A model generated the notes under the pieces. That model had not been told where the DNA came from and did not search any database. It saw nothing but the letters and a program-made list of their open reading frames with translations. The position numbers and the translations under genes were made by a program. From a virus, in the IMG/VR virus record IMGVR_UViG_3300047470_000395, positions 32,001-96,000 of that record: a stretch of DNA of 64,000 nt, one strand, 5' to 3'. Positions 1 through 64,000 of the stretch are shown here, piece by piece. How positions within the stretch are numbered: the stretch's first letter is position 1; the number at the start of each line of letters is the position of its first letter.

Positions 1-1
1 C

Positions 2-181
2 CAGGACGACCGCGTACGGCCCGCGCACCGCGCCCTACAGGGCAAGACGCTGCCCGTCGGCACGCCGTACGAGATCGACGGCGCCCAGCTCCGTTACCCC
101 GGCGACCCGTTCGCCCCGCTCGCCCTGACGATCAACTGCCGTTGCCGTCTCCACTACGCCACAGACGAGGACGTGAACTGA
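2..181 (+). CDS. 3' end of phage head morphogenesis protein (Mu gpF/SPP1 gp7-like), truncated by the window edge
   Basis: Frame from nt 2 reads QDDRVRPAH...LRYPGDP...TINCRCRL, the D-x-RVR-x-x-H / PGDP / NCRC signature of MuF-family proteins; stop TGA at 179-181. Confidence 0.8.
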   Translation, partial: QDDRVRPAHRALQGKTLPVGTPYEIDGAQLRYPGDPFAPLALTINCRCRLHYATDEDVN

Positions 182-212
182 CCTGAACACCTACCCCGCC
201 GCCCTGCTGCGC

Positions 213-536
213 GTGATCGACGGCGACACCCTCGACGTCGATCTCGACCTCGGCTTCACGATCCGTTCCCGGCAGCGCCTGCGCCTGCTGGGCCTCAACG
301 CGCCGGAGAAGAACACCCCGGAGGGCAAGACCGCCAAGGCGTGGGTGAGTGACTGGCTCACCGAGCATGGCCCCGACCTGGTGGTCGAGACCCACGCCCG
401 GGAGAAGTACGGCCGCTGGCTGGCCACGGTCACCGGCCAGGACGGCGCCTGCCTGAACACCGCACTCCTCGAAGCCGGCCAGGCCGCCCCCTACGACGGC
501 CACGGCCCCCGACCCCTCCCCGAACCCAAGGAGTAA
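213..536 (+). CDS. Thermonuclease (SNase-like) family nuclease; start uncertain, frame is open back to nt 177
   Basis: VIDGDT, RLRLLGLNAPE, EKYGRWLA and LNTALLEAGQA are SNase motifs. Confidence 0.85.
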   Translation: MIDGDTLDVDLDLGFTIRSRQRLRLLGLNAPEKNTPEGKTAKAWVSDWLTEHGPDLVVETHAREKYGRWLATVTGQDGACLNTALLEAGQAAPYDGHGPRPLPEPKE

Positions 537-541
537 CCGCC

Positions 542-754
542 ATGTGGGCAGCTATCTGGATCGCCTGGACCACCGTCTTTGCCATCGCCGAAGCCATCGC
601 CCTCGCCAACAAGAAGGACGAGGACACCCTCTCGGAGAACGTCCGCCGCCTGTTCCGCACGAGAACCAGCAAGGCGGGCCGGGCCATATTCGCGGCCGCC
701 TGGTTCGGATTCAGCGGCTGGTTCGCGCTGCACATCCTGACGGAGACGATGTAA
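542..754 (+). CDS. Small two-TM membrane protein
   Basis: 70 aa, two hydrophobic segments, AAGGAG RBS upstream. Confidence 0.6.
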   Translation: MWAAIWIAWTTVFAIAEAIALANKKDEDTLSENVRRLFRTRTSKAGRAIFAAAWFGFSGWFALHILTETM

Positions 755-772
755 CCGGGGGGCGAGAGGCCA

Positions 773-800
773 CTTGCCCAATTGGGCAAGAACGATCTTG
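773..800. repeat. 28-bp palindromic motif copy 1 (parS/operator-like)
   Basis: CTTGCCCAATTGGGCAAG perfect 18-bp palindrome followed by AACGATCTTG. Confidence 0.85.
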
Positions 801-823
801 GAGTACGGCGCGGCCATTCACCA

Positions 824-854
824 CGCGACGCTAACCACGCGTGATGTGCATGGT
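824..854 (+). promoter_or_regulatory. Putative late promoter for the giant gene (leaderless)
   Basis: CGCGACGCTAACC...CATGGT; ATG at 862 lies 7 nt after the -10 hexamer. Confidence 0.65.
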
Positions 855-861
855 CCGCGCC

Positions 862-3800
862 ATGCTGAATCGCCCCGCTGCTGCGCACGCTGAGTTGCAG
901 GACCTGAGTGACGGTCTCGAGGTCAAGGCCGCCCGCCGTTGGAACCCGTCCCTGCATCCTCGCGACAGCAAGGGCCGGTTTATCGAGACGGGCGGCATCG
1001 TCCGCCTGTGGGGAGGCGATCTCGCGCGCGTCATGCGCGCCCTGCCGAACGATCGCATCCTCGTGCAGGACCAGACCGGCCCGGACGAATTCAACGGCCG
1101 CAGGCACACCACCAGCGCCAAGTGGGTGTCCATGGTGGCCCGCCCCGATGGCTCCGCGCCCACCGACAACGAGCACAAGGTCGAGGCGGAGGACGAGAAG
1201 CGGGACAAGGACGCGCGGCGCGGCAACGGCGTCGTCCATGACGACATCGGCGACCCCGACACCCCCAACGACGCCCACGCCGTCGACGACCGCGGCCGCG
1301 CGATCGGCGAGGACGACCACCCGGTCGGGCCTCGCGAGAACGACGACCAGGACGAGCCGGAGCACGGCAGGCACCCGGTCAACGTCCGCGCCCTGCCCAA
1401 CCAGAGCACCGCGGGCGGTAGCCGCTTCCAGGACACGGCGGCAGTCCGTCAGCACTTCCTCGACCTGGCCGACCGGCCCGACACCCGGCCGGAGATGGCG
1501 CAGTTCCTGCGTTCCGTCGCCACTGACGAGGACCTGCGCGTCTCGGGCGACCTGGCCGTCCTCCGCGACGACTCCACCGGCCGCTGGTACCTGACGGCGA
1601 CCGGCACCGGTCAGCGCATGGACCTCGCCGGGGACTTCGCCACCCCCGAGGAGGCCAGCGAGTTCGCGCGCCATCTCAGGCGCACCGCTCCGACCAAGGG
1701 CACTGCGATCCGCTCCCTTGCCCGGGGGTTCGACTTCTCCAACCCCGACCTTGACGCCGAGGCGCGCACCTGGCGCTCGGACAGGGACGAGAACATCGCG
1801 GCCGCCATCAAGCGGGCCCGCGGGGAATTCGACGCTTCCCGCTCCGCCCCCGCCTCCGATGCCGCCCGCGCCCCGCACGCCGACGCCGGCACCCCGGAGA
1901 CGGTCAGCCGCGAGGAGCTCAAGCCCGGCGACCGCGTCAAGGTCACCGTGAGCCGCAGCGACATCGAGTGGCCGACGAGCACCCGCGACCAGGACAAGCC
2001 GGAGACGGTCACCGTCGAGGGCACCATCGCGCCCACCCACTCGGCCGGCCCGGGTGTAAGCGGCGCAACGCTCGTCGACGTCACGCTGACCAGCCCGGAC
2101 GGCACGGTCATGACGTCCGGCGACACCGCACGCATCCGGCGCATGCCCACCCAGGTCGCACGCTCCGGGCACACCGACGGCTTCACCCCGGAGGAACGGC
2201 GTGCCGACCGCGTCCGTGTCGGCGACGTCATCGCCCGCGGGGAGTTCGGGCACGTCGTCACGCGCATTGACCGCGGTCAGGGCGGCCGCGCTTTCACCAC
2301 GCGCAACCTCGGCGGCCGTGGCGAGGTCGACCAGTTCGGCGCCCGCCACGGCGACATGCTGTCCGTCGTCCCGAAGGCCCGCCGCCGGCCGGAGGATGTG
2401 CAGCGCGACACCCCGGGCCACACACAGCAGCACCCCAACAGCAGGGATGCCAAGGGCGCGGCCGCGGCGATCCTCAGCGACTGGGCGAAGGTCAACGAGC
2501 TCGCCGCGCAGCAGTGGCCGGACGGGGCACCGGAGGAGTTCCGCACCCTGGCCCAGCACATGCAGAACGTCACGGACGCCCCGAAGGGCGCCGACGGCTA
2601 CCAGCAGAACGCCGACGCGATGCGCGGCGCCCTGGACGCGCTCCACGGCCTCGACAGCGAGGGCGTCAGCCAGGACATGGTGAAGGCGCTGCACCGGCTC
2701 GAGGAGGGCCTGGACGCCAACGCCGACCGGTTCGAGGCCGACTCCCGGGCGATCACGGAGAACAAGCGGAAGCGCGAGGCGGTCAACGCCCCGAACCCGG
2801 ACGCTCCAGCCGCCCCGAACGCCCCGCAGAGCAACGCCCCCACGAACGACCATCCGACGGGTGAACCGCTACAGCACAACTGGGACCCCGAGAACCTGGT
2901 CACCCTGACCATGCCGGAGGCGCTCGCGAACTTCCTGAACGTCGACGAGACCGCGGCCATGGAGGACCCCGACACCCGGAAGGCCCTCACAGAAGCCGTC
3001 CACGGCCGCAACGGCATCCTCAAGGTGACCGCACCGATCGAGACGCACCGCGCCCTGCTCGAGTGGGCGTGGACGCTCGCAGGCGGCGAAGGACTGGACT
3101 CCGACCCGAAGGAAGTCCGGGCCCACCGCAACTACACCAAGCGCGTCGACGAGGCCGCGGCAAAGCTGGAGCGCGAGCGGCAGCACCGCGGCGCCCCGGA
3201 CGCGAACGGGAACGCACCCGACGCCGGCACCGATGACGGTAAGACGGACGCGCCGTCGGCCAACACCCCCGGCGCCGACACCAGCGAGCCGCAGAACACC
3301 CCGGACACGGTCACCATGACGCCCGACGAGGTGTCCAACCACCTCGACGCGGTGCGCCCCGAAGGCTCCAAGGCGCCGTCACGCATGGACGACGGCGAGA
3401 TCCGCGACGAGATCGTCTCCCTGATGGAGCGGGAGATGGCCAACGGCGGGGAGCTGTCGGGAGTCGACCGCACCCGCCTCCAGGTCCTCGAGGCGGAAGA
3501 GGCCCGCCGCGCCGGCCGCGCGCCGAAGCGCGAGGACAAGCCGAAGCCGAAGCCCGCGGAGGAGCCCGGCGGCCTGTTCGACGTCGCCCCGGACGAGCAG
3601 CAGCAGTTCGTTGCCGACCCGAACAACCCCGACGACCTGGCGGACGACCCGCTGGGCACGCCGGACATGTTCGCCAACCACGAAGGCCGCGACACGTCCC
3701 GGCTGCGCCCCCCGCAGTCCCGCAAGCCTGCCGACTTCAAGCCCGGCGACCGGTTCGTCGACACCGACGGGCGCACCCACACCGTGAAGGAGGAGCCGAT

Positions 3801-6800
3801 ACGGACCCCGCGCGGCCGTATCCGCGTCGTCGATGAGGACGGCGGAGAGCACTTCCTCGCACCGGACAAGGAGCTGCGCGTCCTGCACGAGGGCGAGGAC
3901 GCCCCCGCGGTGCCGGAGACCAACGCCCCCGACGCGAACGCGCCGGAGAGCGGTGCTCCGTCCGCGGACACCCCGGAAACCGGCACACCGGGCGCCGACG
4001 CTGCAGACACCCCCAACAACGCGCCCGAGGGCGGCACCCCCGACACCCCGGACGACTCCGTCGCCCCGCCCGCCCCGGTCGGGGATGCGTCCCCGACGAG
4101 CATGAGCAACGAGGACATCGACGCCGAGCTCGAGGCGCTGCAGGCGTGGCAGAACCGGCACGTCGCAAGCAGCGGGGAAGGCCCGCGCGTTCAGGGCAGT
4201 CCCATGGTCGCTCTCTCTCCTGTCGGCAACCGGCGGGGCGCCCTGCGCGAGGAGCAGCGCAAGCGTGAGGTGGCCCGCCAGGACAAGGAGCGGAAGGAGA
4301 AGGAGAAGCAGGACCGGGCCGCAGCGCTCGCCCGTTCCGAGATCGGCAACCGCGCCGCTGACGGCTCGTACCCGGTGACCGTCGACGGCGAGAACGCCGG
4401 CAGCGTCAGCCAGACCGCCCGCAAGTGGCAGTACACCGACGCCGAAGGCCGCAGGTCTCCCGACTTCTACCCGAGCCGCGCCCAGGCCGTGGCCGCGCTG
4501 GTCAGCAACCGCGACGTCCGCCGGAACAACGACGCGCAGCACGCTCGCCAGGATCAGGCGCGTACGCAGACGCCGAACGGGTGGGCTCTCGGCGACCGCG
4601 CCGACGTGGCCGAGAACGACATCATCCGTATCCCCCGGATGGGCCGTGACCGTGACGGCAGGCCGTACCCCGAGGGCTGGGGCCAGCCGGTCCGCGTCAA
4701 CCGTGTGGAGCGCCGGGACGACGGCACGACGATCGTCTCCTACAGCAACCCGGACGGCTCGTATGCGGGAGGCAGCCCGCTGTTCCTGCGGGGTCCCGAC
4801 GACTCGTTCGCGTGGGCCAACGACCGCACCCGCCCGGAGCCGACCCCCGCGTGGCGGCACGAGCTCCGTCCCCGGATGGCCGACATCGGCGACGACGTCG
4901 CCACCCTGCTGAACCACGCCGACGGCCTCGACGACCAGGACCAGGAGCGGATGCGGCGCCTGGGCGAGCTGATCCGCCGCGTAGAGGACGGCGACACCGA
5001 GGATCTGCAGGCGGACCTCCGCAAGATCCGCGACGAGGCCGCGTGGCTCGAGGAGCAGTTCAGCCGCGAGGACCTGCCGTTCGAGACGCGCAGGTACAAG
5101 TCGTGGGCCACGGCCGCGCACGGGAAGGCACAGCGGTCCCTCGACCACCCTGACTTCCAGCACGGCAGCACGGCCGACGGCCCGGACAACGCCCCCGGCA
5201 ACGCCCCGGACGCGGACGCGCCGAGCGCCGATGGCGTGCCCGACTGGGCCAACGACCTCGGTGACGGTGTCTGGCTCGACGAGCCGAGGAGCACCGGCGG
5301 GCCCCGGAACATCTACGTCGACGGCCAGATTGAGGGACTCCTCGGTCGGGACCGGCCGAAGGGCAGGTACTACTGGTGGCGGCCGGGGGGCCAGACCAGC
5401 CAAGAACGCTTCGACACCCCCGAAGAGGCCGCCCGCGCCTTCGCCCGCGAGATGCGGGAGAACAACCTGCCGAGCCTGAGCACGCCCAACGACGGCGGCA
5501 ACGGCCACGACGACCGCGCCAGCCGTGCCCGGGACCTGTTCGGCGAGGGCATGAACGCCGTGGGCGGCGACTCCCTCCCGGAGATGCAGGAGCTGAACGA
5601 CCGCCTCGGCCGCGCTGATTCCTCGGACGACCGGGATGCGGAGCTGCGCGACGTCGCCGACCGCATGGACGAGCTCGCCGACCAGTACGGGCTCGCAGGC
5701 CCGCAGGGTGAGCTTGCCGCGGACCAGTTCCGTCGCGCCGCGCGCGCCGCCCGCGGTGAGCACGACGACCACAACGGCGACAACGGCGACGGCCAGCCCG
5801 ACGCCACGCCCATCACCGACGGCGAGTCCAACAACGGCCAGGACGACCAGCAGCGCAGCGACGACCAGGGCGACGGACAGCAGGACGACAACCAGCCCAG
5901 CAACCAAGACGACAACCAGGGCGACAACCAGGGCGACGACGAGGAGAGCCGTCGGCGCGACAACCCCAACCCCGACGGTGACGCGGCCGGCCCCGACGGC
6001 GCCCCCGACGGTGGCGGCCCGGGTGCGCCCGACGACACCAACGACTCGAGCGACTCCAACAACGACCAGAGCAACGGTCCCGACAACTCGGACGACTCGA
6101 CGGACGAGCCCAACCCAGACGAGGAGAACCAGGACTCCGAAGAGGAGAAGCGCCGCAAGCGTCGCCGCCGCAATCGTAACGGCGGAGGCGGTACCGGTGG
6201 CCCCGGCGGGGGCGGACCGGGCGGGCTTGGCCTGCCGCACCTGAGCCTGCCGAACCTCAACGTCCCCGCCGGAACGGGCGGCAACGGTGGCAACGGCAGC
6301 CACGGCGACGGCCACCACCCGCGTACGCCTCACAACCCCCGCCCGCACGACGTGGACTCCCTGCGGAACGCCTGGCGATCCGGTCAGGGACTCACCGCGG
6401 GCGAGGACACCCCCGAGCGGCGCGCCCACCTCGCCGATCTGGCGGACCGCGAGGGCCTCACCCTGTCCCCCCAGGGCGGACTCGCCCTGTATCCCGAGCA
6501 GCAGGACGACGGCACCACCGTGTGGCGCTTCGCCCAGGCCCGCAACGGCTCAAACCTGCCCGGCATCACCCTGACCACCGACGACCCCGAGGAAGCGCGC
6601 GCGCTCGCGGGCAGGTTCGAGGAGATCACCGACGCTAACGGCGACCCCTTCGACTGGCACCAGCCGCAGGGACCGGCCAGCGTCGCCGCGTGGCGTGACG
6701 GGGAAGGCCGCACCCTGCCCCAGGCCATCCGCGCGGTGCAGGACGACTACCAGCAGGAGCGCGCCGGAGCGTTCAACCTGCCCGAGGACCTCACGGGCAT

Positions 6801-9800
6801 GGACGACGCCGACCTCGAGGCCGCCATGCGGCAGGGCCTCGGCCCGGAGGACGAGCTCCGCGTCATGGCGGAGATGGACCGCCGAGACGGCTACGTCGAC
6901 GAGCGGGTCCGCGCTGCCGCGCAAGCCACGCCGCCGACGAACGCCGACGAAGCGGAGCGCGAAGGCCGCGCCATGGACGAGGCGCTCCGGTTCGGCGACA
7001 CGGACGTCACGCAGCCCGCTCCGGCCACCCCCGGACGCCTGCGCCGTGAGTTCGACGCCCTCGACGAGGAGCGTTTCCAGGCCGCCATGCAGGCCACCGG
7101 CGGGCGGATGCTCAGCCCCGAGGCCGAAGCCCAGGGCATCGACCCGCGGGCCCTGTTCTCCGGCGGCAAGTACAGCAACAAGCAGGCGAAGGAACTGGCC
7201 TCGCCCGAGCTGAAGCACTGGTTCGACGGAGACGACAACACCCCCGGCAACGGCCGACTCACGTACCCGCAGTACCGGGCGCGGGAGACCGACCGCGCCC
7301 TGCGCGCCGAGTTCGCCGACTGGGACGAGGCCCGCTACCGGCAGGCCGTCGACTTCACGAACGGCTACTTCTTCCGCCGCGAGTACAAGTACGGCTTTAC
7401 CGACTTCAACGAGCGAGAGCTGTTCTCCGGCGGCAGCCTGAGCGCCCGGGACCGGTGGATGCAGTACGCCAGCGACGAACTGCAGGAGTGGTTCGACCTC
7501 AACGGCGGCCGCCAGACATTCGCCCAGTTCCGCGAGGCACGCCGCGCCAACGACCGCGCCGAACGGCACCAGCACGAGGAGGAGGAGCTGCAGCGCGCCG
7601 CCGGGGGCACTCCCGAAGGCGGAGCCCCCAACGGGGCGGGACCCCTCACTGACGACGACGTCACCCCCGCGCCGCCCTTCAACGCCGCCACCCCCGAGAG
7701 CGAGTCCGACGCCTCATTCCGCTTCGGCGGCCGCGACCGTATGCAGCAGTTCGCCGACCGAGCCGAGGTACGCCCGGACGGAGCCACCTCCGAGGGCGTG
7801 TGGCTCAACGGCCGGCAGATCGGCACCATCCACAACGTCAACGGTGCCAACGCCGACCGTGAACCGGTCTGGGACGCCAGCCCGTTCTACGGCCTGGACC
7901 ACTCCGCCAACAGCCGTTCCCAGAGCCGGGACACGGCCATCGCCAACCTTGTCGTCCGCGCCCTGCAGAACGGCCCCACGGACTCCTCGAACCCGAGCGA
8001 GGACATGTGGGACTCGGTGACCCTGCACCTGGCAGGCCTCACCCACCCGCTGCCCGAGCTGCCGGAAGCCCTTCGCGACGACCCGGAGGCGCGCGCCCGG
8101 TACGACCGGCTGTCCAGCATGGTCGACTCCTTCCGGGACCAGCAGTCGCCCACCGGCGACCTGCGCCAGGACCTGGCGCAGGCCCGCGACGACTTCGCGT
8201 GGCTGCACGACGCGCTCGAGGGACAGGCGCGTACCCCCCAGCAGCGCGAGGAACTGTCCGACCTCAAGACCCGCACCTTCTGGGCGGACCGTCTCCAGCA
8301 CGGTCTCGGGGAGCCGAACAGCGACCTGGAGCGCCCCCACGCTCCCGGTGAGCCGCAGGGCGCCGGAGATGCGCCGTCCCCGGCGGTGCCGACGCCGGAG
8401 CCGGCGAACGCCCCGGACGACACCGCCGATCCGTCGGCGACACCCGAACCTGAGCCTGAGCCGAACCCGGACCCGATCGGCGGCCAGCCCGCGCACTGGG
8501 CCCGCGTCGGGGACTTGGCGCAGGGCGACATGGTCCGCATGAACGGCACCACCAGGAGGGGCCGGCCGGTCCAGCGCGCCGGATACGTGCAGAGCACGCC
8601 CGAGCTGGTCGACGTCACCCGCCGCGGCCGCACCGACCAGATGTGGCGTACCTGGGTCACCGAGAACCCGGACGGCACCGGCGCTGCCGGGAACGTCTAC
8701 ACGTCCGCCAACGCCACCGCGGCGCGCGCCGAGGCGCCGGACAACGTCGTGCCCGGATCCCCGGCCAGCGGTGCCCAGGCGTCGCTGCGCTCCGGTGATC
8801 TGCCCGACCAGATCCCCGCCGACCGTGACGGCAACGGCCTGTTCCCCGGCAGCACCGTCCGCGGCACCAACGACCGTGAAGGCACCATTACCGGTGCTGC
8901 CCCCACCACCGTGTCGGTGCACTGGTCCGACGGCAACGACGACGACGCGCTCCCGGCGACCACGCTGACCGTGACCAACGCACAGCGCCCCGACGGCTGG
9001 ACCGCCGACGGGCACCGGGTGACCACACAGAGCATCGTCAGCGACAGCGACGGCGCCCTCCTCGGCCCCGTCGACGACGTCGCCGGAGACAACGTCACCG
9101 TCCACACGACCGACGGCACCATCACCCGCAGCGCGGGCGACCTCCGCGTCACCGGCCAGGTGCGCGACGACGCACCCCCGACCGCACCGGTGACCGGCAT
9201 CGACGAGCCCGCGGCCGCGGACCTCAAGGACGGCGACGTCGTCGTCCTGGACCTCGACGGCCAGCTCTCCACCGTCGCGATCACCAGCCCGCCCCACCAC
9301 GACGGCGACCGCGTCACCCTGCAGTACGCCGACACCACCACCGGCGAGATGGGCGAGATCGACGTCGACGCCCGCGCGGTCCTCCCACGCGCCCAGGGCC
9401 CCGACGGTGGCGCCCCGGACCTCGGCCCGGACAACGCGCCGGAGCCGGCCGACGACCTGACCGTGCACCCGACCCCGCGCACCGTGGACCCGGTGACCGG
9501 CCCGACCGTCGATCCGGACCTCGACTCGAGCGACCGGAACGTCATCGGTGACCACGCCGACGGCCCGGACACCGACCCCGACGCCCACCAGGCGGCCGTG
9601 CGCATCACCAGCGACCTTCCCGTCACCCCGGAGCAGGCGCAGGCCCTGGCGACGCAACTGCGCTCTGCCGCGGACCCGTCGACGCTGGAGGGCCGCGCCG
9701 CACTCCGCGCCGCGGACCACCTCGACCGCGCCGCCGGCCGGACCCCGCCCACGGGCCTTGACCGGCCCCGGGCGTCGAACGCCGCACAGATCGGCGAGGG

Positions 9801-12333
9801 CGACCTGGTGGCCATGCCGGACGAGCGCCACGGCGACCAGGTGCGTGTCTTCCGCGTCATCGACGCCGAGGACGGCCCCGGAGGCGTGCGCAGCTTCCTC
9901 CTGGAGGACGAGAACCAGCAGTGGCGGCGCCGCGTCGTCCACGGGGCCATGCCCGTGTGGCAGCTCCCCGAGGCCGAGCCGGAGCCCGTTGTCCCGCCCG
10001 ACGTCGACGACACCGACGGCGCACCGGACTCTGCGGGTGACTCCGGATTCGGTATCCCCGGGGGCCCGATGCGCCGCGCTGGAGACGACCCTGCCGCGCC
10101 GACCGCCCCGACCGCTCCGACCGCCCCGACCGCTCCGGCCACGCCGGACGGCTCGAGCACCCCGGACGAGCCCACGGCGCCCGTCGCCCAGGTCCGCCCG
10201 GGAAGCCTGCGCCGCGGCGACGTCATCGACGCGCCCGTGAGCCGGACCGGCTACCAGTTCAACGGCCACCGGCGACTGACCATCATCAGCGAGCCGCAGC
10301 GCAACGGCTGGTGGATGCAGCTCACCGGCGTCGACGAGGACGGCAACGTCCACGACTTCGGGCTGCACAACGGCCGTGCCGTGAACGTCTACGACCGGAA
10401 CCGGCCCACCCCGGCCCTGCCTCCGGCCGGTACGCCCCGCGACCCCAACCAGGTGCCGCAGACCGACCTCAACCAGCTCGTCACCGACCACGGACGCGCC
10501 CACGCCGCCCGCATCATCGACGAGGCCATCGCAGGCACGGAGCCGCCCGGCGACATCCACGCCCTGCGTGAGGGCATCGCCCAGCGCCTCACCCCGGATG
10601 CCCTGGCCAACGCCCGCCAGGCGACCCGCCAGGACGGCATCGCTGCCCTCGACGCCGCGAGCATCACCGGCCGGGACCGGGCGAGCGCCCAGCGCCGCCT
10701 GCGCACCACCCGCAACCGGGCCCACGACGACACCGTGCGCGCGGCCCTGCGCACCATCAACGACCTCGAGCCCCTCGACGGCGAGAGCAACGAGGACCTG
10801 GCGGCCCGCGCCCGGGACCTGCTGCGCCTCATCCCGGACCAGGTCGCCGGCCGCCCAGACGCCGACCCCGACGCCGACCCCGACGTCACCCGGGCCGTGA
10901 CGGGACACGCCGACGACGCGGTGAACACGCTCCTGCAGCAGCTCCAGGCCGCGGGCGTGGACCCGGGCGACGCCGAGCGGATCGCCCGCGTGCTCACCCA
11001 GCAGATGGCCGGGACCCGGCAGGCCACCGCCCGCCGGATCGCGCGCCGGGTTGCCGCGGCGAACCCCGACGCCGGACGACAGCCGGGCCTCCTCGCCCGG
11101 ATCGTCGCCGCCCTGGTCCGCCTGGCCAAGCGGTTCGGGGAGCTGGTGAAGCAGGGAGCCCGGACGATCGCCGAGAAGTACCGCGACTCGCGCGAACGCC
11201 TCGCCCGCCTGCGCGCCTTCCTGGGCCGCATGGTGCGCCGTGTCCGGCAGTGGCCGGAGTCCCGCCGCCTGGCCCGCCTCCACCGTGCGGTGAACCTGCC
11301 GGACACGGACGGCGAGTCGCTCGCCGCACGGATCAGCCACTGGGCCGGACTCATGCCGGAGCCGGGCCGGTTCGGGCAGTCGCAGCGGCGCCTCACGTTC
11401 TGGCGGCCGACCACGTGGGCGCGCCTCGCGTCCGGTCATCTCCCGGACCGGTCGGACCGGATCCAGTGGACCCCGGACCGTGCAGCCGACGGCGGCCCCG
11501 GCCTGACCGGGCTCCGCCACATGGCAGCCCTGCGAATGGCCGGCCAGGACGTCGACACCGACGTGACCCGTCGTCTGTCCGCCGCTCTCGGCGACGACTT
11601 CGGGGACGACCCGCACGTCACGCTGCAGCACGCGGACGACTACGTGGCCGCGAGCGAGCGCCGCCTGGTCAACCTGCAAGCGGCCCGCAGTAGCGCGACC
11701 ATCCCGGACGACCCCGACCTCGACATCGAGATCACGGGCGCCCGCTCCGAGCTCGCGGCCGCCCGCCGGGAGTACTCGGACCTGCGGACGCGATACGCCG
11801 CCGCCGTGCCCGACGCCGTGGCCGCGTCCCTGGCCGACATCCGCGACATGGGCCCCGAGGGCACCGCCGCGATCGTGTTCGGCCCTGACACCGACCCGGA
11901 CGCCGAACGCGCCGTGCGAGGCGTCCAGCGGCTCATCCCCCGGTCATGGCTCAACACCGCCGAGGCACGCCGCTTGACGGCCGTGGACGGCACCCAGGGC
12001 CGGTACGAGCCGGAGGGACAGCGGGCCACGGTCGCCGACCTGGCCGACGAGGGACTCGGCACGGCCGGGTTCGCCCTGGGCCAGCACTTCGCCGGACACC
12101 TCGGCGACCTCGACGCCGCGCAGCGCGCGTTCCAGTTCAGCCGGACCCACACCGGCCGGCCGGGCGCCCGCCGGATGCAGCGCAGCCCGTGGGACCGGAT
12201 CCGGCGACGGCAGCAGACGCAACCGGAGACCGGTGACACTCTCGCCCGGTCCATTCAGGCGATGTTTAGTGGCGACTGGTACCAGGACGACGACATGCGC
12301 GCGTTCCTCCTGGGCCTGCTCGCCACGCGATAA
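862..12333 (+). CDS. Giant (~3,820 aa) multidomain virion-associated / polyvalent-like protein
   Basis: Uninterrupted ORF with typical GC3 bias in the head module; N-terminal WNPSLHPRDSKGRF motif; repeated 'L-x-x-GD-x-V' beta modules; degenerate zincin-like C-terminus. Confidence 0.85.
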   Translation: MLNRPAAAHAELQDLSDGLEVKAARRWNPSLHPRDSKGRFIETGGIVRLWGGDLARVMRALPNDRILVQDQTGPDEFNGRRHTTSAKWVSMVARPDGSAPTDNEHKVEAEDEKRDKDARRGNGVVHDDIGDPDTPNDAHAVDDRGRAIGEDDHPVGPRENDDQDEPEHGRHPVNVRALPNQSTAGGSRFQDTAAVRQHFLDLADRPDTRPEMAQFLRSVATDEDLRVSGDLAVLRDDSTGRWYLTATGTGQRMDLAGDFATPEEASEFARHLRRTAPTKGTAIRSLARGFDFSNPDLDAEARTWRSDRDENIAAAIKRARGEFDASRSAPASDAARAPHADAGTPETVSREELKPGDRVKVTVSRSDIEWPTSTRDQDKPETVTVEGTIAPTHSAGPGVSGATLVDVTLTSPDGTVMTSGDTARIRRMPTQVARSGHTDGFTPEERRADRVRVGDVIARGEFGHVVTRIDRGQGGRAFTTRNLGGRGEVDQFGARHGDMLSVVPKARRRPEDVQRDTPGHTQQHPNSRDAKGAAAAILSDWAKVNELAAQQWPDGAPEEFRTLAQHMQNVTDAPKGADGYQQNADAMRGALDALHGLDSEGVSQDMVKALHRLEEGLDANADRFEADSRAITENKRKREAVNAPNPDAPAAPNAPQSNAPTNDHPTGEPLQHNWDPENLVTLTMPEALANFLNVDETAAMEDPDTRKALTEAVHGRNGILKVTAPIETHRALLEWAWTLAGGEGLDSDPKEVRAHRNYTKRVDEAAAKLERERQHRGAPDANGNAPDAGTDDGKTDAPSANTPGADTSEPQNTPDTVTMTPDEVSNHLDAVRPEGSKAPSRMDDGEIRDEIVSLMEREMANGGELSGVDRTRLQVLEAEEARRAGRAPKREDKPKPKPAEEPGGLFDVAPDEQQQFVADPNNPDDLADDPLGTPDMFANHEGRDTSRLRPPQSRKPADFKPGDRFVDTDGRTHTVKEEPIRTPRGRIRVVDEDGGEHFLAPDKELRVLHEGEDAPAVPETNAPDANAPESGAPSADTPETGTPGADAADTPNNAPEGGTPDTPDDSVAPPAPVGDASPTSMSNEDIDAELEALQAWQNRHVASSGEGPRVQGSPMVALSPVGNRRGALREEQRKREVARQDKERKEKEKQDRAAALARSEIGNRAADGSYPVTVDGENAGSVSQTARKWQYTDAEGRRSPDFYPSRAQAVAALVSNRDVRRNNDAQHARQDQARTQTPNGWALGDRADVAENDIIRIPRMGRDRDGRPYPEGWGQPVRVNRVERRDDGTTIVSYSNPDGSYAGGSPLFLRGPDDSFAWANDRTRPEPTPAWRHELRPRMADIGDDVATLLNHADGLDDQDQERMRRLGELIRRVEDGDTEDLQADLRKIRDEAAWLEEQFSREDLPFETRRYKSWATAAHGKAQRSLDHPDFQHGSTADGPDNAPGNAPDADAPSADGVPDWANDLGDGVWLDEPRSTGGPRNIYVDGQIEGLLGRDRPKGRYYWWRPGGQTSQERFDTPEEAARAFAREMRENNLPSLSTPNDGGNGHDDRASRARDLFGEGMNAVGGDSLPEMQELNDRLGRADSSDDRDAELRDVADRMDELADQYGLAGPQGELAADQFRRAARAARGEHDDHNGDNGDGQPDATPITDGESNNGQDDQQRSDDQGDGQQDDNQPSNQDDNQGDNQGDDEESRRRDNPNPDGDAAGPDGAPDGGGPGAPDDTNDSSDSNNDQSNGPDNSDDSTDEPNPDEENQDSEEEKRRKRRRRNRNGGGGTGGPGGGGPGGLGLPHLSLPNLNVPAGTGGNGGNGSHGDGHHPRTPHNPRPHDVDSLRNAWRSGQGLTAGEDTPERRAHLADLADREGLTLSPQGGLALYPEQQDDGTTVWRFAQARNGSNLPGITLTTDDPEEARALAGRFEEITDANGDPFDWHQPQGPASVAAWRDGEGRTLPQAIRAVQDDYQQERAGAFNLPEDLTGMDDADLEAAMRQGLGPEDELRVMAEMDRRDGYVDERVRAAAQATPPTNADEAEREGRAMDEALRFGDTDVTQPAPATPGRLRREFDALDEERFQAAMQATGGRMLSPEAEAQGIDPRALFSGGKYSNKQAKELASPELKHWFDGDDNTPGNGRLTYPQYRARETDRALRAEFADWDEARYRQAVDFTNGYFFRREYKYGFTDFNERELFSGGSLSARDRWMQYASDELQEWFDLNGGRQTFAQFREARRANDRAERHQHEEEELQRAAGGTPEGGAPNGAGPLTDDDVTPAPPFNAATPESESDASFRFGGRDRMQQFADRAEVRPDGATSEGVWLNGRQIGTIHNVNGANADREPVWDASPFYGLDHSANSRSQSRDTAIANLVVRALQNGPTDSSNPSEDMWDSVTLHLAGLTHPLPELPEALRDDPEARARYDRLSSMVDSFRDQQSPTGDLRQDLAQARDDFAWLHDALEGQARTPQQREELSDLKTRTFWADRLQHGLGEPNSDLERPHAPGEPQGAGDAPSPAVPTPEPANAPDDTADPSATPEPEPEPNPDPIGGQPAHWARVGDLAQGDMVRMNGTTRRGRPVQRAGYVQSTPELVDVTRRGRTDQMWRTWVTENPDGTGAAGNVYTSANATAARAEAPDNVVPGSPASGAQASLRSGDLPDQIPADRDGNGLFPGSTVRGTNDREGTITGAAPTTVSVHWSDGNDDDALPATTLTVTNAQRPDGWTADGHRVTTQSIVSDSDGALLGPVDDVAGDNVTVHTTDGTITRSAGDLRVTGQVRDDAPPTAPVTGIDEPAAADLKDGDVVVLDLDGQLSTVAITSPPHHDGDRVTLQYADTTTGEMGEIDVDARAVLPRAQGPDGGAPDLGPDNAPEPADDLTVHPTPRTVDPVTGPTVDPDLDSSDRNVIGDHADGPDTDPDAHQAAVRITSDLPVTPEQAQALATQLRSAADPSTLEGRAALRAADHLDRAAGRTPPTGLDRPRASNAAQIGEGDLVAMPDERHGDQVRVFRVIDAEDGPGGVRSFLLEDENQQWRRRVVHGAMPVWQLPEAEPEPVVPPDVDDTDGAPDSAGDSGFGIPGGPMRRAGDDPAAPTAPTAPTAPTAPATPDGSSTPDEPTAPVAQVRPGSLRRGDVIDAPVSRTGYQFNGHRRLTIISEPQRNGWWMQLTGVDEDGNVHDFGLHNGRAVNVYDRNRPTPALPPAGTPRDPNQVPQTDLNQLVTDHGRAHAARIIDEAIAGTEPPGDIHALREGIAQRLTPDALANARQATRQDGIAALDAASITGRDRASAQRRLRTTRNRAHDDTVRAALRTINDLEPLDGESNEDLAARARDLLRLIPDQVAGRPDADPDADPDVTRAVTGHADDAVNTLLQQLQAAGVDPGDAERIARVLTQQMAGTRQATARRIARRVAAANPDAGRQPGLLARIVAALVRLAKRFGELVKQGARTIAEKYRDSRERLARLRAFLGRMVRRVRQWPESRRLARLHRAVNLPDTDGESLAARISHWAGLMPEPGRFGQSQRRLTFWRPTTWARLASGHLPDRSDRIQWTPDRAADGGPGLTGLRHMAALRMAGQDVDTDVTRRLSAALGDDFGDDPHVTLQHADDYVAASERRLVNLQAARSSATIPDDPDLDIEITGARSELAAARREYSDLRTRYAAAVPDAVAASLADIRDMGPEGTAAIVFGPDTDPDAERAVRGVQRLIPRSWLNTAEARRLTAVDGTQGRYEPEGQRATVADLADEGLGTAGFALGQHFAGHLGDLDAAQRAFQFSRTHTGRPGARRMQRSPWDRIRRRQQTQPETGDTLARSIQAMFSGDWYQDDDMRAFLLGLLATR

Positions 12334-12342
12334 GGAGGCAGC

Positions 12343-12612
12343 GTGTTCACCGTCACCGGCGCATTCGATGACGGTGCGACCTACACCGTGCAGATCACCG
12401 GGCGGGCAGACCGCCCGGTGATCGGGTCGCACCGGGCCGCGGCCCTCGTGGAGCTCCACCTGGGCGAGAAGGTCCTCCTGTCCCCGACCGGCCCCCTGGC
12501 GGCCGTTGCCGGGGACGACGGGGCGTCCGTGCTCGCAGTGCTGCGCGAGTACACCAACGTGATCGAGGAGAGCGGCGGCGTACCCCGGCAGGCGAGCGTG
12601 CCCGGGAGCTGA
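12343..12612 (+). CDS. Hypothetical protein directly downstream of the giant gene
   Basis: AAGGAGG RBS, GTG start, 89 aa. Confidence 0.7.
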   Translation: MFTVTGAFDDGATYTVQITGRADRPVIGSHRAAALVELHLGEKVLLSPTGPLAAVAGDDGASVLAVLREYTNVIEESGGVPRQASVPGS

Positions 12613-12621
12613 TCCGAGGCG

Positions 12622-12649
12622 CTTGCCCAATTGGGCAAGAACGATCTTG
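12622..12649. repeat. 28-bp palindromic motif copy 2
   Basis: Identical to copy 1. Confidence 0.85.
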
Positions 12650-12671
12650 GGCAGTGGGGCGGCGAGGTGGC

Positions 12672-12702
12672 GGCGACACAAGCCGCTCCGCTCGCTCATC
12701 CT
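12672..12702 (+). promoter_or_regulatory. Putative late promoter (leaderless)
   Basis: GGCGACACAAGCC...CATCCT; GTG at 12710 lies 7 nt after the -10 hexamer. Confidence 0.6.
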
Positions 12703-12709
12703 CCGCCCC

Positions 12710-13348
12710 GTGACCAGATACGGATTCGCCATCAAGGCTCTCCCCAAGGGCGCCAAGCCTTTCGGGCAGGAAGACGACAAGAACAAGGAGAACCCGGGGC
12801 TCGAGACATCCAGCCCCGGCGCCTCCGACAGCGACACCTCCCTGGACCCCGCGGACGAGCTGCCCGAGGACCCGACGGCGGCCCCGTTCGCGCCCGCCGA
12901 CGACCCCGCGGCGCCCCCGGAGGACCCTGCAGCCTCCCCTGCCGCGGACGCTCCACCGGCGGGAGACGGCACCGGAGAGGAGCCGACGGACGCCCCGCCA
13001 CAGCCGGAAGGTGACTCCCGCCCCTGGGCCGGAGACGAGTACAACGAGGGCGAGGAGACCGATCCCGACGGCCCCCTGTCGTGGTCTGCGTTCACCGGCG
13101 GCAACGGGGAACAGGCTTGGCTCGACAAAGCCCAGGACGGCACACTGACCGGATGGGTGCGGGACTCCACCGGCCAGGTGTGGCGCTACACCGACCCCGA
13201 CGCGTGGGCGCTCGACGTCGACGGCGCCCACATGACGCAGACGCACCACAACGGCGAGGACAACGCCCAAGCGGCCGGGGACGGCACGCAGGGCGGACAG
13301 CCCCCGGACGACCGGGGCAAGCAGGACCTGATGTTCGCGGGCCAGTGA
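12710..13348 (+). CDS. Acidic Pro-rich hypothetical protein with a Trp-rich C-terminal domain
   Basis: In-frame GTG at 12710 (VTRYGFAIKALP...); the ORF-track start at 12623 lies inside the palindrome. Confidence 0.7.
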   Translation: MTRYGFAIKALPKGAKPFGQEDDKNKENPGLETSSPGASDSDTSLDPADELPEDPTAAPFAPADDPAAPPEDPAASPAADAPPAGDGTGEEPTDAPPQPEGDSRPWAGDEYNEGEETDPDGPLSWSAFTGGNGEQAWLDKAQDGTLTGWVRDSTGQVWRYTDPDAWALDVDGAHMTQTHHNGEDNAQAAGDGTQGGQPPDDRGKQDLMFAGQ

Positions 13349-13358
13349 GGAGAGTCGA

Positions 13359-13574
13359 GTGAAGCTCAACCGGCAGGCGTTCCAGGACCTGCTCAACGAG
13401 GGCAAGGCCGCGTACGCGGCGGGAGACCCATCCGACTCGTGCCCGTACAACATGTACGGCGCAGACGTAGAGGAGCGGTTCGGGTACCGCTACTGGACCC
13501 GCGGATGGGTCATGGCCCGGTCTGAGGCCGAAGCCCAGGCTGCCCAGCCTGTAGGAGCCAGCGCAGGACAGTAA
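13359..13574 (+). CDS. Rmf/CrpP-fold small protein
   Basis: EGKAAYAAG...CPY...YWTRGW resembles the Rmf pattern G-x-x-A-x-x-x-G...CPY...W-x-x-GW; GAGGAG RBS. Confidence 0.6.
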   Translation: MKLNRQAFQDLLNEGKAAYAAGDPSDSCPYNMYGADVEERFGYRYWTRGWVMARSEAEAQAAQPVGASAGQ

Positions 13575-13594
13575 GGCCCTCCACTCGGCACGGT
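13564..13594 (+). promoter_or_regulatory. Putative late promoter (variant) upstream of the prohead protease
   Basis: CAGGACAGTAAGG...CACGGT at the same spacing. Confidence 0.45.
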
Positions 13595-13633
13595 GCCCGG
13601 CGGCCCACTGTCCACCGCCGGAGGTTCCCCGCC

Positions 13634-15856
13634 GTGCCGAGCGCTGCTCCACCCACCAGATCCACCCGTCCCAGCACCACCCAGCGAGGCACCAGCCGGG
13701 CAATCTACGCCGTGACGGGCGTGGTCGACGAGGTCGATGACCTCATCCTGCCTGGTGCTTTCACCCGCACCCTGGCTTCACGGCCCGTCAAGTCCGTGTG
13801 GCATCACGGGTGGAAGGACCCTGTCGGCGTCGTCCTCGAGTGCGAGGAGTGGCTGCCCGGGGACGTCCGATTCAAGAGCGTGCCCGACTGGCCCCCCGAG
13901 GCCGGCGCGCTCGTCGCCACCGTGCTCTACAACCTGCGCACCCAGCAGGGCCGCGACGCCTACGAGCAGGTCAAGCAGTGGCATGAGCACAAGCAGGCCG
14001 CGTTCTCGATCGGCTTCCGCGTCCCTGAGTGGGGCGCCTCCACCCGCAACAAGATCCGTGTCATCCACGACATGGACCTGTTCGAGGTCTCGCCCGTTCT
14101 GCACGGCGCGCACCCGATGACCCGCTCCCTCGAGGTGAAGTCCGCCGCCGGTAGCGGCCACGACGGGCTCGAGTACAAGTCCACGCCCGGCCCCGTAGAG
14201 ATCGACGTCGTCGCCTCCTCAAAGAGCGATGACGCCGTCAAGGTCGCGGGACTGGTCGTCAAGGCCGCCGACACGGGCCGCGTCCTGATGATCCAGCGCG
14301 CCCTCGACGACGAGGACCCGGCCGCGGGCACCTGGGAGTTCCCCGGCGGACATGGGGAGGACGACGAGGACCCGCTCCAGACTGCGATCCGCGAGTGGGG
14401 TGAGGAGACCGGCTCGACGCTCCCCGGCACCACCAGCGTCGTCGGGTCCTGGACAGCCCCGAACGGCATCTACCGGCTCTACGTGGCAGTCGTCCCGACC
14501 GAGGCGTCTGTACCGATCAACACCCCGCACGACGAACGCCGGATCGCCAATCCGGATGACCCGGTTGGCGACGCGACCGAGGTCACCGCCTGGTGGCCGA
14601 TCACGGCTCTCCCCGATATGCCGCTCCTGCGGCAGGAGTGCCGCGAAACCCCGTGGGACCTCCTGGCCGGCGCTGCCCTGCCGAAGCCCTCCGGGCCGAC
14701 CCTCGACCCCGTGAAGGTCGCGGCCGGGACCGTCGCTGCCCAGGACTTCGCCGACGGTGTGCTGTCCCGATACCGGGCCCTCGCCGCCGCCGAGAAGAAG
14801 TCCGCGCACGCCGCGGTGCAGGGCGCCCGTACCCGGCCGCACCTCGAGCACAAGTCCGCCCGCGTCATCGTCGCCGAGGCCAAGTCCGCCGGCGGCGCGG
14901 ACCAGAACCGCGGGGACGCCGAGCAGTTGCGGCACTGGTACGTCCGCGGTGAGGGCGCAGCTCAAATCGGCTGGGGCACTCCCGGCGACTTCGACCGCTG
15001 CGTGTCCATCGCCGGACGCCACATGAGCCCGGAGAACGCCAAGGGCTACTGCAATCTCCGCCACAAGGACGCCCTGGGCATCTACCCCGCCACCCACGCG
15101 GCCGAGAGCAAGAGCGCTCGCCGCGCTGTCCTCGAAGCCAAAGCACGACTCAGCGCCAGCACTGGAGACCCCATGGACCCGATCCAGACCCTGCCCCAGT
15201 CGTTCGAGCAGATCCGCGACCGCCTCGGCCAGGCCGTCCGCATGCTGCTCGCTCCCGATGACGACACCTGGGCGTGCATCCACGGCACCTACCCGGACCA
15301 CGTCATCGCCTCGGTGCACTCCGGCGAAGAGGGAGAGGAGCACTACCTGGTGCCGTACACCCTCGACGGCGACGACGTGGACCTGGGCACGCCGAAGCCG
15401 GTCACGCTGGCCACCGTCGTTGTCTCCGACGAGGACGACGACGAGCCGCGCGAGGCCGACGAGGACGAGGAGGCCGAAGCCCGCGTCGTTCAGCCCACGG
15501 TCGACGCGCTCAGCGACGCGACCGCGCGGATCAGCACCACCACCGCGGGCCCGAAGCAGCTCGAGGATGTCCGCGACAAGGTCCGTGACCTGATCGCCGC
15601 CCTGTCGGCGAAGGGACTCGACGTCGCCGACGCACAGCCCGCACGCCGCGGGCCGGCGGCCGCAGCGTCGGGGCTGGACCTGTGGGACGAGGACGACGAG
15701 GAGACGCCCGACGACACCGGGGACGGCGATCCCGAAGGCGACGGAGGAGACCCCGCGGGCGACCAGGACGACCCGACCCTCAAGCCGAAGGACGACGACG
15801 CCGTCCGCCTGGACCCCGACGAGGTGAGGGCCGCACTCGCCGCACTGCGGAGCTGA
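13634..15856 (+). CDS. HK97-family prohead protease fused to a Nudix hydrolase and additional domains
   Basis: VDEVDDLILPGAF, WHH, FSIGF and LFEVSPV protease motifs; Nudix box GHGEDDEDPLQTAIREWGEETG (~14348-14413); GGAGG RBS. Confidence 0.88.
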   Translation: MPSAAPPTRSTRPSTTQRGTSRAIYAVTGVVDEVDDLILPGAFTRTLASRPVKSVWHHGWKDPVGVVLECEEWLPGDVRFKSVPDWPPEAGALVATVLYNLRTQQGRDAYEQVKQWHEHKQAAFSIGFRVPEWGASTRNKIRVIHDMDLFEVSPVLHGAHPMTRSLEVKSAAGSGHDGLEYKSTPGPVEIDVVASSKSDDAVKVAGLVVKAADTGRVLMIQRALDDEDPAAGTWEFPGGHGEDDEDPLQTAIREWGEETGSTLPGTTSVVGSWTAPNGIYRLYVAVVPTEASVPINTPHDERRIANPDDPVGDATEVTAWWPITALPDMPLLRQECRETPWDLLAGAALPKPSGPTLDPVKVAAGTVAAQDFADGVLSRYRALAAAEKKSAHAAVQGARTRPHLEHKSARVIVAEAKSAGGADQNRGDAEQLRHWYVRGEGAAQIGWGTPGDFDRCVSIAGRHMSPENAKGYCNLRHKDALGIYPATHAAESKSARRAVLEAKARLSASTGDPMDPIQTLPQSFEQIRDRLGQAVRMLLAPDDDTWACIHGTYPDHVIASVHSGEEGEEHYLVPYTLDGDDVDLGTPKPVTLATVVVSDEDDDEPREADEDEEAEARVVQPTVDALSDATARISTTTAGPKQLEDVRDKVRDLIAALSAKGLDVADAQPARRGPAAAASGLDLWDEDDEETPDDTGDGDPEGDGGDPAGDQDDPTLKPKDDDAVRLDPDEVRAALAALRS

Positions 15857-15931
15857 GTTGCACCCTCGCGACCACTCCACCCCCACGGCCCCGCTCCACT
15901 GCAGTTAACAAAACCGCAGGTCAAACCCCAT

Positions 15932-15967
15932 GCGCTGCCCGCTCTTGACGTCTCGAGCGGGCAGCGC
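15932..15967. terminator. Stem-loop upstream of the capsid promoter
   Basis: GCGCTGCCCGCTC / GAGCGGGCAGCGC perfect 13-bp stem. Confidence 0.55.
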
Positions 15968-15997
15968 GCGACGTTAACCCCCCTCTCCCACTTTCAT
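15967..15997 (+). promoter_or_regulatory. Putative late promoter for the major capsid gene
   Basis: CGCGACGTTAACC; -10 position reads TTTCAT (divergent). Confidence 0.55.
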
Positions 15998-16081
15998 CAC
16001 GCCTCGCGTTGAGGCGTCCCGGTGCTGGCCGGGCGAACGGCGCACGTCAACCGCCACCCCAGCATCAGGGAGAGCCCCGCA

Positions 16082-17374
16082 ATGCCCACCAGCCGTATTC
16101 AGGAGCTGCAGAAGGCGCTCGAGCTCAAGAGCAACGAGGCCGAGCGCATCAGCCAGACTTTCAAGGTCGAGGACGGCGGCCAGTTCATCGTCTCCAGCGA
16201 GCAGGCCAAGGCCTTCCGCAAGGTCTCCGGCGAGGCGCAGGAGATCAAGGCGCTCATCGACGCCGAGCAGGGTCTGACCGAGATCAAGCAGTACCTCGAC
16301 GCCCCGGACGCCCCGCCGGCCGCGGCCGCCCACTACGCCCAGCGCCACACGGGTGTCGAGGAGAAGTCCCTCGGCGACCTGTTCGTCGAGTCCGGCTCCT
16401 ACCAGCGCGCCAACCAGGCCGAGTTCCGTGACAAGCCGTACATCCGCGCCGACATCGAGGGGAAGTCGATCTTTTCCCTGTCCGCGGGCACCGTGTCCCA
16501 CCAGGTCCTCGGCTCCGCGCAGAACCTCGGCATCGCCGAGCGCCCGTTCCGCAAGTTCCACGTGCGGGACCTGTTCCCCAAGTCGACCACCAAGAACCCC
16601 GTCCTGTACGGCGCGCGTGAGACCGGCTGGACGAACTCCGCCCGCCAGGTCAAGGAGCGGTACGCCGCGGACGGTGTCTCGCCGGCGACCGGCGCGGACA
16701 CCGACACCTGGGGTCGGGCCCCGCGTTCCAAGCTGACCCTGACGCCGGTGATGTACCCGGTCGCAGAGGTCGCGCACCTCCTGGACGCGCACAAGAACAT
16801 CCTCAGCGACGAGCCGCGTCTGAAGACGTTCATCAACACCAGGATGGTGGAGGGGGTCAAGTACGCGGAGGACTGGGACCTCTTGCACAGCGTCGGCGAC
16901 GGCCAGTCCCTCACCGGCATCTACAACACCCCCGGCGTCCAGCAGTACACCGGCCTCGCGGCCGACCAGTACTCCGTCCAGATCCGCCGCGCCATCACCA
17001 AGGCGCTGCTGGCCGAGTACGACCCGACCGGCATCGTCCTGTCCCCGACGATGTGGGAGCGCGTCGAGGTCGAGGAGGACAAGAACGGCGCCTTCCGCGT
17101 CGCCATCGCCGTCGCCATCGGTGCCGAAAAGAAGGTGTGGAGGCTGAACGTCGTCGAGACGACCGCGATGGCCGACAGCGACTTCCTGATCGGTGCCTTC
17201 GGTCTCGGCGCGCAGCTCCACGACCGCGAGAACGTGTCCGTGACCGTCTCCTCGGAGAACGCGGACAACTACGAGAAGGGCCTGATCACCTTCCGTGCCG
17301 ACGAGCGCCTGGCGCTCGAGGTCCCGCGGCCGGAGTCGTTCGTCATCGGCTCCTGGACCCAGCCGACCGGCTGA
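16082..17374 (+). CDS. Major capsid protein (HK97 fold, N-terminal coiled-coil delta domain)
   Basis: VRDLFP, AHLLDAHKNILSDEPRLKTFIN, GDGQSLTGIYN, ITFRADERLALEVPRPESF; follows the protease; RBS before ATG 16082. Confidence 0.92.
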   Translation: MPTSRIQELQKALELKSNEAERISQTFKVEDGGQFIVSSEQAKAFRKVSGEAQEIKALIDAEQGLTEIKQYLDAPDAPPAAAAHYAQRHTGVEEKSLGDLFVESGSYQRANQAEFRDKPYIRADIEGKSIFSLSAGTVSHQVLGSAQNLGIAERPFRKFHVRDLFPKSTTKNPVLYGARETGWTNSARQVKERYAADGVSPATGADTDTWGRAPRSKLTLTPVMYPVAEVAHLLDAHKNILSDEPRLKTFINTRMVEGVKYAEDWDLLHSVGDGQSLTGIYNTPGVQQYTGLAADQYSVQIRRAITKALLAEYDPTGIVLSPTMWERVEVEEDKNGAFRVAIAVAIGAEKKVWRLNVVETTAMADSDFLIGAFGLGAQLHDRENVSVTVSSENADNYEKGLITFRADERLALEVPRPESFVIGSWTQPTG

Positions 17375-17387
17375 TCCACGCCGCAGT

Positions 17388-17421
17388 GAGGGGGTGCACC
17401 CGGGTATGGGTGCGCCCCCTC
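17388..17421 (+). terminator. Hairpin after the capsid gene
   Basis: GAGGGGGTGCACCC-GGGTAT-GGGTGCGCCCCCTC. Confidence 0.6.
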
Positions 17422-17455
17422 CCCCGTACCACCGACACGACGACGGAGGACCCTG

Positions 17456-17728
17456 GTGATCGAGAAGCAACTCACTGGACTCGCGGCAGATTTGGACGCG
17501 CTCACCAGCGCCCCGGCCGCTCACCGGGGGCCGCGGTGCCATATCGGGCTTCTTCTGGAGGGCGTGGACGCCGACGTGGCCGAGTCGCTGCGCGCCGTCC
17601 TGGAGACCACCGTGTCCGCCACGGTCATCGCTGAAGCCCTCGGCCGGCACGGCAACCAGGTCACGGCCTGGACGGTCAACAGGCATCGCAGACGCGGAAC
17701 CCCTAACGGATGCAGGTGCCCCCGATGA
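17456..17728 (+). CDS. Small HTH-like protein with terminal Cys/His (possible Zn site)
   Basis: IAEALGRHG...TVNRHRR...CRC; GGAGG RBS; ATGA overlap with the next gene. Confidence 0.65.
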   Translation: MIEKQLTGLAADLDALTSAPAAHRGPRCHIGLLLEGVDADVAESLRAVLETTVSATVIAEALGRHGNQVTAWTVNRHRRRGTPNGCRCPR

Positions 17729-18972
17729 GCCTGAGCACGGAACTGCAGGCGCTCCTCGAGCCGGCCGCCCCGCAGCAGAGCCAGCCCGCCCAGTCGCAGC
17801 GGCCGCCGCAGGGCGCGCCCCGCGGCTGGGAGTCCGGGGTGCGATACGAGCCGGGCGGCACGATGGTCGTCACGGCCCCGCCCGCCGACAGCCCTCCCGC
17901 CGGAGAGGCCGACTGGCGCGAGCGCGTCGAGGAGATGGGTCTCGCCATCCCCGAGGGCTTCCGTGTCCGCCTGGTCGAGGCCAAGCACGACCCCGCCGCC
18001 TGGCACCGCGACGCCCAGGGCGACGACGCCGTCACCCGCGCGGTGTGGCGCTGCCGGTACGTCATCGAACCCGCGGCGCCCGCATGGATGTCCGCTGGCG
18101 ACGTCGACGCCCTGGTCCGCGACGCGATGCGCCGCCGCCGCAAGGCGCGTCCGGCCATCGACACCGCGGAGCGCGCCCTGGTCGTGGTGTACGCCGACGC
18201 CCAGGCCGGGAAGGTGGGCCGGGACGGAGGCACACCGGAGCTCATCGCCCGGATCGCTGAGCGGTTCGACCGACTCGACGACCACGTCCGGGACTTGAAG
18301 GCCGTGGGGCGCGGCCCGTCCGTCGCCTACTGGGCCGACGCCGGAGACTGCGTCGAAGGATTCGAGAACACCACGCAGCAGGCGTTCACTAACGACCTGA
18401 CCTTGACCGAGATGGTCCGCGTCCACCGGCGCGTGACCTTCGAGGGCCTGGACCGTCTCGCCGGGAAGTTCGGCCGTGTCGTCGCCGCGACGTGCGGCAG
18501 CAACCACGCCCGGGTGCGCCGCGGGAAGGACGCCGTGGGCCCGCCGGTCGACGACTGGGGCATTGAGGTCATGTCACAGGTGGCCGACGCCTACGCCCGC
18601 AACGAGGACGCGTACGGGCACGTGTCGTTCGTGATGCCGGAGCGGTGGCGGGACACCGTGAGCCTGGACGTCGCCGGGAAGATCGTGGGCCTGTCCCACG
18701 GCCATCAGTACCCGCGGCCGGAGAAGGCCGGCGACTGGTGGCGCGGGCAGACCTTCGGGCGGCAGCCCGTCGCGGACGCCGACATCCTGATCACGGGGCA
18801 TTACCACCACTTCCGCACCCAGCAGATGGGCAACGGCAGGCTCTGGATTCAGGCCCCGACCCTCGACAACGGTTCCGACTGGTACGCGGTCCGCTCCGGC
18901 GAGGTCTCCACGTCTGGCCTGCTCGTGTTCAGCGTCGGCCCCGAGGGCTGGGACGACCTTCGCATCTTGTGA
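17725..18972 (+). CDS. Calcineurin-like metallophosphoesterase / nuclease
   Basis: ADAQ, AGDCVEG, GSNH, HGH and GHYHH metal-binding motifs. Confidence 0.8.
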   Translation: MSLSTELQALLEPAAPQQSQPAQSQRPPQGAPRGWESGVRYEPGGTMVVTAPPADSPPAGEADWRERVEEMGLAIPEGFRVRLVEAKHDPAAWHRDAQGDDAVTRAVWRCRYVIEPAAPAWMSAGDVDALVRDAMRRRRKARPAIDTAERALVVVYADAQAGKVGRDGGTPELIARIAERFDRLDDHVRDLKAVGRGPSVAYWADAGDCVEGFENTTQQAFTNDLTLTEMVRVHRRVTFEGLDRLAGKFGRVVAATCGSNHARVRRGKDAVGPPVDDWGIEVMSQVADAYARNEDAYGHVSFVMPERWRDTVSLDVAGKIVGLSHGHQYPRPEKAGDWWRGQTFGRQPVADADILITGHYHHFRTQQMGNGRLWIQAPTLDNGSDWYAVRSGEVSTSGLLVFSVGPEGWDDLRIL

Positions 18973-19010
18973 AGAAGACGTAAGGGAGACCGGAAGTTCA
19001 CCGTCCGCGG

Positions 19011-19754
19011 ATGACTTCCACACGACGGTGGCTCCTGACCACCTACAAGGGCACCGGCTACGCCGACACCTACAAGTGGACCCTGCCTGCCTGGGCAGGG
19101 ACCCTCCCCGACGGCCGCAACTACAACACCTGTCCTGGCGCCTCTGTCTGCGCCCCCCTCTGCTACGCCCGTACGGGCACCTACCAGTTCCGCACCGTCA
19201 AGGCGGCCCACGAGGCGAACCTGGTGATGGTCCTGGACGACTTGCCCGGCTGGGAGGCGGCGATGACCGCCGAGCTCCAGCACAAGCGCTACCGGGGCGG
19301 GAAGTTTGTCCGCTGCCACGACGCCGGCGACTTCTTCAGCCCGGAGTACACCGCCGCTTGGATGCGTGTGATGCGCTCCGCGCCCGACGTCACGTTCTAC
19401 GCGTACACCAAGAGCGTCAGCCTCTTTCGCGAGTGCGTGGAACCGGACCCGCCCGCGAACTTCAAGTGGGTGTACTCACTCGGCGGCCGAGAAGACCACT
19501 TGATCGACCTCGAGACCGAGAGGCACGTCGACGTCTTCCCCGACGAGGAAGCCGTCGAAGTCGCCGGCTACACCTCCCGAGGCGACCTAGGGGACCTGGT
19601 CTCGATCCTCGGCCCGCAGAAGGTGGGACTGCCCGCCAACAACATCCGCCACCTCAAGACCAAGCAGGCCGGCAAGCGGTTCAGCGAGCTCGAGCGTGAG
19701 CGGAAGGCGCAGCGCCGCGGGCCCGGCAAGCAGTTCCGCGGCGGACGGCCGTAG
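19011..19754 (+). CDS. Phage Gp88-like (radical-SAM-like Fe-S) protein
   Basis: CPGASVCAPLCYA Cys cluster, RCHDAGDF, FYAYTK. Confidence 0.7.
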   Translation: MTSTRRWLLTTYKGTGYADTYKWTLPAWAGTLPDGRNYNTCPGASVCAPLCYARTGTYQFRTVKAAHEANLVMVLDDLPGWEAAMTAELQHKRYRGGKFVRCHDAGDFFSPEYTAAWMRVMRSAPDVTFYAYTKSVSLFRECVEPDPPANFKWVYSLGGREDHLIDLETERHVDVFPDEEAVEVAGYTSRGDLGDLVSILGPQKVGLPANNIRHLKTKQAGKRFSELERERKAQRRGPGKQFRGGRP

Positions 19755-19763
19755 CGGCAGGAC

Positions 19764-19791
19764 CAAGATCGTTCTTGCCCAATTGGGCAAG
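19764..19791. repeat. 28-bp palindromic motif copy 3 (inverted orientation)
   Basis: CAAGATCGTT-CTTGCCCAATTGGGCAAG. Confidence 0.85.
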
Positions 19792-19825
19792 CGCCACCCG
19801 GCACCGGATCCGTGCCGGACGGCAT

Positions 19826-19853
19826 CAAGATCGTTCTTGCCCAATTGGGCAAG
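19826..19853. repeat. 28-bp palindromic motif copy 4 (inverted orientation)
   Basis: Identical to copy 3, 62 bp downstream. Confidence 0.85.
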
Positions 19854-19870
19854 TGCCCCACCCGGCAGGG

Positions 19871-19901
19871 CGCGACCGTAACCGTCCGGGTGGGGCACGG
19901 T
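19871..19901 (+). promoter_or_regulatory. Putative late promoter
   Basis: CGCGACCGTAACC...CACGGT. Confidence 0.65.
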
Positions 19902-19940
19902 TCCCGCGCCCAACACAGACACGAGAGAGGGGCGTGGAGC

Positions 19941-20432
19941 ATGGGGCTCTACAAGACGGACGGAACCCGGATCACGAAGGCGGCGTTCCCTTCCACCACT
20001 GCAGGCATCACCGACCCCGAGGTGATCGTCACGCAGGACGTATACGCCACCCGTCACAGCGACGAGGGCAGCTACTACACCGGCACCAGCAACGACACGA
20101 AGCCCGAAGGGTCCGTCAAGACCCTCGCCTTCAAGGCCGGGCAGCTCGTGCGACAGTCGGCGATCAATGCCCTGTACCCCCCGGCGGTGATCGACAGCAT
20201 CAGCCCGGCAACCGGCGGTGTCGCCGGAGGCACGGTCGTGACCATCACTGGCAAGAACCTGGACGGCGTCACCTCGGTGACCTTCAACGGAGTCGCGGGC
20301 ACCGCCCTGAACGTCGTCTCCGCCACGAAGCTGACCGTCACCACGCCGGCCGTTACGGCAGGCGTGAGGGACGTCGTCCTGGTCGACGACGCGGGCAACA
20401 CGACCAAGACCGGCGGGTTCACCTACGCCTGA
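19941..20432 (+). CDS. IPT/TIG (Ig-like) domain virion protein
   Basis: IDSISPATGGVAGGTVVTITGKNL...VTFNG...LTVTTPA...FTY. Confidence 0.85.
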   Translation: MGLYKTDGTRITKAAFPSTTAGITDPEVIVTQDVYATRHSDEGSYYTGTSNDTKPEGSVKTLAFKAGQLVRQSAINALYPPAVIDSISPATGGVAGGTVVTITGKNLDGVTSVTFNGVAGTALNVVSATKLTVTTPAVTAGVRDVVLVDDAGNTTKTGGFTYA

Positions 20433-20441
20433 CCCGCACGA

Positions 20442-20477
20442 CAAGGGGCGGCTTCCTACACAGGGGGCCGCCCCTTG
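20442..20477 (+). terminator. Hairpin terminator
   Basis: CAAGGGGCGGC / GCCGCCCCTTG stem. Confidence 0.6.
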
Positions 20478-20485
20478 GCGTAGGG

Positions 20486-20516
20486 CGCGACACAAGCTGT
20501 ACCCGGAGTGCAGGGT
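20486..20516 (+). promoter_or_regulatory. Putative late promoter
   Basis: CGCGACACAAGC...CAGGGT. Confidence 0.65.
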
Positions 20517-20555
20517 GCGCGCCGTCCGGACCGAACCCCCGAGAGGGAGCCACTC

Positions 20556-21143
20556 ATGGCAGGCACCACCGCCCGCACCCGCAAGACCACGGCCAAGACC
20601 ACCGAGGCCGCCCCCGCACAGGAGACCACCGCCGAGGCTGCTCCCGCGCAGGAGACCGCACCCGCCGAGACCACCACCGCGGCCCCCGCCGAGGAGACGA
20701 CCACCGCGGCCCCCGCCGAGGAGACGTCGCCCGCGGTCGAAGACACCCCGGCCGCCGACAGCACCCCGAAGGCGCCCGAGGCCGCTCCGCTCGAACCGCC
20801 GGCCGTCCAGGAAGCCCCGGAGGCCCCGGCAGAGCCCGGCTACGCCAGCCCCACCGACGTCATCCCCGACGAGGCCAACCTGTCCGATGTGATCATCGAC
20901 GACGCCACCAAGGAGCCCCCGGCCGACCCCGGCAGCGTGTTCCGGCCGCTCACCCCGTACGGCTCCACCCTCGTGTGCACCGTGCGCCTGGTCGAGCGGA
21001 CGTACATCGGGCCGCACTCCAACCCCATCGAGCGTCTCCTGCAGCCCGCGGGCGCGCACGTCGCCGAGGGCATCGCCGCGCGGATCCAGGAACGCCTCGA
21101 CGCCCAGGCCGAGCGGCTCGCCGCCCACAGCAGCGAGAAGTAA
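20556..21143 (+). CDS. Hypothetical protein with N-terminal ETT(T)AAPA repeats
   Basis: RBS GAGGGAG; tandem Ala/Pro/Thr/Glu repeats at ~20600-20730. Confidence 0.7.
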   Translation: MAGTTARTRKTTAKTTEAAPAQETTAEAAPAQETAPAETTTAAPAEETTTAAPAEETSPAVEDTPAADSTPKAPEAAPLEPPAVQEAPEAPAEPGYASPTDVIPDEANLSDVIIDDATKEPPADPGSVFRPLTPYGSTLVCTVRLVERTYIGPHSNPIERLLQPAGAHVAEGIAARIQERLDAQAERLAAHSSEK

Positions 21144-21154
21144 GGGGGTGCGGG

Positions 21155-22015
21155 GTGGTCTTCGACTATGAACCCATGTACGGCGGGGCGCAGTACGACC
21201 CCGAACCGGCCGGCGGAGCTGTCAGCCGCCTGGATCTGTACGGCACGGCCGATCGGAGCGGGCCGGTAGTCGCCGCGGCGACGACGGTCACCCGGCTCCG
21301 CGCCGGGGTGTACCGGTTCGACCTGCCCGAGGTGCCGCCCGGCCGCTACTGGGGGATGGTCACCTTCACCCCGAACGACGGGGCCCAGCCGGTCAAGGAC
21401 ACGAGTCCGCGCCTGGACCTGCCCATGGGCATGGGCCTCGTCACCTCCCCCGAGGCCGTCGCCGACCAACTCGGTGTCCCCCTCCCCATCACGCCGGAGC
21501 AGCGCGGCGCCCTGGAGACCGCTATCCGCAACGCGCAGGCCGACGTGGTGAGCCACATCAACCGGCCCATCGTGCCGCGGGCGCTCACCCTGCGCGCCGT
21601 GACGCCGTTCTACACCGGCCGTCTCGACGACGCCGACACCTGGCCCCTGCCCGAGCAGGACGACAACGTCGTGGTGAGCGCCTACCGGGCCAACTCGGAT
21701 GGCACATACGACGTCGACTTCCTGATCGGCCTCAACGGGGCCCGCGAGGAGACGATCGTTCGCTACGTCACCGCGGCGGCCGCGGAGTCCGAGCGGCAGC
21801 GCCCCGGCGGGGTCGGAGCCACCGGCCGCCGAGTGACCTCCGTGAGCGCCGAGGGACAGTCCATCTCCTACGAGAGCGCACCCACCGAGGGACAGGCCGG
21901 AGCGGCGCCCACGCTGGCCTCCCTGAACCGGCTGCGCCGCAGCCTCTACCAGCCTCTCAACCGTCCGGCCCGCCCACCGTGGCCGTACTCCACGTACCGC
22001 GGCCGCGGTCGCTGA
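21155..22015 (+). CDS. Head-tail adaptor-like protein
   Basis: LVTSPEAVADQLG...LETAIRNAQADVVSHINR...VTSVSAEGQSISY; position in the neck region. Confidence 0.6.
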   Translation: MVFDYEPMYGGAQYDPEPAGGAVSRLDLYGTADRSGPVVAAATTVTRLRAGVYRFDLPEVPPGRYWGMVTFTPNDGAQPVKDTSPRLDLPMGMGLVTSPEAVADQLGVPLPITPEQRGALETAIRNAQADVVSHINRPIVPRALTLRAVTPFYTGRLDDADTWPLPEQDDNVVVSAYRANSDGTYDVDFLIGLNGAREETIVRYVTAAAAESERQRPGGVGATGRRVTSVSAEGQSISYESAPTEGQAGAAPTLASLNRLRRSLYQPLNRPARPPWPYSTYRGRGR

Positions 22016-22036
22016 TCCACGAAAGGAGCGTCCCCG

Positions 22037-22672
22037 ATGGGCGACCTCTACCAGTCCTACGGCGAGCTGACCGGCGGCCAGATCGAGGGCATCGACTACC
22101 AACGCACCTGGCGCACGTCCGACGTGTCCACGCTGCTGCACCTGGCCATCCACGGGGGCGGCATAGAGACCGGCACCACCGAACTCGCCGATGCGGCCGC
22201 GGCCGACATCCACGACTTCTACACCCTGGACGCCTTCAAGGCCGCCGGCACGAACACCGACCTGCACATCACGTCGACCCGGTACGACGAACCGCAGGCC
22301 CTCGCCATGGCGGCCGCCGCCACGCACATCGTGTCCTGGCACGGCGCCTCGGGAGCTACGGCCTTCACCTACCTGGGCGGCCGCGACTCCAACCTCCGCG
22401 ACCAGATCGGCCAGTGCCTCCGCGATGCGGGGTTCACGGTGCAGCTCGCCACGGAGGAGCTGAACGGCAACGACCCGACGAACATCTGCAACAAGAACCG
22501 GCGGAGCATGGGCGTCCAGCTCGAGCTGAGCACCACCCAACGCGCCGCGTTCTTCACCGGCGGCGACATGTCCCGGGGCAACCGCAAGAACACCACGGCG
22601 GTGTTCACCTCGTACGTCGCCGCGGTGAAGCTGGGCATCTCCAAGGCCCTCGTCACGGCCGGGGCAGGCTGA
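22037..22672 (+). CDS. Poly-gamma-glutamate hydrolase family protein (PghP-like)
   Basis: AIHGGGIETGTTELA, HITSTRYDEP, SWHG, LNGNDPTNICN, GVQLELS. Confidence 0.85.
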   Translation: MGDLYQSYGELTGGQIEGIDYQRTWRTSDVSTLLHLAIHGGGIETGTTELADAAAADIHDFYTLDAFKAAGTNTDLHITSTRYDEPQALAMAAAATHIVSWHGASGATAFTYLGGRDSNLRDQIGQCLRDAGFTVQLATEELNGNDPTNICNKNRRSMGVQLELSTTQRAAFFTGGDMSRGNRKNTTAVFTSYVAAVKLGISKALVTAGAG

Positions 22673-22674
22673 CC

Positions 22675-23010
22675 ATGGCTGTCGTCCTCCCGAACGCCGT
22701 ACTGACCGTGTACGCCCTCGCCCACCCATGGGCGCGGGACGCCAACGGGGTGCCCGTCCCCCCGAACCCGAACCAGAAGCCGGCCCCGCGCGGCACCTGG
22801 CCCGGGTCGGTCCTGCAGCAGGACGACGGCTCATGGACGGTGCGCCTCGACCCGCAGGCGTGGCCAGTGAAGGACGGCGACACCATCAGCGACGAGACGG
22901 GCCGCTCCTGGACGCTGACCGGCACGCCCCGCAACCACGCGGTACCCGGCTGCCCTGACGTCGACTACGTCCAGGCCGCCGCCACCCTCAACCCGCCCGA
23001 GGTGCTGTGA
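22675..23010 (+). CDS. Head closure/stopper-like protein
   Basis: Small beta-rich protein in the neck region (RDANG...VKDGDTI...W). Confidence 0.55.
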   Translation: MAVVLPNAVLTVYALAHPWARDANGVPVPPNPNQKPAPRGTWPGSVLQQDDGSWTVRLDPQAWPVKDGDTISDETGRSWTLTGTPRNHAVPGCPDVDYVQAAATLNPPEVL

Positions 23011-23546
23011 TGGCGGACGCGAAGTTCACGCCGAACCAGGGTCTCGAGGAGGCCCTGGCCCGGATGCTCGCCCCGTACGTGCAGCGCATCGCGCACCAGG
23101 TCGAGATCGAGGCAAAGCGCCTGGCCCCGCCAACCAAGCGGTGGGTGACCGTCGGCGACGACAAGGTCCGCCCCACCCACGTCGCGGCCCAGGGCCAGGA
23201 GGTCCCCGGGAACCTGCGCTTCACGATCAACTCCATGCGCTGGGACATGGAACACCGCGGAGTCGGGCCCAGCACGTACATGCTCGAGCCCCGCGACGAG
23301 AGCTCCCGGGCCGTGGCCAACATCAAGAACTGCCGCTGCACCACGCACAAGGACCCGCAGGGCATCGCCCGGCACATCAACACCGGCCAGCCGGTCGTGG
23401 CCGGGAAGAAGGTCACCGTCACCGTGTCCGTGCAGGCCCCCCACGTCGTCGAGGCCGAGGTGGGCACCGTGTACCCGGGCAACCTCCGCGCGGACGGCGC
23501 GCACTTCATGTCCCGCGCGGCCGCGATCGTCGCCGCCCGCCGCTGA
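23010..23546 (+). CDS. Tail-completion (HK97 gp10-like) protein containing a MuF-like insert
   Basis: EAKRLAP...APHVVEAEVGT...HFMSRA frame with WVTVGDDKVRPTH...NCRC inside. Confidence 0.6.
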   Translation: MADAKFTPNQGLEEALARMLAPYVQRIAHQVEIEAKRLAPPTKRWVTVGDDKVRPTHVAAQGQEVPGNLRFTINSMRWDMEHRGVGPSTYMLEPRDESSRAVANIKNCRCTTHKDPQGIARHINTGQPVVAGKKVTVTVSVQAPHVVEAEVGTVYPGNLRADGAHFMSRAAAIVAARR

Positions 23547-23549
23547 CCG

Positions 23550-23579
23550 CGCGACACAAGCCGGCCGGGCGCCCACAGT
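23550..23579 (+). promoter_or_regulatory. Putative late promoter (leaderless)
   Basis: CGCGACACAAGCC...CACAGT; ATG at 23587 lies 7 nt downstream. Confidence 0.65.
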
Positions 23580-23586
23580 GCCCGGC

Positions 23587-23859
23587 ATGGCTACGAACCC
23601 CACCACCAGGAAGCCCGCCGCCGAGGCGGAGGACAACACCGAGCCGGTCGCCGAGACCGCCGAGGCCCGCCCGGAGCGCGCCCGCCGCACACCCGACGTC
23701 GTCGGCCCGCCCCTTGGCGACGGCGAAAAGCCGGTCACCGTCACCCTGTCCCACCACCTGCGGATCAACGGCACCGACCATCTGCCGGGCGTCGAGATCC
23801 GCGTGTCCCCCGACTACGCCCGCGGCCTGCGCGGTCAGGGCTACGTCGCCCGCACCTGA
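23587..23859 (+). CDS. Hypothetical virion protein
   Basis: 90-aa ORF, stop overlaps the next start. Confidence 0.6.
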   Translation: MATNPTTRKPAAEAEDNTEPVAETAEARPERARRTPDVVGPPLGDGEKPVTVTLSHHLRINGTDHLPGVEIRVSPDYARGLRGQGYVART

Positions 23860-24284
23860 TGACCGAGCCGACCCTCGCCGACGCCGACCCGGTCTCCGTG
23901 CTCCTGGCGTGGCTGCAGCAGAGCGACGAGGTCGCCGACGCACTCGGCGGCCCCAATCGCGTGTCCGGCATCGCCGAGGCGCCATGGCCGCACCTGGTCA
24001 TCGACCACGGCGCCGGCGGAGACCTGCGTGACCTGAACTGGGCCATCGCACCGGAGGTGACGCTCGAGGTGCACGGGGACCCGGGCGGCTGGCCGGGGAA
24101 GGCCGAACTGCGGAAGATCCTCATGCGCTGCGCCACGGCCGCCAAGGGCGTCGTCGAGGCGCCGCACACGCCCGGCCAACCCGTCATCAACGGGGTGAAG
24201 CCCTCCGGTCTCCTGGTCTGGTCGCCGCTCGTCAACGGCCAACCCAGGTGGCTGATGAACCTCTCAGTGACCCTGCACCCGTGA
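23859..24284 (+). CDS. Tail terminator-like protein
   Basis: 141 aa directly upstream of the tail tube; PWPHLVI...VTLEVHG pattern. Confidence 0.6.
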   Translation: MTEPTLADADPVSVLLAWLQQSDEVADALGGPNRVSGIAEAPWPHLVIDHGAGGDLRDLNWAIAPEVTLEVHGDPGGWPGKAELRKILMRCATAAKGVVEAPHTPGQPVINGVKPSGLLVWSPLVNGQPRWLMNLSVTLHP

Positions 24285-24287
24285 CGA

Positions 24288-24318
24288 CGCGACGTTAACC
24301 ACTCCCGCTCTCCAAGGT
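24288..24318 (+). promoter_or_regulatory. Putative late promoter for the tail tube gene
   Basis: CGCGACGTTAACC...CAAGGT. Confidence 0.7.
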
Positions 24319-24357
24319 GTCCGCGCCCTGACACCGGACACCTTGGAGAGCCCCGTC

Positions 24358-24951
24358 ATGAGTGGCGAGACGATCAACAACAACGAAATCGTTGTCCCCA
24401 GCATCACCCGCGTCTACCTGGGGCCCGTCGGTACGACTGCGCCCGCCGACGCAACCGTGGCGATGCCCGCCGCTCTGCGGAGCGTCGGCCTCACTACCGA
24501 GGACTCGCTCAAGTTCAACTCCGAACCGAACTTCGAGCAGGTCAAGTCCGCCCAGTCCTCGTACCCGACCCGCACGTTCCAGACCTCCGATGCGGCGACC
24601 ATCGAGGTCGACCTGCAGCAGTGGTCCGGCGAGAACTTCAAGGCCGTGTACGGCGGCGGCGACATCGCCGAGATCACGCCCGCCGGCGGCACCGGCACCC
24701 CCAAGCACTACAAGTTCACGCCGCCGCGGATCGGCTCCCGGACCGAGGTGATGGCTGTGGTCGAGGTCATCGACGGCGGCAAGCACTACCGGTACATCAT
24801 CCCCCGCTGCATGCAGATGGAAGGCGTCGCCTCCGACCTCGCGAAGACCAAGGAGGCCGTGCTCCCGTTGCGCCTGGCCGTCCAGGGCGGCGACGACCTG
24901 GATGCCTTCTACGTCCTCACCGACGACCCCGCGTTCGGCCCCGCGGCGTGA
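24358..24951 (+). CDS. Major tail (tube) protein
   Basis: VYLGPVGTTAP...VGLTTEDSLKF...LQQWSGENFKAVYGG; actinophage tail-tube pattern; precedes chaperones and tape measure. Confidence 0.8.
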   Translation: MSGETINNNEIVVPSITRVYLGPVGTTAPADATVAMPAALRSVGLTTEDSLKFNSEPNFEQVKSAQSSYPTRTFQTSDAATIEVDLQQWSGENFKAVYGGGDIAEITPAGGTGTPKHYKFTPPRIGSRTEVMAVVEVIDGGKHYRYIIPRCMQMEGVASDLAKTKEAVLPLRLAVQGGDDLDAFYVLTDDPAFGPAA

Positions 24952-24966
24952 CCTCTCGCGGCAGCG

Positions 24967-24997
24967 CGCGACACAAGCCCCACCGGCTTGGCACTGT
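24967..24997 (+). promoter_or_regulatory. Putative late promoter
   Basis: CGCGACACAAGCC...CACTGT. Confidence 0.65.
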
Positions 24998-25049
24998 CCG
25001 CGCGCTGCCGCACCCCGGCAACCCAGCTACTCAAGAAGAGGTCACCCAC

Positions 25050-25574
25050 ATGTCGTTCGTCATCGACCTGGACGCCGAGCGCCGCGAAGTCCAGTACCCC
25101 GACGGCATCCCCGTGAAGTTCGGCGGGGAACAGTTCATCTTCCCGGCAGAGCTGCCAGCGGAAGCTCTCGACCCGATCCTGTCCGACGAGCTGGACCTGG
25201 TCGGCCTCCTGGGCGACGTCCTCGAATCCTCCGACGGCGACGCCGGAATCAAGGAGATCGTCAACGCCCTCTTCCGGCGCCCGTCCCTGCCGCGGAAGTT
25301 CCTCGCCGCGATCCGCGAGACCTACACGATCCTCCTCGGCGACCAGCACGAGGACTTCCTCCGACAGCGCCCGTACATCGGCGACTACGTCCGCCTGACG
25401 ACCGGTCTCACCAAGGTCTACGGGGTGGAACTGGGAAAGCTCTTTCGGTCTGCCGACTCCTCCGAGAACGCTTCGGAGACGTCGAGTCAGACCTTTCCCG
25501 ATACCACCGAGTCGACGCCCGACGAGTCTGGCTCCGCCCCGGACAGCCCGAATTCATCGGCCTCCGACGGCTGA
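25050..25574 (+). CDS. Tail assembly chaperone (gpG-like)
   Basis: Between tail tube and tape measure; contains slippery GGGAAAG. Confidence 0.8.
   Translation: MSFVIDLDAERREVQYPDGIPVKFGGEQFIFPAELPAEALDPILSDELDLVGLLGDVLESSDGDAGIKEIVNALFRRPSLPRKFLAAIRETYTILLGDQHEDFLRQRPYIGDYVRLTTGLTKVYGVELGKLFRSADSSENASETSSQTFPDTTESTPDESGSAPDSPNSSASDG
25433..25439 (+). other. Programmed -1 ribosomal frameshift site giving the gpGT-like product 25050..25879
   Basis: G GGA AAG in the gpG frame; the -1 frame is open to 25879 and has no start of its own. Confidence 0.8.
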
Positions 25575-25871
25575 TCTCCCTCGTCGACGGTCTGCCCGAC
25601 GACTCCCAGGTCCGCTCTGTCCCCTTCGGAGGCTGGAACCGGTACCTCGAGCTCTTGGCGCTGATCGTCGAGGAGATCGGGCTCCTTGCCGCAGACAAGC
25701 GGCGCGAAGAGCCCACCAGCATCGTTCGCCCGCCGCGCTCCGGCACTGCGACGCGCAGCAGCTCCGGCACCACGCCCCAGCCGCCGCAGCCCGCCCCGGA
25801 ACCGCCGGCGTCCCGCATGACCGGCCACAGACAGATGCTCATGGCGGCCATGCAGAGAGGAATGGTCCGTA

Positions 25872-28800
25872 GTGGGTGAGGGCCTGCAGGCCGGTCGCCT
25901 CGACGTGCCGGTCGTCGCCGACCTTTCGGGGTTCGCGGCAAAGCTGCGCGCGGAAGTCGAGTCGGCCGCCGAAGGCCTGGCCGCGAAGATCAAGGTCGAG
26001 ATCGACTCCAAGGGCCTACGGCGACGGCTCAAGGACGTGGTCAAGGAGGCGTCCAAGGGCGTCACCGCGAAGATCCGCGTAGAGATCGACGAAGACCGGT
26101 TCCGTGCCTCCCTGGACGGCATCCGCCGCCGCATCGACGACTCCGGCCTGAACCTTCCCGTCAGGCCGGACGGCGACGGCGACGGCTCGAACCGCGGCGG
26201 TCTACTCGCCGGGCTGCGGAACCTGATCACTGGCGCCCAGGGCGAAGCCGACCGGAACCCCGTCAACGTTCCGGTCAACATGCGGATGCCGGGGCGCGGC
26301 CGCGGCTCCCTGCGCATGCTCGGCATCGGCTCCCTCATCTCCCTGCTCGAGCCCGCGGTCGCCCTGATCGGCCAGTACGGCGCCGGCCTGACAGCCCTCG
26401 TGTCCGCGGCCGCGCCCGCGGTCGGTGTCCTGGGAGCGATACCCGGGCTGATCGCCGCGGCAGGCACCGCAGCTATCGGCACGAAGGTCGCGTTCTCCGG
26501 CTTCGGCGACGCGCTCAAGGAGACGCTGAAGATTCAGCAGCAGCAGGCCGCCGGGACCAAGGTCACCAAGGCCGAGCAGCAGAAGCTCGACCAGGCCCTC
26601 GGCAAGCTGTCGAAGTCGGCGCGGGAGACCGTCACCACGGTCGCGAGCCTGTCCGGTGCCTGGCGGGACATGAAGAAGTCCGTCCAAGAACGCTTCTTCT
26701 CCAAGATCGCCGACGAGGTCAAGCCCCTGTCGGAATCGGTCCTCCCTCTCTTCAAGAAGACCCTCGGCGACAGCGCCTCTCAGATGGGCAACCTCGCCAA
26801 GCGGGGCGCCCAGTTCATGCAGACCGGCGTCTTCCGCAGGGACTTCAAGACGATCGCGGGCACCAACTCCCGCGTCGTCGGCAACCTGACCGATGGCCTG
26901 GCCAACATGGGCCACGCCACCATGGACTTCCTGGTGGCTTCCGGACCGTTCGTCGAGCGGGTCGGTCAGGCCGGCGAGAAGTTCACCCAGTGGGTCCGGG
27001 CCTCCGTGAAGGCGGGCCGGGAAACCGGCAGCCTCGCCAAGTTCTTGGACCACGCCGGGGACAAGGCCGCGCAGCTCGGCAGGACCACCGGCAACCTCAT
27101 CAAGGGACTCGGCGGGGTCGGCAAGGCCGCGATGGACAGCGGTAACGCCCTGCTCGACGGCCTCGAGGGCAGCATGCTGCGCTTCACGCGCTGGGCCAAC
27201 TCCGGCGTGGGCCAGAAGGCCATGCAAAATTTCTTCAGCGACGCGGCCCCTGCGTTCCACGAGGTCAACCTCCTTTTCGGGGACCTCATGCGCGGGCTCG
27301 GCCGGTCCATGAAGGACGGCGGGATCACCGACCTCGTACGGCAGATCCGCACGGAACTGATGCCCGCCCTCGGTTCGTTCTTCAACGCCATCGGCCACAG
27401 CGTCGGGCCAGCGGTCATCTCCGTGATCTCGAACCTCGCCACGGCGATCGGGAACGTCTCGGCGGCGGGAAGCGGGCTCGCTGTACTGCTCGTGACCTTC
27501 AACGGGCTGCTGCAGATTTTCAACGGGGTCATGCGCGTGATCCCCGGGGCGAACACGGCACTTGCTGTGTTCCTGGGCACGATGCTCGCCCTCAAGGTGG
27601 TCAGCGGCGTCGCCACGATGCTGCGCGGCTTCGGCACCTCCGTCACCGCCGCGGGCACCTCCGTGCGCACGCTCGGCACCACCATGCGGGGCACGATGGG
27701 CGCTGGCGTCCTCGGCCCGCAGATCACCATGTGGCAGCGGATGGGGCTCGCCTACCAGGGCGCCGCCTCGCAGGGTGGCCGCCTCACCGGGACGCTGCGC
27801 GGGATCGGCGCGGCCAACCGTGTCGCCTCCCGGGCCCTCGGCGGCATCACGTCCGCTCTCGGCGGCCCGCTCGGCATCGCCATCGCTGGCGTCACGATCG
27901 GTCTCGGCTTGCTCGCCTCCAAGCAGGAGGCCGCAGCCCGCGCCGCGGCCGCGCACGAGGAGCGCGTCAACTCCCTCGCGCAGGCCCTGGCGGACTCCAA
28001 CGGCCAGATCGACGCCAACGTTCGCGCCCAGGCCGCGCAGTACCTCCAGGAAATCAAGCTCTCCGATGGCAAGGGCAAGCTCGTCGACGTCATGCGGGAC
28101 GCCGGCGTGAACCTCAAGTCGGTCACGGACGCCTACCTGCAGCAGGGCGGCTCAATCGACGGGCTGCAGAAGAAGCTGACCGGGCTCGCCGATGCCACCA
28201 AGCACTACGTGAACTACGCCGGTGACAAGGCGTCCAAGCTCGAGTACACGCCGCAGGGCGAGAAGTACAAGGCCGCGGCCGACGCCCTCGGGGCGATGAG
28301 TGGCGAGCTGGACAAGTCACGGAAGAAGCAGAAGGAACTAGACCAGGCGGTCAACGGCTCGGCTACTACCGGCACGACGTCGTACGACCGTCTGAATTCC
28401 GCCGTCCAGGGCTTCACCGACAAGACCAAGAGCGCGGACGAGCGAGTCGACGCCCTCAAGCGCGCTCTCAACGAGCTGCAGGGCAACACCCAGTCGTTCC
28501 ACGACGCCGAGACCCAGCTCAACGCCGTGATGCTCCAGATCGACGACACGATGAAGGAGAACATCGACCACGCCGACGGCTGGGGCAAGAAGCTCGTCGA
28601 CAACGACGGGTTGGTCAACACCGCGTCCAAGAACGGGCAGACCCTCAACTCGCAGCTCACGGACCTGCGAGACGGCATGCTCGGCGTGGCTACCCGGGCG
28701 CAGGAAGCCGCGGAGCAGGGCCTCATGCCCATGTCCGAAGCAATGAGCAAGAGCCAGAAGGCGATGGAGCAGGCCCGCGCGAAGGCCATTCAACTCGCCA

Positions 28801-29915
28801 CGGACATGGGCATCCCCAAGGAGCAGGCCAAGGCGCTTGCCGATCAGATGGGGTTCATCCCGGACACCGTCACCACCCTGATCACGGCCCAGGGCATCCC
28901 GGAGGCGACCGCGGAGTTCCTGAGCCTGCGCAGCACCCTGGAGAAGATCCCCGCAGGCAAGGGCGTCCAGATCAAGGCGCCCACGTTTGAGGCCCGCACT
29001 CAGATCGAAGCCCTCGGCTTCAAGGTGCAGCGCATCCCCGGCAGCAAGAACATCGTGGTCACGGCCCCGACCAAGGGCGCGCGCATCAACATCGGCGCCC
29101 TCGCCGCGGACATCGCCAACGCCCCGGACAAGAAGAAGGTCACCGTCCAGGCGATTATCAAGCAGGCCGCCGGCGACCTGAAGAACGTCCAACAGAAGGT
29201 CGCGGGCCTGCCCAAGGGCAAGTCCATCGAGGTCAAGACACCCACGAAGACGGCCCAGGCCGCGCTCAAGGACCTCGGTTACAAGATCAAGACCGTCGAC
29301 GGTTCGCACGGCAAGACCGTCAAGATCACCGCCCCGAACAAGACGCCCATCCAGCAGGTGCAGGCGATCCAGGGGAAGATCAACGGCCTTACCGGCAAGA
29401 CCGTCCACGTCACCGTCAAGTACTCGACGCTGGGCAAGCCGTACGTCTCCCCGAAGGCAGACGGCGGGATCGTCCAATACGCCAACGGTGGCATCCGCCG
29501 CATGGCAGGCCGAGTGAAGGCCTTCGCGAACGGCGCGGAGCAGCACATCGCGCAGATCGCGCAGGCAGGCGAGATGCGCCTGTGGGCGGAGCCCGAGACC
29601 GGCGGGGAGGCCTACATCCCGCTGGCTCCGGGCAAGCGCCGCCGCTCCGAGGCGATCCTCGATCGGGTCGCAGAGATGTTCGGCGGCCGCGTCGTCTACT
29701 TCGCCAACGGCGCGATGCGCCAGTACGCACAGGGCGCCGTACGGACGCGCGCCTCCACCGTCCGGCAGCGAGCGGCGGCCGCGCAGGCGGCGGGAGCGCT
29801 CGTCGGCGGTGACCTCAACCTGAACATCGGTGCGGTCGCATCGACTGGAACCGCCCTGGAGGACGCCATGTTCGAGCTGCGCCGTATCCGACTCGGAGGG
29901 GGAGCCAATGCGTGA
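25872..29915 (+). CDS. Tape measure protein
   Basis: 1347 aa, Ala/Gly-rich helical; C-terminal FANG...WAEPETGGEAYIPL motif. Confidence 0.9.
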   Translation: MGEGLQAGRLDVPVVADLSGFAAKLRAEVESAAEGLAAKIKVEIDSKGLRRRLKDVVKEASKGVTAKIRVEIDEDRFRASLDGIRRRIDDSGLNLPVRPDGDGDGSNRGGLLAGLRNLITGAQGEADRNPVNVPVNMRMPGRGRGSLRMLGIGSLISLLEPAVALIGQYGAGLTALVSAAAPAVGVLGAIPGLIAAAGTAAIGTKVAFSGFGDALKETLKIQQQQAAGTKVTKAEQQKLDQALGKLSKSARETVTTVASLSGAWRDMKKSVQERFFSKIADEVKPLSESVLPLFKKTLGDSASQMGNLAKRGAQFMQTGVFRRDFKTIAGTNSRVVGNLTDGLANMGHATMDFLVASGPFVERVGQAGEKFTQWVRASVKAGRETGSLAKFLDHAGDKAAQLGRTTGNLIKGLGGVGKAAMDSGNALLDGLEGSMLRFTRWANSGVGQKAMQNFFSDAAPAFHEVNLLFGDLMRGLGRSMKDGGITDLVRQIRTELMPALGSFFNAIGHSVGPAVISVISNLATAIGNVSAAGSGLAVLLVTFNGLLQIFNGVMRVIPGANTALAVFLGTMLALKVVSGVATMLRGFGTSVTAAGTSVRTLGTTMRGTMGAGVLGPQITMWQRMGLAYQGAASQGGRLTGTLRGIGAANRVASRALGGITSALGGPLGIAIAGVTIGLGLLASKQEAAARAAAAHEERVNSLAQALADSNGQIDANVRAQAAQYLQEIKLSDGKGKLVDVMRDAGVNLKSVTDAYLQQGGSIDGLQKKLTGLADATKHYVNYAGDKASKLEYTPQGEKYKAAADALGAMSGELDKSRKKQKELDQAVNGSATTGTTSYDRLNSAVQGFTDKTKSADERVDALKRALNELQGNTQSFHDAETQLNAVMLQIDDTMKENIDHADGWGKKLVDNDGLVNTASKNGQTLNSQLTDLRDGMLGVATRAQEAAEQGLMPMSEAMSKSQKAMEQARAKAIQLATDMGIPKEQAKALADQMGFIPDTVTTLITAQGIPEATAEFLSLRSTLEKIPAGKGVQIKAPTFEARTQIEALGFKVQRIPGSKNIVVTAPTKGARINIGALAADIANAPDKKKVTVQAIIKQAAGDLKNVQQKVAGLPKGKSIEVKTPTKTAQAALKDLGYKIKTVDGSHGKTVKITAPNKTPIQQVQAIQGKINGLTGKTVHVTVKYSTLGKPYVSPKADGGIVQYANGGIRRMAGRVKAFANGAEQHIAQIAQAGEMRLWAEPETGGEAYIPLAPGKRRRSEAILDRVAEMFGGRVVYFANGAMRQYAQGAVRTRASTVRQRAAAAQAAGALVGGDLNLNIGAVASTGTALEDAMFELRRIRLGGGANA

Positions 29916-30951
29916 CGGCGAATGGGTCCTCGGCTACTCCCCTTATGACAACTACCCGGGCGCGTCGCTGACGTTCGGCCGCGAGAGGTCCGGCATCTAC
30001 TGCCTGAGCGAGCCGGACGTCACGTTCGCCGACATGGACCTTTCCGACGCGGCTTTGCCCGGCGAGGACGGTATCCGCATGGGCCGCGACTACCAGCGGA
30101 ACGCCACGGTCACGTTCGAGCTGGGCGTCGACGGCGTAGGGGGACCGATTGACCGGCACTGGCCCATGCGCCCGTGGACGCGAGGGACCCGGGTCGGTGA
30201 CTGGACCGACATCGAGGCGGTGCTCGCCGCCTACAACAAGAAGGACCAGGGGCCGCATCAGTGGGGACTCGACGGCCTGAACATGCTGCGGCAGGTGTGG
30301 CGGGCCGACTCCACCCGTGGGAAGGCCGGCCGCGTCGCCTGGCTCGTACACAGCTCCGGAGGGCGCACCCGCCAGATGTACGGGCGCCCGAGGAAGTTCG
30401 CTGTCTCCCATTCCCGGCTGAGCCGCCAGGGGTACACGCCCGTCGTCTGCGAGTTCGTCGCCGTCGACGATCGCTTCTACGAGCAGACAGAGAAAGAGGT
30501 CGAGCTCTACGACCACCTGTTCCTTGGACTGCCGCCGCGGCCCGGCCGAGTGTCGGGCGGCGGCTGGCTGTTCCAGTCGAAGAAGACCGCGTCATTCCAG
30601 CAGCGCGGCACGCTCAACACGTACCCGTACATCGAGATCCACGGGCCGTGTAAGAACCCGAAGGTCACGCTGACCCCGGAACTGTGGGCGGTGCAGCTCA
30701 ACATGACGATCGGCGTCGACGAGCACGTCACCATCGACGCCCGCCCGTGGGCGCGGACGGTCACTCACTACAAGGGCTCGACGTCGAAGTCGGTGGCGGA
30801 CAAGCTGACGCGGTCGAGTCCGCGGCTGTCGCAGATGTTCATCCCGCCCGGGTACTGGACGGCTTCGCTGGCCTACACGAAGTCGACGGTCCGCGCGTTC
30901 GAGGGGCCGCGGATCCGGATCGCCTATCGCGACGCGTACTCCTGGTGGTGA
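29908..30951 (+). CDS. Distal tail (Dit-like) protein
   Basis: Directly after tape measure; PGEDGIRMGRDY, YGRPRKF, YPYIEIHGP. Confidence 0.7.
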   Translation: MRDGEWVLGYSPYDNYPGASLTFGRERSGIYCLSEPDVTFADMDLSDAALPGEDGIRMGRDYQRNATVTFELGVDGVGGPIDRHWPMRPWTRGTRVGDWTDIEAVLAAYNKKDQGPHQWGLDGLNMLRQVWRADSTRGKAGRVAWLVHSSGGRTRQMYGRPRKFAVSHSRLSRQGYTPVVCEFVAVDDRFYEQTEKEVELYDHLFLGLPPRPGRVSGGGWLFQSKKTASFQQRGTLNTYPYIEIHGPCKNPKVTLTPELWAVQLNMTIGVDEHVTIDARPWARTVTHYKGSTSKSVADKLTRSSPRLSQMFIPPGYWTASLAYTKSTVRAFEGPRIRIAYRDAYSWW

Positions 30952-30954
30952 GCA

Positions 30955-30985
30955 CGCGACAGTAGGCGCCGCGGCCGCCCACTCT
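30955..30985 (+). promoter_or_regulatory. Putative late promoter
   Basis: CGCGACAGTAGGC...CACTCT. Confidence 0.6.
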
Positions 30986-31015
30986 CTCCTCTCCCTTATG
31001 GAGAAGGAGAACGGC

Positions 31016-31984
31016 ATGACGTGGGACGGCATCCCCTGGTTCGTCGAGGGCACCGCAGCGTCCGAGGAGACGATGCGCCTGATCGTCGAGGCGGCCGTGT
31101 CTGGCGGAGAGGGCGTCATCGGCCCCGCTGACCTCCTGGTGACGGCGCTGGACGCCCCGGCCGGCGCGGTCCAGGTGGCACCGGGGGCCATAGTGGCGAA
31201 GCGCCGCGCGGCCGCGGGCGGCGGGAACCAGTCCTACGCGGCACGGATGCCCACGCTTGAGCAGGTGGACATCGAGCCGACTGCCGCCGACGGAGGCAGG
31301 TCGGATCTGATCATCGCCAGGGTGGAGGACCCCTACGGCGGGGAGACTTGGCCGGCGCCCGAAGACCCGACGGTCGGCCCGTACGTCTTCACCCGAGTCA
31401 TCCCCGACGTGCCGCAAGGCACCACGAGCATCCTCGACATCGACCCCGACTCCACCGCCATCACCCTGGCCCGGGTCGACGTGCCAGCGGGGACGACCAA
31501 CATCACCGCTGGCATGGTCACCAACCTGCGGCAAATCGCGCGGCCGCGGGCGCAGGCCTCGCGTCGGTACCTGCCCGGCGCCTGGTCGACCCCGGACGAC
31601 GTCGGCCCCATCACCGACGGGTGGGAGATGTTCCCGCTCGGTGCGACGTGGACGGAGAAGGTGCCGGAGTGGGCGACGCACGTGGCCGTGCACGTGTCCA
31701 TCACGGGCCTGCTCCACCCCGACGCGACGGAGGCCCGCGGCCAGGTACGGGTGTCCTTCGGCGAGCAGCACGGGGTGGGCATGCCGTACGGGGCCACCCA
31801 GGCGGGCCGGCTCGCCGTCCAGGCCGGGCACAAGTTCCTCCTCGACCCGGCCGACCGCGGGCAGATGCGGGACATCGACATCGAGGGCATCGGCACCGCG
31901 GGCTTCACCGGTGTGCTGCGCGCCGACGCGTACACGGTGCTGTCGCTCGAGGTGACCTACTCGCAAGAGCCGGTGAGTGCCTGA
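31016..31984 (+). CDS. Minor tail / baseplate protein
   Basis: AAGGAG RBS; RSDLIIARVEDP...ITLARVDVPAGTTNITAGMVTNLR pattern of actinophage minor tail proteins. Confidence 0.7.
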   Translation: MTWDGIPWFVEGTAASEETMRLIVEAAVSGGEGVIGPADLLVTALDAPAGAVQVAPGAIVAKRRAAAGGGNQSYAARMPTLEQVDIEPTAADGGRSDLIIARVEDPYGGETWPAPEDPTVGPYVFTRVIPDVPQGTTSILDIDPDSTAITLARVDVPAGTTNITAGMVTNLRQIARPRAQASRRYLPGAWSTPDDVGPITDGWEMFPLGATWTEKVPEWATHVAVHVSITGLLHPDATEARGQVRVSFGEQHGVGMPYGATQAGRLAVQAGHKFLLDPADRGQMRDIDIEGIGTAGFTGVLRADAYTVLSLEVTYSQEPVSA

Positions 31985-33183
31985 TGGCCTGGCGGTACAT
32001 CGCGATGCGCGCGGTGTCCGGCGATTTCCTCGACTGGGACGTCCCGTTCGTCGCCGACTCCCCGCCCAAGCGGGAGCTGAACGGGCCCGGCCAGATGACA
32101 GGGAAGATCGCACCGGAGTACATGCGGCTGATGGCCAAGCCCGACGGCCTGCCCGTCCTCGCCGAGTGGTCCACCGCTCTGTTCGCCGAGTTCGAGGGCC
32201 GTATCCGGTGGGGCGGACTGATCACGAACATCGCCTTCGAGGGCCAGGCGATGAAGGTCACGTGTGCTGGCTACACCGCCTACCCCAACGGCATCCCCTA
32301 CCTCGGTTCCGTGATCCGCTCCGGCGCCAAGATCGCCCAGAAGTGGGCGTACGACGGGAAAGACAAGAACCACGACGGCTACATCGACGGCACCCACCCC
32401 AAGAAGAAGATGCCGAAGAAGCCCAAAGGCAAGGTCAGTACCCGGTGGGACGCGTACGACATCGTCCGAACCATCTGGGCCCACCTGCAGGACTACAAGA
32501 TGGGCAAGCTGGGCGTCACCCTCGACAAGCACGACTCCGGTTACAAGCTCGGCGCCTCGAGCGGCGAGGACCCGTGGGAACTGCTGTGGTGGGACAGCCC
32601 CGACTGTGGCTCCACGATCACCGACGTGATGAACCTTGCGAAGGGCGATTTCCTCGAGCGGCATTACTGGGACGGCTCGAAGGAGAAGATCCTCCATCAC
32701 ATCGACCTGGGCACCAGGCGCCTCGGCAAGGCCCGCAACGACCTGCGATTTGCCCAGGGCGAGAACATCATCGAGATCGCGACCCCCAACTACCAGGGCG
32801 ATTTTTTCGCGAACAACGTCTACGTGCTGGGGAAGGGGTCGGGGCAGAAGACGGCCCGGGTCCGTGTCGTCGTCGACGACAAGCGGCTGCGTCGCGCCCG
32901 GATCATCGCCCACAAGAGCACCGCGAACGCGAAGTCGCTGACCGAGTACGGCAAGAAGGAGCGGGCCAGGCACTCGGAACAGCTCACGATCCCGTCCATC
33001 GCGGTCCGCCACCACCCCAACGCCCCGCTCGGCTCGTGGGCGCTCGGCGACCGCATCCTCGTCCAGGTCGACATCCCGTGGGTGGGCGAACTCGCCATCT
33101 GGCACCGCGTCGTGTCCGAGGAGATCGACCCGGCCGCCGGCACCGCGGTCCTGTCGCTGACCCGCAGCGACTTCTACGGCTGA
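31984..33183 (+). CDS. Tail hub/Tal-like minor tail protein
   Basis: ELNGPG, IRWGGLI, LRFAQGENI, NNVYVLGKG, LGDRILV. Confidence 0.7.
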   Translation: MAWRYIAMRAVSGDFLDWDVPFVADSPPKRELNGPGQMTGKIAPEYMRLMAKPDGLPVLAEWSTALFAEFEGRIRWGGLITNIAFEGQAMKVTCAGYTAYPNGIPYLGSVIRSGAKIAQKWAYDGKDKNHDGYIDGTHPKKKMPKKPKGKVSTRWDAYDIVRTIWAHLQDYKMGKLGVTLDKHDSGYKLGASSGEDPWELLWWDSPDCGSTITDVMNLAKGDFLERHYWDGSKEKILHHIDLGTRRLGKARNDLRFAQGENIIEIATPNYQGDFFANNVYVLGKGSGQKTARVRVVVDDKRLRRARIIAHKSTANAKSLTEYGKKERARHSEQLTIPSIAVRHHPNAPLGSWALGDRILVQVDIPWVGELAIWHRVVSEEIDPAAGTAVLSLTRSDFYG

Positions 33184-33189
33184 CCAGGC

Positions 33190-33220
33190 CGCGACACTAA
33201 CCCCTTCTCCCCTCCACTCT
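33190..33220 (+). promoter_or_regulatory. Putative late promoter for the tail fibre gene
   Basis: CGCGACACTAACC...CACTCT. Confidence 0.65.
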
Positions 33221-33273
33221 CCCGCCCTGCCCCGGATATCCCGGCGGCCGCGGAGAGATGGAGGGGAGGACGG

Positions 33274-36200
33274 GTGTCGTCCTTCAACCTGGACGAGCGG
33301 GAGAAGGCCAAGCAGTTCGCGTCCTACTTCAAGCAGCTCGAGGACCGCCTGGCCGCGCTCGAGCGCTCTAACCAGCTCAACAACGCGAGCATCGAGGGCG
33401 GCGCCCTCGACATCTACGACGAGGACGGCGCCCTCAAGGGCTCCGTCGGCGTGCAGGACGACGGCACGGTGGCCTTGGTCCCCCACCCGGAGAACACCGA
33501 CCCGCCCCCCACACCGTCCGCGCCGACCGTCGATTCCGCCCTGGCGGGGCTGGACATCACATGGTCCGGCCAGTGGGCCAACTCCGAGACCGCGCCCAAC
33601 GACTTCGCCCTGGTCCAGGTCCACGTCGGCACACCCGCCGACTTCACCCCGAACGCCGCCACCCAGGTCTCGCAGATCAACGACGTGACCGGCGGCAAGA
33701 CGACTGTGCACATCGAGGGCTACGACCCGGTGTGGGTGCGCCTGGTCGCTGTGAACACCGCGGCGCTGGCGGGTGATCCGTCGGACGCGGTGCAGGGGCA
33801 GGCGAGGCAGGCCGTCGGCCAGGACCTGATCGACAACATCATCACTGACGTCAAGATCGCGAACGAGGCGATCACCGAGGCCAAGATCGCCTTGTCGGCT
33901 GTGACCAGCGACAAGATTGCGGCCGGCTCGGTGAACGAGCTGCTCCTGGCCGACGACGCGGTCACCGCGGCGAAGCTCGCGGCCGCTTCCGTGGGGACGG
34001 TCGCCCTCGCCGATGGCGCGGTGCTGGCGGCCAAGCTCGCCGACAACGCGGTCACGCAAGCCAAGGTGGCGGCGAACGCGGTTACGGAACTCGCCCTCGC
34101 GAACTCGGCGGTCACCTCGGCGAAGGTGGCCGTGGGTGCGATCGACTCCACGCGGATCGCGGACGCGGCCGTCACGGCGGTGAAGATCGGGCAGAACGCG
34201 GTCACCGCGGCGAAGCTGGCCGACGGCGCCGTGGGCGTGCTGGCCCTGGCGGATTCCGCGGTCACCTCGGCGAAGGTGGCCGTGGGTGCGATCGACTCCA
34301 CGCGGATCGCGGACGCGGCCGTCACGGCAGTGAAGATCGGGCAGAACGCGGTCACCGCGGCGAAGCTGGCCGACGGCGCCGTGGGCGTACTGGCCCTGGC
34401 GGATTCCGCGGTCACCTCGGCCAAGGTCGCTGTCAACGCGATCGACTCCACGAAGATCACGGACGCTGCTGTGACAGCGGCAAAGATCGGCGCGGCCGCG
34501 GTCACCACAGGCAAACTCGCCGCCCAGGCCGTCACGCTCGCCAACCTGTCCGGGGCGCTCGCCGACGTCGCCTCCCAGCGGTGGGTCGACACGATGGGTG
34601 ACCCGTCCACCTGGACGGTGGCCGCCCTCAGTACCGGCGGCGCCTTCGACTTCCTCACCGGCATCACCGACGCCCAGACCGGACAGACCGTCGGCCAGGC
34701 CACCGGATTCGCCCGGCTACGCGGCAACACCCTGATCCCGTACGACCCCGACGTCCTCTATCGCATCTCCGCCCGCGTCCGGATGCCGCAGGCCAGCACC
34801 TCCGACGCGGTCTATGTCGGCGTCCTCGGCATCGGCGCGGACGGCGTGACGCTGGTCAACCGCGACGGCTCCAACTCCGTGAACAGCCACTACTACCCGG
34901 CTGCGTCCGGGAAGGCCGTCGCGAACTCGGACGGCTGGGTCACGGTCGTCGGGTTCATGAAGGGCCGGGCCGCCTCTGGTGTCTCGGGCAGTGCCGGCCC
35001 GAACAACGACCCACGCTCCGCGGGCCTGGTGAACGCGGGCGTGCGGTTCATCAGCCCGTACATCTGGCTCAACTACAACCAGCAGTCCAGCGGGTCCTCG
35101 AAGATGCAGATGGACTACGTCGCGATCGAGGCCCTGAAAACCGGCGTGGTCGACACGATCAACCTGTCGTCCGGCGCGGTCACGGCCCCGGCCATCGCGA
35201 CGGACGCTGTGATCGCCGGAAAGATCGCGGCCGACGCCATCACCGCGCGGGAACTTGCGGCGAACTCGGTCACGGCCGCGGAGCTCTCCGCCGGGTCGGT
35301 CACGGCGGCCGCCATCGCGGCGGGAACCATCACGGCCGGGCAGCTCGCCGCGAACTCCGTCACCGCGACGCAGATAGCCGCGGGCAGCGTGCAGACGGCG
35401 GCCCTGGCCGCCGACGCCGTGGCGGCCGGAAAGATCGCGGCCGACGCCATCACCGCGCGAGAGTTGGCCGCGAACTCGGTGACGGCCGCGGAGCTCTCCG
35501 CCGGGTCGGTCACGGCGGCCGCCATCGCGGCGGGAACCATCACGGCCGGGCAACTGGCCGCGAACTCCGTCACCGCGACGCAGATAGCCGCGGGGGCGGT
35601 GCAGGCTGGAGCCCTGGCCGCCGACGCCGTGGCGGCCGGCAAGGTGGCCGCGGACGCGATCACCGCGCGGGAGCTCGCCGCGGGGTCGGTCACGGCCTCC
35701 GAGATATCCGCCGGCTCCGTCACCGCCAACGCCATTGCCGCCGGATCGGTCACCACGGACAAGCTGACCGTCGTAGCGGGCTCCAACGTCCTCAACGATC
35801 CCAGTTTCGAGGGCGCCTACGCCGCCTCGGTGGCCGCAAAGTTCTCCTCGTACGTCGCCCAGGACCTCACGTTCGGCAACGGCTCGGCGGCCAGCCTGAA
35901 GTTCACGACGGACGGCACCGCAGCCTGGCGCGCGGCCGAGCTCGCACTCCTGACGATCCTCCCCGGGGACCAGCTCCACATCGGCGTCGACTACTACGCC
36001 TCGACGAACTGGGTCGGCGCTGGTGGCGAGATCAACATTCAGATCCGGTGGGAGTCCGAGGGCGGCACCATCCTGTCGTACAGCAAGACCGACAGCCGTA
36101 CGACCGCGCCCACCCTCGGCGCGTGGACGCGACTGCAGGGCACCTACACCGCTCCCGCCACCGCTGTACGCGCCCGCATCCGTATCGAGACCGGCCTGGT

Positions 36201-38934
36201 CACGGCCGGCACCGTGTCGTTCGACAACGCTGTATGCCGCCCGATCGTCCCCGGGGTGCAGATCGCCGACGGTGCGATCACCACGCCCAAGATGGTCGCC
36301 GGGTCCATCCAGGGCGACCGGATCGCGGTCAACACCCTGAACGCCGACCGCATCGTGTCCGGCTCGATCACCACGAGCCAGCTCAACGTCACCACCGCGG
36401 CGAGCGTGCTGCAGAAGTTCTACGACGTCGGCGCGGACGCAGCGAAGTGGCGCACCAGCGGCTCGAGCACGACCACCACGACCACGCCCACGAACCTGAC
36501 GTCGGTCCAGGTTGCCGACGCCCAGGCCGGCGGATCGGTCATGCGAGCGGTCGCCCAGGTCTCCGCGGCTTGGCGGCCGGACATGCTCATCCCGTTCGAC
36601 CCGAACGTCCTCTATCGCATCTCCGCCGTCGTCCGGCAGACCGTCGCGGGCAGTGACACCGCGCAGCAGCGGTTCTACATGGGCGTGGCCGGCGTGGCAG
36701 CGGACGGCACCACCCTGGTCAACACCACCGGCGCCGCCTCCGCAGCCACGCAGCACTACGTCGCCGCCAGCTCCCAGAACCTCACCGCGGGCGGCGGATG
36801 GCAGCGCTTCACCGGCTACATCAAGGGCTACGCGGCGACTGGCGCCAACGGCACACAGGGCACTGCCCCCTCGCCCACCACGCCGGGAGTGCTGCACGCG
36901 AACGCCCGCTACATCTCGCCCCTGTTCTACGTGAACTACAGCGGCGGAACCGGCACCGCCGAGATCAGCTCCATCACGGTCGAAGTCATCGAGACCGGCG
37001 CGGTGCAGACCGTCAACATCGCCGATGGCGCCATCACGGCGAACAAGATCCTGGCCAACACCATCACGGCGGACAAGATCGTCGGCCTGTCCATCACGGG
37101 CGACAAGATCGCGGCGAACGCCATCACGACGGACAAGCTAGCGGCGCTGTCTGTCACCGCGGCGCAGCTCGCCGCGAACTCGGTCACAGCCACGGCCATT
37201 CAGGCGGGATCCATCGACGCCACCCACATCAAGGCCGGAGCGATCACCGCCGACCGGCTGTCCCTGGGCACCGACGGCAACCTCATCGCCGACCCCAGCT
37301 TCGAGGGGGCGATGTCCGACGCTCGGGTCGTCGGGACCACCTACTGGTCGATCGTCACCCCCGGCAACAACACCGCGCGAGCCCTGCAGGTCAACGCCGC
37401 CAACGGCACGGTTATCACCCGCTCCATGACCCTGGCCACGGTGCCGGGGATGCCCGGTCAAAAGCTGTGGCTGTCCCTCGACTACTTCGCCTCGACCGAC
37501 TGGAACGGGCTCCGTATCAGCGTGTACGGGCAGTGGCTGGACGCCGTCGGCAACGTCCTCGACTACAGCACCATCACCACGGGCGACAACCTGGCAGTCA
37601 AGGGCGCGTGGACCACCATCAGCGGAGTGCCCGACACGGTGGCCCCTGCCGGTGCGACTCAGCTCCGCATTGCGTGCTCCACCGTCAACTCCAGCGTGGG
37701 CACGGTCCAGTACGACAACGCGTCCGCCCGGATCGTCCTCGCCTCCGGGTTCGCCGGGGCCCGCTCCGAGATCAGCCCCCGCGGTCTGCAGCTCTTCGAC
37801 GACAACGGCGACGAGGCCGTCTCCCTGCTGACCGGCCAACCCAACTACCTGACCCTCAGCTCCGACGGACTGCCCGTCGCGACGATCGACCAGAACGGTG
37901 GGGCCTACTTCCAGAGCCTGGCCGTCGCCGACACCCTGACCGTGGGCGGCTCCGACTGGACTACTTTCCTCAACCAGTCGCCCCGTGGGATCCAAGCAAT
38001 CAACTTCCAGACCAGCACTCGCACCGCGTCCGCCACAGAAATGGGGTTCGTGGAGCTGGTGGCCGACATCGACGCCACCCGGATGTACCGAATCGTGTTC
38101 GCGGCCCGCGCCAACCCCTCTGTGACTGGCGGCGAGCTGCAGCTACGCCTCCGCGACGGCGGCACCGCCGCGCCAACGATCACGAGCACCCAGCGGTACG
38201 TCTCCGTCCACCACATGGCCCTCGGCAACTCCTTCACCGCACGCATGGAGTACAACGTCGCGGGCAAGTCGCTCGGCGCCGGAACGCACCGATTCCTGCT
38301 GACCTTCACCAACGCGCTCGGCCCCAGCGGACAGACGTGCACTCTGTCCGGGGCGAGCGACAACCCCGGCTATCTGTATGTCGAGGACACCGGCCCGTAC
38401 GTCCCCGCGACCGGTGGCTACAACGACGGTGGCGGCACGGTCGCACAGCCGCCCACGAAGTACACCAAGACCTATAGCGCCACCTGGTCCGGCTCGTACG
38501 CGAACCGCGGCTCGTACAACAGCTATTACGGAAACTCGTGCTACCAGGGCTACTACTCGTCGACGAACGGCACGCAGGCCAGCCTCATCGGCTTTTCCTC
38601 GGCACTCGGGACCGACCTGTCAGGCGCGACGATCGTCAAAGCCGAGGTGTACCTGTACTTCGATCACTGGTACGCCAACGCCGGCGGAAAGGCCGTCATC
38701 AAGGCCCACAGCTTCACCTCCCGACCGTCGACGTTCTCGAGTGATCCCGAGTCACAGACGATCTCCTGGGCCCGCAACGAAGGCAAATGGGTCGACATCA
38801 CGGCCGTCTTCGACAGCACCAAGTGGCGCGGCATCGCGCTCGACCCGAACAGCACCTCGTCGACGTACTACGGCCGCGCCCGCGGCTATGGCCAGACCAA
38901 CCCCCCGCAGCTCCGCGTCACCTACACCAAGTGA
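33274..38934 (+). CDS. Long tail fibre / receptor-binding protein (1886 aa)
   Basis: N-terminal FN3-like region, blocks of 10-aa AVTAAKIAxx repeats, duplicated carbohydrate-binding-like domains (NxxxDPSFEG; IPxDPxVLYRISA). Confidence 0.85.
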   Translation: MSSFNLDEREKAKQFASYFKQLEDRLAALERSNQLNNASIEGGALDIYDEDGALKGSVGVQDDGTVALVPHPENTDPPPTPSAPTVDSALAGLDITWSGQWANSETAPNDFALVQVHVGTPADFTPNAATQVSQINDVTGGKTTVHIEGYDPVWVRLVAVNTAALAGDPSDAVQGQARQAVGQDLIDNIITDVKIANEAITEAKIALSAVTSDKIAAGSVNELLLADDAVTAAKLAAASVGTVALADGAVLAAKLADNAVTQAKVAANAVTELALANSAVTSAKVAVGAIDSTRIADAAVTAVKIGQNAVTAAKLADGAVGVLALADSAVTSAKVAVGAIDSTRIADAAVTAVKIGQNAVTAAKLADGAVGVLALADSAVTSAKVAVNAIDSTKITDAAVTAAKIGAAAVTTGKLAAQAVTLANLSGALADVASQRWVDTMGDPSTWTVAALSTGGAFDFLTGITDAQTGQTVGQATGFARLRGNTLIPYDPDVLYRISARVRMPQASTSDAVYVGVLGIGADGVTLVNRDGSNSVNSHYYPAASGKAVANSDGWVTVVGFMKGRAASGVSGSAGPNNDPRSAGLVNAGVRFISPYIWLNYNQQSSGSSKMQMDYVAIEALKTGVVDTINLSSGAVTAPAIATDAVIAGKIAADAITARELAANSVTAAELSAGSVTAAAIAAGTITAGQLAANSVTATQIAAGSVQTAALAADAVAAGKIAADAITARELAANSVTAAELSAGSVTAAAIAAGTITAGQLAANSVTATQIAAGAVQAGALAADAVAAGKVAADAITARELAAGSVTASEISAGSVTANAIAAGSVTTDKLTVVAGSNVLNDPSFEGAYAASVAAKFSSYVAQDLTFGNGSAASLKFTTDGTAAWRAAELALLTILPGDQLHIGVDYYASTNWVGAGGEINIQIRWESEGGTILSYSKTDSRTTAPTLGAWTRLQGTYTAPATAVRARIRIETGLVTAGTVSFDNAVCRPIVPGVQIADGAITTPKMVAGSIQGDRIAVNTLNADRIVSGSITTSQLNVTTAASVLQKFYDVGADAAKWRTSGSSTTTTTTPTNLTSVQVADAQAGGSVMRAVAQVSAAWRPDMLIPFDPNVLYRISAVVRQTVAGSDTAQQRFYMGVAGVAADGTTLVNTTGAASAATQHYVAASSQNLTAGGGWQRFTGYIKGYAATGANGTQGTAPSPTTPGVLHANARYISPLFYVNYSGGTGTAEISSITVEVIETGAVQTVNIADGAITANKILANTITADKIVGLSITGDKIAANAITTDKLAALSVTAAQLAANSVTATAIQAGSIDATHIKAGAITADRLSLGTDGNLIADPSFEGAMSDARVVGTTYWSIVTPGNNTARALQVNAANGTVITRSMTLATVPGMPGQKLWLSLDYFASTDWNGLRISVYGQWLDAVGNVLDYSTITTGDNLAVKGAWTTISGVPDTVAPAGATQLRIACSTVNSSVGTVQYDNASARIVLASGFAGARSEISPRGLQLFDDNGDEAVSLLTGQPNYLTLSSDGLPVATIDQNGGAYFQSLAVADTLTVGGSDWTTFLNQSPRGIQAINFQTSTRTASATEMGFVELVADIDATRMYRIVFAARANPSVTGGELQLRLRDGGTAAPTITSTQRYVSVHHMALGNSFTARMEYNVAGKSLGAGTHRFLLTFTNALGPSGQTCTLSGASDNPGYLYVEDTGPYVPATGGYNDGGGTVAQPPTKYTKTYSATWSGSYANRGSYNSYYGNSCYQGYYSSTNGTQASLIGFSSALGTDLSGATIVKAEVYLYFDHWYANAGGKAVIKAHSFTSRPSTFSSDPESQTISWARNEGKWVDITAVFDSTKWRGIALDPNSTSSTYYGRARGYGQTNPPQLRVTYTK
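34111..34410 (+). repeat. 150-bp tandem duplication in the fibre gene
   Basis: 34111-34260 and 34261-34410 are near-identical (about two substitutions by eye). Confidence 0.85.
35215..35634 (+). repeat. 210-bp tandem duplication in the fibre gene
   Basis: AAGATCGCGGCCGACGCCATCACC at 35221 and 35431; degenerate third copy at 35641. Confidence 0.8.
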
Positions 38935-38946
38935 GGAAGCCGACCT

Positions 38947-39330
38947 ATGCCCGCGCTACCGATGCCCCTGAACACGATGTGCGCTCTTGCCTGCGAGAAG
39001 TCTTTACTGCCACGCGTGCGCATGGCCATCGCGATCATCGCGCAGGAGGTTTTCGCCGAGTCCAAGGACACCCCCGGGTATCCGCTGCGCTGGAACTTGG
39101 CGAAGACGGTCCTGAGCCCGACCGAGGCACAAGCCGCGTCGATGATGGTCGGCCTGGTCGTCTACCCGGACTTGCTCGCCGCGGCCGCGGCCGCCGGAAC
39201 GACTGATCCCGTGGCCATGGCCGCAGCGATTACCGACGAGCAGCTCCTGGCCGCGATCCGCGCGGGATGGAACGCGGTCTCCGGCGTCAGCCAGGCCTCG
39301 ATCGCCGAGACCGTGCAGGCGACGACGTAA
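38947..39330 (+). CDS. Hypothetical tail-associated protein containing a TTA codon
   Basis: GAGGAAG RBS; in-frame TTA at 39004-39006. Confidence 0.7.
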   Translation: MPALPMPLNTMCALACEKSLLPRVRMAIAIIAQEVFAESKDTPGYPLRWNLAKTVLSPTEAQAASMMVGLVVYPDLLAAAAAAGTTDPVAMAAAITDEQLLAAIRAGWNAVSGVSQASIAETVQATT

Positions 39331-39351
39331 AGCCTTCCGGTGTTGCAGCGT
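39321..39351 (+). promoter_or_regulatory. Putative late promoter (variant)
   Basis: GACGACGTAAAGCC...CAGCGT at the same spacing. Confidence 0.4.
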
Positions 39352-39433
39352 TCGGGCTGCGGGGAGCCGCGGACCTTTCGGGGTCCCGGCTCCCGCGCAC
39401 CCCAATCTGACGACCGATACCGAGGAGGCGCTC

Positions 39434-39841
39434 ATGGAGTGGCTCACCTCTCTGGCGCCTGTCCTCGCCCCCCTGTCCGGCATGGTTGGCGTGCTGGGCG
39501 GGGCCTGGATGGTGTACCGCCAGACGAGACACAAGACCGACACGGACGCCCGCACCGCGGAAGCCAACACGGCAGTCACCGCTGTGACGACCGTGACGGA
39601 GGGCTTCACCAAACTGCTGGAGCAGCAGCGCGAGACCAACGCGAAGACCCTCGAGCGACTCACCACGGTCGAGGCCCGCGTCGAGCGCCTCGAGGAGGAA
39701 CAACGGCAGTGGCGACGGTGGAAGGCCGCCGCGGTGGAGTACATCCACCAGCTCCGCGCCCTGGTCGGCCGGCTCCGCGAGAGTCCCGCTCCGGCCCCGC
39801 CGCGCGAGCTCGCCGAGGACCTGGGCGACAACGCGACGTAA
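39434..39841 (+). CDS. Membrane-anchored coiled-coil protein (holin-associated)
   Basis: N-terminal TM helix then coiled coil; GAGGAGG RBS. Confidence 0.7.
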   Translation: MEWLTSLAPVLAPLSGMVGVLGGAWMVYRQTRHKTDTDARTAEANTAVTAVTTVTEGFTKLLEQQRETNAKTLERLTTVEARVERLEEEQRQWRRWKAAAVEYIHQLRALVGRLRESPAPAPPRELAEDLGDNAT

Positions 39842-39862
39842 GCCGTCGGCCGCGCGCACAGT
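39832..39862 (+). promoter_or_regulatory. Putative late promoter for the holin
   Basis: CGCGACGTAAGCC...CACAGT. Confidence 0.6.
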
Positions 39863-39883
39863 CCGCCCGTCACGCATCCACGC

Positions 39884-40222
39884 ATGAAGGGCAATCCCTT
39901 GTCTCCAGTACTCGAAGCACTCGCGAATGGCGGCCAGGTGGGCGCGGTACTGCCGCTGCTCACCGCGGTCGTACAGCGCCCCGCCTGGTCCGCTCGGTAC
40001 AAGCAGGTCGTCGCGGTCGTGGCCGCGCTCGTCGCCGGCGTCGCGGCCGTAGCGGCAGACGGCGGCTGGGATCAGTTCCAGCACGGCAAGCTCACCCTGG
40101 CCACCTTCCTCGGCGTCCTGGCGGCCGCCCAGACGTCCTATGACCTGATCTGGAAGCCCAGCAAGATCGCCCCCGTGATCGAGGCTCTGACGACGCGGAA
40201 GGGGGCGCAGCAGGCCGAATAG
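39884..40222 (+). CDS. Putative holin
   Basis: 112 aa, 2-3 TM segments, LPLLTAVVQRPAWS...YDLIWKP pattern; end of the tail module. Confidence 0.7.
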   Translation: MKGNPLSPVLEALANGGQVGAVLPLLTAVVQRPAWSARYKQVVAVVAALVAGVAAVAADGGWDQFQHGKLTLATFLGVLAAAQTSYDLIWKPSKIAPVIEALTTRKGAQQAE

Positions 40223-40558
40223 GGACCATGGGGCCCGCCGGCCCTCCACCTGGCGGGTACCATCTGCAACGAGGTGGCCGTACTGCCGCCGCGAATACGC
40301 GTCTGAGACTCCGGTCAGGTCTATGGGCTGTGACACGCGTTGCTCGTAAGAGCAGGGTGTTCCTCTCGCCCGTGGTCGACCTGGCCATCATGGGGCCGAC
40401 CAACCGGGTGCGCGCAGAGCGCTCGGGGCCGGGGAGTGGTTGCTCCTACGAAGATCCGGCACACGCTATTCGCGACCGTACGGTCACCTCACCTGTTTCA
40501 GCAGGACCACCAGGGCCCGAGAGCACGGGCCCCACCCGAAGCGGAGGAACACACGCCC

Positions 40559-41380
40559 ATGAGCAACGCGCAGAACGTCGCCGCCGAGATCGGATACCTG
40601 TCCCGGATGGGCGACGACGCGTTCATGGACACCGCCGTTGCCTACGTCATGGGGGACACCGACCCGCGCGTCCCCCGGGCCATCCAGGGCGCGGCACTCG
40701 GATCGCCTCAGCTCGCACCCCGCACTCTCGACGCCCTCGAGACGGCCCTGCGCCGCGCACGGCAGTACAACCCTCTCCAGGAGGGCGAGACCAAGCGGCA
40801 GCAGCAGGCCCGCATCGCGCCGTGGCGGGCGAGGATCCAGGCCGCGACAGGCCCGCTCCAGGACGTCGTCGACGACCTGGCCCACGAGCACGCGAAGCAG
40901 TTGGCCGCTCTCGACGACGACTCGTTTACCGACCGGTTCACCGACTTCATCCTCGGCGAGCCCGCCCCCGCGCCGACTTCCCAGCGGATCGAGGCGCTCG
41001 GCTTCCGATCACACAGAGTGGCTAAGCGGGCGGCGGAAATCTGCCGCCTGATGAACGAGGACCCGGGCCAGTTCCTGCCCGAGCCCGCGCCGGACGAGAG
41101 CCGCACCGCGCGGCAGAAGCGGGTCGAGGAGTTCCGCCGGCGCGTGGAGGCCGAGGCCGCGTTCCTGCGGTACGGCGCCCAGTACGCGGAGGCGCGCCAG
41201 GGCCGGATGCCTAGCGAACCGAACCACCGGCTGCAGGCGCTCAAGCTCCTCGGCAAGGCCCACCCCCAGGAGCTGCTCGAGCTCCTCCGCCAGGTCCGCG
41301 GCGAGGCCCGCGCCACCAAGCAGGACGCGCGCCGCGATGCCAGGGACAGCCGGCGCGCGGCCCAGTCCGGCGCGCGCTGA
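40559..41380 (+). CDS. Hypothetical helical protein
   Basis: GGAGGA RBS before ATG 40559, good codon bias; internal duplication (MGDDAFMD / LDDDSFTD). Confidence 0.7.
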   Translation: MSNAQNVAAEIGYLSRMGDDAFMDTAVAYVMGDTDPRVPRAIQGAALGSPQLAPRTLDALETALRRARQYNPLQEGETKRQQQARIAPWRARIQAATGPLQDVVDDLAHEHAKQLAALDDDSFTDRFTDFILGEPAPAPTSQRIEALGFRSHRVAKRAAEICRLMNEDPGQFLPEPAPDESRTARQKRVEEFRRRVEAEAAFLRYGAQYAEARQGRMPSEPNHRLQALKLLGKAHPQELLELLRQVRGEARATKQDARRDARDSRRAAQSGAR

Positions 41381-42110
41381 GGCGCGCTCCCGGCCGACCG
41401 CTCCACTTTCAGGGCGCGCCCGATGGCGCGCCCTTCTCCATGTCCGGGCGCGCTTGGGAACCGCGCCGCGCGCGGGAACGGCGCGGTCCTCGGCGCGCGC
41501 CCGGCCGGTCGGCGCGCGGCGCGCCACCTTCCGCGCCGATAGGCGCGCGTCCTCGAGCAGCCCAGCGGCGCGCCTGATCGCGCGCCGTTCCAGAGCCCGC
41601 GCGGAGCTCTCCCGGGGCCGCGCTCGAGGGGCGCGCCACGGCCAGGCGCGCGGCGCGCCATCGGAAATGTGCAGGTCAGAGTGGCGCGCCCTGGCGCGCC
41701 TGCTGTGGCGCGCGTGCGCGCGGTGTCCATGGCGCGGGCGCGCGGCGCGGCCGGATCGGGCGCGCGCGCGATCGGAGGGTGGGCGCGCGGCGCGGCGCGG
41801 GCCTGGCGCGCGCGCACTGGATCGGCGCGCTTGGGCGCGCGCCTGATGGCGCGCCTGGATCGGCGCGCGGCGCGGTCGGGATAGCGCGCGCTCTTTCCCA
41901 GGGCGCGCCTGGGCGCGGGTGGATCGGCGCGCTTGGGGAACGGCGCGGGCGCGCCCACCGGCCGCGCCTGGAGGGAGGCGCGCCATTCCTGGGCGCGCGC
42001 TTCGGGGAGGCGCGGCGCGGCGCGCGGGCGCGCCTCGAGGTGATGTGACGTGACGAGAGAGGGGGAGCAGCGCGCACCGTAGAAGCGCGCCCGAGGGGGC
42101 CGGGCGCGCG
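41381..42110. repeat. GCGCGC-rich low-complexity intergenic tract
   Basis: Dozens of GCGCGC/GGCGCGCC units; repeated GGATCGGCGCGC and GGCGCGCTTGGG; between convergent genes. Confidence 0.75.
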
Positions 42111-42125
42111 TCACGTCACGTCACT

Positions 42126-43847
42126 TCACTGCCCGACGGGCGCGCCCTCGAAGTACGGCGCGAACCGCTTAGCGAGCTTCGGGTCGACCGGCGGAGCCTT
42201 CCGGTAGTAGGCGGCGAGCTCCGTCTCTCCTGCCGCCTCGAGGTACTCGACGAGTGCCGGGCGGTGGCCCAGCACGTAGTTCCGCAGCTCGGGCAGCTCC
42301 GGGTCTCCGAGCTCGGAGACCGGCCCCAGGTGCTCACCCTTAGTCAGCATCAAGAGCCGGGCCTGAACCTCCGCCTCCTCGTACAGGGCCTTGAATGCGA
42401 GCTCCTCGCCCCTGTTTCTCCGGGAGGCCGGGCGCGCGGCGGGGGCGGCCTGGGGCTCCTCGGCCTGGCTGGTCTCCTCCGGGGACTCGCCGGTCGGGGG
42501 CTCCTCGTCCTCCGGGTCCGGCGGCGGGGGCGCGGAGTCGTACTCGGCCGGCGGCTCCGGCTCCTCGTGGGCCTGGTGCTCGCGGGCCTCCTCCGGCTGG
42601 GGGTCCTGCGGGGCCGGGCCCGTGCTCGGTGCCTGCTGGGTCGGCTGGCTCCCCTGCCCGGCGGCGGCCGCCTCCGCCTCCTTCTTCTTGGCCCGCTCCT
42701 TGACTGCGGTCAGGGCGCGGGTGATCAGGGCGTCGGCGTTCATCTCCCCCCACAGCTTCGTGCGGGTGGGAATCCGCTCGAGGGTCCGCTTGCCCCACGT
42801 CTCGCGGATGTCGACCAGGCACGCCTCCGGGTCGGTCTGGTCGTTGAGCGCCTTGTGTACGAGGCTGACGACCTCCTGCCCGGTGAGCTCGGGCGACTGG
42901 GGCGCCTGCTGCTGGGGCTGGGCTCCCTGCTGCTGGGGCTGGTTCTGGCGCTGCTGCTGGTTCTGGCGCTGCTGATTCCCGCGCTGCTGCTCCTGGCGCT
43001 GCTCCTGTGCCTGCTCGGCGAGGTACGCCTCCGGCCGGGCCTCGGTGACCTGCCGGGCCGGGGCAGCGTCTTCGAAGCCCATGCGGCGGAGCAGAGCGTC
43101 GATGCTGAAATTCTCGAACCGCTCGCTCTGGCCGGGCGTGACCTCCCAGTGCAGGGTGCGGACGCCAGTCAGGTACGCCTCCCCGAGGGCGTGGAGTTCG
43201 ACGATGGCGTCGACGGCGCCCGGCAGGTTCTTCTCCGTCTTGATCTTCCGGGTCTTGTCCCGGGTCGGCTTGTCGTTCTCGAAGGCGGTGACGACTTCCT
43301 GGCGGGCGAGTAGGAGGGTCGGGCCGGAGTGCCTGCGGAGGTGCCACAGGATCTCGCCCCACCGGTCCTTCGCCCGGTTCCACAGGTCGTGTCCGACGGT
43401 GACGGGGAGGTCGAGGTTCGGGCTGCGGCGGTGGTTGTCCTTCGCGTTCTTCTCTGCACGCCACCGGGCATACAGGGCCTGTTCGTCGCTGAGCATGTCC
43501 CACAGGACCGTCACGTTGTCGAGCACGATCATGTTCCGCTTGCCTTCGACTGCGGGCGGCTGCGCGACGGCCCAGCGGACGGCGTCGAGGATGTCCTGGT
43601 AGGTGCCATCGTGGGTCACGATCTCGTAGTTGGCCCCGGGGATCCGGCCGTAGTAGTCGGCCGTGCCCTCGGAGCCGCCGATCTCGATCCAGAAGGTCAT
43701 CCCGACCAACTCGGACGCGGTGCCCTCAGCCGCAAGGCGGCTCTTGCCGGTCTTCTCCGGGCCCGCGAGGAGAATCATCGGCGGGTTGGGGAGGCAAGTC
43801 GGCTTCCGGGACGTGCGTGCGCGCTGAGGCGTAGTGATACCAGGCAT
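42126..43847 (-). CDS. AAA_24/Sak4-like P-loop ATPase with Gln/Pro-rich linker (recombination)
   Basis: Walker A AGPEKTGKS, Walker B IVLDN. Confidence 0.75.
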   Translation of the reverse strand: MPGITTPQRARTSRKPTCLPNPPMILLAGPEKTGKSRLAAEGTASELVGMTFWIEIGGSEGTADYYGRIPGANYEIVTHDGTYQDILDAVRWAVAQPPAVEGKRNMIVLDNVTVLWDMLSDEQALYARWRAEKNAKDNHRRSPNLDLPVTVGHDLWNRAKDRWGEILWHLRRHSGPTLLLARQEVVTAFENDKPTRDKTRKIKTEKNLPGAVDAIVELHALGEAYLTGVRTLHWEVTPGQSERFENFSIDALLRRMGFEDAAPARQVTEARPEAYLAEQAQEQRQEQQRGNQQRQNQQQRQNQPQQQGAQPQQQAPQSPELTGQEVVSLVHKALNDQTDPEACLVDIRETWGKRTLERIPTRTKLWGEMNADALITRALTAVKERAKKKEAEAAAAGQGSQPTQQAPSTGPAPQDPQPEEAREHQAHEEPEPPAEYDSAPPPPDPEDEEPPTGESPEETSQAEEPQAAPAARPASRRNRGEELAFKALYEEAEVQARLLMLTKGEHLGPVSELGDPELPELRNYVLGHRPALVEYLEAAGETELAAYYRKAPPVDPKLAKRFAPYFEGAPVGQ

Positions 43848-43966
43848 CTGGGTGTTCCTCGCTTCGTGGTTCCCCGGGTTGCTCTCCCGCGGAGGATGCA
43901 ACGGCAGAGGCGTTAACCTCTCGCCGTTGCCATCGGCTTACTATTCTACCCGCCTGGTCGGGTAGA

Positions 43967-44380
43967 TCAATGCCGGTTCTGCAGATCCGCGACGGGAGTT
44001 GCAAGTTCTGGGTCCTGGTCTTCGCGGTGCCGCGCATACCAGGCGTCGAGGTCCTCGAGCCCGTCGGCCGCGGCTGCCTTCTGCTCCTCGGGCATGGCCT
44101 TCCACTCGGCGACTGCGTCCTCGTACTCGCCGCGGACCGTGTCCGGGTCCCGGCGGTTGAGGGCCTCCGTGATCTCCGGCCATGAGGCGCCGCCCAGGGC
44201 CTCGGCGAGGACGGCGCGGTCGACGATCTCATTGGCCAACTGCCGGAGCCGGCGGGCCTGCATGATGCGCTCGGCCGGGCTGGTGGTCTCGGCAGTGGTC
44301 GCGACTGCCTGCCGGGCGAGGTCGGACAGGTCGCGGGCTGCGCGGGCTGTGGTGATCCGGGCCAGGATCTCCGGTTCCAT
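43967..44380 (-). CDS. Hypothetical helical protein, possible HTH
   Basis: AVLAEALGGASWPEITEAL resembles the 'G-x-SW-x-x-I-x-x-AL' small DNA-binding pattern. Confidence 0.6.
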   Translation of the reverse strand: MEPEILARITTARAARDLSDLARQAVATTAETTSPAERIMQARRLRQLANEIVDRAVLAEALGGASWPEITEALNRRDPDTVRGEYEDAVAEWKAMPEEQKAAAADGLEDLDAWYARHREDQDPELATPVADLQNRH

Positions 44381-44458
44381 GGAAGGGTCCGATCATGCAG
44401 GCGGCGGGCACCCCAGGTCGGGGGCCCGCCGCTTCGGTACGGGTAGAGGCAGGATGCC

Positions 44459-45706
44459 TTATACGTTCGCTGTGGTCGCGAGGTCCTCGACGGTGAAGTT
44501 CTCGGGGACGGGCACGCCCTGGTCGCTGAGGCAGGCCGCGTACCGCGTCAGAAGCCGGTTGCGGACCTTGCGGCCGTTCTGCGGGGTCTGGCAGAGGGTG
44601 CGGCCGATCTCGGATCCGGTGAGGTCCCCGCCCTTCCCGAAACGCTCGATCTCTCCGGCCTGGAGGGCGGCCACGACCACGTTGTACAGCTCCTCTTCCG
44701 TGCTCGGGGCCGTGGTCTCCTCGCCCCTGGGGACGTCGACGGGTGCCGTCTCGGCCCGCGCCGGCTGCTGGGGGACGGTTGCGGTGACGGTGCGCGGCTT
44801 CGGGACCGCGGCCGGGGCAACCGCGGCCGGAGCCGGGGCGGGAGCTGCAGCGGGCGGGAGCGCCGGGGCCGCGGCGGGGGCCGGAGCCTCGAGCGCCTCG
44901 ACTTCGACGGTCTCGGCCTGCTCGGCGAAGATGCCCGTGGGGTCGATGCCCGCCGCGCGCAGACCGGCCGCGGCCGTCTCTGCGAGGGGGACGCCGGCGC
45001 TGACGAGCTGCAGCGGGAGCAGTGCAGCCACCGGCGCCTTCCGGCGCCAGGCCCGACCGAACCGGCCGCGGAGCTTCGCCTGGTAGACGAGTCGCTCCTG
45101 CTCGAGCTTGAGGACCGTGTCGTACGAGGTGAGCTCCCACAGCTTCATCCGACGCCAGAGCAGGAACGTGGGGAACGGGGCCAGGAACCAGCGGGCCCAA
45201 CGGACCTTGTCCATCTTGCGGCGGCGACCGGTGGCCGCGCCGATCCGCACGGCGTACACATGCGCAGCGATCTCGGAGACGCCGACCCACAGCAGGGACA
45301 TGGCGCCGTGCGCGAGTTTCGACCCGAGGGTGTTGCCGGACGCCACGTTGAGCGCGCACGTGATGAGGCTGAGGACCCACGGGACGAGCCGCGCCCACCA
45401 CAGCCTCATGTCCGTGCGGATCAGCAGGAGGTACGCCCCGGTGAACACGGGGATGGCCGAGTCGATGGCGGTGGGCAGGATCCACGGCTCGGTGAAGCCC
45501 CACCCCGCGGCCTTGGCGGACACGGAGTCAAACGAGGCGTAGAAGCCGAAGCCACCGACGGCGGCGCCACCGAGAGCGATGACGCCAACGGCGAGACGCT
45601 CCAGGCCGCTGAGGGGCGGTACGCCGGAGTCGGTGGAGGTCTGCGGATCGGGGTCGGTGGGGGCCTTCAGCTCGTCGCCCTCGCGGGTGCGGTTGAACAG
45701 CTTCAA
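44459..45706 (-). CDS. DUF2637 membrane protein (plasmid spread/transfer-associated), C-terminal HTH-like region
   Basis: SFDSV...LPTAID...CALNVA four-TM domain; RWFLAPFPTFLLWRRMKLW. Confidence 0.75.
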   Translation of the reverse strand: MKLFNRTREGDELKAPTDPDPQTSTDSGVPPLSGLERLAVGVIALGGAAVGGFGFYASFDSVSAKAAGWGFTEPWILPTAIDSAIPVFTGAYLLLIRTDMRLWWARLVPWVLSLITCALNVASGNTLGSKLAHGAMSLLWVGVSEIAAHVYAVRIGAATGRRRKMDKVRWARWFLAPFPTFLLWRRMKLWELTSYDTVLKLEQERLVYQAKLRGRFGRAWRRKAPVAALLPLQLVSAGVPLAETAAAGLRAAGIDPTGIFAEQAETVEVEALEAPAPAAAPALPPAAAPAPAPAAVAPAAVPKPRTVTATVPQQPARAETAPVDVPRGEETTAPSTEEELYNVVVAALQAGEIERFGKGGDLTGSEIGRTLCQTPQNGRKVRNRLLTRYAACLSDQGVPVPENFTVEDLATTANV

Positions 45707-45856
45707 GACGCCTTTCCTCTCGTTCGGGTCTCCCCGGTCGGCTTATGCTCGTGGCCTTCCGGGTCGACCAAACGATATAGCGTCTTCCGCCTGTTGTGCC
45801 TGAACCAGTTCCCACAGTGCGTCAGGGGCGCGGTCATACCGGTCGATTCAGGGCGG

Positions 45857-46675
45857 TCACCAGTCGAGGGGCTCCGCCGGCTTCCGTCGGTCCGGGCCGA
45901 TGACCTTCACCAAGTAGGCGGAGGACTCGAGCCGGGACAGCAACCGCTCCCCCAGGATGTCCACCACGCCCAGACCACCGCCCGGCTGGCTGCGGCTGCG
46001 CACGTTGGTCGTGTACGCCGTGGGCCGGCCGGAGGAGATCCGTGCGTCGATCAGGTCGACGGTCTCCTTCTTCGCGGCTGGGGTGGCGATCTGGTCCATC
46101 TCGCCGCAGAGTTCGTCCAGGATGAGGAAATCGCAGGTGGCGAACCTATGGCGGACCTGGTTCTTGGTCAGGTTGTGAGGAGCCGAGTCCGGTTGAAGCC
46201 ACGTCAGGTACTTGGAATGCTTGACGAGCAGGGTCCACAGGCCGCGTTCGGCTGCCTCGTTGCCCAGCGCGAGCGCCCCGGTGGTCTTCCCGCTGCCGAT
46301 GGGCCCCGGCATGATCATGTTGATGGTGTCGGGGCGTGCGCCCTGTTTCTTCGCCTCCACCAGAGAGCCGAGCCAGTTCTCGAGCGTCTTCGGCTTCTGG
46401 TTCGGGTCCAGGTCACTGAAGCGGAAACGCAGGTACTCGTCATAGCAGGCGTCAATGACGCTGTTGCGCCACGCGTTCAGCCGCGCGCGGGCCTGCGGCA
46501 CTGACACGTCCTCCCAGAGGCCGTCTGTGGGTTCGGGCTGCGGCGGTACGCCGAGCTTCGATATGTCGGCGCCGTTGTTCTCCAGCACCCGGACGATGTG
46601 CTGGCTCAGGTCGCCGAGGGCATTCATCCCACGTGCCGGGGCGGCGTGCGGCGCGGTGTCCGTGGTGACCGACAT
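45857..46675 (-). CDS. DnaC/IstB-like helicase-loader ATPase
   Basis: GPIGSGKT, LILDELCGE, LIDARISSGRPTAYTTN, LGERLLSRL, GPDRR. Confidence 0.88.
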   Translation of the reverse strand: MSVTTDTAPHAAPARGMNALGDLSQHIVRVLENNGADISKLGVPPQPEPTDGLWEDVSVPQARARLNAWRNSVIDACYDEYLRFRFSDLDPNQKPKTLENWLGSLVEAKKQGARPDTINMIMPGPIGSGKTTGALALGNEAAERGLWTLLVKHSKYLTWLQPDSAPHNLTKNQVRHRFATCDFLILDELCGEMDQIATPAAKKETVDLIDARISSGRPTAYTTNVRSRSQPGGGLGVVDILGERLLSRLESSAYLVKVIGPDRRKPAEPLDW

Positions 46676-46686
46676 CGGGGAGCTCC

Positions 46687-47676
46687 TTACGGTCGTGCGA
46701 TGACGCCGAACGTGGCGCCGTCGGAGTCGTCTACGGGTGCGTCACCGGGGGCATCGGGCTGGGCCTCGCCCTGGGTGCCCCAGGTCGCCGAGTCGCTGTA
46801 CGGCACGGCACCGTTGGGCCGGGTCGGGGCGATGTGGTTCGTGACGACGCCCAGGGCGTCCTGCCACTGCTGCGCGCTGGGCAGGTGCTTGCGCGCCCGC
46901 AGGAGAGCGTCCGCACACTGGCGCTGTGTGTACCCGGCCGCGAGGGCGGAGCGGACCTGCCCGCGCATGGCGAGGTATCCGTTCGTCCTGCCGACGTACT
47001 TGCCCAGGTGCTTCTCGGCGTGGTCCCACCACCACTTGGAGACCTTCTCGGCCGCGTCGTCGATGGCCTTCTTCTCCTCGGCCTTCTTGTCCGCCGCGGC
47101 CTTCTTCTCCGCGTCGTCGGCGGCCTTCTGCTCCGGGGTCCGGCGGGTGCGCCGCTTCGGTTCGGCCGGCAGCTCCTCGGCGGCCGCGGGCTCCCCCTCC
47201 GCGGGGGCGGGGGGCTCCTCGTCGTGGGGGTCGGGCTCGAACCCGTCGCTGCCCAGGGTGCCGTCCGGGTACTCGACGAGGAACGTGCCGTCCTCCTGCT
47301 CGATGACGGGGACGGCCGGGTCCTTCTGCGAGCTGAAGATGGCGTGGTCGGCGGCCCACTGCGGGACGGGGTACTCGGCGACGGACGTGCCCATCACGAC
47401 CTTGCCGGTGCGCAGACGGCGGCGCTCGAGGCGGTAATAGCCCTTCGCGGCGAGCTCGCGCAGTGCGGTGCGGACGGCCTCGCGTCCCTCGCGGCCCTCG
47501 CCCTTGGAGAGCTGGTCGGAGCGGACCTGCCACCCCTCCTTCTGGTCCAACAGGTAGGTGAGCAGGCCGAGGGCACGGAAGCTGATGCTCGTGTCCCGGG
47601 CGGTCGTCGACTCGACTCGCACGTGGTAGACGCGCCGGGCGACCCGCACCCCTGTGGGATCGGACAGGCGGCTCAT
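46687..47676 (-). CDS. Phage replication initiator (wHTH, lambda O-like role)
   Basis: ISFRALGLLTYLL...GW...GREAVRTALRELAAKGY; directly upstream of the loader ATPase. Confidence 0.75.
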   Translation of the reverse strand: MSRLSDPTGVRVARRVYHVRVESTTARDTSISFRALGLLTYLLDQKEGWQVRSDQLSKGEGREGREAVRTALRELAAKGYYRLERRRLRTGKVVMGTSVAEYPVPQWAADHAIFSSQKDPAVPVIEQEDGTFLVEYPDGTLGSDGFEPDPHDEEPPAPAEGEPAAAEELPAEPKRRTRRTPEQKAADDAEKKAAADKKAEEKKAIDDAAEKVSKWWWDHAEKHLGKYVGRTNGYLAMRGQVRSALAAGYTQRQCADALLRARKHLPSAQQWQDALGVVTNHIAPTRPNGAVPYSDSATWGTQGEAQPDAPGDAPVDDSDGATFGVIARP

Positions 47677-48014
47677 GCGGATGCCTCGCTGGGGGTGTCG
47701 TTGGTCAGGCGGAAGTCGGTGCGCTTGAAGCGGCGGCCGGTCTCGTTGCTCAGGTAGCGGTATCGCCGCTCGGCCATGCCCGCGTTGCGCAACTCCGTGA
47801 CGGCGCTGCGGATCTGGTGGGAGTTCAGCCCGAGGCCGGTGTAGATGGACGCGAGGTCGACCCACTCGCCGTCAGGGTGGAGGGCGAGCTGGAAGAGAAC
47901 ACGGTGCGCACGGTCGGACAGGCGCCGAGTGCGGGTGTGCGTGGTGGTCATGGTGCTGGTCCCTGGGGAGAGGGGTCCGGCCGTGAGGGGCCGGATCCGG
48001 GCGGCTGTCGTCAC
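47673..48014 (-). CDS. Small winged-helix protein (alternative ATG at 47951)
   Basis: LSDRAHRVLFQL...IRSAVTELRNAGM; 4-nt overlaps with neighbours. Confidence 0.6.
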   Translation of the reverse strand: MTTAARIRPLTAGPLSPGTSTMTTTHTRTRRLSDRAHRVLFQLALHPDGEWVDLASIYTGLGLNSHQIRSAVTELRNAGMAERRYRYLSNETGRRFKRTDFRLTNDTPSEASA

Positions 48015-48616
48015 TCGTCGCGCGCGTCAGGCTGCGCCTTGGGCAGCAGCTCCGGCGTCTCCCGCAGTTCGTCGTTGAGGTCACCGCGCCGGTAGGCGGC
48101 CAGCAGGGCGGCCTTGCCTATCGGCTGCTTCTTGAAGGTCTTCCAGGTCCAGGTGACGGTGCCGGTGGGCTTCCCGCCCGGCACGAACTTGAGACCGGGG
48201 ATGAGCTCGCCGGACCGCGAGTCGAAGATGGCGCCCGTCTCCGGGTCGCGCTGCGCGTGTTGGAGAACGGCCGTCTCGAACGACTTCTTCCGGACGATGA
48301 CGACGTCGTACTCGCCCTTGTCCTCCGCGTACTCGTCGAATGCGGCTTCGTCGTCGATCTCGAACCGGTCGCGGGTCTTGTTGACCTTGTAGTGGCCGAT
48401 CTCTTCGCCGCCGACGGTGATGAAGAGGTCCGACTGCTTCCGCTCGAGGAACGCCTGGACGAGGGGGTCCTTCGGGGCGTTCACCTTCGGGGCGATCGTC
48501 GCCGTCTGGTGTTCGGTCATGGCGCGGGCGAGTGCCCCGATGAGCCCGAGAGTGGTCAGGGACTGCGTAGGGGCCGACTCTTCGGCCGTGGCGCCGTCGG
48601 TGACGTCATGCGACAT
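48011..48616 (-). CDS. Hypothetical phage protein
   Basis: GAGGAA RBS; IDDEAAF...DSRSGELIPGLKF pattern, weakly Gam/gp157-like. Confidence 0.65.
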   Translation of the reverse strand: MSHDVTDGATAEESAPTQSLTTLGLIGALARAMTEHQTATIAPKVNAPKDPLVQAFLERKQSDLFITVGGEEIGHYKVNKTRDRFEIDDEAAFDEYAEDKGEYDVVIVRKKSFETAVLQHAQRDPETGAIFDSRSGELIPGLKFVPGGKPTGTVTWTWKTFKKQPIGKAALLAAYRRGDLNDELRETPELLPKAQPDARDE

Positions 48617-48798
48617 CTCGGTGTTCCTCTCTTTCCCCGGACGCCTGGCCCAGGGTTCTGGTCCTCCCGGGCTGGTGTTCGGGGCGCGTCACCTTGGGGT
48701 ACGTCGCCGGCCGATTTTTGTTACACCTAGGCCCAGGTAGCTGGGTTGCTCTCCCAACTGAGCCGAATAGTACACCCAGGGCAACGCGATGTGGAGGG

Positions 48799-48828
48799 CG
48801 CGACACAAGCGCCGCGTCCGTCTACGTT
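48799..48828 (+). promoter_or_regulatory. Putative late promoter for the ParB-N/TerS operon
   Basis: CGCGACACAAGC...TACGTT. Confidence 0.55.
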
Positions 48829-49046
48829 CCTCGCGGCTCTGCAGCATCCGGCGACGTCACCGGGAGCTGCGGGGCCCCGGCTCCGCCCCATCCGGAACGA
48901 GGGCGGAACCGGCCCGGCGGCGGGTGAGGGTCGGCCATGACGGCATCGTCCCGCTTGCGAGGCGGGGCGCCGCGGTAGAAGTCCGCGGGCTCGCAGCCCT
49001 CACCCGCTGCCGGACACCGACCGCATGGGAGAGGAACGCACCAGCC

Positions 49047-49679
49047 GTGACCGAGACGATCGCCGCCCCGCGCTACATCGCCTACGTGCCGCTCACCGAC
49101 CTGTCCCCCGCGCCCCGAAACCCGAAGCGGCACGAACTCGAGCTCATCATCGCGTCGATCGACATGCACGGCCTGGTCGAGATACCCGTCGTCGACGAGC
49201 GGACCCAGCAGACCCTCCACGGCCACGGCCGCCGCGAGTCCCTGCTGGAGATGCAGAACCGCGGGATGCGCGTCCCGAGCGGCGTCGTCGTCGACGAAGA
49301 CGGCGGCTGGCTGGTCCCCATCCTGCGCGGCTGGCACTCGAGGAACGACGCCGAGGCGGAGGCCCTGGCCATCAAACTCAACCGGCTGCCCGGCGAGGGC
49401 GGATGGGACGCCCGCGAGCTCGCCGAGATCCTCGAGGACCTGGCGACGAACGAGGTCGAGCTGTTCGACTCCCTGGCCATCCCGCACGACGAGATCGACA
49501 AGATGCTCGGCCAGGTCGACCCGGAGACCCTGCCCGGCGGCGGCCGCGAGGACGAGACGCCCCTGCTCCACCTGCCCGACGACGGAGAGCGCGGCGACGG
49601 ACTCAGCCCCGACGACGAGTGCCGCGCACCGCACACGACGTGCCCGGCCTGCGGGCACCTGTTCACCTCCAGCCGCTGA
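49047..49679 (+). CDS. ParB/Srx N-terminal domain protein with C-terminal Zn ribbon
   Basis: LSPAPRNPKRH...SIDMHG...VVDE...HGHGR; CPACGH. Confidence 0.75.
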   Translation: MTETIAAPRYIAYVPLTDLSPAPRNPKRHELELIIASIDMHGLVEIPVVDERTQQTLHGHGRRESLLEMQNRGMRVPSGVVVDEDGGWLVPILRGWHSRNDAEAEALAIKLNRLPGEGGWDARELAEILEDLATNEVELFDSLAIPHDEIDKMLGQVDPETLPGGGREDETPLLHLPDDGERGDGLSPDDECRAPHTTCPACGHLFTSSR

Positions 49680-49699
49680 CCGCCTCCCGAGGAACGCCC

Positions 49700-50344
49700 A
49701 TGTCCACCCGACGCAAGGCACGCCGGCCCGAGAGCCGCAGCGGTCGCCCACGCCTGCTCTCCGAAGAGGTGGAGGCCCGTCTCGTCGCGGCCTCCCGCAC
49801 GGGCGTTGCCGTCGAGCTGGCCGCCGAGATGGCCGGCATCTCCCGCTCCACGTTCCTGGCGTGGATGGCCCGCGGCCGCGCCGAGGTCGACGCCCGCGAG
49901 GAAGGCCAGAAACCCAACCCGGCCGAAGAGGAGTACGCGGCCCTGTTCGAGAAGGTCCGCACCGCCCGCGCCACCGCGGGCGCGCGCGCCATGATGAACA
50001 TTCGCAGGGTCGCGGACGGCGGCATCGTCACCAAGGTCACCACCCGCAAGTTCCGCGACTCCGTCACCGGCGAGATCGTCGAGGAAACCGTCGAGGACCG
50101 CACGCCCCCGGACTGGCGCGCTGACGCCTGGTACCTCGAGCGCCAACACCGCGACGCCTACGGCAAGGACGCGACACTCGCCCTCGAGATCACCGGCCTC
50201 GGCGACGTCCCGGCCGGCGCCGACGAGGGGGCCGTCGACCTGGCCGCGCTCGCCGAGCGCCTGGACCGCACCCTGTTCTCGGTCAAGTACCCGCCGGAGC
50301 TCGAGGACGGCAGCGTCGTCGACGCCGAAGTGGTCGACGAGTGA
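49700..50344 (+). CDS. Terminase small subunit-like HTH protein
   Basis: GRPRLL...AAEMAGISRSTFLAWMARG...DWRADAWYLER. Confidence 0.6.
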   Translation: MSTRRKARRPESRSGRPRLLSEEVEARLVAASRTGVAVELAAEMAGISRSTFLAWMARGRAEVDAREEGQKPNPAEEEYAALFEKVRTARATAGARAMMNIRRVADGGIVTKVTTRKFRDSVTGEIVEETVEDRTPPDWRADAWYLERQHRDAYGKDATLALEITGLGDVPAGADEGAVDLAALAERLDRTLFSVKYPPELEDGSVVDAEVVDE

Positions 50345-50380
50345 CCCCGCAACTGCCCGCGTCGGCCCCGCAAGGCAGCA

Positions 50381-50411
50381 CGCGACGTTAACCACCCACG
50401 CCATGCACGGT
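50381..50411 (+). promoter_or_regulatory. Putative late promoter for the endolysin
   Basis: CGCGACGTTAACC...CACGGT. Confidence 0.7.
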
Positions 50412-50446
50412 GCCCCCTCCTGATCTCCAGCACCGGAGGGAACACC

Positions 50447-51364
50447 GTGACCACCGCGTATTACCCGGGAGCCGATCTCTCGCTCGACTTCACGAAGTCG
50501 TACAAGGGCGACCTGATGGACCCCGACAAGGTCCTCCTGCACACCACCGAGGGGACCACCCTCGTCGACTACTCCAAGGGCGCCGAGGCCCCGAACATCA
50601 CGGCGCGGCCGAACTTCGCCAAGAAGCGGCTGGACTGGTTCCAGCACTACGCGTTCGACCGTTCAGCGCGCGCCCTGGTCAACAAGGCCGGCGGCGTGGA
50701 GACCAACACCGAGGACGTGGTCCAGGTCGAGCTCATCGGCACCTGCGACCCCGCGCACCGCAAGACCTGGGGCAAGCTGCAGGCGGGCGTGCATTACATC
50801 TTCTGGCCGGAGGCCCCGGACTGGGCGCTCGACGACCTGGCCGACTTCCTGGCGTGGCAGAACGTCAAGAACGGCGTCCCGCTGACCACGCCGAAGGACT
50901 GGCTCCCGTACCCGTCCTCGTACGGCAACAGCCGTGTGCGGATGACGTTCGCGGAGTGGCGCGCCGCGAAGGGCGTGCTCGGGCACATGCACCCCCCGGA
51001 GAACGTGCACGGCGACCCCGGGAACATCGCGATCGCCGCGCTCCTCTCCTCGGCGAAGATCAAGGCCGCGGCCCTCAAGGGCGGTTCTACCGGCGGCGGC
51101 ACGTCCACCCCGGCGCCGAAGCCGTCGCCGCCGTTCCCGGGCGCCCAGTACTTCGGGCCGGGCAAGAGCAACGCCCACATCACGGCCCTGGGCAAGCAGC
51201 TCGTGAAGAAGGGATACGGCAAGTTCTACACCTCCGGCCCCGGCCCGAAGTGGAGCGACGCGGACCGTAAGAATGTGCGTGCCTTCCAGCTCGCGCACGC
51301 CTCACTCGCGGGTGACGCCGACGGCATCCCCGGCCCGAAGACGTGGAAGCTGCTGTTCTCCTGA
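50447..51364 (+). CDS. Endolysin (Zn amidase plus peptidoglycan-binding domain)
   Basis: LHTTEG, QVELIG, GHMHPPENVHGDPG; C-terminal VRAFQ...ADGIPGPKTWKLL. Confidence 0.88.
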   Translation: MTTAYYPGADLSLDFTKSYKGDLMDPDKVLLHTTEGTTLVDYSKGAEAPNITARPNFAKKRLDWFQHYAFDRSARALVNKAGGVETNTEDVVQVELIGTCDPAHRKTWGKLQAGVHYIFWPEAPDWALDDLADFLAWQNVKNGVPLTTPKDWLPYPSSYGNSRVRMTFAEWRAAKGVLGHMHPPENVHGDPGNIAIAALLSSAKIKAAALKGGSTGGGTSTPAPKPSPPFPGAQYFGPGKSNAHITALGKQLVKKGYGKFYTSGPGPKWSDADRKNVRAFQLAHASLAGDADGIPGPKTWKLLFS

Positions 51365-51421
51365 CTTCCCCTCGGCCGGCCCGCACCCGCGGGCCGGTCC
51401 CCGACTCCTGAAAGGCCGGCT

Positions 51422-51889
51422 GTGGCAGGCGAGACCGTCATCACCGTCATCGGAAACCTGGTCGACGACCCCGAACTCCGCTTCACTCCCTCTGGCGCCG
51501 CGGTGGCCAAGTTCCGCATCGCCTCGACTCCCCGCACCTTCGACCGGCAGACCAATGAGTGGAAGGACGGCGAGAGCCTGTTCCTGACCTGCGCCGTGTG
51601 GCGGCAGGCGGCCGAGAACGTCGCCGAGTCCCTGCAGCGCGGGATGCGCGTCATCGTCCAGGGCCGTCTCAAGCAGCGGTCCTACGAGGACCGTGAGGGC
51701 GTCAAGCGCACCGTCTACGAGCTGGATGTCGAGGAGGTCGGCGCGAGCCTGCGCAACGCCACCGCGAAGGTCACCAAGACCAGCGGGGGCGGCGGGGGCA
51801 ACGGGGTACAGCGGTCGACACCGGCCGCGGGCCGCCCGGCCGCTGACGACGCGTGGGCGGTCCCGGGCGGGGACGAGCCGCCGTTCTAG
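51422..51889 (+). CDS. ssb: Single-stranded DNA-binding protein
   Basis: [38 protein letters not shown]...DEPPF. Confidence 0.97.
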
Positions 51890-51900
51890 CCGTGCGCACA

Positions 51901-51938
51901 CGAGAGGGGCCCCGGACCGTCGTCCAGGGCCCCTCTCG
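51901..51938. terminator. Bidirectional hairpin terminator
   Basis: CGAGAGGGGCCC...GGGCCCCTCTCG between convergent genes. Confidence 0.7.
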
Positions 51939-51943
51939 GCTGT

Positions 51944-53566
51944 TCAGGCGGCTGCAGGCACGGTCCAGGCAGACGCCAGGATGAGCAAGTCGTCGCCTTG
52001 GTCCTCGTCGGCCGTCGTCTGGTCCTGGCCCGTAGGGGTGGCGGACTCCGAGTTGGTGTCCTGCCCTGGGGGCGTGGCCCCCTCTGCGGGCGTTTCCACT
52101 GGGGCCGGGGTCTCCTCGACCGGCGGGGCTGGCGTCTCCTCCACCGGGGCCGGGGTTTCCACGGGTGTCTCGGTGGCGGGCGGCGTCTCCTCGACCGGCG
52201 GCGTGGCCGTCCCGTCCGGCTGGCTCGGCGTGGGGTCCGAGGCCGGAGGCTGCGTCGGCTCGGCCGGAGGCGGGGTCGTCTCCACGGGCGGGGGCGGAGT
52301 CGCCTGCGCGGGTGGGGTGGTGGGCGTCTCCGCCGGCGGCGTCGTCGGGGTGCTCGGCGTGGACGGAGCCGTCGGCGGGGTGGTGGGCGTGCTCGGCGTC
52401 GACGGGGTGGACGGCGTGGTCGTCTGCACGGGCGGCGTCGTGGTTGTCTGCGCGGGCGGCTGGGGCGTCGTCACCAGCACCACACCGCCACCGGTGGCCG
52501 GGGGCCGCTCAATGCCGATGGCGAGCGCCACGATGTCGTCACCGCCGGGGCCGCCGTACACGGGCGTCATGTCCAGGCCCAGCACCAGGCGCGCCGCGAC
52601 CATCGACGGGGCGTCCGTCGTCGCCACTGCGGGCCGGGCGATGAGCTGGTGCACCTCCTGGCTGTCCAGGCCGAGGGTGCCCAGAGTGAGGGCGGCGAGC
52701 CGCGGCGGGAGCGGGACGGACCCGCCCATCGCGCTCGGGCCCGCGTCCCTGTCCGCCTGCTGCAGCAGCTTCATGTACTCGGCGATGCGCGCCTGGTCGG
52801 TGCCCCACAGCACGTACCGGCCGTGCACCTTCATGTCTTGGTACAGCTCCTGCGACCCGTCCTGACGTGCCCAGGTCTGGGCATAGTCGGCGTCGTAGAA
52901 GATGCGCAGGCCGATCTGCTCGGAGCCGTACGAGAACGTGAAGATCGTCGAATCCGGGCCGGTGGCGGCCTTGGTCGACATGACCATGCCGTCGTCGTCG
53001 GTGCACTCGGCCTGGAGGGCGCTCACCGGGTTGCATTCGATCTTGCTCGCGCCGGAGAAATAGTCGAACTTGTCGTCGGTGAACGGGGCGTTCTCGACCG
53101 TGTTCCCGGCCGCCTCCGGTGTGACGTCCGGCGCACTGGCCTTCGTGTGGGCGGGCTCGTCGTTGACGATGTTCGTGTACCGGCCCAGGGCCCAGCTCGC
53201 CGCCAGCGCGGGGAGCAGCGCGGCGACGACGTACGCCTTGCGCCGCCGCTTGCCCGCGGCGGGGAGCTGCTCCGTGGTGGCGTCGTCCTTGAGGTCGACC
53301 GGCGGCCGCTCGACGCGCGGCGGGGTCGGGGCGTTCAGCCCGAGCATGTCGTCGAGGTCGGGAAACTCCGGGCACTGCTCCCGGATCATCCGCTCGGCGG
53401 CCTCCCGGGTGATTCCGGGCAGCACGTTCAGCACGTTGTCCACGGCCCGGGTGTAGGTCTGCCCCTGGCCCATGAACAGCGTGCGGATGCCGTTCATCCT
53501 GAACAGTGCCGCGTCGGCCGGAAAGTCACCGACGACGATGTCGATCTTCTCTGCCGGGCTGCTCAC
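51944..53566 (-). CDS. Single-TM protein with extracellular domain and Pro/Thr-rich tail
   Basis: KRRRKAYVVAALLPALAASWAL TM segment; PVEETPA repeats; coupled to the upstream gene. Confidence 0.75.
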   Translation of the reverse strand: MSSPAEKIDIVVGDFPADAALFRMNGIRTLFMGQGQTYTRAVDNVLNVLPGITREAAERMIREQCPEFPDLDDMLGLNAPTPPRVERPPVDLKDDATTEQLPAAGKRRRKAYVVAALLPALAASWALGRYTNIVNDEPAHTKASAPDVTPEAAGNTVENAPFTDDKFDYFSGASKIECNPVSALQAECTDDDGMVMSTKAATGPDSTIFTFSYGSEQIGLRIFYDADYAQTWARQDGSQELYQDMKVHGRYVLWGTDQARIAEYMKLLQQADRDAGPSAMGGSVPLPPRLAALTLGTLGLDSQEVHQLIARPAVATTDAPSMVAARLVLGLDMTPVYGGPGGDDIVALAIGIERPPATGGGVVLVTTPQPPAQTTTTPPVQTTTPSTPSTPSTPTTPPTAPSTPSTPTTPPAETPTTPPAQATPPPPVETTPPPAEPTQPPASDPTPSQPDGTATPPVEETPPATETPVETPAPVEETPAPPVEETPAPVETPAEGATPPGQDTNSESATPTGQDQTTADEDQGDDLLILASAWTVPAAA

Positions 53567-53952
53567 GGTTGGGGATCCTTCGCTCTGCGCTCTATCACCT
53601 CGGCCATGGCCGCGGCGAGGTTCTGCAGGCGGTCGGGGGTGATCTCCTCGATGTCGGACACCACGAGCTCGCCTCCGCCGGGCAGGGCGATCTCCTCGCG
53701 GTGGAGGCTCACGTCCTCCAGGCCGTCGTCGGTGCCGGCGTCGTCGCGGGTCTCAAGCGGGTTCAAGGTCCGCATGAAGGCCGCCATCATCGCGTCGTGC
53801 GTCTGCTGGATCCGCTCGGGGCTGCGTGTGTGGCCCGGGGCAAGGGCTCCCGCGGCCGCCATGGCGCGGCGCGTCTCGAGGTCGTGAGGAATCGGGCCGC
53901 CCTCGAGCGCACGCTCCAGGCGCTCGGCTTCCCTGTCAGCGCGTCCGAACAT
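53563..53952 (-). CDS. Putative anti-sigma factor N-terminal-like protein
   Basis: Overlaps the sigma gene end; REAERLERALEG...AAAGALAP...MMAAF resembles actinobacterial anti-sigma N-termini. Confidence 0.5.
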   Translation of the reverse strand: MFGRADREAERLERALEGGPIPHDLETRRAMAAAGALAPGHTRSPERIQQTHDAMMAAFMRTLNPLETRDDAGTDDGLEDVSLHREEIALPGGGELVVSDIEEITPDRLQNLAAAMAEVIERRAKDPQP

Positions 53953-54622
53953 GATGCGCCCTCTCCCTCTCCTGCACGGTCTCGACCCGAACACCAACAA
54001 CTCTTCCTCTGTTTGCTGCGATGGTCAGCAGCATCTCCACCAGGTCGGCGGAGGACTCTCCCTCGGGCAAGACCTTCGCCAGCCGCTTCAAGGAACGGTG
54101 TTGAAGAGTACGCACTGCACTCTCGGTCTTTCCCATGATCTGCGCAGTATGCGCAGGAGTGCACCCATCAAAAAATCGGAGCTGCAGGCATTTACGTTGG
54201 TCGGGCTTCAATTCGTTCATGCCCTGGGCGATGGCCTCGGCGACCTGCTTCTGCTCCACCTGCTGCGCTACGGATGCTCCCGGCCGCGGCCGGTCCAGCA
54301 TCAGGTCGTCGGCCTGCAGAACCTCGGTGGGCCGGCGCTGCTCCTTGCGCAGGTAGTCGACGGCGGTGTTGCGCGTGATGGTCGCGAGCCACGCCATGGG
54401 CTTCGTGCCCGGCTGGTATCGCGCCACGTTTTGCGCGACCTTGATCCAGACCTCTTGCGCGAGGTCCTCGGAGATGTGCGGGTCGCGGACGTACTGGCGG
54501 ACCCAGTTGTGGACCACGGAGTGCAGTCGCATGTAGAGCTCGCTGATGGCCTCGGGCGCCTTGGCGCCGCCTGTGGCTGCACGTGCCATGAGCTGGTCAA
54601 CGGTTACGGATCTGTCAGTCAC
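53936..54622 (-). CDS. ECF sigma factor, BldN-like
   Basis: SEDLAQEVWIK, AWLATITRNTAVDYLRK (region 2); QRKCLQLRFFDG...TAQIMGKTESAVRTLQHRSLKRLAKVLP (region 4). Confidence 0.88.
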   Translation of the reverse strand: MTDRSVTVDQLMARAATGGAKAPEAISELYMRLHSVVHNWVRQYVRDPHISEDLAQEVWIKVAQNVARYQPGTKPMAWLATITRNTAVDYLRKEQRRPTEVLQADDLMLDRPRPGASVAQQVEQKQVAEAIAQGMNELKPDQRKCLQLRFFDGCTPAHTAQIMGKTESAVRTLQHRSLKRLAKVLPEGESSADLVEMLLTIAANRGRVVGVRVETVQERERAHHVRTR

Positions 54623-54872
54623 GGCGTGATGTCCCCCCATGTGCCGGCTGGGCGCCCGATGTGCGGGTCCGAGGACTCAGAACACCCAACCCGGTACAGG
54701 AGGATCATCTTCCGCTGTGGCGCTCAGGAAGCATAACCGGCCATTCTCCGGGCGTCACCGTACGACTGTGCGATGTTCGATTGCCCTGGGCTTACTGTAA
54801 TCTCGCCGTTGCAGGCGAGCGTCGCGGAGAGCACCGCGGCGAGCGCCAGACCTGAAGAGAAGGAGCACCCCC

Positions 54873-55136
54873 GTGATGACGTCGACGCCCGCGGTTGACC
54901 AGCCGTCCCACATCGACATGGCCCTGATGCGGTTCCCCCACCAGCAGTGGATCCCGGCGCCGGCCGCGGCCACGCACGTGGAGAACGTGGGGCTGCCTCG
55001 TGAAATCCTGCGGCTGGTGATCCGTACCGGCAAACGCCGTGGTGTCCTACGTATCAAGCGCGTGCCCGACCACGTCGGCTTCTACGTGATGAGGGTCTCC
55101 AAGATGCGCCCCGATGAGGTCACGGCCACGGCCTGA
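54873..55136 (+). CDS. Small hypothetical protein divergent from the sigma gene
   Basis: AAGGAG RBS, 87 aa. Confidence 0.55.
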   Translation: MMTSTPAVDQPSHIDMALMRFPHQQWIPAPAAATHVENVGLPREILRLVIRTGKRRGVLRIKRVPDHVGFYVMRVSKMRPDEVTATA

Positions 55137-55145
55137 CTGATTCTT

Positions 55146-55255
55146 TGGATAACGGGCCTGGGCGCCCCTCCCTCCTTGCCAGCCGCGCCGTGAGGCGCGT
55201 GGGCTGCGCGCGCGAAAAGCACCTAGGAGGAGGGGGCGCCCAGGCCCGTTATCCA
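55146..55255. repeat. Long inverted repeat (31-bp arms)
   Basis: TGGATAACGGGCCTGGGCGCCCC... / ...GGGGCGCCCAGGCCCGTTATCCA. Confidence 0.8.
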
Positions 55256-55316
55256 GGCTCCCCCAGGCGGTAGTAGCTTGGCACCTCCGACCGACTTCGT
55301 GGGTAGGAGCCACACT

Positions 55317-55844
55317 GTGTCTGACCCGTTCGCCGTGCTCGCAGATCCGCTCTTTCAGCAGATCGACCAGGCCCGCGCAGCAGGTGACGAGTGCGCCGCG
55401 GCCGCGGCCCTCGAGGAGCTGCTCGCCCTGTACGTGCGGCTCGGCAGACGCGAGCTGGGCACGGTCGCCGAGCAGAACGACTACATCGTCGCCCGGCACC
55501 TCGGCTTCGTGCCCGAGGCCCTGCAGCGTCTGGGCGTGACGCCTGCCGATCTCCCGGAGCCTCCCGGCCGCCGGCGTCCCCCTCCCCCGCCCTCGGCCCC
55601 GGCCGTCGTGGAAACGACCGAGATCGCCGAACGCTTCGCCCGCATCGGTGCCGCCGGCGACGGGCCGCCAGAGCGTTTCGGCGTCGCCTTCCGGCCGCAG
55701 GACAACGTCGTGCGGAAGGGGCGCCTGCAGCCCTTCGCCGTGGTCGACACGGACGAGGACGGCCTGCCCGTCGCCTGGTACGACACCAGCGAGTGGGCCG
55801 AGGTCGTCGCGGACACCGCCAACCGGCTCCGCCTGCCCGACTGA
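55317..55844 (+). CDS. Hypothetical protein
   Basis: AGGAG RBS, GTG start. Confidence 0.65.
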   Translation: MSDPFAVLADPLFQQIDQARAAGDECAAAAALEELLALYVRLGRRELGTVAEQNDYIVARHLGFVPEALQRLGVTPADLPEPPGRRRPPPPPSAPAVVETTEIAERFARIGAAGDGPPERFGVAFRPQDNVVRKGRLQPFAVVDTDEDGLPVAWYDTSEWAEVVADTANRLRLPD

Positions 55845-55894
55845 CCGCCCGCCCCGGAACTCTCCAGGGCGGGCGACGTCGTTCACGGGCCGGG

Positions 55895-57025
55895 TCAGCA
55901 AGGCTGCGGCACCCGGGCGCACGCCGGGCACAGGTCGCCCTCGGCCTCGACGGGGCGGCCGCACGCCCCCTGCATGCCCTCGCACTCGTACCGGCGCCGG
56001 ACCACCGCGTCGCTGCCCGCGGTGTACTGGCGGGGCATCGGGGTCTCGCGGTCCTGGTAGTCGGCGCTGCCGTCGCCCCAGGTTCGCCGCGGGCCGGGCA
56101 CGGGCGTGACGAGGAGCTCGCGCAACCGCCCCGCGATCACGGCGCCTACCGTCTTCTGCAGCGGGTCGGGCAGGGGGCGGGCCAGCCACGGCCACAGCGT
56201 CTTGACGTCCCACCCGAGGCGGAACAGCTCGTCGACGACCATGCCCTGATCGGCCAGCACCTTGCCAGCGAGCACCAGCTCCGGCAGCTCCTGCCCGAGG
56301 GCCTGGAGGAACCGCACTCCCTCGGTCAGTTCGATCTCTGCCCGGGGGGACTTCTTGCCGTCCGTCCCTCCCTCCGTTCCGGGGGCAGCCGTGGAACCTA
56401 CGGAGGGATGGACGGTTCCCTGATGGTTCTGTGGTGGATCACTGACGGTTAGGGGCTCAACCTGACCCGACCCCGGGCTCAACTTGGGGGGGAGGTCGGG
56501 CTCATCTTGATCCGGGGTCGGGCTCATCTTGAGCTCAGGGTCGGGCTCATCTTGACCCCTCAGCAGGTCAGAGGGGGTGTCGGGGTTGTCCACAGGGTCG
56601 GGCTCATCTTGAGCCATCACCTGGTCAGCGCCCTGTGCGGCGCCCTTCGCCGCCTTCCGCTTCTTCTGCGGCAGGGGGGCGTCGGCGTCGAAAGTGATCC
56701 GCTCGATGACGTTGTCGTCGTAGTCCGTGGGCTTGCGCTTCATCTGGGCCAGGAGCTCGAGGTTCACGCGCGTCAGGTTGGTGATGGGCTCGCCCGTCTT
56801 CGGGTCGAGGCGCCGCTGGGAGGCGATCAGCCTCTTCTCCACCAGCTTCTTCTTCACGCGCTTGACCGTGGCCGGGGACGTCCCGCAGTCGTCGGCAAGG
56901 CGCTGCTGGCCCGGCCAGCAGTACCCGTGATCGTCGGTCCTGTTGCAGTACGCGATCAGGAGCAGCTTCTCGGGTCCGTCCAGGCCTTCGGCCTCAAGCA
57001 CCATGGAGATGTGCTTGATGGTCAC
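55895..57025 (-). CDS. Replication initiator with N-terminal HTH_36-like domain and C-terminal Zn finger
   Basis: EKLLLIAYCNRTDDHGYCWPGQQRLADDCGTS...VKR; CEG...CGRP...CPAC; internal iterons. Confidence 0.8.
   Translation of the reverse strand: MTIKHISMVLEAEGLDGPEKLLLIAYCNRTDDHGYCWPGQQRLADDCGTSPATVKRVKKKLVEKRLIASQRRLDPKTGEPITNLTRVNLELLAQMKRKPTDYDDNVIERITFDADAPLPQKKRKAAKGAAQGADQVMAQDEPDPVDNPDTPSDLLRGQDEPDPELKMSPTPDQDEPDLPPKLSPGSGQVEPLTVSDPPQNHQGTVHPSVGSTAAPGTEGGTDGKKSPRAEIELTEGVRFLQALGQELPELVLAGKVLADQGMVVDELFRLGWDVKTLWPWLARPLPDPLQKTVGAVIAGRLRELLVTPVPGPRRTWGDGSADYQDRETPMPRQYTAGSDAVVRRRYECEGMQGACGRPVEAEGDLCPACARVPQPC
56453..56612. repeat. Iteron array with DnaA box (putative origin)
   Basis: GGTCGGGCTCATCTTGA x4 (56494, 56516, 56539, 56596) plus two degenerate copies (56453, 56475); TTGTCCACA at 56586-56594. 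Confidence 0.8.
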
Positions 57026-57315
57026 GCCTGACCCCCCTGGGCGCCGTCGCGGTCGAGGGTCACGCGGTAGGCCGAGCAGACGCCGGCGACGTCGCGATGA
57101 GCGATCCGCTCGAGGAGGCGCTCCTCGCGGAGCCGTCGGACCACCCGGTTGACGGTGGTCGGGCTCGTGTTGGTGCGCTGGGCGAGGTTGGCGACGCTCG
57201 TGAAGGCCATGCCGTCGGCGTCGGCGAACTGGGCGAGCTGAATCAGCACCAGGCGCTCGACGGGGCGGAGGTCGGCGGGCGTGTCCAGTGCGAGGCCGAC
57301 GTGGGTGATGCTCAT
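57022..57315 (-). CDS. Small HTH_36-like protein, paralogous to the initiator N-terminus
   Basis: LRPVERLVLIQLAQFADADGMAFTSVANLAQRTNTSPTTVNRVVRRL; GTGA overlap. Confidence 0.75.
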   Translation of the reverse strand: MSITHVGLALDTPADLRPVERLVLIQLAQFADADGMAFTSVANLAQRTNTSPTTVNRVVRRLREERLLERIAHRDVAGVCSAYRVTLDRDGAQGGQA

Positions 57316-57572
57316 GGGATCTCTCTCTATTGGACAGAGAGGGAGGAACTGGGGCACCGCGGGTATCACAGACTGGCGAGGAACGATGGGGTCCGCGCCG
57401 AGCTGCCTGTATGCTCGATGCCAAGCAGTCCCTACCCCCTTTGGCGAGGACCGGGTAGGAAGTTGGGGCGTCAACCGGGCCAGGTTGATGCCCCTTCTGC
57501 GTGTCTGCCGCTACTTTCGGTGTTGGCGATCACACCTTACACCTGCGTCATCCGAACGGTAGGATGGTTGGC

Positions 57573-57803
57573 ATGACGACACCGAAGACGCCGGCCAGGA
57601 GCAAGGTCAGCATTACGTTGCCCTATGACCTCGAGCAGCGCGCGAAGGCGGCGGGCGGTAACAACTTCTCCGCCTTTGTGGAGCAGGCGCTCGAGGAAAA
57701 GCTCGTGGCTGACGGCATGTTGGAGTACCAGCGGCTCCGCCACAGCGACCCACTCGACGACGTCTTCGAGGCGCTCGAGGCCGACCTCGGGGAAGCCGCG
57801 TGA
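57573..57803 (+). CDS. Antitoxin (ribbon-helix-helix, CcdA/CopG-like), probably leaderless
   Basis: KVSITLP...NFSAFVEQAL; TAGGAT -10 at 57560-57565, 7 nt before ATG. Confidence 0.7.
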   Translation: MTTPKTPARSKVSITLPYDLEQRAKAAGGNNFSAFVEQALEEKLVADGMLEYQRLRHSDPLDDVFEALEADLGEAA

Positions 57804-58117
57804 CCGAGATCCAGCGGGGGGCGGTGTGGCGTGTGCCCACCGTGGGCCGGGACCGGACCGTCCTGGTCATCGAGAACAACGCCGTGATCCGGCTGCACCC
57901 GGGCGGCATCCTGTGCGCCGTCATCCAGGAAGCCGAGGACGCGAGGGACACCCTGGTCACTGTTCCCATCGAGCATCCAGTGCGCGGCGTCGTCATGGCC
58001 CCCGACATCGCCGCCTTCCGGCCTCAACGCTTCGAACAGGGCAAGTTCGAGGGCTACATCTCGGCCGCGGACATGGAGCGCGTTGAGCGCGCCGTCCGTG
58101 CGGTGCTCGACCTGTAG
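57800..58117 (+). CDS. PemK/MazF-like toxin
   Basis: IQRGAVWRV...RTVLVIEN...MERVERAVRAVLDL; GTGA overlap with the antitoxin. Confidence 0.75.
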   Translation: MTEIQRGAVWRVPTVGRDRTVLVIENNAVIRLHPGGILCAVIQEAEDARDTLVTVPIEHPVRGVVMAPDIAAFRPQRFEQGKFEGYISAADMERVERAVRAVLDL

Positions 58118-58164
58118 GCCCGAGCTCTTCGCGCGCCCCCCGCCAACTCCGGCCGGGGGTGTTG

Positions 58165-58614
58165 TCATGCCGGGACCGCGGCCCAGGTGACCCGGCCGCC
58201 GTGGTCGCCCGCGTACTGCCCCACCTCGGACGCGACGCGGCGCACCAGGTACAGGCCCGGCTCCTCCTCCGACGCGGGCAGGGTGCGGTCCATGTCTCCC
58301 ACGGACACCGTGACGTGGGCCCCGTCGAACGCGATGGCGCACACCAGGTCGATGCCTGCCCTGTGACGGGCGGTGACGTCTACCAACTCCGTAAGGACAG
58401 CCTGGACGGCTGCACACGTCTCCTCAGCACCGGGCGTCCCGCCCAAGAAGCGAGGCAGCGACATCGCCACCACCGCGCCGGCCTGCTTCATCGCCTCAAC
58501 GGGCGTCGCTTCCGGCCCGATGACGAAGTCAACACGGCTTTCCACGGCGCTAGCCCACGGGGCCAACGGGGTCCCGTGTACCGGCAGTGCGCGTTCCGGA
58601 TGCGAAGTCGTCAT
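58165..58614 (-). CDS. HATPase_c-like ATP-binding / anti-sigma-type regulator (degenerate)
   Basis: VLTELVDV, VSVGD, GLYLVRRVA...GRVTWA. Confidence 0.65.
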   Translation of the reverse strand: MTTSHPERALPVHGTPLAPWASAVESRVDFVIGPEATPVEAMKQAGAVVAMSLPRFLGGTPGAEETCAAVQAVLTELVDVTARHRAGIDLVCAIAFDGAHVTVSVGDMDRTLPASEEEPGLYLVRRVASEVGQYAGDHGGRVTWAAVPA

Positions 58615-58821
58615 TCCTGTCCGTCCCGTTGTGGGCGACCATGTTCGAACCTTCGTTCGAAACCCATCATGCCGGAAGAGGTGTCGATGCGCTCCTGTGA
58701 AAAGGCAGCGTCGGCCCCGCTCGTTCCGGATCCATCTCAGTTGCTACTGTCTGCGTAACCATTACTCAACCCTGTGCCACAGTCAACTGATGTTGATGGC
58801 AGAAACGAGAGGAACGGCACC

Positions 58822-59451
58822 GTGACCGATGCAGACGCGACACCGACACACCGGGCAGCCGCCGACGCAGGCGCCGCTCTCGGGGGCTCGTTCGCCGACC
58901 GGCTCGACTACCTGTGCAGGAACGACCCGCGAGGGCCGTTCAGCAACGACCAGGTGGCCGCGATGCTGGCGGAAGCGAACTTGCCCACGGCTTCCGGGAC
59001 GTACGTCTGGCAGCTAAGAAGCGGCCGCCGAGATAACCCCACCAAGCACCACATCGAAGGCTTCGCCAGGCTGTTCGGCGTACCGGTGACGTACTTCTTC
59101 GAGGACACCACCGCGCAAGCCGTGAACAAGCTCCTGGCCATGCTCAACGACCTCAAAGCGAAACAGGGAGTCACACCGGAGCAGCTTCATACCCAACTCG
59201 AGTCGCTGAGCCGCCTCCTGGAATCCGGCGTCACCGCGGAGGAGGTCATTACCCAGCTCGAGACCCTGAACCGGCTCAATGAGGCGGGCGTCACCCTGGA
59301 TACCTTGAACCGTTTCGAGGACGCGGGCGTCACAAACATCGCGATGCGCGCCGTCGGCCTCTCCGAACAAGGCCTCATCGCCGCCGCGGCCATGCTCGAC
59401 CAGGTCCGTCGTCTCGAAGGACTGCCCGAGTCCAAGCATGATCAGCCCTGA
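58822..59451 (+). CDS. EspR-like XRE HTH regulator with internal repeat insertion
   Basis: FADRLDYL...YVWQLRSGRRDNPT...LFGVPVTYFF...GVTNIAMRAVGLS...VRRLEGL. Confidence 0.8.
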   Translation: MTDADATPTHRAAADAGAALGGSFADRLDYLCRNDPRGPFSNDQVAAMLAEANLPTASGTYVWQLRSGRRDNPTKHHIEGFARLFGVPVTYFFEDTTAQAVNKLLAMLNDLKAKQGVTPEQLHTQLESLSRLLESGVTAEEVITQLETLNRLNEAGVTLDTLNRFEDAGVTNIAMRAVGLSEQGLIAAAAMLDQVRRLEGLPESKHDQP

Positions 59452-59494
59452 ACCCACCGTGGCCTCTGCCGCACAACCCTCGGGGAGACCGTCC

Positions 59495-60037
59495 ATGCTG
59501 CGCCGCCGCCGTCGACACAACGACGACACCAGCGACCCCGTACGCCGAAACTGCCGTGACTTCGTCCGCGGCCTGCAGCTCCCTGCCGCCGCCAACGTCC
59601 GGGAACTGCGGCCGTTCATGGAGAAGCACATCGGCCAGCCGATACGCCTCCAGCCCGCCGAGGTCGGCGAGTCCGTCCCCTGCGGCATGTGGATCTCCAC
59701 CAGCACGGTGAGTTACATCTTCTTCGACCCAGAGACCAGCCCGGCACACCAAGACCACATCATCGGGCACGAATTCGCCCACATGCTCAAGGGCCACCGC
59801 GGTTCAACAACGCTGCCCAGGCCCGCCGCCGGCGGGCTTCTCGGTCTCCTCGACCCCGCGCTGGTCAAGTCCGTCCTGGGCCGCACTGACTACACCGAGC
59901 ACGACGAGCAGGAAGCCGAGATGGTCGGCTCCTTCCTCAAGGCACACACCAACTCCTACCGCCCTCCGGCCCGGAGCGAACAGGCGGACCGCATCACGCG
60001 CACACTGCTGCGCGGCACACCCCAAGAGAGACCGTGA
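59495..60037 (+). CDS. ImmA/IrrE-like HExxH metallopeptidase
   Basis: PCGMW...HQDHIIGHEFAHML...EQEAE. Confidence 0.75.
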   Translation: MLRRRRRHNDDTSDPVRRNCRDFVRGLQLPAAANVRELRPFMEKHIGQPIRLQPAEVGESVPCGMWISTSTVSYIFFDPETSPAHQDHIIGHEFAHMLKGHRGSTTLPRPAAGGLLGLLDPALVKSVLGRTDYTEHDEQEAEMVGSFLKAHTNSYRPPARSEQADRITRTLLRGTPQERP

Positions 60038-61242
60038 AAGACATCCTGCACCCCCTGTGCCTGGTCATCGCCAGCGCGGGCTTCCTCGTCCTCCTGCGAG
60101 ACCTCAAGCGTGACCGGCGCGACCGCGCCCTGGTCGCTCTCGCCGCATCGTTTCTGACCTCCGCCCTCAGCTACGCGGTGTCCATCACATGGGTGTGGGT
60201 GCGTGTCGACCAATTCTTCGGAGTCCCGAACATCGTCGTGCCGATAGCCCAGAGTTTCGTGATTCTGGTGCTGGCACTCCAGAGCAGCGTCCTCGCGTAC
60301 TGGTCGAAACCGCCAGAGGAGGCCAGCCGCCGCTCCCGCCACCTGCTCATCACCGGCGCGGTCGTGATCGTCGGCATGACGGTGCTGTTCGTCCTGCTCA
60401 CCCCGGCCACCCAGCGGCCAGTCGGTTTCGCGAACTACTACGCCCATGACCCCGCGTACCAGGCGTATGCGCTGCTCTACTTCGGCACGTACACGGTCGC
60501 TGAAATCTACCTGGCCCGCGCCTGCTGGAAGTACGCCCGCGAAGTCAGCGACCCGTGGATCAGCCGGGGCCTGCGCCTCGTCACCGTCGGCGCCCTCATC
60601 ACCCTCGGCTACAGCGGAATCCGCATCGCCGCCGTCGTCGGCGCCAGCGCCGGATTCAGCGTTGATCAACTCAACGACTTCGCTTGGGCCTGCGGCGACA
60701 TCGGCGCCACCCTCACCCAAGTCGGCTACTTCATACCCATCGTCGCCACCCGCACCACGGCCACCATCGCGTGGCACCTGGAACACCACCGGTACCAGCG
60801 CCTTGAAAACCTGTGGCAGGCCATGGCGGACGCCGAGCCGAGCATCGTCCTAGAGCAGCCCATCGACGCCTCCGAAGCACGGCGCCAACGCCGCTCCGTC
60901 GCCTTCGAGCTGTACCGGCGAACCGTCGAGATCCGTGACGGGCAGATCGAGCTCCGCCCCTACCTCGACCCGGCTGCCCGTGAGGAAGCCGAGCGCCGCC
61001 GCCGCGCCTGGTGGCGCTCGAGCGCGCAGTTCGCCGCGGCAGTGACCGCGGACCAGATCCACGCCGCACTCGTCCAGAAGCAGCACGCGACGGTAGACGA
61101 ACCGGCTTCCTACGCTGACGCGAACCTGAACACCTCCACCACCAGGAAAGAGCTTCGCCACCTCGCCCGCGTGGCGGCCTACTTCACCCCGCCGGCCGCA
61201 CGCGAGTCGAAGCCGCAAAGCGCCACAGGAGCCCGTACTTGA
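60034..61242 (+). CDS. MAB_1171c-family multi-TM protein
   Basis: About 7 TM segments, then LENLWQAM...LYRRTVEIRDG. Confidence 0.75.
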   Translation: MKDILHPLCLVIASAGFLVLLRDLKRDRRDRALVALAASFLTSALSYAVSITWVWVRVDQFFGVPNIVVPIAQSFVILVLALQSSVLAYWSKPPEEASRRSRHLLITGAVVIVGMTVLFVLLTPATQRPVGFANYYAHDPAYQAYALLYFGTYTVAEIYLARACWKYAREVSDPWISRGLRLVTVGALITLGYSGIRIAAVVGASAGFSVDQLNDFAWACGDIGATLTQVGYFIPIVATRTTATIAWHLEHHRYQRLENLWQAMADAEPSIVLEQPIDASEARRQRRSVAFELYRRTVEIRDGQIELRPYLDPAAREEAERRRRAWWRSSAQFAAAVTADQIHAALVQKQHATVDEPASYADANLNTSTTRKELRHLARVAAYFTPPAARESKPQSATGART

Positions 61243-62822
61243 ACCGCCGCACCCTGCTTGCTGCCGCCGCGACGACCGTCGCCGCGGCCTCCCTGCCGAA
61301 CATGGCACACGCCGCCGACGCGACAGACGCGACCAGCGCAAAGGACGTCATGAGCACCACCGCGCCCTACCAGTCCTCCGCACGCGCACAACTCAAGGCG
61401 CTGCGCTATCGGCAGATCACCGCCCGCTCGCTGCTCGACCAGACGCTCGCGCACCTGGCGCAAGTCAATCCCGACCTCAACGCCGTGGTGACGCTCGACA
61501 TCGACGGCGCCCGAGCAGCGGCCGACGCCGCCGACCGTCACCTCGAGACCACCGGCACCACCCTCGGCCCTCTCCACGGCCTGCCCATCACCGTCAAGGA
61601 CGCCCTCGAGACCAAGGGCATGCGCACCACCTGTGGGTCCACCAGCCTGACCGACCACGTCCCCGACCAGGACGCCGACGTCGTCGCCCTGCTGCGCGCG
61701 GCCGGCGCCATCATCATCGGCAAGACCAACGTGCCGACCATGTGCCAGGACATCCAGACGTCGAACCCGATCTTCGGCAAGACGAAGAACCCGTTCGACG
61801 CGTCCAAGACCCCAGGCGGCTCCTCCGGCGGCCCGGCCGTGGCTGTCGCCGCGGGCCTCACCGCGCTGGAAGTCGGCTCCGACCTCGCCGGGTCCCTGCG
61901 CCTCCCGGCCGCGTACTGCGGCGTCTACGCCCTGCGCACGTCCCGCGGTGCCGCGCCGATCGTGCCGACCCGCGGCCACATCCCGCGGCCGCCGGGCTGG
62001 CTCACCAGCTCCGACATGATCACCCTTGGCCCGATCGCCCGCACGGCCGCGGACCTTGACGTCCTCCTGGACGTAATCGCCGCCCCGGCCCCGGCCGATG
62101 GCGCCGCCTGGAGGATCGACCTCCCGGCACCGAAGTTCACCAGCCTGAGCCAGTACCGCGTCGGTATATGGGCAGATGACGACTACTGCCGGGTCGACTC
62201 CGCCACCCGTGACCTCCTCGACCAGGTCGCCCGGCTCGTCCGCGGCGCCGGCGCCACCGTCGACGACAGCTCCCGGCCCGTCGACTTCGCCGCTAGCGAC
62301 AAGCTGTTCCAGCGCCTGATGTACGCCACGGCGTCCGCGTCCGCGAGCGACGAGTCGTTCGCTGCCGACGTCAAGGCGGCCGATGGGCTCGCCGACGACG
62401 ACCCCAGCGCCCTTTACCTCAAGTCCCGCACCATGCGGCATCGTGATTGGGCGCGCGCCGACGAGGACCGGCAGAAGCTCCGCGGTAAGTGGGCCGACTA
62501 CTTCGCCGAGCACGACATCCTCATCACGCCGGCGGCGCCGACCGCGGCCGTCGACGACCAGACGTCCGTCCCATCGCCCCAGCGGTACATCACCGTCGAC
62601 GGCGAAAAGCGCTCGTTCTTCGATCAGACGAGCTGGATCAACCTCGCTGGGCCCGTCGGACTGCCCTCGATCGTGGTCCCGGCCGGGACCACGGAGAACG
62701 GCCTGCCGCTCGCCATCCAGATCATCGGCCCGTACCTGTCCGACCGAACCCTGATCGCCGCCGCCCAGCAGCTCGCCCGCATCCTCCCGGCCCCTGCCAC
62801 CCCGCCCGCATTCACCGCCTAA
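61239..62822 (+). CDS. Amidase-signature family enzyme with Tat signal
   Basis: NRRTLL...AHA Tat signal; GPLHGLPITVKD, PGGSSGG, GSDLAGSLRLPA. Confidence 0.9.
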   Translation: MNRRTLLAAAATTVAAASLPNMAHAADATDATSAKDVMSTTAPYQSSARAQLKALRYRQITARSLLDQTLAHLAQVNPDLNAVVTLDIDGARAAADAADRHLETTGTTLGPLHGLPITVKDALETKGMRTTCGSTSLTDHVPDQDADVVALLRAAGAIIIGKTNVPTMCQDIQTSNPIFGKTKNPFDASKTPGGSSGGPAVAVAAGLTALEVGSDLAGSLRLPAAYCGVYALRTSRGAAPIVPTRGHIPRPPGWLTSSDMITLGPIARTAADLDVLLDVIAAPAPADGAAWRIDLPAPKFTSLSQYRVGIWADDDYCRVDSATRDLLDQVARLVRGAGATVDDSSRPVDFAASDKLFQRLMYATASASASDESFAADVKAADGLADDDPSALYLKSRTMRHRDWARADEDRQKLRGKWADYFAEHDILITPAAPTAAVDDQTSVPSPQRYITVDGEKRSFFDQTSWINLAGPVGLPSIVVPAGTTENGLPLAIQIIGPYLSDRTLIAAAQQLARILPAPATPPAFTA

Positions 62823-62823
62823 C

Positions 62824-62851
62824 CAAGATCATTCTTGCCCAATTGGGCAAG
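62824..62851. repeat. 28-bp palindromic motif copy 5, upstream of parA
   Basis: CAAGATCATT-CTTGCCCAATTGGGCAAG (one substitution in the flank). Confidence 0.85.
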
Positions 62852-62855
62852 CCCC

Positions 62856-62886
62856 AGGGCCCCGTACGGGTGACGTACGGGGCCCT
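62856..62886 (+). terminator. Hairpin after the amidase gene
   Basis: AGGGCCCCGTACG-GGTGA-CGTACGGGGCCCT. Confidence 0.7.
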
Positions 62887-62960
62887 ATCACGTACCGGAC
62901 CCGGTACCGATACGGGAGCGCTGCCAGAAACGGGGCGACGGTCTGACTATCGTCCCTCCC

Positions 62961-63800
62961 ATGACGACACCAACAGCCGACATCGAGCGGCTCCGGTACG
63001 GGCCCTTTACAGGCCCCGCCGATGAGATGCGCATCATCGCGATGTGCAACCAGAAGGGCGGCGTCGGCAAGACGACCACCACCATGAACCTCGCCGGCGC
63101 GCTCGCCTCCTTCGGAAAGCGCGTTTTGATCGTCGACGGCGACCCCTCGGGAAACCTCACCGACGGGTTCAGGCTCGAGGGACTCGACGAGGACGAGGGC
63201 GATACTCAGGTCGACTGCCTGCTCAAGGGCGCAGACCCGCACCCCCTGGTGGCCAAGCCGTTCGAGAACATCCACGTCCTGCCGGCCAGCCCGGACATGG
63301 TGTTTCTCCCCGCTCGCCTCAGAGAGCGCGGCAACGCGCTGCACGCCCACAAGAAGATGCTCGCCAAGTTCGAGGGTGAGTACGACTACTGCCTGCTGGA
63401 CACCCGCCCGGCCATCGACACGGACACCAACTCGATGACCGCGGCCGCGCACGGCGCCCTCATGATGGCCAACACGCACAAGTGGGCCATGAAGGCCATC
63501 GGTTCTCAGCTCGACCAGCACGAATCCATCATGGAAGAACTCGGGCGCACCGACTTCCTTGAAATCGGCATGGTGATCAGCCTCGCGCTTTACGGACGCG
63601 GTGACTTCAACAAGCTGATCCTCAAGCAGCTTCGCCAGCACCCCGACCTGGCGCCCCTGGTAGAGATCCCGTTCCGTGGTGCCGACCTGGGCGAGGCGGA
63701 AGTCGAGGGCAAGCCCGTCCAGATGTACCGGCCGAAGTCCGACACAGCCCAGTACTTCCGCGACATCGCCGTCAAGGGCGGGCTGGTGGAGGCCGCGTGA
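62961..63800 (+). CDS. parA: ParA/Soj partition ATPase
   Basis: NQKGGVGKTTT, LIVDGDPSGNLT, YDYCLLDTRP. Confidence 0.93.
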   Translation: MTTPTADIERLRYGPFTGPADEMRIIAMCNQKGGVGKTTTTMNLAGALASFGKRVLIVDGDPSGNLTDGFRLEGLDEDEGDTQVDCLLKGADPHPLVAKPFENIHVLPASPDMVFLPARLRERGNALHAHKKMLAKFEGEYDYCLLDTRPAIDTDTNSMTAAAHGALMMANTHKWAMKAIGSQLDQHESIMEELGRTDFLEIGMVISLALYGRGDFNKLILKQLRQHPDLAPLVEIPFRGADLGEAEVEGKPVQMYRPKSDTAQYFRDIAVKGGLVEAA

Positions 63801-64000
63801 CCAAGAACTGGGAAGAAGCGACGAGCTGGGAGACCACCACCAAGCGCCGCGGCGGGGACAAGCTGGCCAAGAACAGCCGCGTCGCTGACGACGAACGACA
63901 GGCCGCCATCGCGGCCGCCGTCGAGGAGGCCAAGCCCGGTCTGCACAAGGTTCCCGACCCCGTTGAGCCCGCCGGGGAGGGCGCGCTCACCGACGAGGAA
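63797..64000 (+). CDS. Partition partner (centromere-binding) protein, 5' part only
   Basis: GTGA-coupled to parA; basic N-terminal arm (TTKRRGG), then VPDP...GALTDEE; runs off the window. Confidence 0.6.
   Translation, partial: MTKNWEEATSWETTTKRRGGDKLAKNSRVADDERQAAIAAAVEEAKPGLHKVPDPVEPAGEGALTDEE

What the first reader, a model, noticed from the sequence alone, without database searches (positions are those of the whole stretch)
862..17374. Candidate protease-processed head-cargo system: a shared E-x-K-[S/A] motif across the giant protein, the protease polyprotein and the capsid
Seen: the protease ORF contains seven such motifs, LEVKS (14129), LEYKS (14168), AEKKS (~14792), LEHKS (~14846), AEAKS (~14876), AESKS (~15104) and LEAKA (~15134). 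They fall at domain boundaries: protease | Nudix | short spacers | ~70-aa Cys/His/Trp domain | acidic tail. The capsid has LELKS, VEEKS and IEGKS in its delta-domain region. The giant protein has LEVKA at ~residue 20 (916-930), just before the HPRDSKGRF motif, and the 12710 protein begins FAIKA. Established: the HK97 protease cleaves its capsid protein at a Lys-Ser bond. Inference: the protease gene is a self-cleaving polyprotein that releases a Nudix enzyme and a small domain inside the head, and the same tag marks a ~400-kDa cargo for encapsidation and maturation, possibly for injection into the host.
Basis: partly seen in the sequence, partly recalled or inferred. Interest (0 to 1): 0.85.

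Follow-up and report, generated by a model that had tools for sequence, protein, structure and literature searches.

The report
Head protease polyprotein carrying enzyme cargo
A large Streptomyces phage fuses its capsid-maturation protease to a Nudix enzyme and other small domains, joined by a short Glu-x-Lys signal that also marks the capsid, so the protease probably cuts enzymes loose inside the head; no cut has been measured.

Summary
The 740-aa protease ORF has 7 E-x-K-[S/A] motifs against 0.34 expected (0 of 20,000 shuffles reach 7). The capsid has 4 against 0.33. The giant protein has 1 against 0.58, which is no excess.

In 17 relatives, sites 1-5 persist (14-18 of 18 rows). A 70-aa domain comes and goes exactly between sites. 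One relative has a 2H phosphoesterase in place of Nudix between the same sites.

In 150 distant representatives the motif is 5.1-fold enriched and lies almost only outside domains (379 of 390). It tracks the protease domain: 3.97 against 0.42 per 1000 aa.

An AlphaFold model puts 6 of the 7 sites in low-confidence linkers.

The giant protein keeps one N-terminal site (102 of 108 homologues). Its interior is depleted of the motif (26 seen, 175 expected).

Best reading: an HK97-type (S78) protease polyprotein that cuts itself and its neighbours after Lys and so releases swappable enzyme cargo.

Cleavage, retention and injection are all inferred. The motif is a cut site, not a shown packaging tag. 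FAIKA does not fit it.

This is a new variant of a known kind (T4, phiKZ, P1 Dar, polyvalent proteins). The scan has noted similar systems on other DNA.

The parts
853..12333 (+). Giant protein (3826 aa from the ATG; the ORF is open from GTG 841). No Pfam or PHROG family. Candidate head-internal protein.
   Evidence: Same position in Gilgamesh (gp48) and upstream of the protease in all 16 IMG/VR loci. At least 163 Streptomyces homologues of 2200-6300 aa. A relative has N6-MTase plus SNF2 helicase.
916..930 (+). LEVKA: candidate N-terminal processing site of the giant protein (cut after K).
   Evidence: E-x-K lies 13 residues before HPR in 102 of 108 homologues that have the HPR motif, and 5 of the other 6 have Q-x-K. 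P1' is A, S or V.
955..981 (+). HPRDSKGRF, part of the near-invariant RR-x-WNPALHPRDSKGRF block that would sit near the new N-terminus.
   Evidence: It is the only copy in the genome's six frames.
12710..13348 (+). Conserved 213-aa head-module protein beginning VTRYGFAIKALP. Not a match to the motif.
   Evidence: FAIKA is conserved in 16 of 17 rows but P3 is Ala. No family.
13634..15856 (+). Protease polyprotein, 740 aa.
13682..14149 (+). HK97-type (S78) prohead serine protease domain, residues 17-172.
   Evidence: Pfam PF04586, 41.9 bits against a cut-off of 21. 41-47% identity to annotated Gordonia and Brevibacterium phage maturation proteases. H58 and S125 are at least 90% conserved in 87 sequences. 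pLDDT is above 90.
14129..14182 (+). Sites 1 and 2: LEVK|S (K169) and LEYK|S (K182), with a 13-aa spacer.
   Evidence: Site 1 is kept in 18 of 18 rows. Site 2 is E-x-K-[S/A] in 14 of 18, with T in 3 and E in 1. L166 and K169 are at least 90% conserved in 87 sequences. Residues 173-196 have pLDDT below 50.
14222..14689 (+). Nudix hydrolase domain, residues 197-352, with an intact Nudix box.
   Evidence: Pfam PF00293, E 2.4e-16. Fold matches to ADP-ribose pyrophosphatase, RppH and MutT. Replaced by PF13563 (2H phosphoesterase) in L019.
14789..14887 (+). Sites 3-5: AEKK|S (K389), LEHK|S (K407) and AEAK|S (K417), separated by 18- and 10-aa spacers.
   Evidence: Kept in 18, 17 and 17 of 18 rows. 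K417 is at least 90% conserved in 87 sequences. Residues 386-406 and 417-426 have pLDDT below 50.
14912..15100 (+). Small Cys/His/Trp domain (CHW), residues 427-489, function unknown.
   Evidence: phrog_6439, E 1.8e-22. Present in 6 of 18 family rows and absent exactly between sites in the other 12. It is the commonest passenger in the 150 representatives. Free-standing in other actinophages. pLDDT 94-97.
15101..15145 (+). Sites 6 and 7: AESK|S (K493) and LEAK|A (K503).
   Evidence: Found only in the 6 rows that have the CHW domain: site 6 in 5 of 6 and site 7 in 6 of 6. Residues 490-495 and 505-517 have pLDDT below 50.
15185..15628 (+). Conserved C-terminal domain (helix, beta sheet, two long helices), residues 518-665. 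No known family. Candidate capsid-interior anchoring part.
   Evidence: pLDDT around 85-97. Found after the passengers in most representatives. No Pfam, PHROG or PDB sequence match. The anchoring role is inference.
15629..15853 (+). Acidic low-complexity tail and conserved C-terminal helix (VRLDPDEVRAALAALRS).
16082..17374 (+). HK97-fold major capsid protein with an N-terminal scaffold (delta) domain. The ORF is open from GTG 16022 and the ATG is at 16082.
   Evidence: Pfam PF05065, E 4.3e-28. 89% identity to Gilgamesh gp53. 27% identity to HK97 gp5 in the MAFFT alignment.
16118..16468 (+). Four capsid sites spaced 33-40 residues apart: LELK|S (16118), QEIK|A (16238), VEEK|S (16355), IEGK|S (16454).
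   Evidence: The last three are kept in 17 of 17 relatives and the first in 3 of 17. IEGK|S lies next to HK97 K103|S104 in the MAFFT alignment, with similar spacing to the R-D-L block (31 against 33 residues). VEEKS lies opposite HK97 E-K-K-S 74-77.
1..181 (+). 3' end of the portal-MuF fusion gene (827 aa). Its two candidate sites lie upstream of the window: VETK|D near residue 31 and LETK|A at residue 559-562 in the portal-MuF linker.
   Evidence: [LI]ETKAL is kept in 6 of 6 loci and is LETKT in Gilgamesh. [VTA]ETKD is kept in 6 of 6.

Best explanation
The window is the head module of a 126-kb Gilgamesh-like Streptomyces phage. Its capsid-maturation protease is made as a 740-aa polyprotein. 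The order is: HK97-type serine protease, Nudix hydrolase, a small Cys/His/Trp (CHW) domain, a conserved C-terminal domain, an acidic tail and a terminal helix.

The flexible joints carry [L/I/V/A]-E-x-K followed by S or A. The same signal recurs every 33-40 residues in the capsid's N-terminal scaffold domain, at the portal-MuF joint, and once near the N-terminus of the 3826-aa neighbour.

Inferred mechanism. The polyprotein is built into the prohead, by analogy with HK97, where about 60 protease copies sit in each prohead. Once active, the protease cuts after Lys. This dices the scaffold domain and cuts the polyprotein into five folded pieces: the protease (about 17 kDa), Nudix (about 22 kDa), a helical spacer, CHW (about 8 kDa) and the C-terminal part (about 25 kDa). 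It also yields 10-18-aa peptides. The cut frees MuF from the portal and trims the giant protein.

Small peptides can leave the shell. Folded domains stay and may enter the host with the DNA.

Shown here: the motif is real, enriched and conserved, sits in linkers, is bound to the protease family, and brackets swappable cassettes. Inferred: cleavage itself, retention, ejection, and what the Nudix or 2H enzyme attacks.
For: (1) Enrichment: 7 motifs against 0.336 expected, with 0 of 20,000 shuffles reaching 7. The capsid has 4 against 0.334.

(2) In cultured phage Gilgamesh, the motif occurs in only 4 of 24 annotated structural-region proteins: giant N-terminus 1, RMF-like 1, protease-Nudix 6, capsid 3.

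(3) Alignment of 18 rows. Sites 1-5 are kept in 18, 14, 18, 17 and 17 rows inside otherwise variable linkers. The CHW domain with sites 6 and 7 is present in 6 rows and cleanly absent in 12. L019 has PF13563 (2H phosphoesterase, E 4.5e-14) where the others have Nudix, between the same sites.

(4) 150 representatives at 50% identity or less. E.K[SA] is seen 390 times against 76.3 expected. Controls: E.R[SA] 0.74, D.K[SA] 0.99, reversed motif 0.56. P4 is Leu in 29% against a 7% background.

(5) 379 of the 390 motifs lie outside modelled domains, which hold 37% of the residues. 112 lie within 10 aa of a domain edge, against 64.9 +/- 7.2 by random placement.

(6) The motif tracks the protease. There are 3.97 motifs per 1000 aa in 123 proteins with the protease domain, against 0.42 in 27 proteins that share Nudix or CHW but lack it (p 1.8e-11).

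(7) Of 61 representatives, 51 have S78, 26 have 2H, 16 have Nudix, 2 have PG-binding and 1 has an ADP-ribosyltransferase domain. Module order is shuffled among them.

(8) AlphaFold2 model, pLDDT 79.5. Confident domains are 17-172, 197-352, 427-489 and 518-665. Six of the seven sites lie in or at segments with pLDDT below 50.

(9) L166, K169 and K417 are at least 90% conserved across 87 sequences, as are H58 and S125.

(10) HK97 gp5 matures at K103|S104 (sequence; the 102-residue scaffold is stated in PMC12749128, passages read). That bond aligns beside IEGK|S.

(11) More distant phages with this protease type show the same signal. Cantare has VEVKS, AEIKA and MEAKS in its capsid. ChisanaKitsune has 5 E-x-K-S in the first 108 capsid residues against 0.26 expected. 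Pam4 and Sonali, annotated with differently built maturation proteases (families not tested), have 0 motifs in their protease and capsid genes, although Sonali's terminase has 2 and its gp6 has 1.
Against: No cleavage, packaging or ejection has been measured. All support is comparative.

Site 1 sits at the end of a confident beta strand (residues 161-170, mean pLDDT 94), not in a floppy stretch.

Glu at P3 is a preference, not a rule. Only 22 of 123 protease domains in the representatives are followed by a strict E.K[SA] at +4. The Gordonia phages have S-V-K-S there.

LELKS is not conserved (3 of 17 rows).

The close family is 63-95% identical to the window, so conservation within it is weak evidence on its own.

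In HK97 the protease fragments are thought to leave the head (recalled). Cutting could therefore serve disposal rather than cargo release.

Which capsid site gives the mature N-terminus is unsettled. Spacing favours S149. The K|SLG likeness, and BLAST alignments that start at 113-116, favour S116.
Confidence: 0.72

Rival explanations
1. The sites are cut, but only to clear the head. The polyprotein is degraded and its pieces leave or are inert, as with the HK97 protease and scaffold fragments. Nudix, 2H and CHW would then act in the infected cell before assembly, or be fused only for co-expression. They would not be delivered cargo.
For: The capsid scaffold domain carries the same sites every 33-40 residues, which looks like dicing for removal. 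Loss of HK97 scaffold fragments is stated in PMC12749128 (passages read). Nothing here shows retention.
Against: The sites lie almost only between folded domains and not within them (11 of 390 inside). That spares the domains rather than destroying them. The same Nudix and CHW domains are fused to portal or MuF-type proteins in other phages (Arthrobacter phages Sonali and Mufasa8; protease-less representatives), which points to a virion location. Folded pieces of 8-25 kDa are unlikely to pass capsid pores (inference).
Confidence: 0.15
2. The motif is not a cleavage site. It is a conserved structural or binding element of helical linkers, for example contacts with the capsid interior or the scaffold. 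The proteins would stay whole.
For: Several copies lie in predicted helices (H367-384, H392-399, H409-418 and H495-507). They share a longer pattern, E-x-K-S-A-R-x-x-V. No cut has been observed.
Against: The capsid copy lies beside the known HK97 K|S maturation bond. The motif sits at joints that bracket insertions, deletions and swaps. The giant neighbour's interior avoids it while the reversed and near-miss controls stay near 1.0. A binding element would not be counter-selected there.
Confidence: 0.1
3. Chance or composition: linkers rich in Ala, Glu and Lys throw up E-x-K-[S/A] without any function.
For: The single copy in the giant protein is within chance by count (1 against 0.58).
Against: 0 of 20,000 shuffles reach the observed count in the polyprotein. 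Same-composition controls (reversed motif, K.E[SA], D.K[SA], E.R[SA]) are not enriched in 150 representatives, while E.K[SA] is 5.1-fold enriched.
Confidence: 0.02

Closest known systems
HK97 gp4 prohead protease (MEROPS S78, Pfam PF04586) and the gp5 delta domain
   Same: Same protease family, with a Pfam hit above the cut-off. The gene lies just upstream of an HK97-fold capsid gene that has an N-terminal scaffold domain. The known cut is after Lys (K103|S104). The protease is built into the prohead.
   Different: HK97 gp4 is 225 aa with no passenger domain and has 0 E-x-K-[S/A] motifs. Here 570 further residues carry Nudix, CHW and a C-terminal domain, with seven Lys sites between them.
T4 gp21 protease with internal proteins IPI-III and Alt (capsid targeting sequence plus L/I-x-E cleavage)
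   Same: One protease cuts the capsid, the scaffold and the packaged, injected proteins at a shared short motif. The cargo has an N-terminal leader that is removed (PMC9024508 and PMC5512222, passages read).
   Different: A different protease family and a different motif (cut after Glu; recalled). In T4 the cargo is encoded separately and is not fused to the protease. No targeting sequence is shown here.
phiKZ / SPN3US giant-phage head maturation (gp175 / gp245)
   Same: Many head-internal and ejection proteins are processed by the prohead protease at a consensus motif (PMC7411985, PMC10052503 and PMC5694885; listings and abstracts only).
   Different: T4-like protease. Myoviruses of Gram-negative hosts. 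The cargo is not fused to the protease.
Phage P1 Dar system (DarB, 250 kDa)
   Same: A very large methylase-helicase protein is packaged in the head through its N-terminal 30 residues (PMC9024508, passages read). Relatives of the giant protein here carry N6-MTase plus an SNF2 helicase.
   Different: The window's own giant protein has no recognisable methylase or helicase. No homology to DarB was tested. The N-terminal leader here is followed by a protease-type site.
Polyvalent proteins of phages and conjugative elements (Iyer et al. 2017, PMC5512222)
   Same: Multi-domain effector proteins encoded among late genes and predicted to be packaged and injected. 2H phosphoesterase and the MTase-SNF2 dyad are listed as modules. 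Processing into units is proposed (passages read).
   Different: That paper proposes processing by a built-in zincin (MPTase) domain. Here there is no HExxH in the giant protein, and the cutter would be the head's own S78 protease, which is itself the first module.
Microbacterium phage Burro gp27 and the cluster EK giant proteins (PMC7302621)
   Same: Actinophage proteins of more than 4,400 aa. Burro virions hold a band of about 250 kDa, read as gp27 or a processed part of it (passages read).
   Different: No sequence relation was tested, and no protease motif is described there.

Membership tests
Peptidase S78 (HK97-type prohead serine protease, PF04586) | Profile match above the curated cut-off | tested here: met
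   41.9 bits against 21, over residues 102-164. tblastn gives 41-47% identity over residues 23-171/197 to annotated maturation proteases.
Peptidase S78 (HK97-type prohead serine protease, PF04586) | Catalytic His and Ser in place | tested here: met
   H58 (WHHGWKDPVG) and S125 (FSIGF) match HK97 gp4 FNHKTWELPVG and MSVGF by direct reading. Both are at least 90% conserved in 87 sequences. That these are the catalytic pair is recalled.
Peptidase S78 (HK97-type prohead serine protease, PF04586) | Cuts the capsid scaffold domain after Lys | not testable with these tools
   Only the motif and its alignment to HK97 K103|S104 were seen.
Nudix hydrolase (PF00293) | Profile match, intact Nudix box and Nudix fold | tested here: met
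   60.4 bits against 21.1. GHGEDDEDPLQTAIREWGEETG fits G-x5-E-x7-R-E-x-x-E-E-x-G (consensus recalled). Foldseek hits to ADP-ribose pyrophosphatase, RppH and MutT, E 6e-7 and weaker. The substrate is unknown.
HK97-fold major capsid protein with delta domain (PF05065) | Profile match and an N-terminal helical extension ahead of the N-arm | tested here: met
   98.9 bits against 24.2. MAFFT alignment with HK97 gp5.
Polyvalent proteins (Iyer et al. 2017) | Two or more unrelated effector domains in one late-gene product | tested here: met
   Polyprotein: S78 plus Nudix plus CHW plus the C-terminal domain. For the window's giant protein no domain was recognised.
Polyvalent proteins (Iyer et al. 2017) | Zincin-like MPTase domain as the processing module | tested here: not met
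   No Pfam hit and no HExxH in the giant protein. The polyprotein has an S78 domain instead.
P1 DarB-like methylase-helicase head protein | N6-adenine methylase plus SNF2-type helicase dyad | tested here: not met
   The window's giant protein has 0 Pfam families at E up to 0.1. A relative (L035, 5582 aa) has N6_Mtase and SNF2/ResIII/Helicase_C. Others have UvrD families.
T4-type capsid-targeting-sequence cargo | An N-terminal leader sufficient for packaging and removed by the head protease | not testable with these tools
   A variable leader of 13-26 residues is followed by L-E-x-K in 102 of 108 homologues. Targeting was not shown.

The most novel reading that the evidence does not exclude
A large clade of actinobacterial phages uses the HK97-type head protease as a programmable delivery vehicle. 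The protease sits at the front and a capsid-anchoring domain at the back. Between them is a slot into which Nudix, 2H phosphoesterase, ADP-ribosyltransferase or other modules are swapped, each bracketed by a Lys cut code.

The enzymes would be released inside the capsid and injected with the DNA, to destroy nucleotide-based alarm or immune signals, or RNA ends, before any phage gene is expressed. A 400-600 kDa DarB-like giant protein would travel with them and survive because its interior has been purged of the cut code.
Probability: 0.3. Interest if true: 0.8.

Novelty: new variant of a known kind. Interest (0 to 1): 0.64.

Why it matters
Protease-processed, injected head proteins are known from T4, phiKZ-like phages and P1. 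HK97-type proteases are usually treated as small enzymes that destroy themselves and vanish.

Here the protease gene is the carrier of swappable enzymes. Of 61 diverse relatives, 26 carry a 2H phosphoesterase and 16 carry Nudix.

If the cuts are real, three things follow:
- A simple sequence rule, E-x-K|S/A in linkers, would predict mature virion proteins in many actinophage genomes.
- It would flag enzymes that act in the first seconds of infection. These are candidates for counter-defence against nucleotide signalling, though that role is speculative.
- It would offer a ready slot for loading foreign proteins into Streptomyces phage heads.

Motif avoidance inside the giant protein is a new kind of in-silico clue that a protein shares a compartment with a protease.

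Gilgamesh is cultured on S. lividans, so all of this can be tested directly.

Tried and rejected
- The first AlphaFold2 run used 16 close relatives and gave mean pLDDT 41, so I did not use it. A run with 87 sequences gave 79.5.
- Complex prediction of the capsid scaffold domain (residues 1-130) with polyprotein residues 600-740 returned 'no answer', score 0.05. It is no evidence either way.
- The giant protein, p89, p241 and the polyprotein's C-terminal part have no Pfam or PHROG family. A PDB sequence search with CHW and the C-terminal part found nothing usable.
- No similarity was found between the giant protein and the head-region proteins of Cantare, GMA6 or ChisanaKitsune.
- FAIKA of the 12710 protein is rejected as a motif copy because P3 is Ala.
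- NEGKA of the RMF-like protein is conserved in 13 of 13 rows, but it has a polar P4 and lies inside the small fold. I left it open.
- I first read VEEK|SLGD as the HK97-equivalent bond. The MAFFT alignment and the spacing favour IEGK|S, and I changed my reading.
- Caveat on the giant-protein depletion. E.K[SA] ranks 4th most depleted of 323 a.b[SA] motifs, and motifs such as P.W[SA] are equally low. After removing duplicate 7-mer contexts, 22 are seen against 55.2 expected (odds ratio 0.34), while controls give 0.81 and 0.76. A tail-protein control set of 90 sequences shows no depletion of E.K[SA] (38 against 25.1), but its other ratios scatter from 0.10 to 1.5. The sequences are related, so the p-values overstate the case.
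- Loci L036 and L037, from distant representatives, were uninformative.
- Literature searches found no paper on a protease-Nudix or protease-2H polyprotein, on an E-x-K cut code, or on phage Gilgamesh. That covers only the held library. Supplements were closed, and supplementary virion proteomics tables could bear on this.
- Duda et al. 2013 (PMC3709472) is not held. What I say about C-terminal targeting of the HK97 protease is recalled.

Full report
WHAT THE REGION IS. The window is bases 32001-96000 of a 125,780-bp virus record with about 70% G+C. Its nearest named relative is Streptomyces phage Gilgamesh (129 kb, host S. lividans). The protease is 65% identical and the capsid 89% identical, and the gene order is the same. 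That order is: portal-MuF fusion, small membrane protein, giant protein, an 89-aa protein, a protein of about 230 aa, a small RMF-like protein, a 'hydrolase' (the protease-Nudix gene), and the major capsid protein. In the window the giant ORF is 841/853-12333, the protease ORF is 13634-15856 and the capsid ORF is 16022/16082-17374. Pfam finds Peptidase_S78 (residues 102-164) and NUDIX (206-299) in the 740-aa protein, and Phage_capsid in the next one. The giant protein matches no Pfam or PHROG family.

CHECK OF THE OBSERVATION. The capsid has a fourth copy, QEIKA at 16238.

With 20,000 shuffles each:
- Polyprotein: 7 against 0.336 expected; no shuffle reaches 7.
- Capsid: 4 against 0.334; 3 shuffles reach 4.
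- Giant protein: 1 against 0.583; 8,928 shuffles reach 1.

Across my 104 ORF calls for the whole genome, the 102 other ORFs hold 15 motifs against 9.4 expected. In Gilgamesh's 24 annotated structural-region proteins the motif occurs only in the giant protein's N-terminus (1), the RMF-like protein (1), the protease-Nudix protein (6) and the capsid (3).

CLOSE FAMILY. A scan of IMG/VR gave 16 loci, 45-100% identical over the protease gene. One of them, L004, is the window's own sequence. All show the same neighbourhood.

In the 18-row alignment:
- Site 1, LEVK[S/A], is kept in 18 of 18 rows.
- Site 2 is E-Y-K-[S/A] in 14, E-Y-K-T in 3 and E-R-K-E in 1.
- Site 3, E-x-K-S, is kept in 18.
- Site 4, [L/I]-E-H-K-S-A-R, is kept in 17; the other row has Q for E.
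- Site 5 is kept in 17; the other row has N at P1'.

These are islands of identity inside linkers that otherwise vary.

Two natural experiments stand out. First, the roughly 70-aa Cys/His/Trp (CHW) domain, together with sites 6 and 7, is present in 6 rows and absent in 12, and the gap runs from just after site 5. Second, L019 has a 2'-5' RNA ligase / 2H phosphoesterase domain (PF13563, E 4.5e-14) where all the others have Nudix, between the same sites. So the passengers behave as cassettes bracketed by the motif.

DISTANT FAMILY. A full HMMER scan of 1.84 billion cluster representatives gave 3,894 hits. I analysed the best 150, which are 50% identical to each other at most.

- E.K[SA] occurs 390 times against 76.3 expected, a 5.1-fold excess. 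Controls in the same proteins: E.R[SA] 0.74, D.K[SA] 0.99, the reversed motif 0.56 and K.E[SA] 0.40. Q.K[SA] is 2.5-fold enriched.
- P4 is Leu in 29% of copies against a 7% background.
- I built profiles of the family's domains and mapped them. Eleven of the 390 motifs fall inside domains, although domains hold 37% of the residues.
- 112 motifs lie within 10 residues of a domain edge, against 64.9 +/- 7.2 for random placement in linkers (maximum 85 in 300 trials).
- Architectures are shuffled. Examples are protease-CHW-CTD (44 proteins), protease-2H-CHW-CTD (9), protease-CHW-2H-CTD (9), and forms with both Nudix and 2H in either order.
- Pfam on 61 of the 150, the first ones of at least 400 aa that fit the residue limit, finds S78 in 51, 2H in 26, NUDIX in 16, a peptidoglycan-binding domain in 2 and an ADP-ribosyltransferase domain in 1.
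- The motif follows the protease, not the passengers. The 123 proteins with the protease domain have 3.97 motifs per 1000 aa, and 7 of them have none. The 27 proteins that share Nudix or CHW but lack the protease have 0.42 per 1000 aa, and 18 of them have none (p 1.8e-11).

STRUCTURE. With an 87-sequence alignment, AlphaFold2 gives mean pLDDT 79.5. Confident units are 17-172 (protease), 197-352 (Nudix), 427-489 (CHW), 518-665 (an unnamed alpha/beta domain with two long helices) and helix 728-739. Segments below pLDDT 50 are 173-196, 353-365, 386-406, 417-426, 490-495, 505-517 and 670-723.

Six of the seven sites (K182, K389, K407, K417, K493, K503) lie in or at these segments. K169 ends the protease's last strand, four residues before the first floppy stretch.

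In the same alignment L166, K169 and K417 are at least 90% conserved, together with H58 and S125. H58 and S125 match the HK97 gp4 His and Ser by direct reading. Foldseek matches for the model are Nudix enzymes: ADP-ribose pyrophosphatase, RppH and MutT. These do not fix a substrate.

LINK TO A KNOWN CUT. HK97 gp5 reads ...GAKTFNK|SLGSDADS, with Ser at residue 104. The 102-residue scaffold domain that is removed is stated in PMC12749128 (passages read).

In a six-sequence MAFFT alignment this bond lies next to IEGK|S (K148|S149) of the window's capsid. The distance from the new Ser to the conserved R-D-L block is 31 residues in HK97 and 33 here. HK97's own E-K-K-S (residues 74-77) lies opposite VEEKS.

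Gordonia phages GMA6 and ChisanaKitsune have [M/I]-E-x-K-D at the IEGKS position. Cantare has G-Q-K-D there and MEAK|SLGE at the VEEKS position.

The four capsid sites are 33-40 residues apart, which would dice the scaffold domain into short peptides. Which site gives the mature N-terminus, S149 or S116, is not settled.

OTHER HEAD PROTEINS. The portal-MuF fusion (827 aa, mostly upstream of the window) has LETK|A at residues 559-562 in the Ala/Pro-rich linker between the portal and MuF halves. It is kept as [L/I]ETKAL in 6 of 6 loci and is LETKT in Gilgamesh. A second copy, [V/T/A]-E-T-K-D, lies about 31 residues from the portal's N-terminus in 6 of 6 loci.

The 12710 protein starts VTRYGFAIKALP in 16 of 17 rows but has Ala at P3, so I do not count it. 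The RMF-like protein's NEGKA is conserved but has a polar P4 and lies inside the fold, so I leave it open.

THE GIANT PROTEIN. Its C-terminal 781 residues have at least 163 homologues. Every named one is from Streptomyces, they are 2,200-6,300 aa long, and many sit on contigs of 125-130 kb.

The family is modular. Some members carry UvrD-helicase families and others SNF2 families. One relative (5,582 aa) has an N6-methylase at about residues 1500-1700 and SNF2/ResIII/Helicase_C at 2174-2704. This is the methylase-helicase dyad that Iyer et al. describe for polyvalent proteins and for P1 DarB, a head protein (PMC5512222, passages read). P1 packages the 250-kDa DarB through its first 30 residues (PMC9024508, passages read). 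The window's own copy has none of these modules.

Of the 120 listed homologues, 108 have the HPR-type motif near the N-terminus. Of those, 102 have E-x-K 12-14 residues upstream of it (13 in 98 of them), and 5 of the remaining 6 have Q-x-K. P4 is Leu in 68 of 82 distinct N-termini, and P1' is A (45), S (20) or V (17). Ahead of the site is a variable leader of 13-26 residues. Behind it is the near-invariant RR-x-WNPALHPRDSKGRF.

Inside the 122 giant proteins (586,026 residues beyond position 60), E.K[SA] occurs 26 times against 174.6 expected after local shuffling, a ratio of 0.15. The strict form with a hydrophobic P4 occurs 5 times against 56. Controls stay near 1: E.R[SA] 1.00, D.K[SA] 0.94, the reversed motif 1.10 and K[SA] overall 1.05. 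Q.K[SA] is also low, at 0.18.

The sequences are related, so I applied three harder tests:
- E.K[SA] is the 4th most depleted of 323 a.b[SA] motifs, and Q.K[SA] is the 6th.
- After removing duplicate 7-mer contexts, 22 are seen against 55.2 expected (odds ratio 0.34). Controls give 0.81 and 0.76.
- In 90 homologues of the phage's 1,886-aa tail protein the motif is not depleted (38 against 25.1). That smaller set's control ratios scatter widely, from 0.10 to 1.5.

I read this as moderate evidence that the giant protein is exposed to a protease of this specificity and is kept whole except near its N-terminus. Microbacterium phage Burro offers a precedent for a virion-associated giant protein that is probably processed (PMC7302621, passages read).

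HOW IT MOST LIKELY WORKS. Shown: the anatomy, the enrichment, the conservation, the linker placement, the tie to the protease family and the cassette behaviour.

Inferred: the polyprotein is co-assembled into the prohead. HK97 proheads hold about 60 protease copies (PMC12749128). That the C-terminal part targets the HK97 protease to the capsid is recalled from Duda et al. 2013, which I could not read. The protease then cuts after Lys at the joints. Short peptides escape, while Nudix, CHW and the C-terminal domain stay in the head with MuF and the trimmed giant protein, and some or all enter the host with the DNA.

Nudix and 2H phosphoesterase occupy the same slot. This suggests a shared target class among nucleotide-derived molecules or RNA ends, which is speculation. 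Iyer et al. made the same guess for 2H modules in polyvalent proteins.

WHAT IS KNOWN AND WHAT IS NEW. Protease-processed, packaged and injected head proteins are established for T4, phiKZ/SPN3US and P1. Polyvalent packaged proteins are a described class.

What I did not find in the held literature:
- an HK97-type protease that itself carries swappable enzyme modules;
- an E-x-K|S/A code shared by capsid, portal-MuF, protease and a giant neighbour;
- avoidance of that code inside the giant protein.

Earlier AI notes of this scan report the same motif set in a sister genome, and similar Lys-type cut-site linkers in Mx1-like and other phages. These are leads, not independent evidence. I file this as a new variant of a known kind.

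LIMITS. No experiment supports any cut. 

Noticed in passing
window 213-536 (+) and 542-754 (+): A staphylococcal-nuclease-like protein (Pfam SNase, E 1.9e-7) and a 70-aa membrane protein sit between the portal-MuF gene and the giant gene. These are unusual members of a head module.
   Followed up: partly
window 13359-13574 (+): A 71-aa protein with a weak RMF (ribosome modulation factor) match (E 0.014, below the cut-off) is annotated as RMF in Gilgamesh. It is conserved in 13 of 13 relatives and lies directly upstream of the protease gene.
   Followed up: partly
upstream of the window (genome 29698-32181; portal residues ~28-32): The portal N-terminus carries [V/T/A]-E-T-K-D after a variable Pro/Ala stretch in 6 of 6 relatives. 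This may be an N-terminal trimming site with Asp at P1'. The Gordonia phage capsids have E-x-K-D at the IEGKS position.
   Followed up: partly
giant-protein family (P0005-P0124; L035): Homologues differ by whole modules (UvrD helicase, N6-methylase plus SNF2 helicase, or none) between a conserved N-terminal block of about 130 aa and a conserved C-terminal block of about 780 aa. Many lie on Streptomyces contigs of 125-130 kb, as if on extrachromosomal prophages.
   Followed up: partly
window 14912-15100 (+); phages A3Wally gp87, Moostard gp94: The CHW domain (phrog_6439) is free-standing in other actinophages and is the commonest passenger in the protease polyproteins. It has conserved Cys and His residues that suggest metal binding. 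Its function is unknown.
   Followed up: partly
L010:10001-12292: This relative has an extra copy of the E-x-K-S-A-R-A-A-V unit after Nudix, so the short spacer peptides are themselves repeated units.
   Followed up: no
window 15815-15853 (+) and relatives: Most relatives have D-E-V-K-A-A in the C-terminal helix, while the window has D-E-V-R-A-A. This may be a further site about 10 residues from the C-terminus, or only a helix.
   Followed up: no
window 19011-19754 (+): Strong match to Pfam GP88 (E 9.5e-60) downstream of the capsid gene.
   Followed up: no
L003 (Brevibacterium phage Cantare) gp9, gp11, gp12: Cantare's head module holds a separate 'RNA ligase' gene and a 1040-aa protein with I-E-E-K-A at residues 14-18 and an HEIGH motif near its C-terminus. 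It also has a protein with the CHW domain, then L-E-T-K-A, then LysM-like repeats. The same parts are therefore split over several genes.
   Followed up: partly
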